From an uncultured delta proteobacterium (GTDB lineage: Bacteria > Desulfobacterota > Syntrophobacteria > BM002), in assembly GCA_963712115.1 (NCBI GenBank), contig CAVQGX010000037.1:64001-128000 (forward strand): a stretch of DNA of 64,000 bases, written 5' to 3'. Under the pieces are notes generated by a model. It did no database searches. It was not told where the DNA came from and saw only the letters and a list, made by a program, of their open reading frames with translations. The translations under genes and the position numbers were made by a program. Shown here piece by piece: positions 1 through 64,000 of the stretch (the stretch's first letter is position 1; every line of letters starts with the position of its first letter).

Positions 1-334
1 AGCATAATAAAAGAGTTGGATTGGACAGGGTGAGTTCCTCGACAAAGCTGCATATTCGCATCAGTTGGACTAAGGTTAATGGTTTTACAGCATGGCTGCC
101 GCCGACGCAGACGAAAGTCATTCCAGGCTGCCGGAGCAATACACCGGTGGCTCAGATACACTTTGCCTCGGAGCACCTCCTGTCCAAAGAAAGCTCTGGC
201 ATAAATGGTCTATAGCTGTTCATCCAAGCAAGTTCCTGAAGAAGCTTAATTAGATTCATAATGTAATTGTTTGTATCACCAATCTTAAAATAAAAGGAAA
301 GCCAGCTACGCTGGCAGAGAATATTTAGACCCAA

Positions 335-3300
335 GTGAAAACACTTAAACGAATCCTTGTGGCAGCACTCGGTCTGCTGGGTGCTGCATTTCTGGCAATT
401 ATCTTAACCTATCTCCTGGTTGACGACGCCACCCTCTTTGGCCAAATAGTCAAACAACTGGAATCGTCGTCAGACATCCAGGTCCTGCACCGGGGTGATG
501 CCCACATCACCCGCACCTTGGCACCGACCCTGACCGTGGATGATCTGGTCATCGCGGATAAGGGTAGACAGTACCGGGTTGAAGCCGCCTCTCTTGAGGT
601 GCAGATCAGCCTGCCGAGATTGCTCCTTGGGAAGTTGGACATACCACATCTGATCATCGGCCCCACCCGCGTGGAAATCAAGGAAGATGAATCATCCACC
701 AAGCCGGCGGCCGCGCCGGAGCCGAAGCCTGGTGCAAAGCTTTGGCCACTGCCACTCAAGCCGGTATTGCATGATATCCGGATTTCAAAAGTGGAAATCA
801 TCCATAAAGGTGGCGCAGTGCTACTGCCGGGAAGCCATGTAAGTGAATTCACCCTGGAGTTGAAATCTGACAACACTCTGGAGTTGAGGGGCAAGGCAGA
901 GCTTGCCCATCAGAACATCGATGTCAATGCCGTACTGAAGGATGTGGACGAATATTCAGGCGGACAGCCCCTGGCGTTCTCTTTTGGCTTGGAAAGCACG
1001 CTGTTCAATCTTTCTGTGGATGGCCATATCGATTTTGAACAACCCGATCCGATTGTCGAGGCAACGGTGCGTGGCTGGACACCGGATGCTGAAAAGATTG
1101 TAACGGGTAGTCAGCGTATTGAGATTCCCGGCAAATTGACCTTTGGAGCGCAACTGAAGGGTACTTTCTCCCGGCTACCCATGGAGGAGATCAAAGCAAC
1201 ATACCATGGCCCCGAACAATCCGCTGTGGAACTGAAAGGTAGGATCGCCAATGTTATTGAGCTCGAAGGGGTGCAGCTCAACCTGACCGGCAAACTGGAC
1301 GACCCGGCCTGGTTAACGCCACTGCTGCCGGAAAGCTTGGGAGCGATAAAAGGTGCCAGTGTATCGGCGCAGATCTCCGGCGGTTATCCAAGCTTTACGG
1401 TCAAGGATTTTGATTTTGAAGGCAAAACGGAGCAGGACCTGGACCTGTCGCTGTCCGGGAAGTTTGATCTGGCCCATTCCTCAACCGGTCTGGAGCCGGT
1501 AAACATTCAGGCTCAATTGGTATTTTCCGCCCCGACCACCCGGGCAGCAAGATTTTTGATTTTTGAAACAATACCGGAATTTGGCGCCATTACCGGCAAG
1601 TGCGATGTTCACTCGGCCGTGGGTGACCCATCGCTAGTGAACATTGTGGTTCAAACCAAAGATGAGAGCTCCATTCAGGCAAACCTCAGCGGTGGGATTG
1701 CCCAGTTTCCCCTGGCGGACCGACCCAACAGGGGCTATGATCTGGACGTGTCCATGCAAGCAACAGAAGGTGCGGTCCTGGCTAAAAGGGTGGGCCTGGA
1801 ACTGCCTGAGTTCGGGCCCCTGGATCTGAACTTCAAAATCGAAGGTTCCACCCTGGCGTTGAAACTCAATCAGATCAAGCTGTCCGGAGGCAAGGAAGAA
1901 GGAGTGCGGATCGGTGCCCAGGGGGAAATGTCATTTGCTGACTGGGATCAGGCCGACCCTTTCAAGACCATCGACCTGAAGCTACAGGCACAAAGTCGCA
2001 CTACCCAACTACTCTCCCCTTGGATCGGGCAGGAACTGCCCGAGCTGGGCCCACTCAGCGGTGAGGCCCGCTTGCATACGGTCTCCGGCCGACACCGAAT
2101 CGACCAGATTAAGATCCAGACCACCGAGACCGCACCACTAACCGTCGCAGTCTCCGGTTCAGCCGAGCATGTCACCCTGCTGCCGGAGTTGCGTATCCGG
2201 GAGATCCAACTGGATGCCAACGGCAGCACCGATGATATTGGCAAACTAAATGCGGTATTCGGTTTGAAGGATGGGATTCCCTCGATTGGGCCACTCAAAG
2301 CGCAGGCGCACATATCCGGCGATGATAAAAATTTTGTCATCGATGAAGTGTCAATGGCAGCCGGTAAGGAAGATGTTCTGCTGGTGAACCTGAGCGGCCG
2401 GTTGGGAGAGCTCAGTTCTGCCAATAAATGGCAGCCCCAGGATACCAGTCTTACCATCCAGGCCAATTCCAGCAGCAGCCGTGGGCTTGCCGGAAAACTG
2501 GGCTACAGTATTCCGGAGCTGGGCCCCCTTTTCGCCCAGGCCAACATCCGCGGCAAGAAGAAGGTCTCCATGGACTCCGCCCAGCTCAGGCTGGGAGACA
2601 AGGATAAACCGGTGGTGAAGGCCACAGGTTATATCAACGATCTGTTTGCCATGCAGGGGGTCAAAGGGGATGGACAGCTGCATTTGGATGGCCGTCGCTT
2701 TGCGGCCTTTGCCGATTTAGACAAACTGCCAGAGCTTGGTCCTCTAACCGGCCAGGTGAAAATCTCGGACAGTGATGGATCCCTGGGTATTGATTCCCTT
2801 CAGGTCGAAAGCGCGCAGCCGGAACTGCTGAGCCTGAAGGTGAACGGCAGCTTTGACAATTTCAAAGACCCCTCCACCTGGCTGGTCAACAGCAGCCTGA
2901 CTGCCCGGGACCTGCAGCTCATTGGCGCAATCTTTGATCGTCGATGGCCGGCCATCGGACCGGTGCAACTCGATAGTCAGATAAAAAAAAGCGACGCAGG
3001 CAAGGAATTCAACGGTACGCTCACTGCAGGGAAAACCGAGGTAGAGACAAAGCTAAAGGCACTCTTTGAAACGACTCCCATGAGGATAAGCGGTACTGTC
3101 AAGGCCCGGAAGATGCTCGTGTATGAACTGTTTGAGAAGGAGAGGGAGGGAAAGAAAAAGAAATCTTCAAAGAAGGAGCACGTATTTAGCCGTGAGCCCA
3201 TAGACTTTGGCTGGTTGAAAAAAGTCGATGTGGATGTTGCCATTGAAGTGGAATCCTTTGCTAAAGAGCAGTTTCTAGCCAATTCCGCCCAGTTCCAGGT

Positions 3301-4106
3301 GAAAGTCAAATCAGGTGTACTGTCCATCAGCCCGGCTCGTTTTGTCTATGCAAAGGGAAAACTCGACATGGATCTGGAGCTAGATGTACGGGAGCATCCC
3401 CGGTTGACCTTCAGAGCCTTCGGCAAAGACCTCGATCCCCGGCGGGCCCTGGATATCCAGGATTACAAAGAAGAACTTCAGACGGAGATGAATATTGACC
3501 TCTCCTTTAGCACATCCGGGCTGACTCCCCACGAACTGGCCTCAAACAGCCAGGGTAGCATCTACATAACCATGCAAAACGGCAAGATCGCTGCCCCACT
3601 GATTGATCTGGTTTTTTGGGATGTGGCGGGCTGGGCCTGGAAAAAAGCGACAGATCAAAGGTATTACGATTTAGGTTGCGGGGTGGCCGATTACAGCATC
3701 GAGGAAGGGGTCATCTCGACGAGGGCCTTTATACTCGACACCGAGAACATTACCATTACCGGCGGGGGGAACCATCGATCTGGGTGGTGAGAAAGTGGAA
3801 TACTTCTTTCTGCCAAAGAAGAAATCACTCAAAATTATTCAAAAAGCCGATCCGGTGAATATCGAGGGCCCCTTGAACAATCCCAAAGTGAAGACGATTC
3901 CCTGGAAATCGGCCGCCATCACTGCGGGCAAGGTTGGTGGGATTATTTTTGCTCCCTTTATTTTCATCCCCCTCACCGCAGCCGACTACCTGGCAGGCCA
4001 GGTGACAATCAAAGATGGAAAATCGGCCTGCCTGGAATATCAAAAGGCCCATGAATTGGAAAATAGGCCGCGTGAGAGAACAACTCCAAAGGAGCAAAAC
4101 AAATAG
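335..4106 (+). CDS. AsmA-family (AsmA/YhdP-like lipid bridge) protein; single frameshift near 3765-3770
   Basis: N-terminal TM anchor and long beta-rich repeats. ORF 335..3790 breaks at a G homopolymer (GGCGGGGGGA); removing one G gives ...ITGGGTIDLGGEKVEYFFLPKKK, joining ORF 3795..4106 (PVNIEGPLNNP, typical AsmA C-terminus). Confidence 0.8.
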
Positions 4107-4131
4107 AATGGTTAGCAGTTCAAATCCAGCT

Positions 4132-5880
4132 TTACCTTCCCGGGGCAGGCAGGTTTTCACATGTTACCCACCTGATGCTCGGGGTTTTAAACCTGGACCC
4201 CGTCGGTTGGTCCTTTTCCAGAGCGAGGGCCGCCTCATTCTTCTGGTAAAATGAGACCGGTTCATAGGTCCAGCCACTGGCCAGTCGCTTCTCTTCCTTT
4301 TTCAGGGTGAGATAAAGATATCTTCCCATGAGGGGGGCGGCAATCCTGGTTGTCCAGCCAAAGGTCTTATACAAGTCTTTCACCAGGGAATCCATTTTTT
4401 TCTCCATCCGCCCATCTTGGCTGTACCACTTTCTCATTGCCCAAACGGCACCGGCATAAGCGGTACGGAGCGGCCTCACTTCCCAGGCAAAACGATGGCG
4501 AATTCGTTTTGTCGGATGGTCTTTATAGCGCTGCCAGCCCTTGAGGAAGGTTCGGATCAACCGGGCGAGACTGGGTCCGTTGACCTCGAAATCGCGCCTG
4601 AAGGCATCGACAATATACTGCTCCTCCCGGCCTCCGGTAATATGAGGATGGCGATAATTGAAGCGATATTGACCGTGAGCGTCGGCGAGAGAGAATGTAT
4701 CTTCCGCCAGGAGGGTCCCGTCTTTTGAATGCTTTTCGTACAGGGGAGTTCCGGGAATGGGAGTGTACAACATGAACTGGTGAAAATCCGTATCATGGCT
4801 GACGGCATAGTCGATAATCCGCTCCATAGCCTCGGGTGTGTGGTTTTCCAGACCGATGATGGATGATCCCAAAACGCGTATACCGTGAGCCTGTAAGGAC
4901 CGCACCAGTTCCAGGGTGTCAACTTCCTTGAGTTTTCTGTAGGAGCTTGCCTCTCCTTCAAGGCCCATCCACACCCAGGAGATCCCCAAGCCTACCAACT
5001 GCTCGAAGGTGTATGACTGCAACACACGGGCAGAGCTGAAAACCATAAGCGCCCAACTCTTTTTGTGTTGCTCCATCAGTTCAAGGAGCCGCAGCGCCCG
5101 CTTCCGATGGAGGAGAAAATTCTCGTCCATGGTAAAAAAGGACCGGACCTTGAGTTTTTCTTCCAGCTGACACATGACGGCAAAGAGGTCGTCGCCGGTT
5201 TCATAAAAATTAATATGCTTCCCCTTACCCCCGAACAGGGCCGAGGTTGAACAGAAATTACAACCCACGGGACAGCCCACGGAGGGAATGAGCATGGCCG
5301 CCGTGTTTCCCGGCCGTAACGGAAGGGAAATACCCATAATACGGGCACCGAATCCCGAATGCACCATGGGATGCCGAATTGGCGCATCTTCGTCTTCTCC
5401 CAGAAATCGACGAAACCAGCGGACGCCTTCGCCTCTACAGATATGATCGGCGTCGATGCTATCAGCGATATTGTCCTTGTTGGCGACATGTCCGCCCACC
5501 ACAATCGTCGCACCCGGCTGGTGTTCCCTGATGACTTCGCACATTTTCTTCACTTTGCCGATATTTGCAACAATCGAGCTGATGCCGACGATATCGTAGG
5601 AATTTTCCCGGATTTCGGAGACAAAGCGATTGAGGGAGGGAAAATCCAAAAGCGTACAGGGGGCATCGATATTGGATTGAATCATCATCAAGCCGAAGGA
5701 GCGGTGAAACATGCGGAGGGAAAAGCCGCCCTGAACCCTGGTGACTTGATTCTGATAGAGTTCCATGGGGTTGATTTTTCGGCTTCCATATTCATCGTCT
5801 TGGGCGTACGGTCCGAAGACGCTGGATAGCAGAACCCTTGCCCTGGTGGAGCGGGGGTGGACCGGGTGTGTTGTCTTCAT
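4132..5880 (-). CDS. Cobalamin-binding radical SAM protein
   Basis: N-terminal B12-binding-like segment (DIVGISS...IVVGGHVA...GEG), CPVGCNFC CxxxCxxC motif, TPIPGTPLY motif. Confidence 0.85.
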   Translation of the reverse strand: MKTTHPVHPRSTRARVLLSSVFGPYAQDDEYGSRKINPMELYQNQVTRVQGGFSLRMFHRSFGLMMIQSNIDAPCTLLDFPSLNRFVSEIRENSYDIVGISSIVANIGKVKKMCEVIREHQPGATIVVGGHVANKDNIADSIDADHICRGEGVRWFRRFLGEDEDAPIRHPMVHSGFGARIMGISLPLRPGNTAAMLIPSVGCPVGCNFCSTSALFGGKGKHINFYETGDDLFAVMCQLEEKLKVRSFFTMDENFLLHRKRALRLLELMEQHKKSWALMVFSSARVLQSYTFEQLVGLGISWVWMGLEGEASSYRKLKEVDTLELVRSLQAHGIRVLGSSIIGLENHTPEAMERIIDYAVSHDTDFHQFMLYTPIPGTPLYEKHSKDGTLLAEDTFSLADAHGQYRFNYRHPHITGGREEQYIVDAFRRDFEVNGPSLARLIRTFLKGWQRYKDHPTKRIRHRFAWEVRPLRTAYAGAVWAMRKWYSQDGRMEKKMDSLVKDLYKTFGWTTRIAAPLMGRYLYLTLKKEEKRLASGWTYEPVSFYQKNEAALALEKDQPTGSRFKTPSIRWVTCENLPAPGR

Positions 5881-5973
5881 GATGTGGTTCCTCTTTGGGG
5901 TGATCTGTTTTGCCGATTTGTGAGCTGGATCTTAATACAGTAAGGAAGAGGAAAGATAGGCCCCCCGCAAGGC

Positions 5974-5991
5974 TTTTACAAAAGTTTTACA
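5974..5991. promoter_or_regulatory. TTTTACA-N4-TTTTACA direct repeat, putative OmpR-family binding site
   Basis: 11-bp-period direct repeat between the divergent radical SAM gene and the HK/RR genes; TAAGAT -10-like hexamer on the minus strand at 5929-5934. Confidence 0.45.
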
Positions 5992-6061
5992 ATCAAAATG
6001 TCAAGAAAATGGTACGGATTTGCAAGTTGACAGAACTTCTAGCGTATTGTAGTTCAACTAA

Positions 6062-7018
6062 ATGCTTAATCGATCAAAGTGGTTTTTTCACCCAATCTTT
6101 ATTTTTGTTTTTTCCATCCTAGCCCTGGCTACGTCTCTGGGTCTTTATATCTACTGGTATGTGGAGATCAGCAAGGGGCTCAAGTCAGTGGTGCACACAT
6201 TTAGCCTCGACAAGTCCCAAATCTTTGCGCCCCAGACATGGGTGGTGATTCTCACTCTTTCGATTCTCGTCGGCATCATTCTGGTGGGGGTTTTCATTAT
6301 CTTTGTATACAATCAAAAATTGATCCAGCTCTACAGGATGCAAAATAACTTCATCAACAGCTTTACCCACGAACTGAAAACACCCGTGACCTCACTGAAC
6401 CTCTACCTCGAGACCTTTCTACGCCACGAGCTTTCCAGGGGAGAGCAGATCAAGTATGTTCGCTACATGCTCCAGGACGTAAACCGTCTTGCGAGCAATG
6501 CAACCCGTATCCTCAACCTGGCGCGGATCGAGAGCAAGAGCTTTGAGGGGGAGCTAGTCAAATCCGACCTGGTTGAGACGGTCAAACGGTTTTACCATAA
6601 CAATCACCATATGTTTCAGGATTGCGAAATCAATATCCATAATCCGACGGGGCGATCCTTCCTTTACCCCATAAATGTTTCATTGTTTGAAATGCTGTTG
6701 ATGAATCTCACGACAAACGCCACCAAGTACAATGACTCAGATGTGCCCAGGATCGATATTACCTTTTCACCACAAAAACGAAAATTGCACATCCAATTTA
6801 AAGACAACGGCATAGGAATCGAAAAAGGTGAAGCAAAAAAGATTTTCAGAAAATTCTATCAGGTGGGCAGGGCGGACGACATGAGCGCCAGGGGAAGTGG
6901 AATCGGCCTGTATCTGGCACAACACATCGTAAGGATTCATCAGGGCAAGATTGTCGCTCAGAGCGAAGGTCTAGGGAAGGGATCGACATTTTCCGTCATC
7001 CTGCCCTTCAGATCATGA
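6062..7018 (+). CDS. Membrane sensor histidine kinase
   Basis: Two TM helices, H-box FTHELKTP, N box NLTTNATKY, G1 DNGIGI, G2 GSGIGL. Confidence 0.92.
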   Translation: MLNRSKWFFHPIFIFVFSILALATSLGLYIYWYVEISKGLKSVVHTFSLDKSQIFAPQTWVVILTLSILVGIILVGVFIIFVYNQKLIQLYRMQNNFINSFTHELKTPVTSLNLYLETFLRHELSRGEQIKYVRYMLQDVNRLASNATRILNLARIESKSFEGELVKSDLVETVKRFYHNNHHMFQDCEINIHNPTGRSFLYPINVSLFEMLLMNLTTNATKYNDSDVPRIDITFSPQKRKLHIQFKDNGIGIEKGEAKKIFRKFYQVGRADDMSARGSGIGLYLAQHIVRIHQGKIVAQSEGLGKGSTFSVILPFRS

Positions 7019-7030
7019 GGAGCTGATTGT

Positions 7031-7762
7031 ATGGGAGATGGTGGGAAAAAACATATCCTTATCATCGAAGACGACATACACATAGCGGAGGGAATGAAAC
7101 TCAACCTGTCGCTGCAAAAATATGAGGTCACCATTGCGACAGACGGTCCGTCCGGCCTGCGACGATGGAAAGAGGCACAACCAGACCTGATCGTGCTGGA
7201 CATCATGCTTCCCGGCATCGACGGATTAACGGTGCTGCAGAACATCCGCCTGGAAGACGAGCGCATCCCCATCCTGATAGTCTCGGCCAAGGGAGCACCG
7301 GACGAAAAAATCAAAGGTTTTTCATATGGGGTTGACGATTATATGTCAAAGCCCTTCAATCTTGACGAGTTCCTGCTGCGCATAGAGCGACTGATGACCA
7401 GGTCATCCTGGTACCGGGACGAAGGCGAGCCGGACAGGGCCGGACTCGACTCGTCGCCCCGGACATACGCATTCGGTGACAATCTCATTGATTTTAGCAC
7501 CTGCACGGCCCAGTGTAAGTGCGGACAAGTGGTTCTGAGTGAACAGGAAGTCAAGCTCCTGAAACTCTTTATCTACAATCGGGGGAAACCCCTGTCGCGA
7601 GGGAAACTTCTGGAAATCGGCTGGGGCTATACAAAGGACACCACCACGAGAACCGTGGACAATTTTATCGTGAGATTACGGAAGTATTTTGAAGACAACC
7701 CGAAAAAACCCGTCTATTTCAAAAGCCTCCGATCGGTTGGCTACCTCTTCGACCATGATTAG
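7031..7762 (+). CDS. OmpR/PhoB-family response regulator
   Basis: Receiver domain (IIEDD, LDIMLP, KPF) plus winged helix (TRTVDNFIVRLR, RSVGY). Confidence 0.93.
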   Translation: MGDGGKKHILIIEDDIHIAEGMKLNLSLQKYEVTIATDGPSGLRRWKEAQPDLIVLDIMLPGIDGLTVLQNIRLEDERIPILIVSAKGAPDEKIKGFSYGVDDYMSKPFNLDEFLLRIERLMTRSSWYRDEGEPDRAGLDSSPRTYAFGDNLIDFSTCTAQCKCGQVVLSEQEVKLLKLFIYNRGKPLSRGKLLEIGWGYTKDTTTRTVDNFIVRLRKYFEDNPKKPVYFKSLRSVGYLFDHD

Positions 7763-7815
7763 CGGAATCAAATCAAAAAGCCAGTTGATCCCGCTTAATG
7801 ATTCGACCCCACTCA

Positions 7816-7844
7816 TTGACAAATGAGATCATTTAAGCTTTAGT
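7816..7844 (+). promoter_or_regulatory. Putative sigma70 promoter for infA
   Basis: TTGACA-17nt-TTTAGT. Confidence 0.45.
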
Positions 7845-7942
7845 TGGCTATAAATCACTTAATGTGAGTCAATCAAAAACAGGCACCGCTCTTTTTGAGG
7901 ATTCAGCAGAAAGCTTGAGGGGCCTTTTGATTGGGGGAGTTA

Positions 7943-8161
7943 ATGCCAAAGGAAGACGCAATAGAGGTTGAGGGGACGGTGGTGGAGACTCTACCCAATG
8001 CCATGTTTCGGGTGGAGTTGGCCGATGGCCACCTGGTCCTGGCGCATATCTCCGGAAAAATGCGCAAGTATTACATCAAGATTGTTACCGGAGACAAGGT
8101 GACAGTTGAACTGTCACCCTATGATTTGACTCGAGGACGGATTACCTTTCGGGTTAAATAG
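7943..8161 (+). CDS. infA: Translation initiation factor IF-1
   Basis: [26 protein letters not shown]...AHISGKMR...[13 protein letters not shown]; GGGGAG RBS. Confidence 0.97.
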
Positions 8162-8335
8162 ATGTTATTTTAGAAAGTAAGCAAAGACTACTCAAATTTT
8201 TTCACTTGATCCCTGCATTTTTTTGTATTATATGAAACGATTTCGTTCGCAAGTCGGCTGGGCTTTTGAGGAAAGTTTCCTTTGCCAGGGTGGCGGCCTG
8301 AGACTTGGAACAATACTTTTTGGGAGGTCAACACT

Positions 8336-8536
8336 GTGGCAGAAGGGACTGTTAAATGGTTTAGTGAGCAGAAAGGTTATGGTTTTATTGAGCAAGATGA
8401 AGGAGGAGACATATTTGTCCACCACTCCGAAATCAACATGGCCGGTTTTAAAACCCTTTCTGAAGGGGACCGGGTGAGCTTCGAGGTGGGAGAGGGCACG
8501 AAAGGGCCCGCCGCCAAGAACGTCACGAAGCTCTAG
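8336..8536 (+). CDS. cspA: Cold-shock protein (copy 1)
   Basis: GTVKWF..KGYGFI..DIFVHHS (RNP1/RNP2); GGAGG RBS before the GTG start. Confidence 0.95.
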
Positions 8537-8558
8537 TTGCCAGCATCACATTTATCAC

Positions 8559-8592
8559 GGGCATCTCGTTTGATTAGGAAGAGATGCCCTTC
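8559..8592 (+). terminator. Hairpin after cspA copy 1
   Basis: GGGCATCTC...GAGATGCCC stem; a homologous hairpin follows cspA copy 2. Confidence 0.6.
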
Positions 8593-8658
8593 GTGTTTTC
8601 TGTCGACACGAGGATTTTTGAACCGTTAGGTTCAGAGATCCATGAAAGGTGGTACAAT

Positions 8659-8832
8659 TTGCATAGTTTTGAAAGCAGGCTAAGGCAGCTCAAGAAAGAC
8701 TTTCAGAGGAATGTCGGACCTTCTATAAGGAGGCATCGTTATTATCTGAGTAAGGGCGAAAGAAGCAGACTCAAACACGAGAAAGCTATAAAGCGCTTGA
8801 ACAAGAAAAGATCGAGAAGAGTTTACCGATAG
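8659..8832 (+). CDS. Divergent ribosomal protein bS21-like protein
   Basis: SFESRLRQLKK...IRRHRYYLSKGERSRLKHEKAIKR resembles bS21; GAAAGGTGG RBS before TTG 8659; located after infA-cspA. Confidence 0.65.
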   Translation: MHSFESRLRQLKKDFQRNVGPSIRRHRYYLSKGERSRLKHEKAIKRLNKKRSRRVYR

Positions 8833-8894
8833 AATTCACTTAAATATAAGTTTGACCTCAAGAGTTCGCCTATCCGCATAAAATCTCTAAAAAC

Positions 8895-8999
8895 AAAAGC
8901 GACTGGTCGCTGATGTTGCCAGCCGCTTTTTATTCTTTGGCGTCCCCAAGAGTACTCCCGGTTTACCCCAGTTTTTGTCTGCGTCTCAGGCAACACCAA
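8895..8999 (+). mobile_element. att-like junction, copy 1 (hairpin, antisense tRNA-Glu 3' end, conserved tail; truncated)
   Basis: Hairpin 8895-8930, then TGGCGTCCCCAAGAGTACTCCCGGTTTACCCCAGTTTTTGTCTGCGTCTCAGGCAACAC from 8938; homologous to 24124, 28916 and 36199. Confidence 0.7.
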
Positions 9000-9012
9000 C
9001 AACAAAAACAAC

Positions 9013-10179
9013 CTAGAAAAAGGCTGAAATCTTCGTTATATCCTCTCCCAAAATAAGAGTGTGAATATCATGGGTTCCCTCGTAGGTGTAGAGGCTCTCC
9101 AGGTTACACATGTGGCGAATAATCCCATACTCGATACTAATACCGTAGGCACCCAGCATGTTTCTGGCCACCCGGGCAATTTTCAGCGCTTCATTGACAT
9201 TGTTCATTTTGGCCATGGAAATATGTTGGTGTCGCCACTTGCCGGCATCTTTCAGACGTCCCACCTGCAAAGCAAGCAACTGCATTTTAGAAATCTCGGT
9301 CAACATCTTCACCAATTTTTTTTGAGTCAACTGGAAGGATGCGATGGGCTTTCCAAACTGAATCCGCTCTTTGGAATAACGTAAGGCCCTGTCGTAGCAA
9401 TCCATGGCCGCTCCAATGGCGCCCCAGGAAATGCCGTAGCGAGCTTCGTTCAAGCACATCAAGGCGCACTTGAGCCCGTTTGCTTCAGGTAGCCTATTGG
9501 ACTCGGGGATTCGTACATCTTCAAAAATGAGCCCCGAGGTAACCGAAGCCCGCAAGGACATTTTTTTCTCGATGGGAAAGGTGAGGAAGCCTTTCGCTCC
9601 TTTTTCCACCAGGAACCCTTTGATCCCTTCGTCAGTTCTGGCCCACACCACAGCCACATCCGCGATATCGCCGTTGGTGATCCAGAGCTTTGAGCCATTG
9701 ATGACCCAGCCTTTCCCATCTTTCTTTGCCCTGGTTTTCATGCCGGCAGGGTCTGAACCATGATCCGGTTCGGTGAGGCCGAAACAACCTATCTTTTCGC
9801 CTGCGGCCATTCTGGGAAGCCAGTATTCTTTCTGCTCCTCGGAGCCAAAGGAATGAATGGGGTACATAACGAGGGAGGACTGCACCGACATGAGACTTCT
9901 GAGACCACTGTCTCCTCGTTCCAGTTCCTGACAGGCGAGGCCGTATTGGACGTTGTTGGTGCCGGCACACCCATAGCCATGGAGTTTCATCCCGAAAAGG
10001 CCCAGTTCCCCAACCTTGGGGATTATCTCCATGGGAAAGGTGGCCTTTTCAAAGTGATCATCTATGAGGGGCATGAACTTCTCATCCACGAACCTTCTCA
10101 CCGTATCCCGAGTAATCTTCTCTTCGTCGCTGAGAAGGTCATCTAGACGCAGAAAATCCAGACCTTGAAATTTGGACAC
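9013..10179 (-). CDS. gcdH: Glutaryl-CoA dehydrogenase-like acyl-CoA dehydrogenase
   Basis: ERGDSGLRS..SVQSSLVM, GCFGLTEPDHGSDP and TYEGTHDIHTLILG motifs. Confidence 0.85.
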   Translation of the reverse strand: MSKFQGLDFLRLDDLLSDEEKITRDTVRRFVDEKFMPLIDDHFEKATFPMEIIPKVGELGLFGMKLHGYGCAGTNNVQYGLACQELERGDSGLRSLMSVQSSLVMYPIHSFGSEEQKEYWLPRMAAGEKIGCFGLTEPDHGSDPAGMKTRAKKDGKGWVINGSKLWITNGDIADVAVVWARTDEGIKGFLVEKGAKGFLTFPIEKKMSLRASVTSGLIFEDVRIPESNRLPEANGLKCALMCLNEARYGISWGAIGAAMDCYDRALRYSKERIQFGKPIASFQLTQKKLVKMLTEISKMQLLALQVGRLKDAGKWRHQHISMAKMNNVNEALKIARVARNMLGAYGISIEYGIIRHMCNLESLYTYEGTHDIHTLILGEDITKISAFF

Positions 10180-10208
10180 TGTTCACTCCAAGTTTGAGAT
10201 GATTTAAT

Positions 10209-11447
10209 TTACACCACACCCTTTTCCCTTAACTGCTTAATCTGTTCGGGACTGAATCCTAACTGGTCCTGCAAAATTTCGTCGGTGTGCTCACCGAGCA
10301 GTGGTGGGTGGAGCATGGTCTTGCAGGGGGTCTTGGAAAGCTTCATCGGCGAAGCAACTAACTTGACGGTACCAGCGGTCGGGTGCGGTACTTCTTCGAT
10401 CATGGCTCGCGCTTTGACCTGGGGGTCGGAAAAGACTCTGTCCAGGGTGTTGATGGGACCACAGGGAATTCCTGCCTCTTCAAGCAGATGCAGCCACTCC
10501 TCTGCTTTTTTGCTGAGCATCCTCGCCGCCACAATTGGGACCAGTTCTGTGCGATTTTCAACCCTCGCCGCATTTGTGGCAAACTTTGGATCCTGGGCCA
10601 GTCCTTCTAGACCTGCCAACTTACAGAAGGCTCGCCACTGCTGATCGTTACCAACAGCCAGTGCAACGTAGGATGTCTTTGTTTTGAAGGGCTCGTATGG
10701 CACAATATTTGGATGAGCATTACCATGCCGCACGGGATTCTTCCCTGATACCAGGTAGTTGCTTCCGACATTGGCAAGCCAGGCCATCACAGAGTCGAGA
10801 AGAGAAATGTCAATGTATTGCCCTTCCCCGGACTTTTCTCGGTGGCGCAGAGCAGCCAGAATAGCACTAGAGGCAAACAGCCCGGCGGTGATGTCCACTA
10901 TCGCCACTCCAACCTTCATCGGTGGGCCGTCTGGCTCACCGGTAAAGCTCATCACCCCGCCCATTCCCTGGATCATGAAATCATAGCCCGGTTTGTCTTT
11001 GTACGGTCCATTTTGACCAAATCCCGTAATGGAACAGTAAATCAGACCAGGGTTCTCTTGGCTGAGTTCTCTGTATCCCAGCCCTGTATTATCCAGGGTG
11101 CCGACCTTAAAATTTTCTATCAAGATATCACTCTGCTTTGACAGAGATTTTATGATCTTCACACCCTCAGGGGTTTTCATGTTTGCGGTTAAACTCTTCT
11201 TGTTGCGGTTTACGCACAAATAATACGCGCTCTCCCCTGCAACAAAAGGCGGTCCCCAGTGCCTTGTGTCGTCACCTCCATGGGGGCGTTCCACTTTGAT
11301 GACTTCGGCACCAAGGTCTCCGAGCATCATGGTACAATATGGGCCGGCTAGGACACGGGAAAGATCGAGCACCTTGATACCCTCTAGAGGTAGCTTAGCG
11401 GTTCCTGCTTTCATCAAAACTCCATTTGGTTGGGTTAAAGCCGACAT
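10209..11447 (-). CDS. Family III CoA-transferase (CaiB/BaiF), probably glutarate-activating; start may be 11414
   Basis: DLSRVLAGPYCTMMLGDLGAEVIKVE, NRNKKS, PGYD motifs; adjacent to gcdH. Confidence 0.9.
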   Translation of the reverse strand: MSALTQPNGVLMKAGTAKLPLEGIKVLDLSRVLAGPYCTMMLGDLGAEVIKVERPHGGDDTRHWGPPFVAGESAYYLCVNRNKKSLTANMKTPEGVKIIKSLSKQSDILIENFKVGTLDNTGLGYRELSQENPGLIYCSITGFGQNGPYKDKPGYDFMIQGMGGVMSFTGEPDGPPMKVGVAIVDITAGLFASSAILAALRHREKSGEGQYIDISLLDSVMAWLANVGSNYLVSGKNPVRHGNAHPNIVPYEPFKTKTSYVALAVGNDQQWRAFCKLAGLEGLAQDPKFATNAARVENRTELVPIVAARMLSKKAEEWLHLLEEAGIPCGPINTLDRVFSDPQVKARAMIEEVPHPTAGTVKLVASPMKLSKTPCKTMLHPPLLGEHTDEILQDQLGFSPEQIKQLREKGVV

Positions 11448-11699
11448 CCTTTTTACGAGGGTCGGAAATAGGTGCCTGAGATTTTGCTGTGAGAACTGAA
11501 AAAAGAATCAGGGTTCAGTGACATAATAATGTTTGCAACTATACCAAGAAACAAGATTGAAGTATACTTTGCAGAAACTTCCAAGGGTATCATTGGGTGT
11601 GATCGGGACGGATCTCGGTTTCAATATTTTTCGTTTTCAATATTGTGTGTTATCGAATAAGTAGCTGTCTTCTTTTAAGAAACGACAGGAGGGTGATCC

Positions 11700-12047
11700 A
11701 TGAAGGTTGTCCGTATGAGCAGCGCAGAGAGTTACGAGCCTGAAAAGGACTGGAAACGTGTGAGTCTCTGCAATGAAAAAGACATTTCCATTGAGCACTT
11801 CATCAAGCCGCCACATCATGCTTCGCCGATGCACGATCATCCGAACGCGCAGGTTCTGGTCGTTCTCAAAGGCAAACTGGCAATCGTTACTGATGGGAGC
11901 GGAGAGCAGGTGCTTGGAGAGGGCGATGCTGCCTATATCCCGGAGAATGAAGCGCATGTGGTGAAGAACCTGCTCGATGTCCCCTCGATCGGCCTCGACA
12001 TATTTGTTCCTGGACGGTCCTTTGATTTCTGGTTGAAGCGAAAGTAG
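11700..12047 (+). CDS. Cupin-domain protein
   Basis: PMHDHPNAQ...GD..YIP.NEAH cupin motifs; AGGAGG RBS. Confidence 0.85.
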   Translation: MKVVRMSSAESYEPEKDWKRVSLCNEKDISIEHFIKPPHHASPMHDHPNAQVLVVLKGKLAIVTDGSGEQVLGEGDAAYIPENEAHVVKNLLDVPSIGLDIFVPGRSFDFWLKRK

Positions 12048-12126
12048 TCATAGCGTCCATCCGGCCGCCCGGGGTAAGCAAACTGAGTCAGCAGCAGAAA
12101 GCGGGCAATCTAGAAGGTGGGATAGC

Positions 12127-12190
12127 AGCCAACCCTTCGCTGCAGCCGTCCCTTAGACAAGCTTAGGGCGCCCGAGCTCGGCCGTTATAT
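12127..12190 (+). mobile_element. Integron attC-like site
   Basis: AGCCAAC-CCTTCGCTGCAGCCG...CGCCCGAGCTCGGCC-GTTATAT; ~64 bp imperfect palindrome with an internal CCCT..AGGG stem. Confidence 0.7.
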
Positions 12191-12209
12191 TTCAGGAGGA
12201 TATCAAAAG

Positions 12210-12818
12210 ATGGAAATAAGTCCCGAAAGCAGATCAAACCAGGATATATATAAGATTCTTATTGGCACAGTATTACCTCGGCCAATTGCCTGGGTCTCAA
12301 CCGTTGATACCTCGGGTAACATAAACCTTGCTCCCTTCTCCTTCTTCACGGTTGCAAGTGTTAACCCGCCGATTCTATGCTTCTCTCCACTTCTGCAAGA
12401 AAATTCAATAGAGAAAGACACTCTGGTAAACATCAAACAGACTTCTGAATTTGTGGTGAACATTGTGAGCTACGGTCTGGCCGAGGCAATGAATCGTACA
12501 AGTGGTCCATATCCGTCCGAGGTCAATGAGTTTGATGTAGCTGGAGTTGCCGCGAAGCAATCGACAATTGTTAAGCCTCCCTGTGTTGCAGACTCACTGG
12601 TTAATTTTGAGTGCAAACTTCACCAGATCATTTCTTTCGGCTCAGAGCCAAGGGCCGGGAATCTGGTCTTGGGCCGAGTTTGTAACATTCATATTCATCC
12701 AGACATTGTTAGAAATGGTGAAGTAGACTGTAAGTCCTTGGACGCCATTGGAAGGTTGGGGGGCAATATGTACACTACCATCAGGGATTGCTTCGAGATG
12801 GAAAGACCTGCAATATAA
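12210..12818 (+). CDS. Flavin reductase-like (FMN-binding) protein, probable gene cassette
   Basis: PRPIAWVST..NLAPFSFF..KDTLVNI..GRLGGNMY; the stop codon lies within ATATAAC (12813-12819). Confidence 0.88.
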   Translation: MEISPESRSNQDIYKILIGTVLPRPIAWVSTVDTSGNINLAPFSFFTVASVNPPILCFSPLLQENSIEKDTLVNIKQTSEFVVNIVSYGLAEAMNRTSGPYPSEVNEFDVAGVAAKQSTIVKPPCVADSLVNFECKLHQIISFGSEPRAGNLVLGRVCNIHIHPDIVRNGEVDCKSLDAIGRLGGNMYTTIRDCFEMERPAI

Positions 12819-13295
12819 CCACCCGCTGCGGTCGAACACGGCAAACAACATCCTACTCCCCCCTAATGTTGAGTGCGTCGATCTCCCCACGACTACACCT
12901 GCTTGACACACCAGGACCTTTCATCCTATCATCCTAATATTTATTGCCCTTATCTGGAGCGAGTACTCATCAGTTATCAATCTCCCTCTCATCTTCAGTT
13001 GGACATGTTGAACTTACTATTTGATTAATTGCCACAATGTGGTACTAGATTATTCATAAAAAGAGCGGTTGCAGGCAATTAATCTCTTTTTCTTCTGTTG
13101 CCTCCGAAAGCGGCTATGTATTTTATCCTTTTAAATTAATATGTTGGATGTTTTCAGCAAGGAGAGTATGTCTGATTCCACAATGCTTCGATGAATTAGA
13201 CACATTCAAAGACAGCAGCTTGGCGTCAGGAAGTTGTGCGGCATTTTGAAGTTTCTCATTGACCCAGAACATTTGTACTCAAGGAGGGCAGAATT

Positions 13296-14540
13296 ATGTC
13301 GAGAAAATTAAGAGTTCTAATCGGACTATTAGTAGCTGTCGCTGCCGCTGGTTTCGTTTTTGCGAGTCCGGCCGTCGCCAAGGTTGAGGGCGACACCATT
13401 GTTTTTGGCGCAGCGGTTTCTTTCACCGGGAAATACTCAACCAACGGCAAGCACACCAAGAACGGTTATGATCTTGCCGTAAAGCGGATTAACGAGATGG
13501 GCGGCGTCAAGGTGGGCAATAAGACTTATAAAATCAAGGTCCAATACTACGACGACGAATCAACACCGGCCCGCGCCGGACAGTTGGCCGACCGGCTGAT
13601 CAAGCAGGATGGGATCAAATTCATCCTGGGGCCATACGGTTCCGGTCCGACCAAAGGCATGGCACCGATAACCGAAAAGTACAAGATTCCCATGGTCGAG
13701 GGGAACGGTGCTTCCCGCGCCCTTTTTAACAAAGGCTACCGGTACCTGTTCGCCGTACTTACAACTTCAGAACAGTACTTGGCAGAATCCATCAACTTGC
13801 TCGCAGAAGAGTTCAAGAAGGATGGCAGAGATCCAAGCACTGCTACAGTGGCCATTGCGGTCGAAAACGACCCATTCTCCATGGACATCCGCGCCGGGGT
13901 TTTGGATGATGCCAAGAGGTGGGGCATGAAAGTCGTCATCGACGACAAATTGCCCAAAGAGCTGACCGACATGACCGCCACCCTGACCAAGGTCAAGGCC
14001 TTGAGGCCCGATGCCCTCATCGTATCAGGGCACTCCAAGGGTGCAGCCCTGGCTGTCCGTCAGACGGCCCAGATGAAGGTGGATGTGCCCATGCTGGCCA
14101 CCACCCATTGCGATGCAGCGGACGTGATTGGTAAGTTCGGAGGAGATGCCAATTACACCCTGTGCGCCACCCAGTGGGACCCAACCATGACATACAAGGA
14201 TGACTGGTTCGGCTTTGCCGGAGACTATGCCGACAGATTCGAGAAAGAATACGGCTACGCACCGCCTTACCAGGCCGCTGAGTCGACCGCATCCGTGCTC
14301 GTTTATGTGGATGCCCTGCAACGAGCCGGCACATTCGACACCGAGAAGGTACGCGACGCCATAGCTGCGACGAACCTTCAGACCTTCTACGGCTGGGTCA
14401 AGTTCGATGAAACCGGTAAAAACATCGCCAAACCCATCGTGATGTGGCAGGTTCAGAAGGGCAAATACATACCCGTGGCTCCCAGCAAATTTGCCGCAGG
14501 CCAGGTGATCTTTCCGAAACCTCTGTGGAGAGACCGCTAA
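13296..14540 (+). CDS. Branched-chain-amino-acid-type ABC transporter substrate-binding protein
   Basis: Signal peptide; YYDDESTP, LGPYGSG periplasmic-binding-protein motifs. Confidence 0.92.
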   Translation: MSRKLRVLIGLLVAVAAAGFVFASPAVAKVEGDTIVFGAAVSFTGKYSTNGKHTKNGYDLAVKRINEMGGVKVGNKTYKIKVQYYDDESTPARAGQLADRLIKQDGIKFILGPYGSGPTKGMAPITEKYKIPMVEGNGASRALFNKGYRYLFAVLTTSEQYLAESINLLAEEFKKDGRDPSTATVAIAVENDPFSMDIRAGVLDDAKRWGMKVVIDDKLPKELTDMTATLTKVKALRPDALIVSGHSKGAALAVRQTAQMKVDVPMLATTHCDAADVIGKFGGDANYTLCATQWDPTMTYKDDWFGFAGDYADRFEKEYGYAPPYQAAESTASVLVYVDALQRAGTFDTEKVRDAIAATNLQTFYGWVKFDETGKNIAKPIVMWQVQKGKYIPVAPSKFAAGQVIFPKPLWRDR

Positions 14541-14556
14541 ACCCATAAAGCAACCC

Positions 14557-14594
14557 GCCCGCCCTAGCGATAATCCTAGGGCGGGCCTTCTTAT
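14557..14594 (+). terminator. Intercistronic hairpin after the binding-protein gene
   Basis: GCCCGCCCTAG...CTAGGGCGGGC followed by a T-rich tract. Confidence 0.6.
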
Positions 14595-14599
14595 TCGCT

Positions 14600-15499
14600 A
14601 TGGATAATCTTCAAATTTTATTCTCTGCACCGATATTTGCTTTGCAGCTGCTCATTGATGGTCTTCTCATCGGCGCCATCTTTGCGCTGGCAGCCTATGG
14701 CATGGCGCTGGTGTGGGGTGTTATGAAGATCATAAACTTCGCCCAAGGGGAGTTTGTCATCTTGGGGGGATATATGGCCTTCGCCTTCAGCAAAGCAGGA
14801 GTCCACCCCTTCTTCACCGTGCCGCTGTCAACGGTGTCTCTGTACATTGCCGGCTGGTTGTTGTACCGCCTTGTCATCTTCAGAATCGTGGAAGAGGACC
14901 TCTTCATCTCGATTCTAGCCACCTTTGGCATCAGCATACTCATGCAGCAGCTCATGAACCAGGTGTTCACTGCCGACGTTCAGACCGTCGACTCCGGCCT
15001 CGGCACCTGGTTTCTCTTTGACGGCAACGTGACAGTGTTGCAAATCAAGGTCGTCAGCTTTGCCAGCGCCCTGGTACTGGGGGTCTGCCTTGGGCTGTTC
15101 ATGAAAAAGACCCGGCTCGGGCAAACCATCCGTGCTACCGCCCAGAACGCCCGTGCGGCCCGCATTCTGGGTATCGATACAGACAAGGTATATTGCACGA
15201 CCTTTGCATTGAACGCGGCTATCTGCGGCGCCTGCGGGGCCTTGGTCCTTATGACCTGGGTGATTCAACCGTTCATGGGGCTTGCCTATACGATCCGTTC
15301 ATTCATGATTGTCATCATTGCCGGCATCGGCAATGTGGCCGGGGTCGTGCTAGCAGGTCTGGGGCTCGGTGCTGCCGAAAACTTTGCCGGTTTTGTTCTG
15401 GGCACCGAGTTTCAGGCCGCCTTTATCTTTTCATTGCTGGTCGTCATCCTGGTCTGGCGTAACTTTACCCTCAGACTTAAACGAAGGTATCTCCATTGA
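14600..15499 (+). CDS. livH: ABC permease, LivH-like
   Basis: INFAQGEF, TRLGQTIRATAQN..AARILGI motifs; multiple TM segments. Confidence 0.88.
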   Translation: MDNLQILFSAPIFALQLLIDGLLIGAIFALAAYGMALVWGVMKIINFAQGEFVILGGYMAFAFSKAGVHPFFTVPLSTVSLYIAGWLLYRLVIFRIVEEDLFISILATFGISILMQQLMNQVFTADVQTVDSGLGTWFLFDGNVTVLQIKVVSFASALVLGVCLGLFMKKTRLGQTIRATAQNARAARILGIDTDKVYCTTFALNAAICGACGALVLMTWVIQPFMGLAYTIRSFMIVIIAGIGNVAGVVLAGLGLGAAENFAGFVLGTEFQAAFIFSLLVVILVWRNFTLRLKRRYLH

Positions 15500-16557
15500 A
15501 CACCGTTGAACGAAATCTCGCTCTTTACGGCTCCATCCTCATTGTTTCCCTGGCCGCCCCCTGGGTGTTCCCCGCCTACCGCACCCAGTTGGCGTTCTTG
15601 TGGATAATGGTGCTGTTTGCCCTTACCTGGGACCTGGTAGGCGGGCAGATGGGATATACATCCTTTGGGAATATCGTGTTTTTCGGCATCGGTATGTACG
15701 TGACCGCGGTGATCCAACGGAATCTACATTTTGACATCGAAGAGTACGTTCATGTGGCGGGCGCAGTTGATATGTTGCAGCCCGGTGAATATTTGAGCGG
15801 ACTTTTTCTGGGCATGGGTGCAAGCGCCATTGTTGCCGTGATCGTTGCGGTGGTCCTCGGCCTCTGTATCCTGGCCATGGGGATGCGCGGTCAATATTTC
15901 GGCATTTGTACCCTTGGTCTCGGGGTCGCCGCCGGCGAACTTGCCAGCGGCTGGGAATACATCGGTGCCGGATCGGGGATGGTAACGCCGGTGTTTCCCG
16001 AAAGATTGGGTGAGCGCGGAATCTTCTTCTATTACATTTTTTTCATCCTGGCCGGGATGGTATTCCTGACCTTGAAATGGCTCTATGCGGGTCGCTTCGG
16101 CCTTGCTATCAACGCCATCCGAGACGATGAGGACAAGGCCGAAGCCATGGGCATCCGCACCACCCGGTATAAAATGACAGCCTGGTGCATTTCCGGTTTC
16201 TTCCTTGCAATTGCAGGAGGCGCTGCCGGCCATCTGGTGGGATTCATCGATCCTACGGAAGTGGCTTTTGCCGGCGCAACTTTCGGCGTTTGGATGATCT
16301 TGATGGCAATCCTCGGCGGCAAGGGAACCCTTTGGGGACCGGTGATCGGGGCGGTGATTTTTCATATTACCCAGGAACTGTTCTGGACATACCTTTTTGG
16401 CTGGCAGCGCGTGGCAATGGGCGCCCTTATCGTCGGTATCGTAGTCTTTTTTCCCCAAGGAATCATCGGCTGGATCCGCGACCGCTGGCCGGAACGCTTT
16501 GGCCATCGAGTAGAGGAAAGTACCGTTTCCAGTTCTTCCGGGGGAGGTGGGGCATGA
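15496..16557 (+). CDS. livM: ABC permease, LivM-like
   Basis: GYTSFG..FFGIG, RFGLAINAIRDDEDKAEAMGI, GGKGTLWGP. Confidence 0.88.
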   Translation: MNTVERNLALYGSILIVSLAAPWVFPAYRTQLAFLWIMVLFALTWDLVGGQMGYTSFGNIVFFGIGMYVTAVIQRNLHFDIEEYVHVAGAVDMLQPGEYLSGLFLGMGASAIVAVIVAVVLGLCILAMGMRGQYFGICTLGLGVAAGELASGWEYIGAGSGMVTPVFPERLGERGIFFYYIFFILAGMVFLTLKWLYAGRFGLAINAIRDDEDKAEAMGIRTTRYKMTAWCISGFFLAIAGGAAGHLVGFIDPTEVAFAGATFGVWMILMAILGGKGTLWGPVIGAVIFHITQELFWTYLFGWQRVAMGALIVGIVVFFPQGIIGWIRDRWPERFGHRVEESTVSSSSGGGGA

Positions 16558-17300
16558 CCGGACAGCAGCTGATGGTGGAAGGTGTCACCAAAAGGTTCGG
16601 TGGTGTCGTTGCCAATGACAACATCAGTCTCTCTGTGCCTGAGGGTAGCATCGTCGGCCTCATCGGCCCCAATGGATCCGGCAAAACCACACTGTTCAAC
16701 TCTATTGTTGGCTACCACCCCATCGACCAGGGCTCCATCCGCTTTGAAGGCCGCGAAATCTCAGGCCTGAGGGTGACTGAGATCGCGCGGTTGGGGATGC
16801 TGAGAACCTTCCAGCAAACGCGAGTTTACGCCAAGATGACCTGCGTGCAAAACATGCAGATCAGCGTGCCCCGGCAAAACGAGGGTTTTGGCGCCATGTT
16901 CTCTAAGTCTCATCCGAAGATCATGAAGAAGGCCGAGAGCTTGCTGGCCTTTGTCGGTCTTTATGCCAAACGGTACCTCCTGGCAGGAGATCTTTCCTTC
17001 GGCCAGCAGAAACTTCTCGAGTTCGCCATGGCACTTATGAACGAGCCCAAGCTGCTTCTTCTGGACGAGCCCACGGCGGGAATCAATCCGACCCTGATCA
17101 ACGGCCTGATCGACCGCTTGAAACGCTCAAATGCAGACCTCGGTATCACGCTTTTTATTATCGAGCATAACATGCCCGTTATCATGGACCTTGCCGAACA
17201 TATCTACTGTTTGGCCCATGGAGAACTCCTGGCCGAAGGCCCGGCCGATGAGATCCGAGACGATCAGCGGGTGATCGACGCTTATCTCGGGGCGAACTGA
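16554..17300 (+). CDS. livG: ABC ATPase, LivG-like
   Basis: GPNGSGKTT, LLLDEPTAG, V.DAYLG; ATG at 16554 overlaps the livM stop. Confidence 0.9.
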   Translation: MTGQQLMVEGVTKRFGGVVANDNISLSVPEGSIVGLIGPNGSGKTTLFNSIVGYHPIDQGSIRFEGREISGLRVTEIARLGMLRTFQQTRVYAKMTCVQNMQISVPRQNEGFGAMFSKSHPKIMKKAESLLAFVGLYAKRYLLAGDLSFGQQKLLEFAMALMNEPKLLLLDEPTAGINPTLINGLIDRLKRSNADLGITLFIIEHNMPVIMDLAEHIYCLAHGELLAEGPADEIRDDQRVIDAYLGAN

Positions 17301-18178
17301 TGGATGAAAAGAAAGAACAGAGAGCCGGAAAAGGCGACATCGGCGACCTCAGCCTCGACGATTTTGACACGGTGCTTTCGGTTGACGAAGTGGCGCATCA
17401 AGCCGAGAAGCTGGCTGCCGAGGCACCAAGCCGGCAGCGTTTGAGCGAACTGGTGGGGAAGGAACCGCTGCTTACCATTGAAGGCCTAAGGGCCGGCTAC
17501 GGCAAGATGCAGATACTGCATGAGTTTGATCTGCAGGTAGGGGTGGAGCAGTCTCTTTGTATCATCGGGCCCAATGGCGCCGGAAAGTCTACGGTGCTGC
17601 ACTCCATCTACGGATTCACCAACATTATGGGTGGGAACATCAAAATGGGAGGTAGCGACATTACCGGTATGAGTCCCAACCAAAAGCTCAAAAGAGCCGG
17701 TATCGCCTACATTCTCCAGGACAACTCGGTGTTTCCGGACATGACGGTAGAGGAAAACATGTTGATGGGCGGTTTCCTCAAAGACAAGCCGAGCCAGGCA
17801 TGGGAGGCTGCTGAAAACGTGCTTCAGAAGTATACCCGCCTGAGTGAAAGACGAAAGCAAAAGGCCGGTGTTCTCTCCGGCGGTGAGCGGCGCCTCCTCG
17901 AGATCTCCCGGGCGCTGATTATGGAACCGGAGGTTCTGTTAGTAGATGAGCCCTCCATCGGACTCGAGCCTCGTTTCATCCAGATGGTCTTCGAGATTCT
18001 GGATGATCTGCAGAATACGGAAGGCAAGACCATTGTCATGGTCGAGCAGAACGCGAAGAAAGGCCTTGAGTTCGCCGACATCGGCTACGTGCTGGTCTCG
18101 GGCCATCTGGCCATGGCCGGAACCGGCGATGAACTCCTTGAGAACCCGGAAGTTGGCCGGTTGTTTCTGGGCGCCTAA
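17300..18178 (+). CDS. livF: ABC ATPase, LivF-like, with acidic N-terminal extension
   Basis: GPNGAGKST, LSGGERR, DEPSIGL, VEQN. Confidence 0.9.
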   Translation: MDEKKEQRAGKGDIGDLSLDDFDTVLSVDEVAHQAEKLAAEAPSRQRLSELVGKEPLLTIEGLRAGYGKMQILHEFDLQVGVEQSLCIIGPNGAGKSTVLHSIYGFTNIMGGNIKMGGSDITGMSPNQKLKRAGIAYILQDNSVFPDMTVEENMLMGGFLKDKPSQAWEAAENVLQKYTRLSERRKQKAGVLSGGERRLLEISRALIMEPEVLLVDEPSIGLEPRFIQMVFEILDDLQNTEGKTIVMVEQNAKKGLEFADIGYVLVSGHLAMAGTGDELLENPEVGRLFLGA

Positions 18179-18214
18179 CCTGGATAACTCACCACACTCG
18201 TCTATTTGCAAGGA

Positions 18215-19273
18215 CTAGACTGCTTCCGCAATCGCCGCGCCAAGTTCCATCGTTGTTGCTGTGCCGCCCATATCGGGGGTTCGCAGCGAAGTGTTCTCCA
18301 GTACCGTCTCGATGGCCCGTTCCACGGCAGCTGCAGCCTCTGGATGGCCCAGGTGGTCGAGCATCAGAGCGCCCGACCAGATCTGGCCAATGGGATTGGC
18401 GATGCCTTTGCCTGCAATGTCAGGCGCCGAGCCGTGTACCGGTTCGAACATTGATGGATACTCACGAGTCGGATTGATATTGGCAGAGGGTGCTATACCG
18501 ATGGTTCCGGCAATTGCAGGGCCAAGATCCGAAAGGATATCGCCGAAAAGGTTGCTCCCTACCACCACATCGAACCAGTCGGGATGCAAGACAAAATGAG
18601 CGGTGAGAATATCGATGTGGTACTGATCGGTCCGAACGTCCGGATACTCGCTAGCAATGGCGGCAAAGCGTTCGTCCCAATAAGGCATAGTGTGAATGAT
18701 CCCATTGGACTTGGTCGCTGAGGTGACATGCTTGGCTTTACGTGTCCGGGCGAGTTCAAATGCATAACGCAGGACACGGTCCACACCTTTTCTGGTGAAT
18801 ACCGTCTCCTGAACGACCATCTCTTGATCAGTTCCTGAATAGAGGCGTCCGCCAATCTCCGAATATTCACCCTCATTGTTCTCTCGCACAACAAGAAAAT
18901 CAATGTCTGTTGGCCCTCGACCTTGCAAGGGTGAAACCATACCCCTCAACATGCGTATAGGTCGCAGATTGACGTATTGTTGCATCTGCCGGCGGATTGG
19001 TATGAGAAGCCCCCACAGGGAGATGTGATCCGGTACGGTGGGAAATCCCACAGCGCCAAGGAAAATCGCATCATATTCGCGAAGTTGATCGATCCCGTCC
19101 TCTGGCATCATGCGGCCGGTTCGGGTGAAGGTTTCGCAGTTCCAGGTGAATGTGTCCCATTTGAATTGGATGTCGAAACGGTGGCCGACCGACTCCAGTA
19201 CACGAATGCCTTCAGGAACCACCTCTTTACCGATGCCATCGCCGGGGAGCACCGCAATCCTATAACCGGCCAT
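18215..19273 (-). CDS. Tartrate dehydrogenase / D-malate dehydrogenase (decarboxylating)
   Basis: PGDGIGKEV, DHISLWGLLIPIRR, SATKSNGI, SMFEPVHGSAPDIAGK. Confidence 0.92.
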   Translation of the reverse strand: MAGYRIAVLPGDGIGKEVVPEGIRVLESVGHRFDIQFKWDTFTWNCETFTRTGRMMPEDGIDQLREYDAIFLGAVGFPTVPDHISLWGLLIPIRRQMQQYVNLRPIRMLRGMVSPLQGRGPTDIDFLVVRENNEGEYSEIGGRLYSGTDQEMVVQETVFTRKGVDRVLRYAFELARTRKAKHVTSATKSNGIIHTMPYWDERFAAIASEYPDVRTDQYHIDILTAHFVLHPDWFDVVVGSNLFGDILSDLGPAIAGTIGIAPSANINPTREYPSMFEPVHGSAPDIAGKGIANPIGQIWSGALMLDHLGHPEAAAAVERAIETVLENTSLRTPDMGGTATTMELGAAIAEAV

Positions 19274-19276
19274 GCT

Positions 19277-20029
19277 CTACCTCCTCCTTTTCGTATAAGA
19301 GGATCTGGTCTTGACCCCGCCGAATGCTGCGAAACATGAGGACTTGTGCAATACTTCTATTTTTTCGAATCCTACCTTCTTCATTAATGCAAGCTGGTAG
19401 GTCAAACTTCTGGGAGAATCTTCCTTGTCAATGTAGTCAAAAACTCTTGTTCTATAGTCTTTTCCTCCTGAAGACTCAAGATATTCTCCATATCTTTCCC
19501 ACATTAATTCTTGTATGGCTGGGAGGTCGTGAAAGACCATATCGCTTATCCAAAAACTTCCGTTAAGATTTATGGCATTATAAATTTTCTTGAACACAAA
19601 TTTCCAGTCAGCCTCATCCCTTAAATGATGGAGCACAGCAGCTGCCAACACTATATCATATCGATCCGTTCCCAGTTCAATTTCTCTGACATCGCCTTGG
19701 AGCAGACGAATGTTCCCCGGTTTTTCTTTTGAGATTCTTTCTCTCGCTTTTTCAAGCATTGGCAGACTCAGATCAATCAAATCACAGTCAAGTCCATTTA
19801 AAATCCTTACTGTTTTAATTGTATTGTTTCCGGCACCGCAGCCAATATCAAGTAATCGCTTTGCATGAGGTGTAGTTTTAGCTGCTGCATGGGCTAACAG
19901 GTCCATCATTAACGGAGCATCAATGATCGCCTGTTGCCCGGTTTCCAAATTTGAAAATCGCTCTACGTCGTTATTAAATCGCTCTTTGATTTCTTTTATT
20001 GTGGATTTTTTTTCGAGAGGAGTTTTCAC
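19277..20029 (-). CDS. Class I SAM-dependent methyltransferase (CmoA-like fold)
   Basis: LLDIGCGAG motif I, AVLHHL. Confidence 0.85.
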   Translation of the reverse strand: MKTPLEKKSTIKEIKERFNNDVERFSNLETGQQAIIDAPLMMDLLAHAAAKTTPHAKRLLDIGCGAGNNTIKTVRILNGLDCDLIDLSLPMLEKARERISKEKPGNIRLLQGDVREIELGTDRYDIVLAAAVLHHLRDEADWKFVFKKIYNAINLNGSFWISDMVFHDLPAIQELMWERYGEYLESSGGKDYRTRVFDYIDKEDSPRSLTYQLALMKKVGFEKIEVLHKSSCFAAFGGVKTRSSYTKRRR

Positions 20030-20382
20030 TTCAAATTACTCCTAAGCTGATCGAGTTTGTGAAATATTTAAAGGCGATCTGTTCAACCTCTTACAAGGAT
20101 GGCTATCAGACCACTCAGGGAATCTGGTTGTCTAAGGCACCACTGGTTAAGATCGTTTTGTGCTTGTTTTAGACGGTCTAACCCCTAATATATCTTGCCA
20201 AAAGACAAGCTTGGCCTCATTCACACAGGCACTTATAGCAAAAAATAAAACCTTAGGCAAAACGCTGGCAAATTCAGCATGTCCAGAACATATCATCCAA
20301 TCAGGAAGTAGAGGTTGTCCCACGATTCTGTCTGCTGTATGATTCCCCGATAAAAATTACATATTGATATGGGTGGTTTCGC

Positions 20383-21258
20383 ATGGATACCAAGAATCTT
20401 TCGGTAGCGCCAGACGCTTGGATAACCAGTATGGTGATTGATTTTGTCGCCACCTCACCTCTCAATACATTGGGGCTTCCTGGCGGTGAGGTCGCATGGG
20501 ATGCTCCCATTGTGGGCTTTTGCCGGGGTGATGATCCCATCTATCTGGAGTTCAAGAACCACATTGGCGATTTCTACTGGACTCCTCTGGAGATCTTTGA
20601 ACGCACCTTTACGGGGGTGAAAACGACCGCAAAAGATTTGACCGTCATCAGCTGGATACTGCCACAAACCCGAACTACAAAAGATGAGAACACCTCTCAG
20701 AAAGTCTATCCTTCGCTGCGATGGGCAGCTGCCCGGGGCTCAGGGGAAAAGTTCAATGTAGCCCTGCGCGAGCACGTCGCTAAGACTCTGGTTCAGGCTG
20801 GTGTGGAAGCGGTGGCGCCCATGCTTTCACCCTTCTGGTCCCGGCAAGCTTCTGAGCGTTACGGCTTCGCTTCTAACTGGTCTGAGCGCCACGCAGCCCA
20901 CGCGGCTGGCCTGGGCACTTTCGGGCTCTGCGACGGTCTTATCACCCCTGTTGGCAAGGCTATCAGGGCCGGTTCAGTGGTAGCCAGGCTGGAGGTTCAC
21001 CCCACCCCCCGACCCTACCGCGATCACCACGCCTATTGTCTTTTCTATAGTCATGGCACCTGTCAGAAATGTGTCGCGCGGTGTCCAGTTCAGGCCATCA
21101 GTTCCGAAGGCCATGACAAGGTCAGATGCCAGAGTCACCTGGAAAAGGCCAAGAGCTATGTCCGCAAAAAATATGGTTTAGAAAACAAGGTCGGCTGCGG
21201 GCTTTGCCAGGTGGGAGTGCCCTGTGAATCTCACATTCCCTCGCCCGACGAGGGATAA
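20383..21258 (+). CDS. QueG/reductive-dehalogenase-like 4Fe-4S protein
   Basis: WSERHAAHAAGLGTFG, CQKCVARCP, CGLCQVGVPC. Confidence 0.75.
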   Translation: MDTKNLSVAPDAWITSMVIDFVATSPLNTLGLPGGEVAWDAPIVGFCRGDDPIYLEFKNHIGDFYWTPLEIFERTFTGVKTTAKDLTVISWILPQTRTTKDENTSQKVYPSLRWAAARGSGEKFNVALREHVAKTLVQAGVEAVAPMLSPFWSRQASERYGFASNWSERHAAHAAGLGTFGLCDGLITPVGKAIRAGSVVARLEVHPTPRPYRDHHAYCLFYSHGTCQKCVARCPVQAISSEGHDKVRCQSHLEKAKSYVRKKYGLENKVGCGLCQVGVPCESHIPSPDEG

Positions 21259-21343
21259 TACGGCGGACGATGGCGGGCAGGCAGACGCGATTCGACCCTC
21301 AAGCTGAAAGGTCATATTTTGACAACCTGTGACATAAGGTGAA

Positions 21344-23920
21344 GTGATGGGAGCATCAACCGTCCCTGGAAAACCTGATTCCGCACTTGGAGGAGGTACC
21401 CTGGGGACCTTCGCTGGGGTTTTTACCCCGAGCATTTTGACTATTCTGGGAATCATCCTCTTCCTGCGGCTCGGTTATGTTGTCGGGAACGCAGGCCTAG
21501 GTCGCGCCCTCATCATTATTGGCCTGGCAAACGCCATCTCTATACTAACCAGTGTTTCACTTTCTGCGATTGCCACGAACATCAAGGTAAGGGGGGGAGG
21601 GGATTACTATCTCATCTCCCGGACCCTTGGTGTGGAATTCGGTGGCTCCATAGGGATTGTCCTCTTTCTCGCCCAATCGGTATCTGTCGGCTTCTACTGT
21701 ATAGGGTTTGCCGAGGCCGTGACCAGCTTCATTCCAGATGCTGGAAGATTTTTGCCACAGATCGTAGCTGGCCTCGCAGTGCTATTTCTTTTTGTCTTCG
21801 CCTGGCTGGGTGCAGATTGGGCCACCAAGTTCCAGTATGTGGTGATGGTCACATTGGCAGCCGCACTGATCTCGTTTTTTGCCGGCGGTCTGGCTAAGTG
21901 GGACACGGTAATTCTCCTTCAAAACTGGGTGGCGCCTCCTGCTGGTGCTGAGTTTTGGGTTCTTTTCGCCATTTTCTTTCCGGCGGTCACAGGCTTCACC
22001 CAGGGCGTAAGCATGTCAGGCGACCTCAAGGATGCGGGTAAGAGCTTACCATCGGGAACATTTTTGGCGGTGGGGCTGTCGATCATCATCTACTTCGGGG
22101 TGGCGGTAGTATTCGCTGCCACCCTGCCCAACGACCTCCTAATTGGCGACTACGGGGCCATGAAACGTGTTGCGCGGTTCAACTTTCTCATCGATGCAGG
22201 GGTAATCGCAGCCACTTTGTCCTCCGCCATGGCCAGTTTTATGGGCGCACCTCGCATCTTGCAATCCCTGGCAGGTGACCGTACTTTTCCTTTCCTTCTG
22301 CCGTTTGCCAAGGGATATGGCCCGACCGGCAATCCTCGTCGAGGTGTTTTGCTGTCTGGGGGAATCGCTCTGGGCACCATAACTCTAGGCAATTTGAATC
22401 TGGTGGCATCAGTTGTCTCTATGTTCTTCTTGATTTCCTATGGCCTTCTTAACTACGCTACTTTTTACGAGGCTCGGGCAGCCAGCCCATCATTCCGCCC
22501 TAGGTTTCGTTTTTTCGATCTGCGGCTCAGCTTCCTCGGCGGGCTAGCATGCCTTGGAGCGATGCTGGCAATTGATCTGGCGGCTGGTGCAGCGGCAACT
22601 GCACTCCTGTTTGCTATCTACCAGTATCTCAAGCGAACCGCAGGTCCAGCAAGGTGGGCTGATAGTCGTCGCTCTTACTACCTACAGCGCGTGCGGGAGA
22701 ATCTTCTGGCTGCGGGACTAGAGCCCGAGCATCCTCGGGATTGGCGCCCCCATTTGCTTGCCTTCTCCAATGACTCCCACAGACGCAAACAACTTCTGCG
22801 ATTTGCTTCCTGGCTTGAGGGTGGCAGTGGTTTTACCACAGCGGTGCGCATTCTGGAAGGAGAAGGGGTGAAAATGCTGAAATTACGTCAGGAGGCTGAA
22901 GCGGAACTTCGTGCCGACATCGCTGACTATGGTATGCAAGCCTTTCCCCTTGTAGTAGCCGCACCCAATCTCAACCTTGGTGTTCACACCTTGGTGCAAT
23001 CCTTTGGCATCGGGCCGCTACGGGTGAATACAATTCTTCTCAACTGGCTCGAACAGCTTCCCAAAGGCATTCTTGGCCTTGGGGAATTTCAATATGCAAC
23101 AAATCTCCGCACCGCCTTCCGGTTGGGTTGTAACATCGTGGTGCTGGACGCCAAGGAGGAAGAATGGATCTCCCTGGAGACTCTTTCCCCTGATGAAAGG
23201 CGTATAGATGTATGGTGGTGGGACGATGCGACCAGCCGCCTGATGCTTCTGCTTGCGTATCTGATGACCCGAAGTGATGCTTGGGGTGAGGCGAGGATTC
23301 GGGTGCTGGCTGCTGGTCAAGATGGGGAATTAGATGAAGAGGTGGAGGGCCTCAAGAAGATGCTCGAGGAGGCCCGAATTGAAGCGGAACCAGAGATAGC
23401 AGAGAACATGAACTCCGAAACTGTTGTGGAGCACTCCGGTGATGCTGCCCTGGTGTTTTTCCCGTTTCGACTGCGGGGGAATCAGCTTCTGGACCCATTT
23501 GATAAACCTCTTGATGCAATTCTCCCTCGTTTGCCCATTGTGGCTCTGGTTCTGGCTGCTGAGGATATCGAACTCGACGCTGAACCCGAAGAAGGAATAG
23601 CTGGAGAAAGCGCTGCAGCGCTTGATACTTTTGCAGATGCTGAGAAGAAAGCCCGGGAGGCGGAGAAGGAGGCAGTTGCCGCAAAGGAGGAGTTAGAAAA
23701 GTGGCTTGGAGAGATCCGGGCTGCCACTGAATCCGGCGCCAAGCATGAGGATTTGTCTAAGATAGAGGGTGCTGCCCTTGAAGCCGAAGAACGGGTAAAC
23801 AAAGCTACTCGGCGGGCAGCCAAGGCCAAGGCCAAATTGGAAGATGCAGCCAGAACGGTTGAGGCCCTTGGGGTAAAACCTCCAGAGGTAGACAAAGAGC
23901 CCGGGGAGACGCAAGATTGA
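21344..23920 (+). CDS. APC-superfamily, SLC12-like cation-chloride cotransporter with coiled-coil tail
   Basis: LGTFAGVFTP..ILFLR, GGGDYYLISRTLGVEFGG, FFPAVTG, WRPHLL, IDVWW. Confidence 0.85.
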   Translation: MMGASTVPGKPDSALGGGTLGTFAGVFTPSILTILGIILFLRLGYVVGNAGLGRALIIIGLANAISILTSVSLSAIATNIKVRGGGDYYLISRTLGVEFGGSIGIVLFLAQSVSVGFYCIGFAEAVTSFIPDAGRFLPQIVAGLAVLFLFVFAWLGADWATKFQYVVMVTLAAALISFFAGGLAKWDTVILLQNWVAPPAGAEFWVLFAIFFPAVTGFTQGVSMSGDLKDAGKSLPSGTFLAVGLSIIIYFGVAVVFAATLPNDLLIGDYGAMKRVARFNFLIDAGVIAATLSSAMASFMGAPRILQSLAGDRTFPFLLPFAKGYGPTGNPRRGVLLSGGIALGTITLGNLNLVASVVSMFFLISYGLLNYATFYEARAASPSFRPRFRFFDLRLSFLGGLACLGAMLAIDLAAGAAATALLFAIYQYLKRTAGPARWADSRRSYYLQRVRENLLAAGLEPEHPRDWRPHLLAFSNDSHRRKQLLRFASWLEGGSGFTTAVRILEGEGVKMLKLRQEAEAELRADIADYGMQAFPLVVAAPNLNLGVHTLVQSFGIGPLRVNTILLNWLEQLPKGILGLGEFQYATNLRTAFRLGCNIVVLDAKEEEWISLETLSPDERRIDVWWWDDATSRLMLLLAYLMTRSDAWGEARIRVLAAGQDGELDEEVEGLKKMLEEARIEAEPEIAENMNSETVVEHSGDAALVFFPFRLRGNQLLDPFDKPLDAILPRLPIVALVLAAEDIELDAEPEEGIAGESAAALDTFADAEKKAREAEKEAVAAKEELEKWLGEIRAATESGAKHEDLSKIEGAALEAEERVNKATRRAAKAKAKLEDAARTVEALGVKPPEVDKEPGETQD

Positions 23921-24083
23921 TCTCTGGGAGCTAACGCCAGCCGCGGCAAAGCAGTAATGGAATTCAGAGGCGCGTGGCCAGCCACATCTTGGTCAACAGT
24001 GCCCTTCGAAGTCATTCAATCTAACACCCTCCACCTGGTCAAGATAACCATCGAATACATTCCACCAGTATTGCCCAAAAAGA

Positions 24084-24265
24084 AAAGCCCCCATAAGAAG
24101 TGAGAGCTTATCTGTAATTCAAATGGCGTCCCCAAGGGTACTCCCCGTTTACCCCAGTTTTTTCTACGTCTCAGGCAGCATCAGAATGTTGTTGAGTATT
24201 ATCCCTCTAGGAGGCAGCGGAAACCATTGCTTCTCCTAGTAATAGGTCTTTCAATTGGTATTTAG
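24084..24265 (+). mobile_element. att-like junction, copy 2
   Basis: Weak hairpin, then TGGCGTCCCCAAGGGTACTCCCCGTTTACCCCAGTTTTTTCTACGTCTCAGG... from 24124; about 110 bp is colinear with copies 3 and 4. Confidence 0.7.
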
Positions 24266-24507
24266 CTGAAGCTAATAGTTCGAAAGTTGACCCAACAGAG
24301 TTTATATTAAGATATGCTTTTCATGATTTTAATTCTGGTCAAGTTTTAAGCTTGGCAAAATACTTTCAGTTACTGTTCAAATATATTTCCCCCTACATAT
24401 TAGCTCAAAAGAAAGTTTTCTAGCCAAATTACCGAAAAGAAGATGGTGATAGTATTATGCTAATTTCTTTATATTGTTACCTCCCAATAATAATAATTAT
24501 AAATGAC

Positions 24508-24536
24508 TTGACTTCCGCCAAGAAAGTGAGTATCAT
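24508..24536 (+). promoter_or_regulatory. sigma70 promoter for cspA copy 2
   Basis: TTGACT-17nt-TATCAT, giving a ~120 nt leader with a GGGCCGTC..GACGGCCC hairpin. Confidence 0.6.
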
Positions 24537-24662
24537 CCTCTCAATCAATAAAGGGCCGTCTTTATTGACGGCCCGGTTTCGTTCTGAGGGAAGATCCATT
24601 TGTCAAAAGTGGCAACCCCGAGTTTGGAACCTTGAGAATCTTTTTGAAAGGAGGGTGTCACT

Positions 24663-24863
24663 ATGACCAATGGAATTGTGAAGTGGTTTGATAGCCAAAA
24701 AGGCTACGGCTTCATTGAGCAGGAAGATGGCCCGGATGTATTCGTCCACCATTCAGGGATAAACGCATCGGGTTACAAATCTCTCAATGATGGCGACAGC
24801 GTGACTTTTAATGTGGAGCAGGGCCAAAAAGGGCCTGCTGCCGTGAACGTCACCAAGATTTAG
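24663..24863 (+). CDS. cspA: Cold-shock protein (copy 2)
   Basis: [22 protein letters not shown]. Confidence 0.95.
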
Positions 24864-24996
24864 TTGGCGGTAACACGCTTATTAAGGGCATCTCGTCTAA
24901 GTAAGGCAAGATGTCCTTTTCATTTGTATTTGAGCAAAGAAAACCTGGTCCTGTGGGCCAGGTCAAGTTTCAATGGCTTTGCCAGCAGAAGAGGTT

Positions 24997-25088
24997 TAAG
25001 GCACAAGGCGTAAGGCGCAAGGCATAGGGAGAGAGTGAGTTTTCTTTTATTGTTTTTACCTTGTGCCCTGTACCTTGAGCCTTGAGCC
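24997..25088. repeat. Heptamer tandem-repeat palindrome
   Basis: TAAGGCA CAAGGCG TAAGGCG CAAGGCA ... CCTTGTG CCCTGTA CCTTGAG CCTTGAG. Confidence 0.7.
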
Positions 25089-25221
25089 GTTCGCTTTTGA
25101 CAGCTCAAAGCCAGGTTCTTTGGGCCTGAATTCTTTACTTGCCTTGCCAAAGTCGGGTTAAGCAAGGAAAAATGACCAAATCTGAAAATAAGACTATGAA
25201 AGGCTGGTTATTATCTGAAAG

Positions 25222-25938
25222 ATGAATCTCTTAAGCGGAATTACTTATAACTTGCGTGGTCTACGGCTGGGCATAAAGACCCCTAAGCTTCTTGTATTGG
25301 GGCTTATCAGGTTTGCCGCCGTCGTCATCATTACCATTCTTGCAACAAGCCTTATCCTTGTTTACCATGAGAAGATTCTGCATCTCATTTGGGCTAAGCC
25401 TGCAAGTCAATGGATTCTTTGGTTATGGTACGTCCTCTCCTGGGTGCTTTCCTTATTCCTAGTGGGGCTGTCGGCCATTCTTTCCTATCTTGTCTCGCAA
25501 ATACTCTTCGGTGTGTTCATCATGGATTACATGTCTCGAGTTACTGAACGCATGATGCTGGGCGAGGAACATGAACCGGAGAAAGTGCCCGTGTTGCGGC
25601 AACTTTCCTATCTTGTCAAACAGGAAATACCAAGAACGATCCTCCCAGTTTTAGTAATCCTTCTACTCATGGTTCTAGGCTGGCTTACACCCTTGGGCCC
25701 GGTGCTGGCGATCCTCTCATCGGGAATTGCGGTCATTTTTCTCGCCTGGGACAATACGGATCTTGTTCCTGCAAGAAGGCTTTATCCTTATAAGAAGCGT
25801 TTCAAACTCTTGTTGGATAGCCTCACGTTTCACTTGGGTTTCGGCCTTCTGTTCCTGATTCCTCTATTGAACATCCTTTTTCTCTCCTTCGCACCAGTGG
25901 GCGCCACTATCTACTTTATCGATAAGCATGACAAATAG
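25222..25938 (+). CDS. EI24/CysZ-family membrane protein
   Basis: Multiple TM segments; DYMSRVTE, LAWDNTD, IPLLNILF..APVGAT. Confidence 0.7.
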   Translation: MNLLSGITYNLRGLRLGIKTPKLLVLGLIRFAAVVIITILATSLILVYHEKILHLIWAKPASQWILWLWYVLSWVLSLFLVGLSAILSYLVSQILFGVFIMDYMSRVTERMMLGEEHEPEKVPVLRQLSYLVKQEIPRTILPVLVILLLMVLGWLTPLGPVLAILSSGIAVIFLAWDNTDLVPARRLYPYKKRFKLLLDSLTFHLGFGLLFLIPLLNILFLSFAPVGATIYFIDKHDK

Positions 25939-26094
25939 AGGCTATTCAAAGATCAGCTTTACGACTGGCTCTCCCTCAATCCTTCACAAGGTCATCTCTA
26001 TTTTTGGGTAAGCGGAAGTCAACTATTTAATCTTGTTGGGATAAAAGCGAAAATAGTCAATAAAGATTGGGTAACATCTTACGAGGCGATCTAG

Positions 26095-27270
26095 GTGAAA
26101 GACGAAGATAAGACAAAAGAGCAATTCATAAATAAATTGGTGGAGTTGCGGCGGCGGATTGCTGAATTGGAAGCACTGGCAGGCGAGCACAAGCGGGCAG
26201 AGCAGGAGACTCGTGAATACGCTGAAAGCATAGTGGATACGGTTCGTGAGGGTCTTTTGGTGCTTGATGGGGATCTGAGGGTAATTTCGGCCAACCGTTC
26301 TTTCTACGAGACATTCAAAGTGAAACCTGGGGAGACCGAGGGACAGCTAGTATATGACCTGGGCAACCGACAGTGGAACATCCCCAAGCTGCGAGAACTG
26401 CTGGAAGAGATCCTCCCCACGGACACAACCTTCGACAACTTCGAGGTGGAGCATGAATTCAAGATAATCGGGCGCCGAGTAATGCACCTGAACGCTCGAC
26501 GGATATACAGGGAGACCAACGAGACCCGTTTGATTCTCCTGGCCATTGAAGATGTGACCGAGCGCAAGCGAGCGCAGCAAGCACTGCGACAGAGCTCTGA
26601 AGAACTGAAGTTTTTTGCTTATTCGGTTATGCACGATCTTAAGAGTCCGGCTATAGGCATCTATGGACTGACAGAGCTTCTTCATAAGCACTACAAAGAT
26701 GCTCTTGATGAAAGGGGTAGGAGCTACTGTGATCAAATCTTAAAAGCTTCCGTGCATGTTGCGGCGCTCATTGAAAAGATCAATGTCTACATCGCGACGA
26801 AGGAATCACCTTTAAAGATTGAGAAAATAAACATAAAAGATATTCTGCAGATGGTTAGAGAAGAGTTCTCACCTCGGCTGGCTGTTCGTCAAGTAAAGTG
26901 GTTGGAACCCGACGGCATGGTAGAGGTCAAAGCAGATCAGTTGTCTATCCTTAGGGTTTTCAGAAATTTCGTGGATAACGCATTAAAATACGGTGGCGAA
27001 GAATTAAGCGAGATTAGAATTGGCCATGAAGAATCTGAAGAATTCCACACTCTTTCCATAAGCGACGACGGTGCTGGCGTAAGAGAAGGAGATTATGCAA
27101 GGATTTTTGCGGCCTTTCGAAGGGGCGAGACATATAAAGCGGTTGAAGGCGTTGGCCTCGGATTGGCCATAGTGGCCGAAATAGCAGAACGCCATGGGGG
27201 CAGGGTGTGGGCGGAGTCCAGAAATGACCGATGGACAAAATTTCATATATCTATTGCAAAATATTTGTAA
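26095..27270 (+). CDS. Cytoplasmic PAS-domain histidine kinase
   Basis: PAS (LRVISANRSFY..QWNIPKLR..EDVTERK), H-box VMHDLKSP, DDGAG, GVGLGL. Confidence 0.9.
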   Translation: MKDEDKTKEQFINKLVELRRRIAELEALAGEHKRAEQETREYAESIVDTVREGLLVLDGDLRVISANRSFYETFKVKPGETEGQLVYDLGNRQWNIPKLRELLEEILPTDTTFDNFEVEHEFKIIGRRVMHLNARRIYRETNETRLILLAIEDVTERKRAQQALRQSSEELKFFAYSVMHDLKSPAIGIYGLTELLHKHYKDALDERGRSYCDQILKASVHVAALIEKINVYIATKESPLKIEKINIKDILQMVREEFSPRLAVRQVKWLEPDGMVEVKADQLSILRVFRNFVDNALKYGGEELSEIRIGHEESEEFHTLSISDDGAGVREGDYARIFAAFRRGETYKAVEGVGLGLAIVAEIAERHGGRVWAESRNDRWTKFHISIAKYL

Positions 27271-27681
27271 TCTTCTTTTTTTCTAGATTTCGGACTTCTC
27301 CTCTCGGTGCAAAGCAGAATTCAGCAAAAGGGTTCAAGACCAAAACCGTGAACATGGGAAATTAAGATGAGCTAATTTCGATCGAGTCTTGAGTGCTTTT
27401 GGTATTATATCTCCTGCTGTCACAAACCAGTTGTTTCCGTTATCCTAGTTTCTGTCGTTCCCGATTTCAAATCAAGATAACCGCTTTCCCTTGTTGACAT
27501 AAACCGTCTGCTACCCTTAATATGGAAATAGCTCACATTTTCTGGTGATTTTCACTCCACTTTTGCACCTCTCTGCTCCAGCCGCTGGTAATCCCAAAGA
27601 AGGAGCGTGACATGCAAAGAATGGCCGCTTTCTTATTACTCTTAATTTCATTATCTCTGGTGGGTTAAAGGAGGATGAGCC

Positions 27682-27903
27682 GTGAAAGAGCAGTGCGAAA
27701 ATTGTAGGTTTTGGAGGAGACCTGAAGCTCAAGCAGAAAAGGCCGCTGGTAATTGTCGTCGCTATGCCCCTAGACCTTGGGGCTGCGGCTATGTTGGGGT
27801 GGACATTCGTGAAGATGAATCTATTGAGAGAAAACTCTATTCTATTGCATTGTGGCCGACCACCCACGGCCATGAATGGTGTGGTGAGTGGCAGAAAAAA
27901 TAG
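27682..27903 (+). CDS. Small Cys-rich hypothetical protein (phage-like motif)
   Basis: CENCRFW..GNCRRYAP..WP....EWCGEW; AGGAGG RBS. Confidence 0.65.
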   Translation: MKEQCENCRFWRRPEAQAEKAAGNCRRYAPRPWGCGYVGVDIREDESIERKLYSIALWPTTHGHEWCGEWQKK

Positions 27904-27929
27904 TGGGTTTATCGTGAGCGGAAGATAGC

Positions 27930-28703
27930 ATGCCCTACTCCATTGTTTTCATTCTTATACTGGCGGTCCTTTTTCTGGCCAGTGCAATTCGGATTCTCAA
28001 GGAATACGAGCGGGGAGTCATTTTCCGTCTAGGAAGGGTCATTGGTGCCAAAGGACCGGGGCTTATCATTCTCATCCCTGTGGTAGATCGGATGGTGAAG
28101 GTCAGCCTGCGGTTGGTGGCCATGGACGTACCTCCTCAGGATGTGATCACCCGAGATAACGTATCCGTGAAGGTCAATGCAGTGATCTATTTCCGGGTGA
28201 TGGATTCCATCAAGGCGGTGGTGGAGGTGGAAAATTATCTCTACGCCACCTCCCAGATGGCCCAAACCACCCTGCGCAGTGTTTGCGGGCAGGGGGAGCT
28301 GGATGAACTGCTCTCTGAACGTGAAAAGATCAATAGGCAGCTCCAGGAGATTTTGGATGAGCACACCGACCCCTGGGGCATTAAGGTGAGCACTGTTGAG
28401 GTCAAGCACATCGATCTGCCCCACGATATGCAACGAGCCATGGCCCGCCAGGCTGAAGCCGAGCGGGAGCGCCGTGCCATGGTTATCAACGCAGAGGGGG
28501 AGCACCAGGCTGCGAATCGCCTGGCCGAAGCGGCCCGGATCATCTCCGACCATCCCATTGCACTTCAGCTCCGCTATTTACAGACCCTGCGAGAGGTCGC
28601 TGCGCAGAGCAAATCCAGCACGCTCTTTCCCATTCCCATTGATTTGTTCGAACCGTTTCTGCAGTTAGAGGAAAACGTGAAAAAAGAAAGCCCTGGCAGC
28701 TGA
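27930..28703 (+). CDS. SPFH/stomatin (slipin) family protein
   Basis: [44 protein letters not shown]. Confidence 0.93.
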
Positions 28704-28739
28704 TTGTGCGCCAGCCACCCCCGGTGCTCACTTGGTAGT

Positions 28740-28819
28740 CGTCCCCAAGGGGATTCCCTTCGTGTAAGGAACTTGTCCTGAGCGAGAGCGAAGGAGGGCA
28801 AGCTCACTTCCCTGTTGCC
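28740..28819 (-). pseudogene. tRNA-Glu 3'-half remnant interrupted in the T-loop
   Basis: CGTCCCCAAGGGGATT [54 nt insert] CCCTGTTGCC matches the antisense acceptor stem/T-arm of tRNA-Glu; no D arm or anticodon arm seen. Confidence 0.5.
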
Positions 28820-28873
28820 CGCTCTCCGAGCGGGAGGCCTACGAGTTCAAATCCGCCGGCACAATGCAAAAAG

Positions 28874-29064
28874 AAGAGGGCCAACTAAAATTACAGTTGA
28901 CCCTCTTTTTTTACATGGCGTCCCCAAGGCTACTACCCGTTTACCCGTGTTTTTATCTAATACTCAGAGAACACCACAGTTTTGTTGAATTTTACTCATC
29001 ACGGAGACATCAGAAGCCAATGCTGGCCAAGTTTAGTTATTGGCAAGCTATCTGGAATTCTTGA
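28874..29064 (+). mobile_element. att-like junction, copy 3
   Basis: Strong hairpin AAGAGGGCCAACT/AGTTGACCCTCTT, then TGGCGTCCCCAAGGCTACTACCCGTTTACCCG from 28916; open frame 28915..29064. Confidence 0.7.
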
Positions 29065-29477
29065 TTAGAGCACCTTACCACTGCACTTTGGGTATTGCTA
29101 TCTGGCCTATGCTATTCGTAAGCAATTTTGCGAAATAAAGAGAAAACAAAAGAAAAGATAAGAACTGCTTTTGCAGACAAACTGTAGATAACTTCGTTAT
29201 CACACGGATATTGCAGCATATTAAAAGCGGATAAAGAAGCTTAATTATTCCCGTGAGTTCCAGCTGCGCGGTTAAACTTCTTTTGTTATCTCCTTGGGTT
29301 AGCTTTTGTGTATAACCCGAAATACCACATTCACAATTCAAGCCCTGCTGCATTTGACCAGTTTTTAGATGCTAAGGTAAAAAGCACATTAGAGATTACT
29401 CCACAGTGGTGCATGGGAAGAAGCATCTGAAAACTTTTGGCAACTCCGGCTTTTTCTGACGTCAATAGGAGGGCGCC

Positions 29478-29777
29478 ATGAGTAAAGGTCGGTACATTGC
29501 TTGGGTGGTGGATTCCGGTCGAAGTCCTAAGTGGCTTTTGAGGGAGTACCAAAACAAAGTCAAGCGGGTCATCCAGATGCGCCGAGTCTTAGAAAGACCT
29601 AATTTAAAAGACAGGAACACTGGTCGGCCCCACAGTCCAACGGCGATAAATATCTACAGGCGAAGCCTTCCCATTCGAGAAAGGGATCTCGTGGAGTGTC
29701 GAGAGGCCATCCGTTGGTTGGCCCGCCGGGGGCTGCTCCGAAAGATCGATCGCATTGCCTGTGAGGTTTCCGAATGA
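29478..29777 (+). CDS. Hypothetical basic protein
   Basis: 99 aa ORF with AGGAGG RBS; no family recognised. Confidence 0.55.
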   Translation: MSKGRYIAWVVDSGRSPKWLLREYQNKVKRVIQMRRVLERPNLKDRNTGRPHSPTAINIYRRSLPIRERDLVECREAIRWLARRGLLRKIDRIACEVSE

Positions 29778-29986
29778 TCCATTACGGAAGACCATGACTA
29801 TGGTTTGCCGAACAGGCCCAAATCGTCTTCGATATCCCACCTGCTTTTCTGTTGATTTGTCGTCTTAGGTACCTACTGATTTAATCCTACCGAGAGAGGG
29901 GATGCTGCTTATGCCCATACGGTCCTGCAGCTACTGGAACAGTTTGCTAGAAATCGTTCATTTTTCTTGAGGGGGGTGTTACTGCT

Positions 29987-30193
29987 TTGACTGAGGTAGA
30001 TATCACGGGGCTTGTTATTGTGGAGTGTCCAAAATGTCAGAAACGCGTTTGGCTGTTATCTTATGGTGGTTATGATGAAAACGCTGCACATTACTGCAAG
30101 CATTGTGATTACACATTTGCCACCGATTTAAGAGGGAAGCTCTTAGGTCACGTAGAGTGGGCAAAGCGGTCTTTGGAAAAAATTCACGCATAA
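29987..30193 (+). CDS. Small zinc-ribbon protein
   Basis: CPKC...CKHC; G-rich RBS. Confidence 0.5.
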   Translation: MTEVDITGLVIVECPKCQKRVWLLSYGGYDENAAHYCKHCDYTFATDLRGKLLGHVEWAKRSLEKIHA

Positions 30194-30343
30194 GAAGTTC
30201 CATAGTCAGACAGCTCGTCTGGTAACAAACTGGAGTAATTACCAGGGAACATCTGAAGATACACAAAGGATTCTGATTCAGTATCTTACACACACAGATT
30301 GAGTCCTCACACTCCGCATAACTTCTTGATAAAGGAGGGAGTC

Positions 30344-30613
30344 TTGGCTCGACAGGTTAGACTGATGATCCATGGCCGTGAATTTACTGTACACACCCTG
30401 GCCGATGAGACGCATTTGGAAACAGTGGCCCACTATGTAAACTCGAAATGTCAGGAAGCAGAAAGGAGCCTTCTTTCCAAGTCACAGACAAGCATCTTTG
30501 CCCTAGCTGCTCTGAACATAGCGAGTGATTATTTGCAGTTGAAGGAATGTTATAAACTTATGCTTGAGCGGATTGAGGAAAATCAGAAAAAATTGGCATC
30601 TTTTGCATTTTGA
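30344..30613 (+). CDS. zapA: Cell division protein ZapA-like
   Basis: VRLMIHGREFTV..HLETVAHYVN..LAALNIASDY; AAGGAGG before TTG 30344. Confidence 0.85.
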   Translation: MARQVRLMIHGREFTVHTLADETHLETVAHYVNSKCQEAERSLLSKSQTSIFALAALNIASDYLQLKECYKLMLERIEENQKKLASFAF

Positions 30614-30695
30614 ACAGAGAAGCTTAAATGCAAGATCGGATAAAGCCAGTTCTTGAAATTGGCAGTAGTGGCCGCTGATAATCTCCATATTTGGA

Positions 30696-31724
30696 TCAAA
30701 TCAGAACCTGCTCCAGAATATCAATGGAATCAAGAACTTTGCCAGCGCCCATCACCACACTGGCAAGTGGATCATTTGCAATGCTTACGGGAAGTCCGGT
30801 CTCCTCTATTAGAAGCCTGTCAAGATTCTTTAAAAGTGCACCGCCTCCGGCAAGAACAATACCTGTATCTACAATATCTCCGGCCAATTCGGGCGGTACT
30901 TGCTCAAGAGCAGTCTTGACTGTCTGAACTATATTTTCAAGCAGTTCACTAAGGGCCTTGTTCACATCGGCCGAGTCAACCTCGACAATCTTTGGAATCC
31001 CTGAGACAAGATCACGCCCCTTGACCTCCATTTGCTGCACATTATGGTTTGAGATCGCATTACCGATGGTGGTCTTGATTTGTTCTGCAGAACTTTCTCC
31101 TATCAGGAGATTGTACTTCTGCTTGATATGCTGAAGAATAGCTTCGTCCATGAGGTTGCCGCCTACGCGAACCGACTTGCTGTACACCACTCCAGCCAGA
31201 GCGATTACCGCCACCTCTGTCGTGCCTCCGCCAATATCGACTATCATATTACCAATTGGCTCTGTTACAGGTAATCCGGCACCTATAGCAGCAGCCATGG
31301 GTTCTTCAATGAAAAAGACTTCACGGGCACCAGCTGCGCCTGCTGCCTCTCGCACTGCTCGTTTCTCCACCATGGTAATGCCCGAAGGCACGCAGACGAT
31401 GACGCGCGCTTTTGCCAATCGGCGATTATTCGCTTTTCTAATAAAATGCCGTAGCATCGCCTCGGTTACATCGAAATCGGCGATCACCCCATCTTTCATT
31501 GGACGACTGGCAACGATATTCCCAGGGGTGCGGCCCAACATCTCTTTAGCCTCTTTGCCCACTGCCAAGACTTTATTGGCTCCTCTTCCATCTCTGCGAA
31601 CAGCAACAACAGAAGGCTCGTTAAGTACAACACCTTTTCCTTTCACATACACAAGCGTGTTTGCTGTACCCAGGTCAATTGCAAGATCTTCGGAAAATCT
31701 TCGCCAAATGTGATTCAAAACCAT
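30696..31724 (-). CDS. mreB: Rod shape-determining actin MreB (orphan paralogue 1)
   Basis: [36 protein letters not shown]. Confidence 0.95.
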
Positions 31725-31985
31725 AAGATCTTATCTCCTGCCCGTTTAGGCCGAATTACCATGGCTTCGATCGAAAGAGTATAAAAGTTCATGGAGGTGA
31801 AGCAAAATAATTGCAAGGCGAGGGCAAAGTCAAGTCATTAGGACACTTTTGAGGGAAAAAATGAGGTGCCCTTGTACCTGATAAATGTGCAATGCTTCGG
31901 GTTTGCAACTGAAAAGGAAATCGTTATATTGGTGTGACTGAAGCTTAAGGATTCAATTGTGATTGCTTGGAAGCAAGGAGAACAA

Positions 31986-32579
31986 ATGCGGAATTTTCGA
32001 AGAGGACTTCAAACAACAAAAAGGTACTGGCCCATTGCATTCATAGTACTTTCATCAAACTTGTTGCTGAGTGTTACAATCCAGGCCAAGACATTTTATG
32101 TATCAGATACGACACTGACGGCTAATGTGCGGACTGGACCCAGCTTTGAAAACCGCATCATTGCAATGCTTCAATCTGGGACGAAGGTAACTCTGGTGAG
32201 GGTAGAAGGCGGTTGGTCCGAAGTAGCCTTGGATGATGGACGCAGAGGCTGGATTCCTAAAAATTATCTATCCGATCGCCCTCCCTGGCGCGATACTGCT
32301 CAGAAACTGGCATCTGAAAACCAGAGTCTTCAAACCCAAGTCGCCAGTCTTGAGCAAAGCCAACAAAGTCTATCGCACGAGAACAACAAACTGAGGACTG
32401 AACTTCAGAACAGTTCGCAAAAGCTCGATCAACTGCAAAGAGCCAACAAAAATATGAAGACTTCTTACAATCTTCGCTGGTTTTTGGGTGGTGCAGGAGT
32501 CTTATTGGCCGGTTGGATACTTGGTTTTTGGATGGGTCGCATGAGACGACGTTCATATTCAGAACGATATAGATTGTAG
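31986..32579 (+). CDS. TIGR04211/YgiM-like SH3 protein with coiled coil and C-terminal TM
   Basis: Signal peptide, YVSD..VRTGPS..GWI SH3b domain, coiled coil, WFLGGAGVLLAG anchor. Confidence 0.85.
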   Translation: MRNFRRGLQTTKRYWPIAFIVLSSNLLLSVTIQAKTFYVSDTTLTANVRTGPSFENRIIAMLQSGTKVTLVRVEGGWSEVALDDGRRGWIPKNYLSDRPPWRDTAQKLASENQSLQTQVASLEQSQQSLSHENNKLRTELQNSSQKLDQLQRANKNMKTSYNLRWFLGGAGVLLAGWILGFWMGRMRRRSYSERYRL

Positions 32580-32826
32580 GAACGTAATCAAAAGTTTATT
32601 GATATCCTAAAATTTTCACGCTGCTTAACAGAGCACGTGTATTGCCATACAGAAACTTGATGATCTGGATGCCGCACTATATGTTCATCCAGTTCCTCGT
32701 AAAGTGGGTTTTGTTCTTGCTTCCAGACCGCAAGGTTGACTTTCCGGCATTTCAGAATACTCTCCTATAAAGCACTGGCTGAGTGGATTGCAGCTTCTGT
32801 AGCCTATAACAACCAACTGCAGACAG

Positions 32827-33876
<1,050 letters not shown>

Positions 33877-34637
33877 TTAATGCAAAGAAACAAAATGCAA
33901 GCCGATAAATAGCTTGCAAGCCAATTGGTCAAGGGTGTCAACACGATAGTCTTTGGATGAAAATAACATGCCAGGTTGAGCAAATCTAAATTTCCTTAAT
34001 TTTTCATATTCTTAGCAAATTCATAAGCTTTGACTAAACCTAAAAGGATGATTGAAATCATCCAAAACGGTCAATCGGCTATGAAAAAGTGTACGCTTCG
34101 AGCTAGTCTAACTGTGTTTCGACAATTAGGTGAGACGCTTAAGGTTAAGCTCACCAGTATGACAAGTTCCAATGTGGCACGAATCGATTCAGCGAATTTG
34201 GCTTTCTGATGTTAAATGCGATCTCCTATTGACCTGGTCGGATATTTGCTTACTCGATCTTATTTCAAGTCACATCTTGTTTTGATATCTTGAATTTCAC
34301 TGATGTCCACATACTGGCAAGATATCTTTAATCCTTACCCGGAAGTATCTACGCGAGCATTTTGTGGTTTAATTTCTGTGCGGGGAAGTTTGGAAATAAA
34401 GAGCTTTGCTTGCCCCTTTACCTCTGGAGCCAGCCAATTAACCCCAAAAATGGTGGTTTTTCGTAGTTGCATAGATTGGCTAATTAGTTTATAGTTCTCA
34501 ACTTTAAATGTTCAGGTATTGTGTGGCTTTGTGCATCTTTTATTTAGCAAGTGTAATACTAGTCGTTACGTAGAAAGAATATACCTTAAAGCTACTAATT
34601 CAAATTGCAATCGAAAGGAAACCGAGGAGGGTGAGAA

Positions 34638-34925
34638 ATGTCCAAACCAAAGCAGAAAAAGAAGGCACAGAACAAAAGGATTACCTTCAAGCTGGAGGCA
34701 TCAGGAGCCAAAGAGGCCATCTTGGTAGGAGACTTTAACAGTTGGGATGCCAAGAAGCACATAATGAAAAGGGACAACAGAGGGAGGTGGAGCAAGATTG
34801 TCACTCTGTCCCCTGGAAGGTACGAGTATAAGTTTCTTGTAGATGGGGAATGGCAGACTGATCCCAGCAATGACCAAGTGGTCCCCAACTCCTTTGGTAG
34901 CCTCAATAATTTCTTGAATGTTTAA
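34638..34925 (+). CDS. Stand-alone CBM48/AMPK-beta-like glycogen-binding protein
   Basis: LVGDFNSW..PGRYEYKFLVDGEWQTDP..NSFG..NN. Confidence 0.88.
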   Translation: MSKPKQKKKAQNKRITFKLEASGAKEAILVGDFNSWDAKKHIMKRDNRGRWSKIVTLSPGRYEYKFLVDGEWQTDPSNDQVVPNSFGSLNNFLNV

Positions 34926-34967
34926 ATAGCCACGTAGATTGTGGACTGAGCATGAGTTAAATTAAAT

Positions 34968-35012
34968 GACCCCTACTGGTCATTGTACCTCCGGTCAGTG
35001 GGGGCTTTTTTA
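34968..35012 (+). terminator. Intrinsic terminator
   Basis: CCCCTACTGG..CAGTGGGGG stem followed by a T run. Confidence 0.6.
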
Positions 35013-35118
35013 TTGCCAGTTCTCCCCTTATTCTTTTAATCTGATGGCAGCTAAGGACTTTCTAAAAAAGTATAAGAGAAACTCTCCGAGAAATAGTCCC
35101 TTATAGCGAGGGCTAAAG

Positions 35119-35718
35119 ATGGAAAAAGAGGTCCGCCAATATCGAAGAGTCAAAGTCAGTTGGCCTGTCACCATTCAGACCGAAGAAGGCACTATTGAAC
35201 GGGCTACATACAACATAAGTCCCGATGGAGCCTTCATCCGTGGTTTGTCGCCCCTTGAGCTGCATGAAGTCGTTGATATGGTTATTAGTGGCCCTGACCA
35301 TTCCATAACGGTCAAAGCAAGAGTGGTCTGGACGAGTAGCCAAGTGCCCCCTAAAAAGGATATGCCACGTGGTGTGGGTGTCGAGTTCATCAATATTTCT
35401 GATGAGCACCGAGAAATAATCTCTTCTCTAGTTGCAGCGGAAGTAGAGTCCTCAGGCTCGGACGAAGATGAAAAGGAGCAGGTTTTAATAAGAGAACAGA
35501 GCTTAATAGAGGAGCGGCCAGTAGAGGACGAGAAAGAAAACATGAATAAACCTACTCTAGGGCCACCTAAGAGGTGTCCAGACGGTCACATGCATATTTC
35601 CTGGTCTACGGGCGATGACCATATTTTCTGTTGGGACTGCAACCGGAGATACCCACTACTTGCCTGTTTCAGACCACCAGAGCGAGACCTTTCTGACTCT
35701 GAGAAGTCCAATGACTAG
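35119..35718 (+). CDS. PilZ-domain protein with C-terminal Zn-finger-like motif
   Basis: RQYRR (RxxxR), NISPDG, ARVVW, GVGVEF; CPDGH...CWDC. Confidence 0.82.
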   Translation: MEKEVRQYRRVKVSWPVTIQTEEGTIERATYNISPDGAFIRGLSPLELHEVVDMVISGPDHSITVKARVVWTSSQVPPKKDMPRGVGVEFINISDEHREIISSLVAAEVESSGSDEDEKEQVLIREQSLIEERPVEDEKENMNKPTLGPPKRCPDGHMHISWSTGDDHIFCWDCNRRYPLLACFRPPERDLSDSEKSND

Positions 35719-35857
35719 CCTAGACCCTGACGAAATCAAACGAGTAAAAGTCCACCCTATCAAATGCCCCAGGTGCAAGCTCACGGTAATGGTCAAGCCA
35801 GACGATAAAGTGTGTCCTGCTTGTGGGGGTAATCTGCCGAAACCTGCAAAGCTTTGA
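35711..35857 (+). CDS. Small zinc-ribbon protein
   Basis: CPRC..CPACG; overlaps the PilZ gene stop. Confidence 0.5.
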   Translation: MTSLDPDEIKRVKVHPIKCPRCKLTVMVKPDDKVCPACGGNLPKPAKL

Positions 35858-36151
35858 AAGAAAACTATATTTTGTGCCAGATTGGAAACCAGGCGAGTGT
35901 GAATTAAGGGATGTTATCTCCAGTCCGCGACCCTTCAGTCGAATCGAGCATACAAACTCTCCCCGGTCCACATATGCTCTTCAGACCTTGAGCCGACCTC
36001 GACTCAAGGTATTGGAAAGGTATATGGAGTCCTTATTATCAGAGGATTCTTGCTATCTGTTTTTCATATCTTCACCAATGCAACCAATTATCTGAAGCTG
36101 GAAGTGCAGTTCCCTCCCAATATCGAACAATTTCAGACCAAATCAAAAATT

Positions 36152-36335
36152 AAGGGCTTAGCACTTATTGGCTAAGCTCTCAATATTATTGCAAGAAGTG
36201 GCGTCACCAAGGGTACTCTCTGTTTACCCGTGTTTTTTTCTATGTCTAAGAGAGCACAATGATTTTATAAAGTTTTATCCTGCAAAGAGACACCGGAGGC
36301 CATCGCTACTCTTGATAAAAAGGGGTTCAGTATAA
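36152..36335 (+). mobile_element. att-like junction, copy 4
   Basis: Hairpin GGGCTTAGC/GCTAAGCTC, then TGGCGTCACCAAGGGTACTCTCTGTTTACCCG from 36199; open frame 36198..36335. Confidence 0.7.
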
Positions 36336-36501
36336 GGGAAGGTGAGAGTGCCGTCCTCACAGTTGAATTCATCTTTTCTTACTGATTTACCCAATATTAA
36401 TAATATGTTATGAGAAACCAGCTAGAATTTACTCATTTTAGCTGATTTGATCTAGAAATCATGTAATTTCAAACAGTTGCCTCCATTTTTCACCTTTTCA
36501 A

Positions 36502-36525
36502 AAATCGTTACCAAATCGTTACCAA
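36502..36525. repeat. AAATCGTTACC tandem direct repeat (x2)
   Basis: Exact 11-bp tandem repeat about 300 bp from att copy 4. Confidence 0.6.
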
Positions 36526-36783
36526 GGTTTTCCTTCGGGCTAGCTTCGTGACATTTTTTTAGGCTGAAAACATGCCACCATATCTGGTATAGCTCCCATT
36601 TGGCGTATTGATTGAAAGTCTTTTGCTACGTATCTTTACTCAACGACCCCACCAAAATGCCTTGATATCATGAACACATCTTCAGTATTTCATAAAATTC
36701 TGCCCATCACATAGACACAAAAAGCCATCGCTAGTCCTCGTGAGAGATGAACAGATTGTGAGAAGGAAGCGGGAAAGGCTTTT

Positions 36784-36840
36784 CAGGTTATAGGTGATGG
36801 GTGTTAACCTGTAACCAATGACCCATGACCTATAACCTAT
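36784..36840. repeat. Heptamer-repeat palindrome
   Basis: CAGGTTA TAGGTGA TGGGTGT / TAACCTG TAACCAA TGACCCA TGACCTA TAACCTA. Confidence 0.65.
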
Positions 36841-37387
36841 CAGCGGCGAAGACGCGACTTATTTGTTCAAAATTAAACCACCAAACTTTTTGATATCACA
36901 TTAAACAAAGCATCAACAGTTTATTTACATTTTTTTAACAATTAATAAACAAAAAGTTCTTCCATAAGTAAAATCTACAATATATTGACAACTTTCTTAC
37001 AACTAAAAAACAAATAAATAACAACAAGATAAATAAAAAATGTTTCTATTGACAATTTTATTAGTTTCGACAAAATGTGTTCATCATTGAAGACATATAC
37101 ATACCAAGCAGGTGGTCTAATAATCTTTTTTGTTTGGTACTAAATAAGTCTTCAATCGTACTAATGTCAGCTGTTTCTGGTTAATTTGCTTAAGTTAACA
37201 GCTTATACTTCTAACTTTACTGTCGGTGACAGAGTGTAACTGAGTTGGCGGAGCTGTGTTCCAGCTACGCTGGAGCACGGGGCGGGAGGCCGCGCGAGAT
37301 GGGCGAGACGGGGGCAGAAGACAGAGCAGTCATTTGCCTTCGGCGTCATTAGGTCACTACGCTGCGCTGTCATTTGTTGTAAAAGGT

Positions 37388-37443
37388 AGAAGACAGAGGA
37401 CAGATGACAGCAGTTCAAGGTTCCAAGTTCCAAGTTCAAAGTT
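37388..37443. repeat. Heptamer tandem repeats
   Basis: AGAAGAC AGAGGAC AGATGAC and TTCAAGG TTCCAAG TTCCAAG TTCAAAG. Confidence 0.6.
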
Positions 37444-37759
37444 AGGACAAGTTATGGGCTGAAGTTCTCCATATAACGGATAACACCTTGTTCCGTTCAC
37501 CGTTTACGGCATTAACGACTTCAATGACTTCTGCGATCTGACGTGCTTTAGAGCTATGAGCCTTGGTGGTCTCAATATTCCCCCATTCCAATATTCCGAT
37601 TATCTTGCACGCCCATCTTTATCGTCTAAGATGAGATAGGTGATCCGTTTTTTTTGGCATTGGGTTTGCAAAAAGTAATCAAAGGGGTGAGTATGGAGCT
37701 TACCCTTATGGCCCGGGGTTCCCCTCTTGGCGGATGTGACGTCGATGGGGGTTTCTTTT

Positions 37760-38047
37760 TCATTGCCAACTAACCAAAATACCGTCTTTGAAAAAGAGAT
37801 ATCTCTCCTTTGAATATCCTTTATAAATCCAGACGATGAGGCACTCGTCCCGGTAACAATTTTCATCCACCGAGTCTGGGCTACCCCAAGCCTCCCTCAC
37901 TGTATTCATCGGAAGGCCAGGCCGTAGAAGCTCGTAGGTTCTGTTCTCAGACTGATCAGGACTCTCCCGAATCCGCTCGCCAGTTTTAGGCCCACAAGAA
38001 ACCAGTGAAATAATAGCCAAAAGTAGAATCAGGTTAGTAGGTTTCAT
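37760..38047 (-). CDS. Small lipoprotein, SmpA/BamE-like fold
   Basis: Lipobox LVSC; LRPGLPMNTVREAWGSP..VWIY..LFFKDGILVSW. Confidence 0.7.
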   Translation of the reverse strand: MKPTNLILLLAIISLVSCGPKTGERIRESPDQSENRTYELLRPGLPMNTVREAWGSPDSVDENCYRDECLIVWIYKGYSKERYLFFKDGILVSWQ

Positions 38048-38547
38048 CACACAGACTGCTCTCTGAGAAGCCGCCAAAGAAGATACAACTGACACCAGTT
38101 GGATTTGATCTGCCACATAGTCTCGCGCAACCATACTACTTGTTAGATAGTTCCTATGTCAACATCAGCATTTCTGGAAATCAACATTTCTGGACCCCCA
38201 AGTCTAATACCTTAGTATGATATTATTTTCCAATAGTGGAAGTTTTTTTCCTAAAGTGTGGCTTGGATTTCTCAATTTATAAGAAGTGATTCCAGGGGCA
38301 ATATAGGGTAACTGCTTGAGTATACAAGATAAATACTTTGATCAGATAACCTGGCACAGTCTTTGATATAGACGATATATCATTCTTTGGTCTAGCACTC
38401 AGACCGAACTACAGCGATAACCAAGACAATTAAGCTTTTCGTGCGATTTCACTGACAAGGTAATTCAAAAGGAACGTAACCTTTGGCACAAAACAGACTA
38501 ACCAAATCTTAAGCGAATTTCTTAGCTAGAACTGCGGGTTCTGGGTC

Positions 38548-39234
38548 ATGATAGCAAGAGTAGACGAAGAGAGTATAGACTCCCAAGTGTTTGACATAAA
38601 AAGGATCTATATTGTCGGTCCCTGGCGAGTGCATAACGAGCTTCTCTCGTCTTTTCTGGAGGAGAGGATCGGAGCAGAATGCCTGATAGTTGAGACTATC
38701 AGGGACCTTCCAGTCTCCACCGGTGAAAGTGGGTATTCTCCAAGGCTAGTGCTTTTAGATTGTCTGGGTAAAGATCCGGTAAGCCTTTGGGAAGAATTTG
38801 AAGCGGAAACTAATGCGATTTTCTCTCGTGACTACGTGGTGCTTTTCAATGTAAGTCCTGGCATGGGATTTGAGGACAAAGCCTTAATGCAGGGAGCACG
38901 CGGGTTTTTCTATGTCCAGGACAACATCGAACAATTTGAGAGAGGTATTCTAGCTATTTATGCAGGAGAACTGTGGGTTTCACGAAAAATCATGACCGAT
39001 TATATTTTGGAACATAGGCAACCACTTCTGCCATTCGAAAGGAACGGTACAGGCATTACCAAGAGAGAATCGGAGATTCTGGGCACAATCGCTGAGGGTG
39101 CTACCAATGAAGAGATCGCCGAAAAATTCTTCATCAGTCCACATACAGTCAAGAGCCACCTTTACAATATCTACAAAAAAGTCGGAGTGTCAAATCGACT
39201 GCAAGCGGCCCTCTGGGCCAGGAGAAACCTTTAG
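38548..39234 (+). CDS. LuxR-family regulator, CsgD/VpsT-like
   Basis: Degenerate receiver domain, GARGFFY, GELWVSRK, TKRESEIL..NEEIAEKFFISPHTVKSHLYNIYKK..NRLQA. Confidence 0.9.
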   Translation: MIARVDEESIDSQVFDIKRIYIVGPWRVHNELLSSFLEERIGAECLIVETIRDLPVSTGESGYSPRLVLLDCLGKDPVSLWEEFEAETNAIFSRDYVVLFNVSPGMGFEDKALMQGARGFFYVQDNIEQFERGILAIYAGELWVSRKIMTDYILEHRQPLLPFERNGTGITKRESEILGTIAEGATNEEIAEKFFISPHTVKSHLYNIYKKVGVSNRLQAALWARRNL

Positions 39235-39736
39235 CAACTAGTAAAAAAGTATTAGATGGTAGATATGCTCTTAGTGCCACTTTTTGAATAAGTTCAACTT
39301 TAAAAAGTCCCCACTATTGAAAAAGTGGGATTTAGAGGCTGTCCAACGGACTGACTTTCCCTTTCCCGGCGGGAGGGGAAAAGAGGGGAATACTTCCCAA
39401 CAGTAACCCTGTTGCAATCCAGGCTTCGCAGGGTTGGCAGGCGAGATTCGACAGGGCGAATCCTCCCCGTCTCCGCCTGAGAGCGGGATCTTCGACAAGG
39501 GAAAGAATAATGATGTTTCCGTAGTTAAGCAAGCTAACTAGAAGAAACTACGTCACTTACAAACAAATTGGCAGCGGGTACTCCCACTGTTAGTTGCCGC
39601 AAAACAACAATACCTTTTCCTTAAATTATCCCAGGTGACCTCAAACCTGAACGGGCGGAGCCTACCCTGAAAACCCATACGGGCTAGACTTCATTAACCC
39701 TCAAGCAAGCAACGACCTGGATCGGAAAGACGGACA

Positions 39737-41152
39737 TTGAAATCTAGATTGTCTGGTAAGCTGCGAACTGCTGAGAATTCGCCAGGATTGCTGATCAACC
39801 CATCCGTTTTGCAACGAGTGTGCAGGGTAATGATCGAGACTTTGCTCGTTTGTTTGCCAAACGCCACGGGAAGTGCGATCTACAGCATCGGTCCTTTACC
39901 ACATCTCAGCCTCAAGCTTGTTAGTTCGGCCAGAAGATATGGACAGACTGACAAGATCCTTTGGGATGAGATCAATAAGTCTTCTAATAATTTTGCCGTC
40001 AAAAAGTGGGAGGATTATCGTGATCACAAGGGTGGCATTCTGGGAGGATTGGCATGGTGCGTAGAAAACCAAATTAGTTGGACCGTTGATCATGCGGTGT
40101 CTAAGAGGCATAATATGAATGATTTGCCTGAAAAGAATGGTTTTGATGGTTTCTATCATCTGGAGCCGATCTTGATTAAGAAGGCCGAACTAGGGCAACG
40201 GGAGGTTTCACTGCCTAATCATCCAAAGAATAGCCAAGGAAAGACAATATGGCAGAAAAGTTCCAACGCAACGGTTGGAGTTATAAAGACAGATTTTCTC
40301 CCAGGAACTATAGCTCCGGGAGATAGATCCGCTCGAGTTATAAAAATGCTGTCTGGGTTTTTCGGCATTCAGATGCTTTCTTTGCATGCGATTCAAACCA
40401 CAGTCGAGAAGTCAAAGCACATTCAAAAAGAGCGGCAAAAGGTGTGCAATAAGCTTTCTCATGATTTCAGAGCCATATTGGCAAGATTGGGACTCCTCTA
40501 TCGAATCATAGATTTCGAAATCAGCAACTTGCGCGAGTCATGGGAGACCTTGTTTCATCACTGTTATCCAGAGAAGCCGTACAAACGACCTATGATTAGG
40601 GAACTGGATCGGCTGCTGCAAGAGATAGAACTAAAGTATGAAGTGCGAGGTGATTGCGATGATGTGACCAGGTTGAAACACTATCAGAAACTTTTGTTGG
40701 AATACTATTTTCTACCAAAACAAAACAAGATCTGGTTACGCCACAAAATAAGGCCTTTGTGGGCTTCAGTTGCATCAGAGTTCGATTTATCTCCTCCATT
40801 GAAAAACCAAGTTGAAGATCTATTGGAAGGATTAGAAGAATCGTTTGGTGTATTTTTGGAGGAAAAAGCCATAGCAAGGATTGATCTGGTTCCGGAATCA
40901 GTGAAGAAAAACTGGCTTCGGCTAGCGTACTCAGAGTTGGATTGGAATGACAAGACGGTCTTCGAAGAATACATTGACCTCCTCGACAGTTTGAGCGTAG
41001 AGTTAGATCACAGAAGACACTCATCGAGAAATCTGGTCTATTTGAAAAATCTAGTTGAATTAATGCCGGAAATAGAGCAAAAGCTTGGTAGGAATTTGGT
41101 ATATTTACAGAGGGACATCGATGCACTTGAGGTTAGTCCAGTTTCAGTTTGA
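39737..41152 (+). CDS. Hypothetical protein (H-box-like LSHDFR motif, no HATPase domain)
   Basis: 471 aa ORF directly upstream of wza. Confidence 0.7.
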   Translation: MKSRLSGKLRTAENSPGLLINPSVLQRVCRVMIETLLVCLPNATGSAIYSIGPLPHLSLKLVSSARRYGQTDKILWDEINKSSNNFAVKKWEDYRDHKGGILGGLAWCVENQISWTVDHAVSKRHNMNDLPEKNGFDGFYHLEPILIKKAELGQREVSLPNHPKNSQGKTIWQKSSNATVGVIKTDFLPGTIAPGDRSARVIKMLSGFFGIQMLSLHAIQTTVEKSKHIQKERQKVCNKLSHDFRAILARLGLLYRIIDFEISNLRESWETLFHHCYPEKPYKRPMIRELDRLLQEIELKYEVRGDCDDVTRLKHYQKLLLEYYFLPKQNKIWLRHKIRPLWASVASEFDLSPPLKNQVEDLLEGLEESFGVFLEEKAIARIDLVPESVKKNWLRLAYSELDWNDKTVFEEYIDLLDSLSVELDHRRHSSRNLVYLKNLVELMPEIEQKLGRNLVYLQRDIDALEVSPVSV

Positions 41153-41177
41153 ATAGGGCTAAAGGGGAGGATTTGTA

Positions 41178-41762
41178 ATGCGGAAAGTTGTCTTTATAAT
41201 ATTTTTTCTCATGATCTTCATCAGCGCACGTGCGGATCTTTCTTCGGCTGCAGAAAAGACGACCCACATCTCCCCCGGGCCTACATTCTATCTTGGACCT
41301 GCAGACGTACTCGAAATATCGGTTTGGAAAGATGAAGCTCTCACCAAGCAGGTAGTTGTGAGGCCGGATGGAATGATATCTTTTCCCCTCATTGGGCAGA
41401 TACCTGCAGCGGGACGTACGGTGGAAGAACTTCAGACAGACATTCAGAGAAGAATTAGTAAATACGTACCGGACGCTCCAGTGACAGTGCTGGTGGCAGA
41501 GATAGGCAGTCCAAAAATCTATGTTGTGGGCAAGGTCAACAAGCCAGGAGTATACATTATGGGACATTACCTCAGGGTCATGCAGGCACTAGCCATGGCC
41601 GGAGGTACAACCACCTTTGCCGATAGGGACGATATAATGATTATTAGAGAGGAACAGAACAGGCAAATCATTATGAAGTTTAATTATGATAGGGTGGCTA
41701 GTGGTATGGACCTGCACAAGAATATCACCTTGAAGCCTGGAGATACAATTGTTGTTCCTTAA
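41178..41762 (+). CDS. wza: Polysaccharide export protein (Wza/OPX, short form)
   Basis: LGPADVLEISVW..VRPDGMISFPLIG..GKVNKPG..LKPGDTIVVP. Confidence 0.9.
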   Translation: MRKVVFIIFFLMIFISARADLSSAAEKTTHISPGPTFYLGPADVLEISVWKDEALTKQVVVRPDGMISFPLIGQIPAAGRTVEELQTDIQRRISKYVPDAPVTVLVAEIGSPKIYVVGKVNKPGVYIMGHYLRVMQALAMAGGTTTFADRDDIMIIREEQNRQIIMKFNYDRVASGMDLHKNITLKPGDTIVVP

Positions 41763-41772
41763 GGTTCTGGAC

Positions 41773-42980
41773 ATGAAAGAATCAAAAATAACTTTTCTGT
41801 GTCATGTTGTCTTTTCCCTTATTCTCATTAAGGCTTGCCTGTATAATGTCTGGGTAGTTCCTGTCCATGCTGATTACGAACACGGCGCGACAGCCTCATT
41901 GGCGATTAGGGGAGAATATGATGATAATACTCAGTTTACAGGCAAGGAGGATTATGTGCTGGAGGTCTCGCCATCAGCAGCGCTTTCTGCGGTGACCGAG
42001 GTAACGCAGATACAGGTGGGTGCCGATATAGACATCAGGGAATACAAGAATAACAATGATCTGAGCAGCGTAGATCAATATTATCAAGTTCTGGGTGGTG
42101 TTACCCTGGAGGAGAGGGTTGAGATAGATATCGTCGGGACTCATTTAAGGGATCACACTTTCCAATCAGAGTTGGAGGAAACCGGTATCGTGTTAAAACA
42201 GACGTCGCGCAACCAAACAACCATAAGTCCAATAGGAACATTTTGGCTGGCCCCACGTGACCGAATGCAGCTCACCTATGAGTACGGCGATACCAACTTC
42301 AACTCGGACGACCGCCGGGACTACACCTACCACGACTGCGATAGTCGGCTGGCTTCATGATCTGCAAAATGAAAGAACAACGCTTGGATTACTTGTTGGG
42401 GCAAACCGGACCGAATATGGGGACAACATTGACAATCCGAACGAAGAAATAACATACAAAGGAGTAGGAGCTGGGGTGCAGTTGGATCACATGTTCTCAG
42501 AGACCTTTATTACGAACCTAAAGGCTGGAGCCACTTATACCGAGTCTGAGACCAGGGGCGCCGGTGATAATGACACCACGAGCGACACTAATTTTGTCGG
42601 GGAGGCCTCTGTCAGGTGGATTTTCGAGAGGTCCACCCTTTCAGCTCTGGTCAGATCAACAGGTTGTACCTAGCTCTGCCGGGGAGAACGTAGCTCGCAC
42701 CCAGGCGAATTTTGGTCTGGGATACCGGTTTTCCGAAAAATTTGGATGCAACCTTGGTGGTTATTATCGCCGAAGTGATCCGCTGAGGGGCGGTCAGACC
42801 GTTCAGACATTCGCGAGGGCGGGCTGCGCTCACTTATAGGTTCACCCAGAATTTAGGCTTGTCTTTGGGCTACTCATATACCAAAACGGATCAAGAAAGT
42901 GCCACAATTGTGGACGATGACCGCAATCGGGTTTTTCTGCAGCTCAGATGGCTTATTCACCAGCCAGAATGGAGAGTAAG
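41773..42980 (+). CDS. Outer-membrane beta-barrel of the exopolysaccharide system (multiple frameshifts; end approximate)
   Basis: EYDDN motif and alternating beta strands across ORFs 41749-42360, 42257-42673 and 42564-42839; terminal DRNRVFLQL. Confidence 0.65.
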
Positions 42981-43047
42981 GCCACCCAAGCCGCTGGTTA
43001 AATGGCCGCATCGTTTGTAATTTTAATAACCATAAGGACTTCAAAGA

Positions 43048-44765
43048 ATGGAAAAAATATAGATCTCAAGGATTACGTCGATGTTTCAAACGTCGTAAGG
43101 ATTTATTTTATTATTCCTGCTGTGATTATCTTTATCTTTATTGGTACGCCGTTGCTTTCATCCTGCCTGCAATTTACAAATCTACCGCCAGCGATCTTGA
43201 TCGAGGCAGCAGGAAATTCCTGAAGATCTCGTTCGCACCACGGTGACCGGCTACGTGGAAGAGCGCCTTCAGACAGTCACCGAGCGCGTCCTCGGAGACG
43301 ACAATCTTCTTGGATGTTGCAGAGCGCTTTGCTCTCTTTACAGACCTGGGAGCGTGAGAATACCATGCAGAAATTAGTTCAAGCATGAGGGAAAGCATTG
43401 ACAGTTGAGTCGCATACGACCGAGGTGCGAAACTGATAGATTTAGCAAGAGCCAATCCAGTCAACTGACTGCCTTTACGGTCTCTTTTGAGGGGAAGGAA
43501 CCGGAGAAATTGGCAGCAGTTACCAACCACCTTGCTTCTCTTTTCTTGGAGGAAAATACGAAAGATCGGGAACAAAAGGCACAAACAACTATCGAGTTTC
43601 TCGAAAAGCAGCTTGTAGATCTTCGTTCAGAAATCCAAGAAACCGAGGCACAGCTTGCAGATTTCAAAGAGAAACACATGAACGAACTTCCAGAGCTTAT
43701 GCAACTCAACCTGAAGACCATGGACCAACTAGAGAGACAGATTGGAGGCTCAGGAGCGAAACATCAAAATCTGATCAACCGGAAGATCTATCTCGAAGGG
43801 CAATTGGCCCTGCTGGAGCCGAGTATGCACAAGGTGAGTGCGGATGGAAAGCGCATTTTGACGCCAAAGGAGGAACTCTCCGTCCTGCGAAGCCAATATC
43901 TGAGCCTCAGTTCTTCACTTTCTGAAGAACATCCAGATGTAATCAAGTTAAAGAAGAAACTTGCAGCTCTGGAAGGGGAAGTGAACACCAGAGAGGAATT
44001 GCGGCAGCTTCGGCGCGAACTCTACGACAAGGAACATCGAGCTTGCTTTGCTGCTAGAAGAGAGTTTCCTCGAGCCATCCTGATGCAGTTAGATTAAGAA
44101 AAGAAGTGCTTGCGCTCAAGGAGACGGGTGCAGGAACTTTCGAGATACCGTCGGTATTATGAAGGTGGAGGAGCAAAATCCTGAGAATCCCAGCGTACAT
44201 TAACGTGCAAGACGAGTATCACTTCCACCAGAATGGAAATTGACGCTGCCAAAAGAGAACTCGAGCAACTTAGAGGAAAAATACGAAGACTACAGAAACA
44301 GGATAGAAAATACGCCCAAAGTGGAACAGGAGTACCTTGACCTTCAGCGTAACTATGCAAAACGCAAGGCAAACTACCAGGAAACCGAGAACAACTGAGG
44401 CTGCAAAGGAGGCAAAGGGCCTTGAAGAGAGCCACATGGGTGAAAAATTTACCTTGGTCCAGCCGGCCACAACTCCGGTCAAGCCATATAAACCGAACCG
44501 CATTGCTATTTTTCTGTTGGGAGTGGTGCTTGCTGCAGGTGCAGGTTTGGGCACAGGTTCGCTTACGGAATACATGGATCACTCAGTGCACACCGCCGAT
44601 GAACTTGCCAGGGTCGCCGGGCACAGGGTGTTGACGGTAATTCCGTATTGGGAGACGTCCAGTGAAGTTGAGCGTAAACGTCGAAGGCTCTGGGCTCTGG
44701 TGGGGAGCAGCGTAGTGATCGTGTTAATAGGCCTGGTAGCCTTAAATTTTTTTTACCAGCCGTAG
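43048..44765 (+). CDS. Wzc/GumC-like polysaccharide co-polymerase (multiple frameshifts)
   Basis: FTVSFEG..AVTNHLASLF, EEHPDVIKL, GEKFTLVQPA..P.KPNR plus TM segments, spread over several frames. Confidence 0.75.
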
Positions 44766-44782
44766 GCGAAGGATAGAATCCA

Positions 44783-45601
44783 ATGAGCAAAATAGCCAAG
44801 GCACTGGAAAAAGCAAAAAAACAACGGCGTGATCGTTCTTCACAAGGTCAGGCTTCCGATTTTCGGGACTCTGTGGACTCACTGAGACTCGATCTCCAGC
44901 AGCTCTCTTACTCGCAGACAAGATCAATCCGCCTCAATAATACGCACCTCGAGTTTAATCGGCTGAATACCTTTCTCGACAATGCCCTGGCCGTAGACCG
45001 CTACAATGTGTTGTGTACCCAAATCCTGCAGGAGACTCGCAAGAATGGCAGCAACACCTTGATGGTCACCAGTTGTATTGATGGTGAGGGCAAAACAGTC
45101 ACCGCCATCAATCTCGCCACCAGTATTGCCAGAAAAGCTCAACACACGGTCCTCCTGGTGGACGCAGATTTGCGAAACCCGAAGGTTCGTTCTTATCTTG
45201 GCTTTAATGCAGAAAAAGGGCTTTCTCACTACCTTGAAGAAGACGTACCCCTCTCGCAACTCCTCGTCAATCCCGGGCTACCCAAGATGGTAATTCTCCC
45301 GGCCGGTAAGCCTCTTCTTCGTTCCACAGAAATCCTGAGTTCTCCGAAGATGGAGAAGTTAGTCCGTGAGATGAAGACTCGCTACCCGGAGCGGTATGTG
45401 ATTTTTGACTGCCCCCCCTTGCTGAGTGTTTCGGATTCAATGGTATTTGCATCCTATGTAGACGGGATTATTTTGGTGGTAGAGGCAGGGAGGACGTCGG
45501 AGGATCAGATTCGCAAGTCGGTGGAGTTATTGAAGGACAGGCCTCTGCTCGGACTGGTCCTGAACAAAGGCCGGGGATCTTTCAAGGGCTATTACTATTG
45601 A
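44783..45601 (+). CDS. Polysaccharide BY-kinase (CpsD/CapB-like)
   Basis: MSKIAKALEKA, GEGKT, LLVDADLR, IFDCPP, Tyr-rich C-terminus GYYY. Confidence 0.92.
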   Translation: MSKIAKALEKAKKQRRDRSSQGQASDFRDSVDSLRLDLQQLSYSQTRSIRLNNTHLEFNRLNTFLDNALAVDRYNVLCTQILQETRKNGSNTLMVTSCIDGEGKTVTAINLATSIARKAQHTVLLVDADLRNPKVRSYLGFNAEKGLSHYLEEDVPLSQLLVNPGLPKMVILPAGKPLLRSTEILSSPKMEKLVREMKTRYPERYVIFDCPPLLSVSDSMVFASYVDGIILVVEAGRTSEDQIRKSVELLKDRPLLGLVLNKGRGSFKGYYY

Positions 45602-45633
45602 AGAAAACACGCGAACGATCCGCTCGCCGAACC

Positions 45634-45729
45634 CGTCATTCCGGACGAGTCCGCCTCTGGCGGACGAGATCCGGAATCCATCTGGATCCCGGCTCGCGTC
45701 CCGCTTTGCGGGACTTGGCCGGGATGACG
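45634..45729. repeat. REP/MITE-like palindromic element
   Basis: CGTCATTCCGG...CCGGGATGACG termini with internal hairpins. Confidence 0.7.
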
Positions 45730-45836
45730 AATTGCGATATAGTCTCTCGAAGGGAAATGGACCGGATAATTATCCTGCGGAGCAAAAGACATATTCGTTT
45801 TAGTAAGTTAACTCTTTTACTACAAGAGCTATTATT

Positions 45837-46944
45837 ATGTACCTAGACTTCTACGGTTTTCGCCAAAAGCCTTTCAATCTGGTGGCCGATCCCGGTTTTC
45901 TGTATATGAGTGCGAAGCACCGGCTGGCCCTGACCTATTTAGAATACGGACTAATGGACGGGATTGGTTTTGTGCTCTTAACCGGGGAGATCGGAACCGG
46001 AAAGACAACTCTGATCAGAAAGCTGCTGAGTCAAGTCGAAAAAGCCGTCGACGTGGCTGTGGTTTTCAACACAAATGTCACCTCTGAGCAACTCCTGGAG
46101 CTCATCTTACAAGAATTCGAGGTCGAGACACGCAGCCGGAGAAAAGCAGCTCATCTCGACACCCTCAATCAATTCCTCATCCGCAAGTATGGAGAAGGTC
46201 GACGGGCGGTGCTCATCGTCGATGAGGCCCAGAACCTTTCATGGAGTGCTCTGGAAGAGGTCCGCATGCTCTCAAACTTGCAAACCGATCAGGAACCTCT
46301 GCTGCAGATCGTACTCGTGGGTCAGCCGGCATTGAGGAGTAAGCTCCAGGATCCTTCCCTGGCTCAATTGAGTCAACGCATTGCCGTCAGCTATCACTTG
46401 AGTTCTCTAAGTTTTCCGGAGGTCAAAGAATATATCGCTCACAGACTGCAAAAAGCAGGTGTCCAAAAGGGTCATATCTTCGATCTCGAGGCGATGAAAT
46501 CTATTTTTCACCACTCAAAGGGCATCCCGCGAGCCATCAACATCATCTGCGATGCAGCCCTGTTGTATGGCTATGCAGATGAACTGAAGAGCGTCAACAA
46601 GCAGGTCATTGAGCAGGTTGTAAAGGACAAGAATGACGTCGGACTGGTCACTACGTGTCTGGTTCCGGAGGCAGGGCAGTTTTCGGCTGACAATTCACGA
46701 GACAACGGCCATGTTCTCACCCGGCTGCAAAACCTGGAAGAAAAGATATCTAAACTTTCAGGGCTCGTTGATTGGCAGAGTCCAGACCGAGGAAGACCGA
46801 GCAGAGAAGTACAAGGACAGACTGATTCACAATCTCGAAAAAATGCTAGCTCAAGAGCGGAAGCGCAATGATAAGCTTGTGGAGATGTACCAAGAGATGA
46901 GATTCAGATTGCGCTCAAAGACAAGTGAAGTGAAAAAAGAGTGA
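45837..46944 (+). CDS. ExeA-like AAA ATPase (exopolysaccharide/PEP-CTERM-associated type); frameshift near the 3' end
   Basis: MYLDFYGFRQKPF, GEIGTGKTT, IVDEAQNL, LVGQP, GIPRAIN; the coiled-coil tail continues in ORF 46633..46944. Confidence 0.88.
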
Positions 46945-47041
46945 ACAAATCCACCCAACTCGATACTCAATCCTTAAATTGAACGACTCTTTGACTTCAT
47001 GCCCCCTATTCAAAATGATCCTCTGAAGCCCTGTAAAAAAC

Positions 47042-47140
47042 TCCCTCTCCCTCGACGGGAGAGGGTTGGGGTGAGGGTGAAGAATCCCCTCCTCTCCGAA
47101 GCGTAGGCTCCACGAGCCAGAGGCGGCCAGGAGAGGGGAA
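47042..47140. repeat. CCCTCTCCC/GGGAGAGGG palindromic intergenic repeat
   Basis: CCCTCTCCCTCGACGGGAGAGGGTTGGGGTGAGGG; a related element lies at ~50480-50545. Confidence 0.6.
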
Positions 47141-47242
47141 ACTAGTTATAGGAGAGCTTCCTAACCCCTTTTGAAAAGTAGGGCGCTTCACCGTACCCGC
47201 CGACCATGGTGAAAATAGGACTAAGAACACAGGAAAGACAAT

Positions 47243-48988
<1,746 letters not shown>

Positions 48989-49028
48989 TTGCTGATCCTA
49001 ACAATGACCATGCAATAATGAAACGGCA

Positions 49029-50450
49029 ATGTATCGAGAGCAAGCTTTTATAATAATCAGATTACTCATATTCCTCGATGCCTTATGTGTAATTCTGGCA
49101 GGCTACGGAGCATACTATTTGCGGTCTACCGTACTAGGATCAAGACCATGGAGCATGGATAGCAAGATCTTTGCCTTGTCATTACTTGTTATTATGATTG
49201 TCAATAACTATGCTGCCAACAAATTAGGATTATACTCAGACAAAAAACTAAAGTCATATCTAAACCTGATATGGAAAATATTGCAGTGCATTGTTTTTGA
49301 CTTTATCGTTTTAGGGTGCGTCATCTTTGTAATAAAGGAAAAAGCTTACTCTAGGGCATTCACGTTGTACTTTGCATCTCTATTATTTGTGCTTCTAACT
49401 TGCTACAGGTTAGTCGTTTATAAATATGTTAATAATAAGAATGGCAATAGATTCGGAGCTAAGAATATTCTTGTAGTGGGTGTCTTGGAAAGAGCCCAAA
49501 AGGTTATTGATGCTGTCGAAAATCAAATTAGTTGGGGAATTAACATCGTCAATCCTGTGACTATTTGTCATAAAATTCCTCTTAGTTGCCAAAATGGTAC
49601 TGTTCTGTCGACTGAATTCATTCAAGAACTACCCCGCATACTGGAAGAGGGTGAAATCGACGAAGTCATATTTGCTGTTGGCGGCGATGCATCAGTGGAT
49701 TTAAAAGATTACATCAATACGGTTCGCCAGATGGGAATCGATGCGAGGATACTGCCCTCGCTTTGGGACCTGGATTCAGACCGGGTTCAAGTCGAGCAGT
49801 TCCAGGGGATTCCTTTTCTTGCCCTACAGGTCAACAATTTTAACGCTGCCGGGCTGTTCTACAAAAGAATTCTTGACATCGTCGGCGGTCTAGTTGGGAG
49901 TTTGATCTTCCTTGCTATGTACCCATTTGTCGCAATTGCTATAAAGCTTGACTCGCCGGGACCTGTTGTCTTTAAACAAGAAAGGATCGGCAAGAACGGC
50001 CGTGTGTTCAAGCTGCTCAAATTTCGCTCCATGTATGAAGATGCAGAAGAACGAAAAAAGGAACTCTTGGCGCAGAATCAAATGGATGGGTTCATGTTCA
50101 AGGTGGATAAAGATCCTCGAGTCACTGGAGTTGGAAGATTCCTTCGTAAAACCTCTCTTGACGAGTTCCCGCAATTCGTAAATGTACTAAAAGGCGAAAT
50201 GAGCCTGGTAGGAACCAGACCCCCCACCCCCGATGAAGTGGAACAGTACAGCTATTCGCACCGAAGACGAATCTCGGCAAAGCCTGGAATAACCGGGCTC
50301 TGGCAGATCTCCGGCCGCAACAAGATCAAAGATTTTGAAAAAGTAGTGGAGCTGGATTGCAGTTATCTCGAAAGCTGGCGGTTTTGGGATGACATCAGGA
50401 TTTTGTTCAAAACCATTTTTGTGGTTTTGCGGAGAAAAGGAGCATTTTAA
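49029..50450 (+). CDS. Priming undecaprenyl-phosphate sugar transferase (WcaJ-like)
   Basis: [39 protein letters not shown]. Confidence 0.93.
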
Positions 50451-50645
50451 CTAGTATCTATCCGGAAATACCTTTTTTTCTCCTCCCCCTTGTCGCAGAT
50501 CCCGAGCTTGTCGCGGGGACGGGGGAGGATGAAGGAGGGGGTGAAAAATAGTTGTTAATTGACAGAAATGGAGTTTCTGGCAGGAGAATAAGTATATGTT
50601 AAAAGATCAGTTTATTGGATTTCTCTTAAGTTTGGAGGTGATTGC

Positions 50646-51419
50646 GTGAAAGCAGTAATCTTAGCAGGTGGCTTTGGCACAAGATTATCTGAAGAAACGG
50701 ATTTGCGCCCCAAACCAATGGTGGAAATCGGTGGCAAACCAATGCTTTGGCACATCATGAACATTTGCGGATCTCAAGGCGTAACTGAGTTCATCATTGC
50801 CCTGGGATACAAGGGAGAAATTATAAAAGAGTATTTTCTAAACTTTTATGCTTTTAACAATGACATAACCATCGACTTGGAAACCGGTGAGACCACGATT
50901 CATGACGGCAACCAGCCAAATTGGAAGATCCATCTTGTCGACACCGGGCTGTATACCCAAACCGGGGGACGTCTCAAGCGACTTAGAAACTGGCTAGGTG
51001 AGGACGAGACGTTTATGTTTACCTACGGTGATGGTGTTGCAGATATAGATCTCAAATCGCTTTTGGCTTTTCACAAATCACATGGCAAACTCGCCACAGT
51101 TACAACCGTACGCTCGCCCGCTCGTTTTGGCAGGATTGCCTTCCAAAAAGATCAAGTTGTCGAGTTTTACGAGAAATCCGAGTCGGCCGAAGGCTGGATA
51201 AACGGAGGGTATTTTATCTTGCACCCAAAAGCCATCGATTATATTGAAGATGACGAGACCATTTGGGAGCGAACACCTGTAGAGGAGCTTGCTCAGGATG
51301 GGCAGTTGATGGGTTATCGACATGATGGATTCTGGTCATGCATGGATACCTTAAAAGAGAAAAGGCTTCTGGAACAACTATGGAACTCCGACAAGGCCCC
51401 CTGGAAGATTTGGGGATGA
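50646..51419 (+). CDS. rfbF: Glucose-1-phosphate cytidylyltransferase
   Basis: LAGGFGTRLSEET..PKPMVEIGG, TYGDG, FWSCMDTL. Confidence 0.95.
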   Translation: MKAVILAGGFGTRLSEETDLRPKPMVEIGGKPMLWHIMNICGSQGVTEFIIALGYKGEIIKEYFLNFYAFNNDITIDLETGETTIHDGNQPNWKIHLVDTGLYTQTGGRLKRLRNWLGEDETFMFTYGDGVADIDLKSLLAFHKSHGKLATVTTVRSPARFGRIAFQKDQVVEFYEKSESAEGWINGGYFILHPKAIDYIEDDETIWERTPVEELAQDGQLMGYRHDGFWSCMDTLKEKRLLEQLWNSDKAPWKIWG

Positions 51420-52501
51420 ATAGGAAATTTTGGAAAGATAAGAAGGTACTGATTACCGGTCATACCGGGTTCAAGGGAAGCTGGTTATCGCTGTGGTTGC
51501 AGCTTGTAGAAGCTCGCGTTATTGGTTACTCGTTGCCCCCGCCGACCAAACCAAGTTTGTTCGAAACTGCCCAGGTAGATCAGAAAGTGATCTCAATTAA
51601 GGGTGATGTCCGAAACTTGGATTATCTTCAAGCTGTTATCAGTGATAATAAACCAGAAATCATAATCCACATGGCTGCACAGGCATTAGTGCGTCGTTCC
51701 TACAATGATCCCATTGAAACATATTCCACCAATATTATGGGCACTGTAAATGTGCTAGAAACTGTTCGGAACTCTCCGTCGGTGAGAGTGGTAATTATTG
51801 TGACTAGTGACAAATGCTATGCAAACAATGAGTGGGTTTGGGGATACAGAGAGAATGACCGCATGGGAGGGCGTGATCCTTACTCGTCTAGCAAGGCCTG
51901 TGCCGAGTTAGTTACATCTGCTTACCGAAACTCTTACTTCTCGGAGAAAAATTATGACCGACACGGCATTGCATTGGCAAGTGTAAGAGCTGGCAATGTA
52001 ATCGGTGGTGGAGATTGGGCTGAAGATCGCCTCATCCCAGATATCATGAAGGCGTTTATGGAACACAGACCCGCAATCATACGCAATCCTGGTTTTGTTC
52101 GCCCATGGCAGCATGTGTTGGAGCCGCTGAACGGTTATCTTCTGCTGGCTGAAAAGCTCTGGAAACGTGGGCAAGAGTTTGTAGGAGCCTGGAACTTCGG
52201 GCCTGATGAAGCAGATGCCAAACCAGTCTCTTTCATAGTGGAGAAGTTGACTGAACTGTGGGGTGATGGCGCATCATTTGAGCTTGTCGAATCCCGCCAA
52301 TCTCACGAAGCCACTTTTCTAAAACTGGATTGCTCCAAGGCCAGAACTTCTGTTGGTTGGACGCCAAAGCTGTCCTTAAACCAGGCACTGGAGTGGATAG
52401 TCGAATGGTATAGAGGCTACCAAAATAAGGAGGACATTTGCCACATTACAGAAGGCGAGATTTTACGTTTTGAGAGTCTTCAAAACGAGGAAATAGTATG
52501 A
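51416..52501 (+). CDS. rfbG: CDP-glucose 4,6-dehydratase
   Basis: TGHTGFKGSW, TSDKCY, DPYSSSK, RAGNVIGGGDW, RPWQHVLEPL. Confidence 0.95.
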   Translation: MNRKFWKDKKVLITGHTGFKGSWLSLWLQLVEARVIGYSLPPPTKPSLFETAQVDQKVISIKGDVRNLDYLQAVISDNKPEIIIHMAAQALVRRSYNDPIETYSTNIMGTVNVLETVRNSPSVRVVIIVTSDKCYANNEWVWGYRENDRMGGRDPYSSSKACAELVTSAYRNSYFSEKNYDRHGIALASVRAGNVIGGGDWAEDRLIPDIMKAFMEHRPAIIRNPGFVRPWQHVLEPLNGYLLLAEKLWKRGQEFVGAWNFGPDEADAKPVSFIVEKLTELWGDGASFELVESRQSHEATFLKLDCSKARTSVGWTPKLSLNQALEWIVEWYRGYQNKEDICHITEGEILRFESLQNEEIV

Positions 52502-53733
52502 ATTCCAGAAAGTGCAGGTTTTGTGGGAACGCTCTGAAATTCACATTTGTAGATCTTGGTGTTTCCCCTTTTGCGAACTCATATCTTAAGTCTCAAGATT
52601 TGCAAAAAATGGAGCAGTTCTACCCCTTGCATGTTTTTGTCTGCGAGGTATGTTTCCTCGTTCAGCTTCCTGAGCAGCAATCTCCTGAAAAAATCTTTGG
52701 CGAGTACGCCTATTTTTCGTCTTATTCAGAGTCCTGGCTCAATCACGTAAGAAAGTATTCAAAACAAATGATTAAAAGTTTTGGATTCAATTCTAACTCC
52801 CAGGTCATCGAGATCGCCAGTAATGATGGCTATCTGCTTCAATATTTCAAGAAAGAAGGTATTCCTGTCCTGGGAATAGAGCCAGCAAGAAATGTGGCTA
52901 AGGCGGCGCAAGATCTCGGTATTAGAACCATAGTAAAATTCTTCAACGTACAGACAGCCACTGAACTCGTTGCTGAAGATAGGTATGCCGATCTTCTAAT
53001 AGGAAATAACGTCTTGGCTCACGTCCCTGATCTAAACGATTTTGTTAGCGCTCTGAAAATTGCACTAAAACCGCAAGGCATCATTACCATGGAGTTTCCG
53101 CATCTCTTGCAGTTGATGGCGGAGAATCAGTTTGACACGATTTACCACGAGCACTTTTCATATTTTTCCTGTATTACCGTTAACAATATCTTCGCCCACC
53201 ACGGCTTAAATATTTTTGATGTGGAGGAGTTGCAAACGCACGGAGGCTCCCTGCGCATTTATGCGTGTCATGCCGAGGATACTTCGAAGCCCATCAGTCA
53301 GAATGTAGAAAATCTAATATCAGTTGAAGAAAAGAAAGGTTTCGACCAATTGGACACCTACTTATCATTCGGCGAAAAAGTGAAAGAAAGCAAGCGACAT
53401 ATTCTGGAGTTCTTCATCCAGGCCAAAAGAGAGAATAAGACCATTGCCGGATACGGTGCCCCAGCCAAAGGGAACACTCTTTTGAACTACTGCGGTATTA
53501 GAACCGATTTTATTGACTTTACTGTAGATTTAAGTCCCCATAAACAAGGACACTTTTTGCCGGGAACTCACATCCCAATTTATCACCCAGATAAAATAAG
53601 GGAGATCAAGCCAGACTATTTGGTCATTCTGCCCTGGAACCTCAAAGACGAAATCATGGAACAGATGTCACATATTCGCGACTGGGGTGGTCAGTTTGTA
53701 AAGCTAATACCAGAGGTAAAAGTATATCCATGA
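52498..53733 (+). CDS. NDP-hexose C-methyltransferase
   Basis: CRFC..C..C zinc site, EIASNDG, YHEHFSYF, HGGSLR, GYGAPAKG. Confidence 0.88.
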   Translation: MNSRKCRFCGNALKFTFVDLGVSPFANSYLKSQDLQKMEQFYPLHVFVCEVCFLVQLPEQQSPEKIFGEYAYFSSYSESWLNHVRKYSKQMIKSFGFNSNSQVIEIASNDGYLLQYFKKEGIPVLGIEPARNVAKAAQDLGIRTIVKFFNVQTATELVAEDRYADLLIGNNVLAHVPDLNDFVSALKIALKPQGIITMEFPHLLQLMAENQFDTIYHEHFSYFSCITVNNIFAHHGLNIFDVEELQTHGGSLRIYACHAEDTSKPISQNVENLISVEEKKGFDQLDTYLSFGEKVKESKRHILEFFIQAKRENKTIAGYGAPAKGNTLLNYCGIRTDFIDFTVDLSPHKQGHFLPGTHIPIYHPDKIREIKPDYLVILPWNLKDEIMEQMSHIRDWGGQFVKLIPEVKVYP

Positions 53734-54260
53734 TCTTCAAAGAGACGAACCTGAAAGGGGCGTTCATCATTGAACCGGAAATGATGTCTGATGAACGCGG
53801 TTTCTTCGCTCGAACTTGGTGTGCCCGAGATTTTGAAGCTCAAGGGCTAACCCCAAATCTAGTCCAGTGCAATATTTCTTTTAATAAGCAAAAAGGCACA
53901 CTGAGGGGAATGCACTACCAGGTGGTGCCACATGAAGAGGCAAAGGTGGTCCGTTGTACAATGGGAACTATCTATGACGTAATCGTCGATCTTCGGCCTA
54001 ATTCACCGACTTATAAGCGATGGACATCTGTGGACATGAGTGCCAAAAACAGAAGGATGCTTTATATTCCAGAGGGCTTTGCTCACGGTTTTCTTACTAT
54101 GGAGGACGATACAGAAGTCTTTTATCAGATGTCCGAATTCTATGCCCCTGAATGCGCACGGGGTCTTAGATGGAACGACCCGGCATTTAAAATACCTTGG
54201 CCATTAGGAGTTACAGTAATTTCGGAGAAAGATGCGCGTTATCCAGATTTTGCCGAATGA
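53730..54260 (+). CDS. rfbC: NDP-4-keto-6-deoxyhexose 3,5-epimerase (RmlC/RfbC family)
   Basis: DERGFF, TLRGMHYQ, GFAHGF, WNDP. Confidence 0.9.
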   Translation: MIFKETNLKGAFIIEPEMMSDERGFFARTWCARDFEAQGLTPNLVQCNISFNKQKGTLRGMHYQVVPHEEAKVVRCTMGTIYDVIVDLRPNSPTYKRWTSVDMSAKNRRMLYIPEGFAHGFLTMEDDTEVFYQMSEFYAPECARGLRWNDPAFKIPWPLGVTVISEKDARYPDFAE

Positions 54261-54284
54261 TAATTCTCGTTCTGTTCTCAAAAG

Positions 54285-55604
54285 ATGAATCTATACGATC
54301 TCAGGGATAGTATTGATAGCAATGACGTTGGCAAAGAGATGTACGGGCTCATTGAGGAGCTATATCCTATCTGTAGAAGCATTACAGGAAATGGTGCTCG
54401 ACAAAGTCTAGATATCCTCAAGAAACATGTCCCGTTAACAATCCAAGAAATCCCCACTGGAACTCAGGTCTTCGACTGGACTGTTCCCAGAGAATGGAAT
54501 GTAAAGAATGCCTGGGTCAAGAATTCTAAAGGTGACAAGGTCATTGATTTTCAGGATTCAAATTTACATGTTGTAAATTATAGTGTGCCTATAAGAAAAA
54601 AGATGACTCTAGCCGAGTTGAAGGATCATCTGCACACAATACCTGATTATCCTGACTGGATTCCATATCGAACTTCTTATTACAAAGAGACATGGGGATT
54701 TTGTCTAAGTCACAACCAGTTTTTAAAATTAGAAGATGACGACTATGAGGTGCTAATCGAATCATCACTCAAAGACGGGTATCTTACCTATGGCGAATAT
54801 TATCTTAGTGGTAGAAATGGTGATGAGGTTTTAATATCTTGTCACATTTGTCATCCCTCACTATGTAATGATAATCTTTCAGGCATTGCTGTAAGCACAT
54901 TCCTTGCAAAGTATCTCAGCCCTTTATCACTTAAGTTCTCATACAGGTTTTTGTTCATTCCCGGGACAATAGGTTCAATTACTTGGCTTTCCCTCAACGA
55001 AGCAAAAGTTTCAAAAATAAAGCATGGTTTGGTCCTTGCTGGTGTTGGTGATAGAGGAAGGTATACATACAAAAAGAGCCGACTGGGCAACGCGGAGATA
55101 GACAGGATTGTGATGAATATTTTAAAACATTCCGGAGAAGAAAATAAAGCGATTGATTTTGTCCCATATGGCTATGACGAGCGGCAGTATTGTTCGCCGG
55201 GTTTTAATCTTCCTGTTGGCTGCTTCATGAGAACACCATACGGTGAATATCCAGAATACCATACCTCGGCAGATAATCTTAATTTTGTCCGACCTGGTCA
55301 TCTTTCGGCTTCATTCTCAATACTACTCTCTATTTTGTCGGTAATTGAAAGTAATGATAGGTACCTTAGCTTGAACTCCAAATGCGAGCCTCAACTGGGA
55401 AGAAGAGGATTATATGATCATTTAGGGGGCAGAGCTGATGGCAAGACTAGGCAACTCGCCATGCTCTGGGTATTGAACCTATCTGACGGTAACCACACGT
55501 TGCTGGATATCTCAGACCGGTCAGGTCTTAACTTCAGTCTCATCAAAAATGCTGCAGATATCCTAGCTGACAGCGGACTAATCAGTGTAATGGATAAGAG
55601 ATAA
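54285..55604 (+). CDS. DUF4910/DUF2172 aminopeptidase-like protein with C-terminal HTH
   Basis: PICRSITG, HICHPSLCNDNLSG, DERQYCSPG, EYHTSAD, CEPQLGRRGLY. Confidence 0.85.
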   Translation: MNLYDLRDSIDSNDVGKEMYGLIEELYPICRSITGNGARQSLDILKKHVPLTIQEIPTGTQVFDWTVPREWNVKNAWVKNSKGDKVIDFQDSNLHVVNYSVPIRKKMTLAELKDHLHTIPDYPDWIPYRTSYYKETWGFCLSHNQFLKLEDDDYEVLIESSLKDGYLTYGEYYLSGRNGDEVLISCHICHPSLCNDNLSGIAVSTFLAKYLSPLSLKFSYRFLFIPGTIGSITWLSLNEAKVSKIKHGLVLAGVGDRGRYTYKKSRLGNAEIDRIVMNILKHSGEENKAIDFVPYGYDERQYCSPGFNLPVGCFMRTPYGEYPEYHTSADNLNFVRPGHLSASFSILLSILSVIESNDRYLSLNSKCEPQLGRRGLYDHLGGRADGKTRQLAMLWVLNLSDGNHTLLDISDRSGLNFSLIKNAADILADSGLISVMDKR

Positions 55605-55613
55605 TCTAACACT

Positions 55614-56555
55614 ATGACTGAGAAGGGCAAACACAATATGACGGGTTTCCCACTAGCAGGTCGAAGGATACTTGTTACTGGTGCGAGTGGCTTTATCGGC
55701 TCTCGCCTGTGCCGTCGGCTTCTTCAGATAGGTGCCGCACCACACGGTGTGTCACGTCGAAAACAACCGAATGACATGAACTCTATAACCTGGTGGCAAG
55801 GTGACCTCGCAGAAATCAGCATAGCACGGAATATCATCAGCGAGATAAAGCCCGATATTGTTTTTCATTTGGCCAGCCACGTTGTTGGGGCTCGAGAACT
55901 TGATGTGGTTTTGCCGACGTTCTATTCCAATCTAGCAACCACAATAAATTTACTTACGTTGGCAAGTGAAATTGGTTGCGACCGAATTATCTTGGCTGGC
56001 TCCCTGGAGGAACCAGATGAAACAGATGTTATCGCAACTCCAAGTTCTCCCTACGCTGCTGCAAAATGGGCTTGCAGCGGATACGCTCGTATGTTCCACG
56101 CGCTTTATGAGACGCCTGTGAGTATAGCTCGCCTTTTTATGGTCTACGGGCCAGGGCAACAGGATTTAAGAAAACTCATTCCCTATGTAATTCTTTCACT
56201 CTTACGGGGGGAAGCTCCTGAACTCACCAGTGGTCAACGACAGGTAGATTGGATTTATGTCGATGATGTCGTTGACGGCCTTTTGGCAATGGCGTTAGCT
56301 GCAGACACAGGGGGCCAAAGCATTGAAATAGGTTCGGGAACCCTGGTCTCAATTGCGGAGGTGGTCAGGCAACTTGTTGAGATATTGGACCCGACCATCT
56401 CACCATTGTTAGGGGCTGTCCCAGATAGGCCCATGGAACAGATACGTGCCGCAAATGTTAATGATACTTGCTCAAAGATTGACTGGGTACCCAATACTCC
56501 CCTTGAAGAAGGGCTGCAAAAGACAGTGAACTGGTACAGACAAAGAATAAAGTGA
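55614..56555 (+). CDS. NAD-dependent epimerase/reductase (extended SDR)
   Basis: TGASGFIG, YAAAK, VYGPGQ. Confidence 0.88.
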   Translation: MTEKGKHNMTGFPLAGRRILVTGASGFIGSRLCRRLLQIGAAPHGVSRRKQPNDMNSITWWQGDLAEISIARNIISEIKPDIVFHLASHVVGARELDVVLPTFYSNLATTINLLTLASEIGCDRIILAGSLEEPDETDVIATPSSPYAAAKWACSGYARMFHALYETPVSIARLFMVYGPGQQDLRKLIPYVILSLLRGEAPELTSGQRQVDWIYVDDVVDGLLAMALAADTGGQSIEIGSGTLVSIAEVVRQLVEILDPTISPLLGAVPDRPMEQIRAANVNDTCSKIDWVPNTPLEEGLQKTVNWYRQRIK

Positions 56556-56569
56556 GATAGCAGGAGCCA

Positions 56570-57391
56570 ATGAATAATAGAGTCAACATTATAAAGCCAG
56601 TCACCGGGTGGCAGCTCATCGATTTCAATGAGTTAATACAATATCGTGATTTATTCTATTTTCTGGTCTGGCGTGATATCAAAGTTATGTATGCACAAAC
56701 TATATTGGGTTTTTCCTGGGCCATTCTGCAGCCGCTTATACAAATTGTTATTTTCACTGTTATTTTTGGCAAAGTTGCCAAGTTATCCACAGAGGGTATT
56801 CCATATTTTTTATTTTCGAGTATCGCCATAATCCCTTGGACATACATGGCACAGGCGATGACTCAGTCCAGCCAAAGCCTCGTTTCAGGACAGAATATGC
56901 TGGGGAAGATATATTTTCCGCGGTTGATATTTCCTCTGACCGCCGTCCTGGGCAAACTGGTTGATTTCGGAATTGCGCTCTTGCTGCTACTTGTAATTCT
57001 TGGCGTGTATAGAGTGACTCCGACGCACAAACTGTTATTTCTGCCATTTTTTGCAATCTATATGGTGTGCATTCCTACCGGTGTTGGGCTATGGTTATCT
57101 GCACTAGCTATTCGGTTTCGTGATGTTAAGCACGCCATGGCTTTCGTGATACGGATGCTTATGTATTCAGCCCCAATTGTCTACTCTGCATCCGCGATAC
57201 CTGAAAAATATCGGATCGTGTACTCTTTAAATCCAATTGTTGGAGTCATAGAAGGGTATCGTTCGTGTTTACTCGGGACCTCCTTTGAATGGCAATATAT
57301 CATCCCGGGTATTGTAACTGTGTTCCTATTGCTAATTAGTGGGGCTCTTTATTTTAAGCGCATGGAACACATTTTCGCTGACGTTATCTGA
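56570..57391 (+). CDS. wzm: ABC-2 polysaccharide permease
   Basis: RDIKVMY.QT.LG..WAILQP, KIYFPR, LNP..G.IEG.R. Confidence 0.9.
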   Translation: MNNRVNIIKPVTGWQLIDFNELIQYRDLFYFLVWRDIKVMYAQTILGFSWAILQPLIQIVIFTVIFGKVAKLSTEGIPYFLFSSIAIIPWTYMAQAMTQSSQSLVSGQNMLGKIYFPRLIFPLTAVLGKLVDFGIALLLLLVILGVYRVTPTHKLLFLPFFAIYMVCIPTGVGLWLSALAIRFRDVKHAMAFVIRMLMYSAPIVYSASAIPEKYRIVYSLNPIVGVIEGYRSCLLGTSFEWQYIIPGIVTVFLLLISGALYFKRMEHIFADVI

Positions 57392-57398
57392 CACTGTG

Positions 57399-57570
57399 AT
57401 CTAGCCCGGATATTTCATGAATCACTTACTGAGATTACGGATATGGCCGTCCTTCCAGGCGTCCTCGGGTGTCGGACCCTGCGACGTATCCCGCGTTCCG
57501 CGGGATTGCCCGGTGGCATGCCCATCTTCGTGGTCTCGCGACAGCAATTCATGAAATATCCGGGCTAGAT
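57399..57570. mobile_element. MITE-like element with 24-bp perfect terminal inverted repeats
   Basis: ATCTAGCCCGGATATTTCATGAAT (57399-57422) and ATTCATGAAATATCCGGGCTAGAT (57547-57570). Confidence 0.8.
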
Positions 57571-57588
57571 GTTTTTAAAGGAATTGAT

Positions 57589-58902
57589 ATGAGTAGTAAT
57601 GAGACTGCCATCACAGTGGATAACATAAGCAAGTGTTTTCGTATTGGTTTGAAAAATGAAATTCGCGATAGCTTTGCAAGTACCATATTCGACTTCCTCA
57701 AAAGCCCCTTGAAAAACTATCGCAAGTATCGCTCACTTTATAAATTCGACGACCTTGAGATTCAGCACAGGGACTCTCTCAACCAACCCCTGGATCTTAT
57801 TTGGGCCCTCAAAGAGGTATCCTTTGAGGTCAAAAAAGGGGAAGTGCTCGGCGTTATTGGCAGAAACGGAGCAGGAAAATCTACCCTTCTCAAGATTCTG
57901 TGTAAAATCACGACCCCCACATTTGGAAGCGCAGAAATACGTGGTAGGGTTTCCAGTCTTCTTGAAGTAGGGACTGGTTTTCATCACGAACTCACGGGTA
58001 GAGAGAATATATACCTCAATGGGGCTGTACTCGGAATGACAAAGAAGGAGGTGGACCATAAGTTCGATGAGATTGTAGAGTTCTCAGAAGTAGAGAAATT
58101 CATTGACACGCCGGTCAAGCGATACTCCACCGGAATGAGGGTAAGACTAGCCTTTTCAGTTGCGGCACATTTAGAGCCTGAAATCTTGTTAATAGACGAG
58201 GTGCTTGCCGTAGGGGATGACCGTTTCCAGAAGAAATGCCTTGGGAAGATGGATCAAGTGTCAATGGAAGGGAGAACGGTGTTGTTTGTAAGTCATAATA
58301 TGGCGGCTGTCGCCAGATTATGTGATCGTGTTATTCTCCTGGAAAAGGGTCAAGTTGAGCTCAACGCAAATCCGAGCAGTGTTATTTCAGCATATTTGGC
58401 TTACGGAGAAGCCGGTAGCTCAACCTGGTCACCTTCGCCGCCTCTGCCGTCTGATCTTGACGTACGAATCAATCGCGCTCGCATATTGTCACATGACAAT
58501 GATCCAACTTCCTTCGTCAACCCCGACAAGGAATTTAAGGTGGAAATCGCTTATGAGGTGAAAAAATCAGTTACTGATCTTACCATTCTATGTCGATTGA
58601 CAGATATGCAAGGGAACATATTGTGGACATCATGGGACAATGACTCTCCCGAACTGAGAGGCTATGTCAGAGAACCCGGACGCTACTTGTCAATTTGTAA
58701 GATCCCTGGGAACTGGCTCAAACCAGGCAGATATTTCGTGTCCATTAGCGCTTTTATCGTTCATGCTAGACTATTTAGCAACCATGAGAATGTGTTGGCA
58801 TTTGATGTTTCTGACGTAGGTTATAGTTTAAATATGAATCGTATTGGTATAATTACACCAATACTCGAGTGGGAGGTAAAGCGACTAAATGGATCTTTTT
58901 AA
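57589..58902 (+). CDS. wzt: ABC polysaccharide ATPase with C-terminal carbohydrate-binding domain
   Basis: GRNGAGKST, YSTGMRVRLAF, DEVLAVGD; start at ATG 57589, after the MITE. Confidence 0.92.
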   Translation: MSSNETAITVDNISKCFRIGLKNEIRDSFASTIFDFLKSPLKNYRKYRSLYKFDDLEIQHRDSLNQPLDLIWALKEVSFEVKKGEVLGVIGRNGAGKSTLLKILCKITTPTFGSAEIRGRVSSLLEVGTGFHHELTGRENIYLNGAVLGMTKKEVDHKFDEIVEFSEVEKFIDTPVKRYSTGMRVRLAFSVAAHLEPEILLIDEVLAVGDDRFQKKCLGKMDQVSMEGRTVLFVSHNMAAVARLCDRVILLEKGQVELNANPSSVISAYLAYGEAGSSTWSPSPPLPSDLDVRINRARILSHDNDPTSFVNPDKEFKVEIAYEVKKSVTDLTILCRLTDMQGNILWTSWDNDSPELRGYVREPGRYLSICKIPGNWLKPGRYFVSISAFIVHARLFSNHENVLAFDVSDVGYSLNMNRIGIITPILEWEVKRLNGSF

Positions 58903-59833
58903 AATTCGGCAGAAAATCAAACGTCGGATCAGGCACGAATTGGTGCTGCCACTATGTGCCCCTTATCTGTCCCCAGAACAGGAGGAAAGGTGGGGAAAGG
59001 TAAGTGGTGGGATATTGTCATCGGCTTTTGCTCCCCTTCGAAAATGGCGAGATAGACGTCTGTTCCACCATCATCTGAGGCAGACAGATATATTTCTCGT
59101 TGGACATCCAAAATCGGGAAACACCTGGCTGGCCTACATGCTCGCTGTTGTTCTCTATAGAGACTTCAGCCACCACGTTAATTTAGCGACAATAGGCAAT
59201 TATGTCCCTGTCATTCACGCTAGAGACAGCAAGATTGCTGCCTATACAAATCTTTCAACGCCAAGGGTGTTTAGAAACGAATGGCCAATGTATCCTGATC
59301 TATATCCAAAGATAATATATTTGATAAGGGACCCAAGGTCTGTGCTTGTTTCCTATTATCATATGTACCACACAATTTTTAATGACTTAGAAATGACCAT
59401 GTCAGCCTTCATTAATGAATACCTCTCATACGGGTGTATCAAAAGGTGGGAACCACTCAAACGATGGGACAAACAGGTTATCAAATGGATAGAAAGAGCG
59501 GATAATGACAAACGCGTCCTGATTGTAAAATATGAGGATATGGTGCAGAACAGGTCGAGTGTTTTGCGAAAAATTGTTGATTTTGCAGAGTTGTCATGTT
59601 CTGATGACCTTTTTGCCTTGGCTGAAGCTCGGGGCAGTTTTGAATCTATGAGAGATGATGAGAGCAAACACGGTGCAGAATCTTATATAAGCATGAAAAA
59701 GGGCGGAAGAAAAAGTCGGTTTATTCGCAGCGGCCGAATAAATGGGTGGAAAAAAAGTTTAGATCACCAAGTTGTTGAGCGAATTGAAAACGAGCTTGGG
59801 CCAGCGATGAGGAGAGTCGGCTACTTAGCCTAG
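58889..59833 (+). CDS. PAPS-dependent sulfotransferase
   Basis: GHPKSGNTW (5'-PSB), RDPRSVLVS (3'-PB), KYEDM, RSGRINGW. Confidence 0.9.
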   Translation: MDLFKIRQKIKRRIRHELVLPLCAPYLSPEQEERWGKVSGGILSSAFAPLRKWRDRRLFHHHLRQTDIFLVGHPKSGNTWLAYMLAVVLYRDFSHHVNLATIGNYVPVIHARDSKIAAYTNLSTPRVFRNEWPMYPDLYPKIIYLIRDPRSVLVSYYHMYHTIFNDLEMTMSAFINEYLSYGCIKRWEPLKRWDKQVIKWIERADNDKRVLIVKYEDMVQNRSSVLRKIVDFAELSCSDDLFALAEARGSFESMRDDESKHGAESYISMKKGGRKSRFIRSGRINGWKKSLDHQVVERIENELGPAMRRVGYLA

Positions 59834-59966
59834 TCTATCGTGGCCTTAAAACTTAGTTCATTATCTGATAGAAATAAGCGAAAATTAAGAATCGATCGAG
59901 AAGATCTGTCCAACAATTTTTCCTTTCTAAAACACCACAACCCCCATCACATAAAAGATCATCAAG

Positions 59967-60746
59967 ATGGCTCTCAGTCAAATGTTAGAAAAATCAATAT
60001 TAATCGTCGCACATCCGGACGACGAAGTTCTATGGTTTAGTTCAATTCTGGACAGGGTGGATGAAATAGTATTGTGTTTTCTGGACTGCAAATCACCCGT
60101 TTGGACTGAAGGCAGAAAACTCGCATTATTGAACCATCCAATTAAAAATCTATCATGTCTTGAAATAGACGAATCAGCGGTCTTTAGTGATTATAACTGG
60201 CACAATCCAGTTATTACGGACTATGGTATAAAGATAAAGGACGAGAATAAGCAAGAAACGCGATATAAACAAAACTTCAACCAACTAAAAAGAAAACTTA
60301 AATTAGCATTGCAAAACTATTCAAATGTAATAACTCATAATCCATGGGGGGAATATGGGAATGAGGAACACATCCAGATATACCGAGCGCTTAACGAATT
60401 ACAACAGATAAATAATTATAATCTCTGGTTCAATAATTACTGTAGCAACAAGTCACTAAAAATAGTGATAGATTACATTGACTTGCTTGATTTTGACTCA
60501 GTGACTTTCAAAACGAATAAAAAACTGTCGAAGAAGATCCAAAGGTTATACCAAAAGTATAACTGCTGGACCTGGTATGATGACTGGCAGGTGTTGGACC
60601 AAGAAACTTTTATTCGAATTGAAACTGATTTGAGAAACGTTGATAAGTACGGGCAAGCTTTTCCATTGAATATTATAAAAGTTGAATTTTCCAATAAGAC
60701 AAAAGAAAAAAAAGGAATTTTTAAGAAGTTGTTGAGAAAAATGTAG
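59967..60746 (+). CDS. PIG-L/LmbE-like de-N-acetylase family protein
   Basis: VAHPDDE, THNPWGEYG..EH. Confidence 0.75.
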   Translation: MALSQMLEKSILIVAHPDDEVLWFSSILDRVDEIVLCFLDCKSPVWTEGRKLALLNHPIKNLSCLEIDESAVFSDYNWHNPVITDYGIKIKDENKQETRYKQNFNQLKRKLKLALQNYSNVITHNPWGEYGNEEHIQIYRALNELQQINNYNLWFNNYCSNKSLKIVIDYIDLLDFDSVTFKTNKKLSKKIQRLYQKYNCWTWYDDWQVLDQETFIRIETDLRNVDKYGQAFPLNIIKVEFSNKTKEKKGIFKKLLRKM

Positions 60747-60967
60747 CAAATAAGAAGCGCTTCTCACACCTTTGATTTGCCTGGATAGATGTATGTCATT
60801 GTATTTAAGAATAGAAGATTTCTGATCTGTTTTTAGTGAAAATATCTATTGCATAAAAATATTAGTTAAAATCTAAGTTTAAAATGGTGTGACTTTGTAA
60901 ATTGAATTCTAATTTATATATTGTTGTATCTTGGTAATTTTTTCTATTTACTCGCTACTATTGTGAA

Positions 60968-62191
60968 ATGATAAAAGAAAGAGTTAAACAGCTTTTAAAG
61001 TCGTTGGGTATCGAAATAAAAAGATATAGGCCTAGATTTAACGAAGGAAAAGTAATTACATTAAAGCCCGAAAACATCTCAAAAGGAAATGTTCTTCTTT
61101 CATACATTATAGAACCGTTTCTTTTAAAAGATGAAGCACTAGTGTCTAACACCCATACTCATGACTGGGAATCCCTCCTGATAGCCAAGACTTTTTTAAG
61201 TTTTGGTTATTCAGTCGATATCATTGACTATCGTGATAAAACTTTTATCCCCAGAAAAGAGTATGCATTTTTCCTTTCTGCTCGCACAAACTTAGAGAGA
61301 ATTGCCAAACTGCTCAGTGAAGATTGTCTGAAAATTGTGCACTTGGACACGTCCCATTGGTTGTTTAATAATACTGCTGTATATTCGCGCTGTTTAGCGC
61401 TGCAAAAAAGGCGAGACATCACTTTAAGAAGTGTAGATCGAAAACTAGTTGAGCCTAATCTGGCCATTGAATATTGCGATTTTGCTACTATTTTGGGAAA
61501 CGATCATACTATCAACACATATGCTTACGCTGACAAAGTAATCTTGCCTTTTTCAGTTCCTACAAGTACTATTTATCCACTTCCGAAAGATAAAGATTAT
61601 GCTGCATGTCGAAAACATTTCCTGTGGTTTGGAAGCGAAGGATTAGTTCATAAGGGACTGGATCTGGTGTTAGAAGTGTTTGTCAACATGCCCGATTATC
61701 ATCTGACTGTTTGTGGCCCTATAGAAGACGAAAAAGATTTTGAAAGTGCTTACTATAACGAACTCTACTCGACTCCAAACATTCACACGGTTGGATGGGT
61801 TGATATTAGTGGTCCTGAATTTCTGGAGATCACTGGATCTTGTATTGGTCTAATATATCCCTCGTGCGCTGAAGGGCAGTCTGGAGCAGTTGCAACCGGC
61901 CTGCAGGCAGGTCTCATACCCATTGTAAGCCGCGAAAGTGGATTCGATGTTGGCGATTTCGGATTTATCTTAAAGGAATGTTCACTCGAGGAGATTAAAA
62001 ACTCGATACAAACAATTTCCAGCCTTTCCTCTAAAGAACTTAAAGTGATGGCCAGAAATACATGGGAGTATGCCAGGCTAAATCACACCCGGGAGACATA
62101 CGCTAAAAACTATCAGAAGTTTGTAGCTAAGATCACAAGCTCTTATTTCAGCAAGGAAGAACTCAAACAAAGTCTTGAGTGCCTGGGCTAG
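60968..62191 (+). CDS. Glycosyltransferase (GT4-like)
   Basis: HKGLD, YPSCAEG..GLIPIVSRESG. Confidence 0.85.
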   Translation: MIKERVKQLLKSLGIEIKRYRPRFNEGKVITLKPENISKGNVLLSYIIEPFLLKDEALVSNTHTHDWESLLIAKTFLSFGYSVDIIDYRDKTFIPRKEYAFFLSARTNLERIAKLLSEDCLKIVHLDTSHWLFNNTAVYSRCLALQKRRDITLRSVDRKLVEPNLAIEYCDFATILGNDHTINTYAYADKVILPFSVPTSTIYPLPKDKDYAACRKHFLWFGSEGLVHKGLDLVLEVFVNMPDYHLTVCGPIEDEKDFESAYYNELYSTPNIHTVGWVDISGPEFLEITGSCIGLIYPSCAEGQSGAVATGLQAGLIPIVSRESGFDVGDFGFILKECSLEEIKNSIQTISSLSSKELKVMARNTWEYARLNHTRETYAKNYQKFVAKITSSYFSKEELKQSLECLG

Positions 62192-62433
62192 GTCAATAGC
62201 TTGGTTAAGTTCTGCTTCGCTCACTTTCCGCGGGACCCGTTTTAATCAATCCGTGGATGTAGACCAGTCTGACAATTTTGGATAATTTTACTAACTAAGT
62301 GAAAAAGTTTTCTTTTTTTATAGATCTTTTTTCCACAAGCAAAGAAGACACCTTCGATTTTCTGAAATCGTGAATATAACCACCTTAAATCATTAGAAAA
62401 AGATTATGTAATTATTTCAAAAGACTCTTGGTT

Positions 62434-62449
62434 TGGCATGGCACTTGAA
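62434..62449 (+). promoter_or_regulatory. Possible sigma54 -24/-12 promoter
   Basis: TGGCAT-GGCAC-TTGAA, with GA instead of GC at -12. Confidence 0.35.
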
Positions 62450-62611
62450 TAATATCTGTATAATCGATAAGGCCCATAGTCACATAAAATTTTTATTTTG
62501 ATTATAGATGCAATTTTAATATTTCATCAGAATTATTTTCAAATAACTAAATGCCAGAGGATCTTTGATTTCAAACAATCATAAAATGCTAACACAAAAA
62601 AGGAGGCATCT

Positions 62612-64000
62612 ATGAAAGCATTGATCAAAAGTGATTTTAAACAAATGGTGTTGCGCTTTTTGTTGATAGCGGCTTCGGTGCTCATCTTTTCGCTTATGGG
62701 ATGTGGCGGCGGTGGCAGCAGCAACAACAACGATGGTAATGGGGGTATTACAAACGATCCACCGGTTGCTAATGCTTCTGCCCCTGCAGTTGTGGATGAA
62801 CGGACCCCTGCTGTTACCCTTGACGGCACAGGGAGTACTGATAGTGATGGCAACATTACCAGCTACTCCTGGACTCAGGTTAGTGGGCCTGCGGTTAACA
62901 TTACCAATGCTGATGCTGATGTTGCCCAGTTTGTCGCTCCCGCCGTTTCTGCCCAGACTGAGCTAATCTTCCGTCTCACAGTGACCGACAACGATGGAGC
63001 CAGTGATACCGATGATGTAACTGTCAATGTAGACAATGCTGGCAACCTTTCTGTCTCCGTTGCAGACGCTCCAGACATAGTCGATCTAGAGGTCGAGGGC
63101 GGATTGGACTGGTCTCACTGGGGACTTGATGCAGGCGACCCAGCGAGCTTCAACCAGAAGGCGCCCGGTGGGCTTGCGGCTGATCTCATTGGGAATTATA
63201 CTAGTCTTAGCGCTGGGGCCGCCACCCAGTTTAGCAACGCGCCCATAGGTGTGACCTGGACTAACGGTAGCGATACAGCCACGGTTTCTGATCCGTCGAC
63301 CACCGGACTGTATTTTGTTACTCCAGCCTTAGCAGATGGTGATGGCATTCAGTTAGATATACCTGCCGATGCAGCCGATAAGACTCTAAAGATCTATATT
63401 GGCACCACCTCACTCGAGGGAGAACTCACTGCAACACTGAGTGACGGTACCCCGCCACTGACGGTTACTCTGGATAACACCTTAAATGTAGGCAAGGTGA
63501 GGGTCGTGACGATTGACTTCGGTGCGGCAGCTGACGGCGAACACGCTCACGGTTACCTTCACCCGGTCTGCCGATACGGGAGCAGACGCTGGCGGCGCCA
63601 TCAACTTGGTGGCTGCAACACTCGCTGATGCAACTCCAGGAACGCCTATGATAAGTCGATCTGGAGGCACTTCGGGGTCTGTAGATGTGACCCTGGATAC
63701 TGCCACCTCTGATGCAATTATTCGCTACACCACCAATGGAAACGATCCGGACAGTAATTCCACCCTTTACTCCGGACCATTTACTCTTACTGCCAGCGCC
63801 ACAGTGAAGGCAAGAGCCTTCTTTCCGGGACTCAATCCAAGCGCTGTAGCCACAGCCGACTTCGAAATAGCAAGCGGCGCTGGCAGCCTTGCTGCTTTTG
63901 TTGAAAACGCGCCAGACACAGTCGATCTTGAGGTTGAGGGCGGATTAGACTGGTCTCACTGGGGACTCGATGCAGGCGACCCAACGAGCTTCAACCAGAA
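62612..64000 (+). CDS. Large secreted lipoprotein: PKD/Ig-like domain, repeated 'VDLEVEGGLDWSHWG' domain and Fn3-associated domain; frameshift near 63538; runs off the window
   Basis: Lipobox LMGC; LDGTGSTDSDG..YSWTQ..FRLTVTDNDG; in the shifted frame IRYTTNGNDP..YSGPF; near-identical DNA repeat at 63071-63159 and 63912-64000. Confidence 0.8.

Follow-up and report, generated by a model that had tools for sequence, protein, structure and literature searches.

How did the 3' end of a tRNA gene come to stand four times, in one orientation, between blocks of genes in a 64,000-nucleotide stretch of DNA from an uncultured delta proteobacterium of sediment (the window)? An earlier note on this DNA had attributed the four copies to serial integration of a single element family. 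We find this reading supported in part, by the tRNA match, the clustering of the copies and pairs of loci that resemble attB and attR; the single family, the tRNA gene and integrase expected to the right of the window, and the full list of blocks are not supported.

Results

The repeated core and the host tRNA-Glu

The 14-nt core TGGCGTCMCCAAGR matched the plus strand of the window with 0 mismatches at 8938, 24124, 28916 and 36199, the four same-orientation positions reported before; 0.11 matches were expected, and 0/100 shuffles gave four. Across the 4.9-Mb assembly the exact core was present in five places only, namely the four window copies and the 3' end of tRNA-Glu(UUC). The host's single tRNA-Glu(UUC) gene (C38:81194-81271, 78 nt from the C38 end) lies on another contig than the array, and its end, ...CCCCTTGGGGACGCCA, is the core in reverse complement, confirming for the host's own gene the proposed identity of the core, whose left edge falls exactly on the CCA end. 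Of the final 15 nt of the tRNA, core 1 (8938-8952) matches 14, core 2 (24124-24138) all 15, core 3 (28916-28930) 14 and core 4 (36199-36213; C to A at position 8) 14, all four being read on the minus strand. The fifth tRNA-Glu 3' fragment in the window, TAGTCGTCCCCAAGGGGATT (28737-28755, minus strand), is degenerate and retains tRNA T-loop bases.

ARAGORN found no tRNA gene in the window, and there is no intact tRNA-Glu on the 190-kb contig C37, which includes 89 kb beyond copy 4. The intact minus-strand tRNA-Glu and integrase expected to the right are both missing from that span, and the array and the tRNA gene are not joined in the current assembly. Among the seven tRNA-Glu(UUC) genes found in the genus, four have a contig end within 250 nt on the downstream side, as expected of a strain-variable site, and assemblies of several genomes break at tRNA-Glu and at copies of the tail described below.

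Organization of the array unit

Each array unit consists of a terminator flank in tRNA sense, a tRNA-identical core of 15-20 nt and a conserved tail, T1, of ~170-235 nt. A T1 profile built from 43 distinct copies gave 6 matches in the 4.9-Mb genome, every one on the plus strand of C37 and within 45 kb. All array pieces are co-oriented within this one 45-kb stretch, and a MITE-like scatter was rejected on that ground. The tail had been described as 60-110 bp long; alignment supports a shared tail, but a longer one, with copy 1 truncated after ~60 nt (tail 8953-8999; profile match 8938-8999 only). The profile matched copies 2-4 at 24124-24367, 28916-29069 and 36199-36368, and the corresponding minus-strand tails are at 24139-24367 (copy 2; full-length, alpha subtype, ~230 nt), 28931-29069 (copy 3) and 36214-36368 (copy 4), the last two defined by both alignment and profile. 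The conserved unit of copy 2 stops near 24358 in several unrelated contexts. Besides the 28737-28755 fragment, two core-less T1 remnants add to the previously noted pieces, one at 36683-36762 (minus strand; profile positions 60-139) and one 8.6 kb before the left edge of the window, where the profile matches C37:55386-55449.

Among the 43 copies, conservation reaches at least 90% over the first ~40 nt of T1, and the remaining tail diverges. Some tails begin with GGGGATTCCCC, which is the T arm minus a few loop bases, indicating that tRNA homology extends into the T arm. Tail cut points vary (about 5, 60, 68, 75 and 95 nt) and G002 has kept no core and just the distal half of a tail; the junctions have therefore been shaped by deletion or homologous recombination as well.

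A minus-strand (tRNA-sense) terminator-like site was called directly beside the core at 4/4 window copies, in agreement with the hairpins described earlier, and a plus-strand call was made at copy 4 only. The hairpins, all on the minus strand, lie downstream of the core in tRNA sense at 8898-8911 for core 1 (directly downstream; loosely a type A flank) and at 24085-24109 for core 2 (type D), and at 28874-28907 for core 3 (type B, 14 pairs); the type C flank of core 4 (36021-36198, minus strand) is a discrete conserved unit of ~180-195 nt that includes the terminator at 36153-36180, with the minus-strand call at 36156-36177. Over 95 nt, type C shares 85% identity with the sequence that follows the real tRNA-Glu on C38. 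In relatives, types A and C stand after intact tRNA-Glu genes, and type B stands in L066 after a 45-nt tRNA-Glu 3' fragment.

Blocks between the copies

The five tRNA-Glu fragments in the window delimit blocks of 15.2, 4.6, 0.18 and 7.3 kb. Three blocks of the earlier list (about 15, 4.7 and 7 kb) are retained and a 0.18-kb mini-block is added; nothing shows the proposed >27-kb exopolysaccharide block to be an element. Block 1 (9000-24084; 15.2 kb core to core) encodes an acyl-CoA dehydrogenase, a CoA-transferase and others, with an SLC12-type permease last; the minus-strand acyl-CoA dehydrogenase gene terminates at 9013, beside the copy 1 tail. Its G+C content (0.48-0.555) is indistinct from that of the left flank. 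Block 2 (24368-28736; 4.6 kb; G+C 0.44-0.46) encodes a cold-shock protein (24663-24863), which has a promoter-like site to itself at 24508-24536, together with a CysZ/EI24-like protein, a PAS histidine kinase and an SPFH/stomatin protein. The drop in G+C is confined to copy 2 (0.546 to 0.439). The mini-block holds a non-T1 segment next to the degenerate fragment (X segment, 28756-28873, minus strand), which in relatives has a tRNA-Glu terminator on one side and another tRNA-Glu fragment, of 20 nt, on the other; the arrangement of degenerate fragment and X segment recurs in L013, L043 and L011. Block 3 (29070-36020; 7.3 kb core to core) contains small ORFs, ZapA, MreB, an SH3 protein, a second MreB, a PilZ protein and a 90-aa ORF, so that housekeeping-looking genes (mreB, zapA) are found within the blocks.

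Related loci in other genomes

T1 was found only in one uncultured Desulfobacterota genus (10/17 other genomes there; 0/23 outside the genus). Where contigs carried at least two tRNA-Glu 3' fragments, the fragments were co-oriented in 15/15 distinct contigs (17 contigs minus 2 near-duplicates; 21 fragments beyond the first). At no window copy did synteny with a relative extend to both sides, and homology with relatives stops 0 to ~95 nt from the core, in line with the predicted synteny break at the cores. None of the three findings named beforehand as speaking against integration (MITE-like scatter, synteny across the cores, a different tRNA-Glu end) was seen.

Two independent pairs of loci share a downstream flank. 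In G005, tRNA-Glu is followed by a type A terminator and gene X, and in G015 T1 and the core precede the same terminator and gene X; similarly, G003 has tRNA-Glu followed by flank Z, and contig L059 has T1, the core and a flank Z that is 99% identical. Both pairs have the appearance of attB versus attR. In relatives, at least four further tail types adjoin this core, implying that several kinds of DNA use the site and that more than one element family is involved, rather than the single one proposed earlier.

Cargo in relatives is modular. A 1.65-kb cassette encoding an unknown 229-aa protein and a DUF6036 nucleotidyltransferase starts at a T1 core in at least four left contexts and has at least four right contexts, and in L013 and L074 it ends within ~20 nt of another degenerate core. 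An AbiEi/AbiEii cassette in L059 is bounded in the same manner. L023 and L068 have a common tail and a 95% identical right anchor with different cargo. In G005 and G017 the ortholog of copy 2 carries ~6 changes among its first 40 nt and its tail is truncated, and G010 and G011 carry tandem partial duplications of the tRNA end and terminator, ~140 nt apart. Units often lie downstream of minus-strand genes; the neighbours have no consistent identity or orientation, and genes near units are often stress-related (Csp, Usp, MscS, TreT/OtsA, MsrAB). No phage, plasmid or viral contig carrying the site was found.

An intact integrase adjoins 0/43 distinct T1 copies, extending to relatives the absence of an integrase reported for the window copies. 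The exceptions are one 270-aa ORF 7.6 kb from T1 in L063 and two short remnants beside a tRNA-Val in L023 and L068. There was no PF00589 match on C37 or C38 and no serine recombinase in the host genome. G007, with 5 T1 matches, has only the two recombinase types common to all 18 genus genomes; G009, with 3 T1 matches, has the same two types and one 109-aa fragment. No recombinase was linked to the site in any genome searched.

Discussion

Origin of the array

We consider it rather probable that the four copies, the fifth fragment and the two core-less remnants are scars of repeated site-specific integration at the 3' end of tRNA-Glu(UUC), the tandem small islands or cassettes of 0.2-15 kb bearing the signature of serial integration at a tRNA gene. 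We observe the identity with the tRNA end, the co-orientation and clustering, the synteny breaks, the tRNA-versus-tail pairs with shared flanks and the modular cassettes; from these we infer a recombinase, circular intermediates and an order of events. An incoming circular element would carry a three-part attP, with the T1 tail as the P arm (~170-235 nt), a core of 15-20 nt that is identical to the tRNA from its 3' end into the T arm, and a terminator flank brought by the element as the P' arm (50-195 nt). Recombination in the core would rebuild the tRNA with a new terminator, and the far junction would be left with the 3' fragment that had been displaced and its former terminator. Each new arrival would displace older elements outward, giving a co-oriented stack with internal junctions of tail, core and flank. 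Recombinase genes may since have been lost from the units, or may never have been present, and some tails are trimmed. We read the array as mostly inert or largely decayed, probably resembling cis-mobilizable elements. The fall in G+C at copy 2 and the contig ends close to tRNA-Glu genes also favour integration. Against it count the absence of tRNA-Glu from C37, the lack of recombinases beside the units and of phage, plasmid or viral contigs with the site, the housekeeping-looking genes in the blocks, the unshifted G+C of block 1 and the varied cut points of the tails.

The conservation of the first ~40 nt of T1 is not explained by pure fossil status, and it would suit an active platform, integron-like but with tRNA-derived sites, on which small integrase-less cassettes of 1.6-7 kb would be excised and inserted again by a recombinase encoded elsewhere, the tRNA-Glu 3' end serving as primary site and the ~40-nt conserved core plus proximal T1 as cassette site. 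The varied contexts of the 1.65-kb cassette despite the lack of an adjoining integrase, the small cassettes with often toxin-antitoxin-like or stress genes, the contig breaks at tRNA-Glu and T1 copies and the different cargo of L023 and L068 are consistent with such a platform. We nevertheless regard it as unlikely: no site-linked recombinase was present in the genomes searched, G007 and G009 included; copy 2 appears to decay in G005 and G017; the tail has no attC-like folding (fold z-scores -1.07 to +0.23); and units could also be shuffled, with no dedicated enzyme, by homologous recombination at repeats 200-400 nt long.

Less probable still is a cellular role, in which the unit would be a dispersed repeat of tRNA origin that serves, for example, as a terminator/insulator, a 3' UTR element or a minus-strand small RNA and has multiplied through duplication and homologous recombination instead of element integration. 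A tRNA-sense terminator in every unit, strong conservation just upstream of it, the frequent 3' UTR-like place downstream of minus-strand genes, the stress-related neighbours and the lack of a nearby integrase would agree with a cellular role. However, no Rfam family matched, RNAalifold gave 7 and 3 pairs on the two strands with essentially no covariation, the z-scores of folding lie close to 0, promoter-like sites were called neither around copies 1 and 3 nor inside the T1 tails of copies 2 and 4, RNA contigs placed on the region gave nothing specific, and the neighbours are inconsistent in identity and orientation; such a role would also leave the shared-flank pairs and the other tail families on the core unexplained. 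Segmental duplication and RecA-dependent recombination of the region downstream of tRNA-Glu, with no mobile element or site-specific recombinase at any time, could account for the tandem duplications in G010 and G011, for breakpoints that do not all fall at the core and for the missing recombinase. We find this very improbable, as the tail has no relation to the body of the tRNA or its upstream region, the cargo looks foreign (lower G+C, toxin-antitoxin modules), and the identity block stops exactly at the CCA end on one side and within the T arm on the other in 43 copies and four other tail families, which is the pattern of site-specific integration.

Comparison with known systems

The array shares features with several known systems. 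In chromosomal integron arrays, co-oriented short recombination sites separate small cassettes, many of them toxin-antitoxin modules, that have no recombinase of their own. The array shares the co-oriented short sites, the small recombinase-less cassettes and the toxin-antitoxin cargo, but its sites are tRNA-derived and do not fold like attC, no intI-like gene was found beside the array or the tRNA, and the cassettes are larger, with their own promoters and terminators. Cis-mobilizable units of Streptococcus (Pavlovic et al. 2004) are reportedly flanked by att sites, encode neither integration nor transfer, and are said to stack by site-specific accretion beside related elements, with an integrase-supplying relative known. 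The likeness lies in att-flanked, stacked units without integration or transfer genes of their own, whereas no related element supplying an integrase was identified here.

In Dehalococcoides, several islands stand in tandem at ssrA, the tmRNA gene (McMurdie et al. 2011, PMC3146451). Each boundary is formed by this gene or by a ~20-bp direct repeat of its 3' end, with a conserved motif beside the repeat that cannot be aligned to the gene, an insertion point inferred in the T-loop region and synteny disrupted at the boundaries. The authors count 16 islands with a serine-recombinase module and 15 without an integration module, the latter discussed as possible cis-mobilizable elements, in an array within 100 kb of the gene. 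Tandem units, 3'-end repeats, an adjoining conserved motif, a probable insertion point in the T region, synteny breaks and module-less units recur here. In contrast to what is described there (PMC3146451), the target is tRNA-Glu(UUC) and not tmRNA, no unit has an intact recombinase, unit sizes are lower (0.2-15 kb), the conserved arm, at ~170-235 nt, is much longer, and array and tRNA gene are not connected in the assembly.

For Prochlorococcus, Hackl et al. (bioRxiv 10.1101/2020.12.28.424599) describe tycheposons that integrated successively at one tRNA site and are parted only by a partial tRNA copy, in islands with scattered degenerate remnants and extra partial tRNAs, older material moved away from the tRNA, and defence and adaptation cargo. 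Integrases led to the discovery of the tycheposons, 937 of which carry one, and PCR demonstrated their excision (10.1101/2020.12.28.424599); for the present array, a parent element with an integrase was not found. With those islands, as they are portrayed there (10.1101/2020.12.28.424599), the array has in common partial tRNA copies, remnants and defence or adaptation cargo, and probably also successive integrations at one tRNA and outward displacement.

Copies of the tRNA-Glu 3' end in the window

The pattern TGGCGTCMCCAAGR matched the window four times, at 8938, 24124, 28916 and 36199 (copies 1–4), always on the plus strand and with 0 mismatches (0.11 matches expected by chance; four reached in 0 of 100 shuffles). 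Each of the four sites agrees with the 3' end of this genome's tRNA-Glu(UUC) in 14–15 of 15 nt, and a degenerate 20-nt fragment of the same tRNA lies at 28737, where it is followed by a segment unrelated to the conserved tail described below and then by the terminator of copy 3. The source assembly is a metagenome-assembled genome of 70 contigs and 4.9 Mb, and the exact core occurs in only five places in it: the four window copies and C38:81258–81271, on a second contig, which is the 3' end of the sole tRNA-Glu(UUC) gene (C38:81194–81271), 78 nt from the contig end. The key premise of the earlier note, that the core is a tRNA-Glu 3' end, therefore holds for the tRNA of this very organism.

ARAGORN reported no tRNA in the window or at any copy of the tail, and the 190-kb contig that carries the window (C37, on which the window occupies 64001–128000) has no tRNA-Glu, although it continues for 89 kb past copy 4. 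The ends of C37 and C38 showed no exact overlap of 15–200 nt with any contig end, the flank sequences had no match at contig ends, and a genome-wide search with the type C flank (see below) and with motifs of the segment after 28737 returned either the window copy only or nothing; an intact target tRNA at the end of the array was not found in this fragmented assembly. Just upstream of the tRNA-Glu gene (L036, from C38, approximately 11135–11190), short tandem motifs of the TAGTGC type and an element of ~32 nt were seen, which recur on dozens of contigs.

A conserved tail and a family of terminator flanks

The copies align far past the core. A profile built from 43 distinct copies of the tail (T1) matched 24124–24367, 28916–29069 and 36199–36368 in the window, and a truncated tail of copy 1 at 8938–8999 only. 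The shared core and tail proposed earlier stood, but each unit proved larger than had been described, and the inventory was incomplete: besides the fragment at 28737 it lacked two core-less tail remnants recovered by the profile, at 36683–36762 and, left of the window, at C37:55386–55449. Across the 43 copies the proximal ~40 nt of T1 are at least 90% conserved; conservation drops past that point and is mostly gone beyond ~115 nt, except inside subtypes. GTTT(T)ACCC occurs twice in the consensus, ~50 nt apart and both times in well-conserved columns, and we speculate that the two could be arm-type protein-binding sites. Some tails start with GGGGATTCCCC, which is the tRNA T arm minus a few loop bases. 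The point at which tails are cut varies (~5 nt in the relative G005; 60, 68, 75 and 95 nt elsewhere), and the complete genome G002 has only the distal half of the tail upstream of the same csp-cysZ-kinase genes, indicating that deletion or homologous recombination is also at work.

To the left of every core there is a hairpin, terminator-like on the minus strand (the tRNA sense) in four of four cases and on the plus strand as well in one. These flanks sort into families (types A–D). The type C flank (36021–36198 in the window), conserved as a discrete unit of ~180–195 nt, recurs at many loci with unrelated sequence beyond it; over 95 nt it shares 85% identity with what follows the real tRNA-Glu on C38. 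Types A and C also occur after bona fide tRNA-Glu genes, in different species, and type B, the terminator of copy 3, follows a 45-nt tRNA-Glu 3' fragment; such sharing of terminators between tRNA-Glu genes and T1 flanks is what one would predict were the tRNA to acquire a new terminator at each integration. The whole unit of flank, core and tail measures ~400–450 bp, which is the size of an attP. In two relatives we also observed a tandem partial duplication directly downstream of the tRNA-Glu gene (L043/L086, G010:C52, 80–300; L083, G011, 1507–1661), comprising the last 20 nt, the terminator and ~85 nt of flank in a mini-block of ~140 nt.

Distribution and orientation of the element

All six hits of the T1 profile in the genome share a strand and span no more than 45 kb of C37. 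BLAST placed the element in 10 of the 17 other genomes from this genus and in none of 23 genomes from other genera of the family and class. Among 185,579 species representatives an exact 23-mer hit six stretches, each from a metagenome-assembled genome of this genus, and a degenerate pattern was found in 22 metagenome contigs. All 15 distinct contigs with at least two tRNA-Glu 3' fragments (17 contigs minus two near-duplicates; 21 fragments beyond the first) carry them in the same orientation. In copy number and orientation, the six hits on one strand and the common orientation on all 15 contigs do not fit a dispersed repeat of the MITE or REP type, with many genome-wide copies in both orientations. 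An extrachromosomal carrier of the site was rejected: two exact-pattern scans of viral contigs gave no match, and distant blastn of flank, core and tail gave none among phages and plasmids.

T1–core units as probable recombination junctions

Five lines of evidence from sequence comparison indicate that the T1–core units are recombination junctions: the common orientation and the shared terminators described above, breaks of synteny, pairs of occupied and empty sites, and other tail families at the same core. In no relative is synteny preserved on both sides of any window copy. At copy 2 the left flank is common to G005 and G017 (93% identity) with homology ending 92 nt past the core start. G012 has the right flank alone in common, from 11 nt into the core, and at copy 3 only the stomatin gene to its left is common to G007. 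Downstream of the intact tRNA-Glu in G005 come a type A terminator and then a gene with homology to C37:56612–57955; in G015 the same gene and type A terminator are joined to core and T1 tail, diverging from G005 right after TGGCGTCCCCAAGGG. Similarly, the flank after tRNA-Glu in G003 recurs at 99% identity beside core and T1 in the locus L059. These two pairs, G005/G015 and G003/L059, give an empty and an occupied site side by side, both in relatives and not at the window's four copies. At least four further tail families adjoin the same core in relatives, including one with a 45-nt fragment starting in the anticodon loop. Among the seven tRNA-Glu(UUC) genes recovered from this genus, four have a contig end less than 250 nt downstream, which fits a strain-variable site. 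Composition changes at copy 2 only, where G+C drops from 0.546 to 0.439 and then stays at 0.36–0.50 to the window end; block 1 (between copies 1 and 2) is not compositionally distinct.

Small core-bounded cassettes

Distances between successive fragments on one contig are mostly 1.8–7 kb, the extremes being mini-blocks of ~140–260 nt and block 1 at 15.2 kb. One cassette of 1.65 kb, with genes for a DUF6036 nucleotidyltransferase and for an unknown 229-aa protein, begins at a T1 core and has at least four different sequence contexts on its left. Homology between its copies breaks off at a single position, and in L013 and L074 another degenerate core lies ~20 nt or less from there. An AbiEi/AbiEii pair in L059 is bounded by cores in the same manner, and the loci L023 and L068 have the tail and the right anchor (95% identical) in common with different cargo between. 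Other neighbors include Csp, Usp, MscS, TreT, a family 20 glycosyltransferase, MsrAB, a PLD-family protein and histidine kinases. No recombinase is encoded in blocks 2 (copy 2 to the 28737 fragment) and 3 (between copies 3 and 4) or in the cassettes of L013, L059 and L074, all of which have cores at their ends, as in a cis-mobilizable element (CIME; flanked by att sites, without recombination or transfer genes). Alignment of assembled contigs from four public runs (three DNA and one RNA; 24 runs were listed) gave short-sided joints only, such as one from 24358 to 29056 supported by 31 nt at one of its sides, or joints through a palindromic terminator; we count them as evidence neither for nor against excision or transcription. 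In the promoter region of the DUF6036 cassette, a palindrome TTGTATA(N4–5)TATACAA is repeated two to four times (L013, ~2480–2560; L023, ~1770–1840); it is likely an autoregulatory operator of a toxin-antitoxin-like pair.

Search for a recombinase

PF00589 has 12 matches in the genome, none of them on C37 or C38, and serine recombinases (PF00239, PF07508) are absent from the genome, which is 94.4% complete. A profile made from nine of the genome's integrases, which recovered all known loci in a control search, was run against 4814 ORFs from all compared loci and found only a 270-aa ORF in L063, at a distance of 7.6 kb from the T1 copy there, and two short C-terminal remnants of a tyrosine recombinase (L023, 1797–2253; L068, 526–1153) that end 28 nt upstream of tRNA-Val(CAC). 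Apart from these three, neither C37 nor C38 nor any other compared locus yielded a recombinase within the element. In the near-identical loci L023 and L068 the front of the recombinase remnant is replaced by T1-bearing cargo, different in each. G007, with five T1 hits, has only the two recombinase types found in all 18 genomes of the genus, and G009, with three, has those two and one 109-aa fragment.

Alternative identities of the tail

A structured small RNA or tRNA-like RNA gene was rejected: the window has no Rfam match at gathering thresholds and no ARAGORN tRNA, and RNAalifold, applied to 21 of 26 copies known at that stage (five truncated ones left out), produced no consensus structure on either strand (seven pairs in the minus sense and three in the plus sense; covariation terms 0.03 and 0.1), while fold z-scores of three copies on both strands stayed near zero (−1.07 to +0.23). 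The same values and the lack of conserved pairing in the tail dismiss attC-like folding, and an integron proper was dismissed because no PF00589 gene stands beside the array or the tRNA-Lys/tRNA-Glu locus. A peptide across the core was rejected on alignment alone (open frames of unequal length; indels not in multiples of three). We also rejected the tail as a csp promoter: a better promoter-like site lies at 24508–24536, paralogous csp loci have no tail, and many tails face convergent genes. The cold-shock gene with ~170 nt upstream (24492–24925) recurs at 77–89% identity on at least seven other contigs, and csp is therefore a multi-copy family here.

Origin of the array

The best-supported explanation, which we hold somewhat probable, is that the array consists of tandem junction scars left by serial site-specific integration at the tRNA-Glu(UUC) 3' end. 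T1 would then be a P arm and the terminator flanks P' or B' arms, each integration handing the tRNA a new terminator, and we read the present array as small islands lacking a recombinase and, in this assembly at least, detached from the tRNA. A simple island array sits uneasily with the absence of tRNA-Glu from C37 and of an overlap joining C38 to it, with the recombinase searches of both contigs (PF00589) and of the genome (serine type), and with the varied tail cuts and the half tail of G002. The first 40 nt of T1 are strongly conserved and one cassette is re-used in several contexts, which keeps open an active system served in trans, integron-like and built on a tRNA gene, although we regard it as unlikely. 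In such a system cassettes would be captured at the tRNA-Glu(UUC) 3' end, and the conserved stretch of ~40 nt made up of core and proximal T1 would serve as the cassette site; small cassettes without a recombinase (toxin-antitoxin, stress and envelope genes) would be excised, traded between species and re-inserted by an enzyme encoded elsewhere, possibly a housekeeping one. Less likely still is a repeat with a cellular function as RNA or terminator, which has terminator-like hairpins beside every core in its favor, and with which the folding results and the lack of constant identity or orientation among the genes around T1 copies agree poorly. Purely homologous rearrangement, which could account for the varied tail cuts, is the least probable and in our view very doubtful.

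Among the literature considered, the closest description is that of the tandem ssrA islands of Dehalococcoides. A 20-bp repeat of the 3' end of the gene delimits these islands, with another conserved motif beside it, the insertion point lies in the T-loop region, and 15 islands without an integration module are discussed as possible cis-mobilizable elements (PMC3146451). Prochlorococcus tycheposons are stacked in a like manner and also show partial tRNAs and degenerate remnants (bioRxiv 10.1101/2020.12.28.424599). The present locus stands apart by another target gene, a long conserved arm, small units and the complete absence of a linked recombinase. In contrast to integrons, whose attC sites have paired inverse cores and fold as a hairpin, the locus has no intI-type gene beside the array, and its tails lack an attC-like fold.

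The array marks a genome-plasticity hotspot in an uncultured sediment genus of Desulfobacterota, and a strain-variable tRNA-Glu site would explain why assemblies of these organisms break at tRNA-Glu. The tRNA-Glu 3' end with its T1 tail offers a simple sequence tag with which metagenomes could be searched for strain-variable cargo, such as toxin-antitoxin or stress genes. Were the units moved in trans, this would be cassette exchange independent of integrons, on a tRNA gene.

Other features of the window

Right of copy 4, in a gene-poor stretch of low G+C (0.406), a repeat of ~60–100 nt (37329–37411) has well over a hundred copies at 78–97% identity, on most contigs and in both orientations, and therefore looks like a MITE or REP-type repeat. 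Two mreB genes (30696–31724 and 32827–33873) are separated by 1.1 kb that includes an SH3-domain gene, and zapA is located upstream of the pair; G011, of the same genus, has at least six separate matches to these stretches, an unusually large number of paralogues. Within 15496–17300 two plus-strand ORFs (15496–16557 and 16185–17300) overlap by ~370 nt in different frames, which could reflect a frameshifted gene or a miscalled start.
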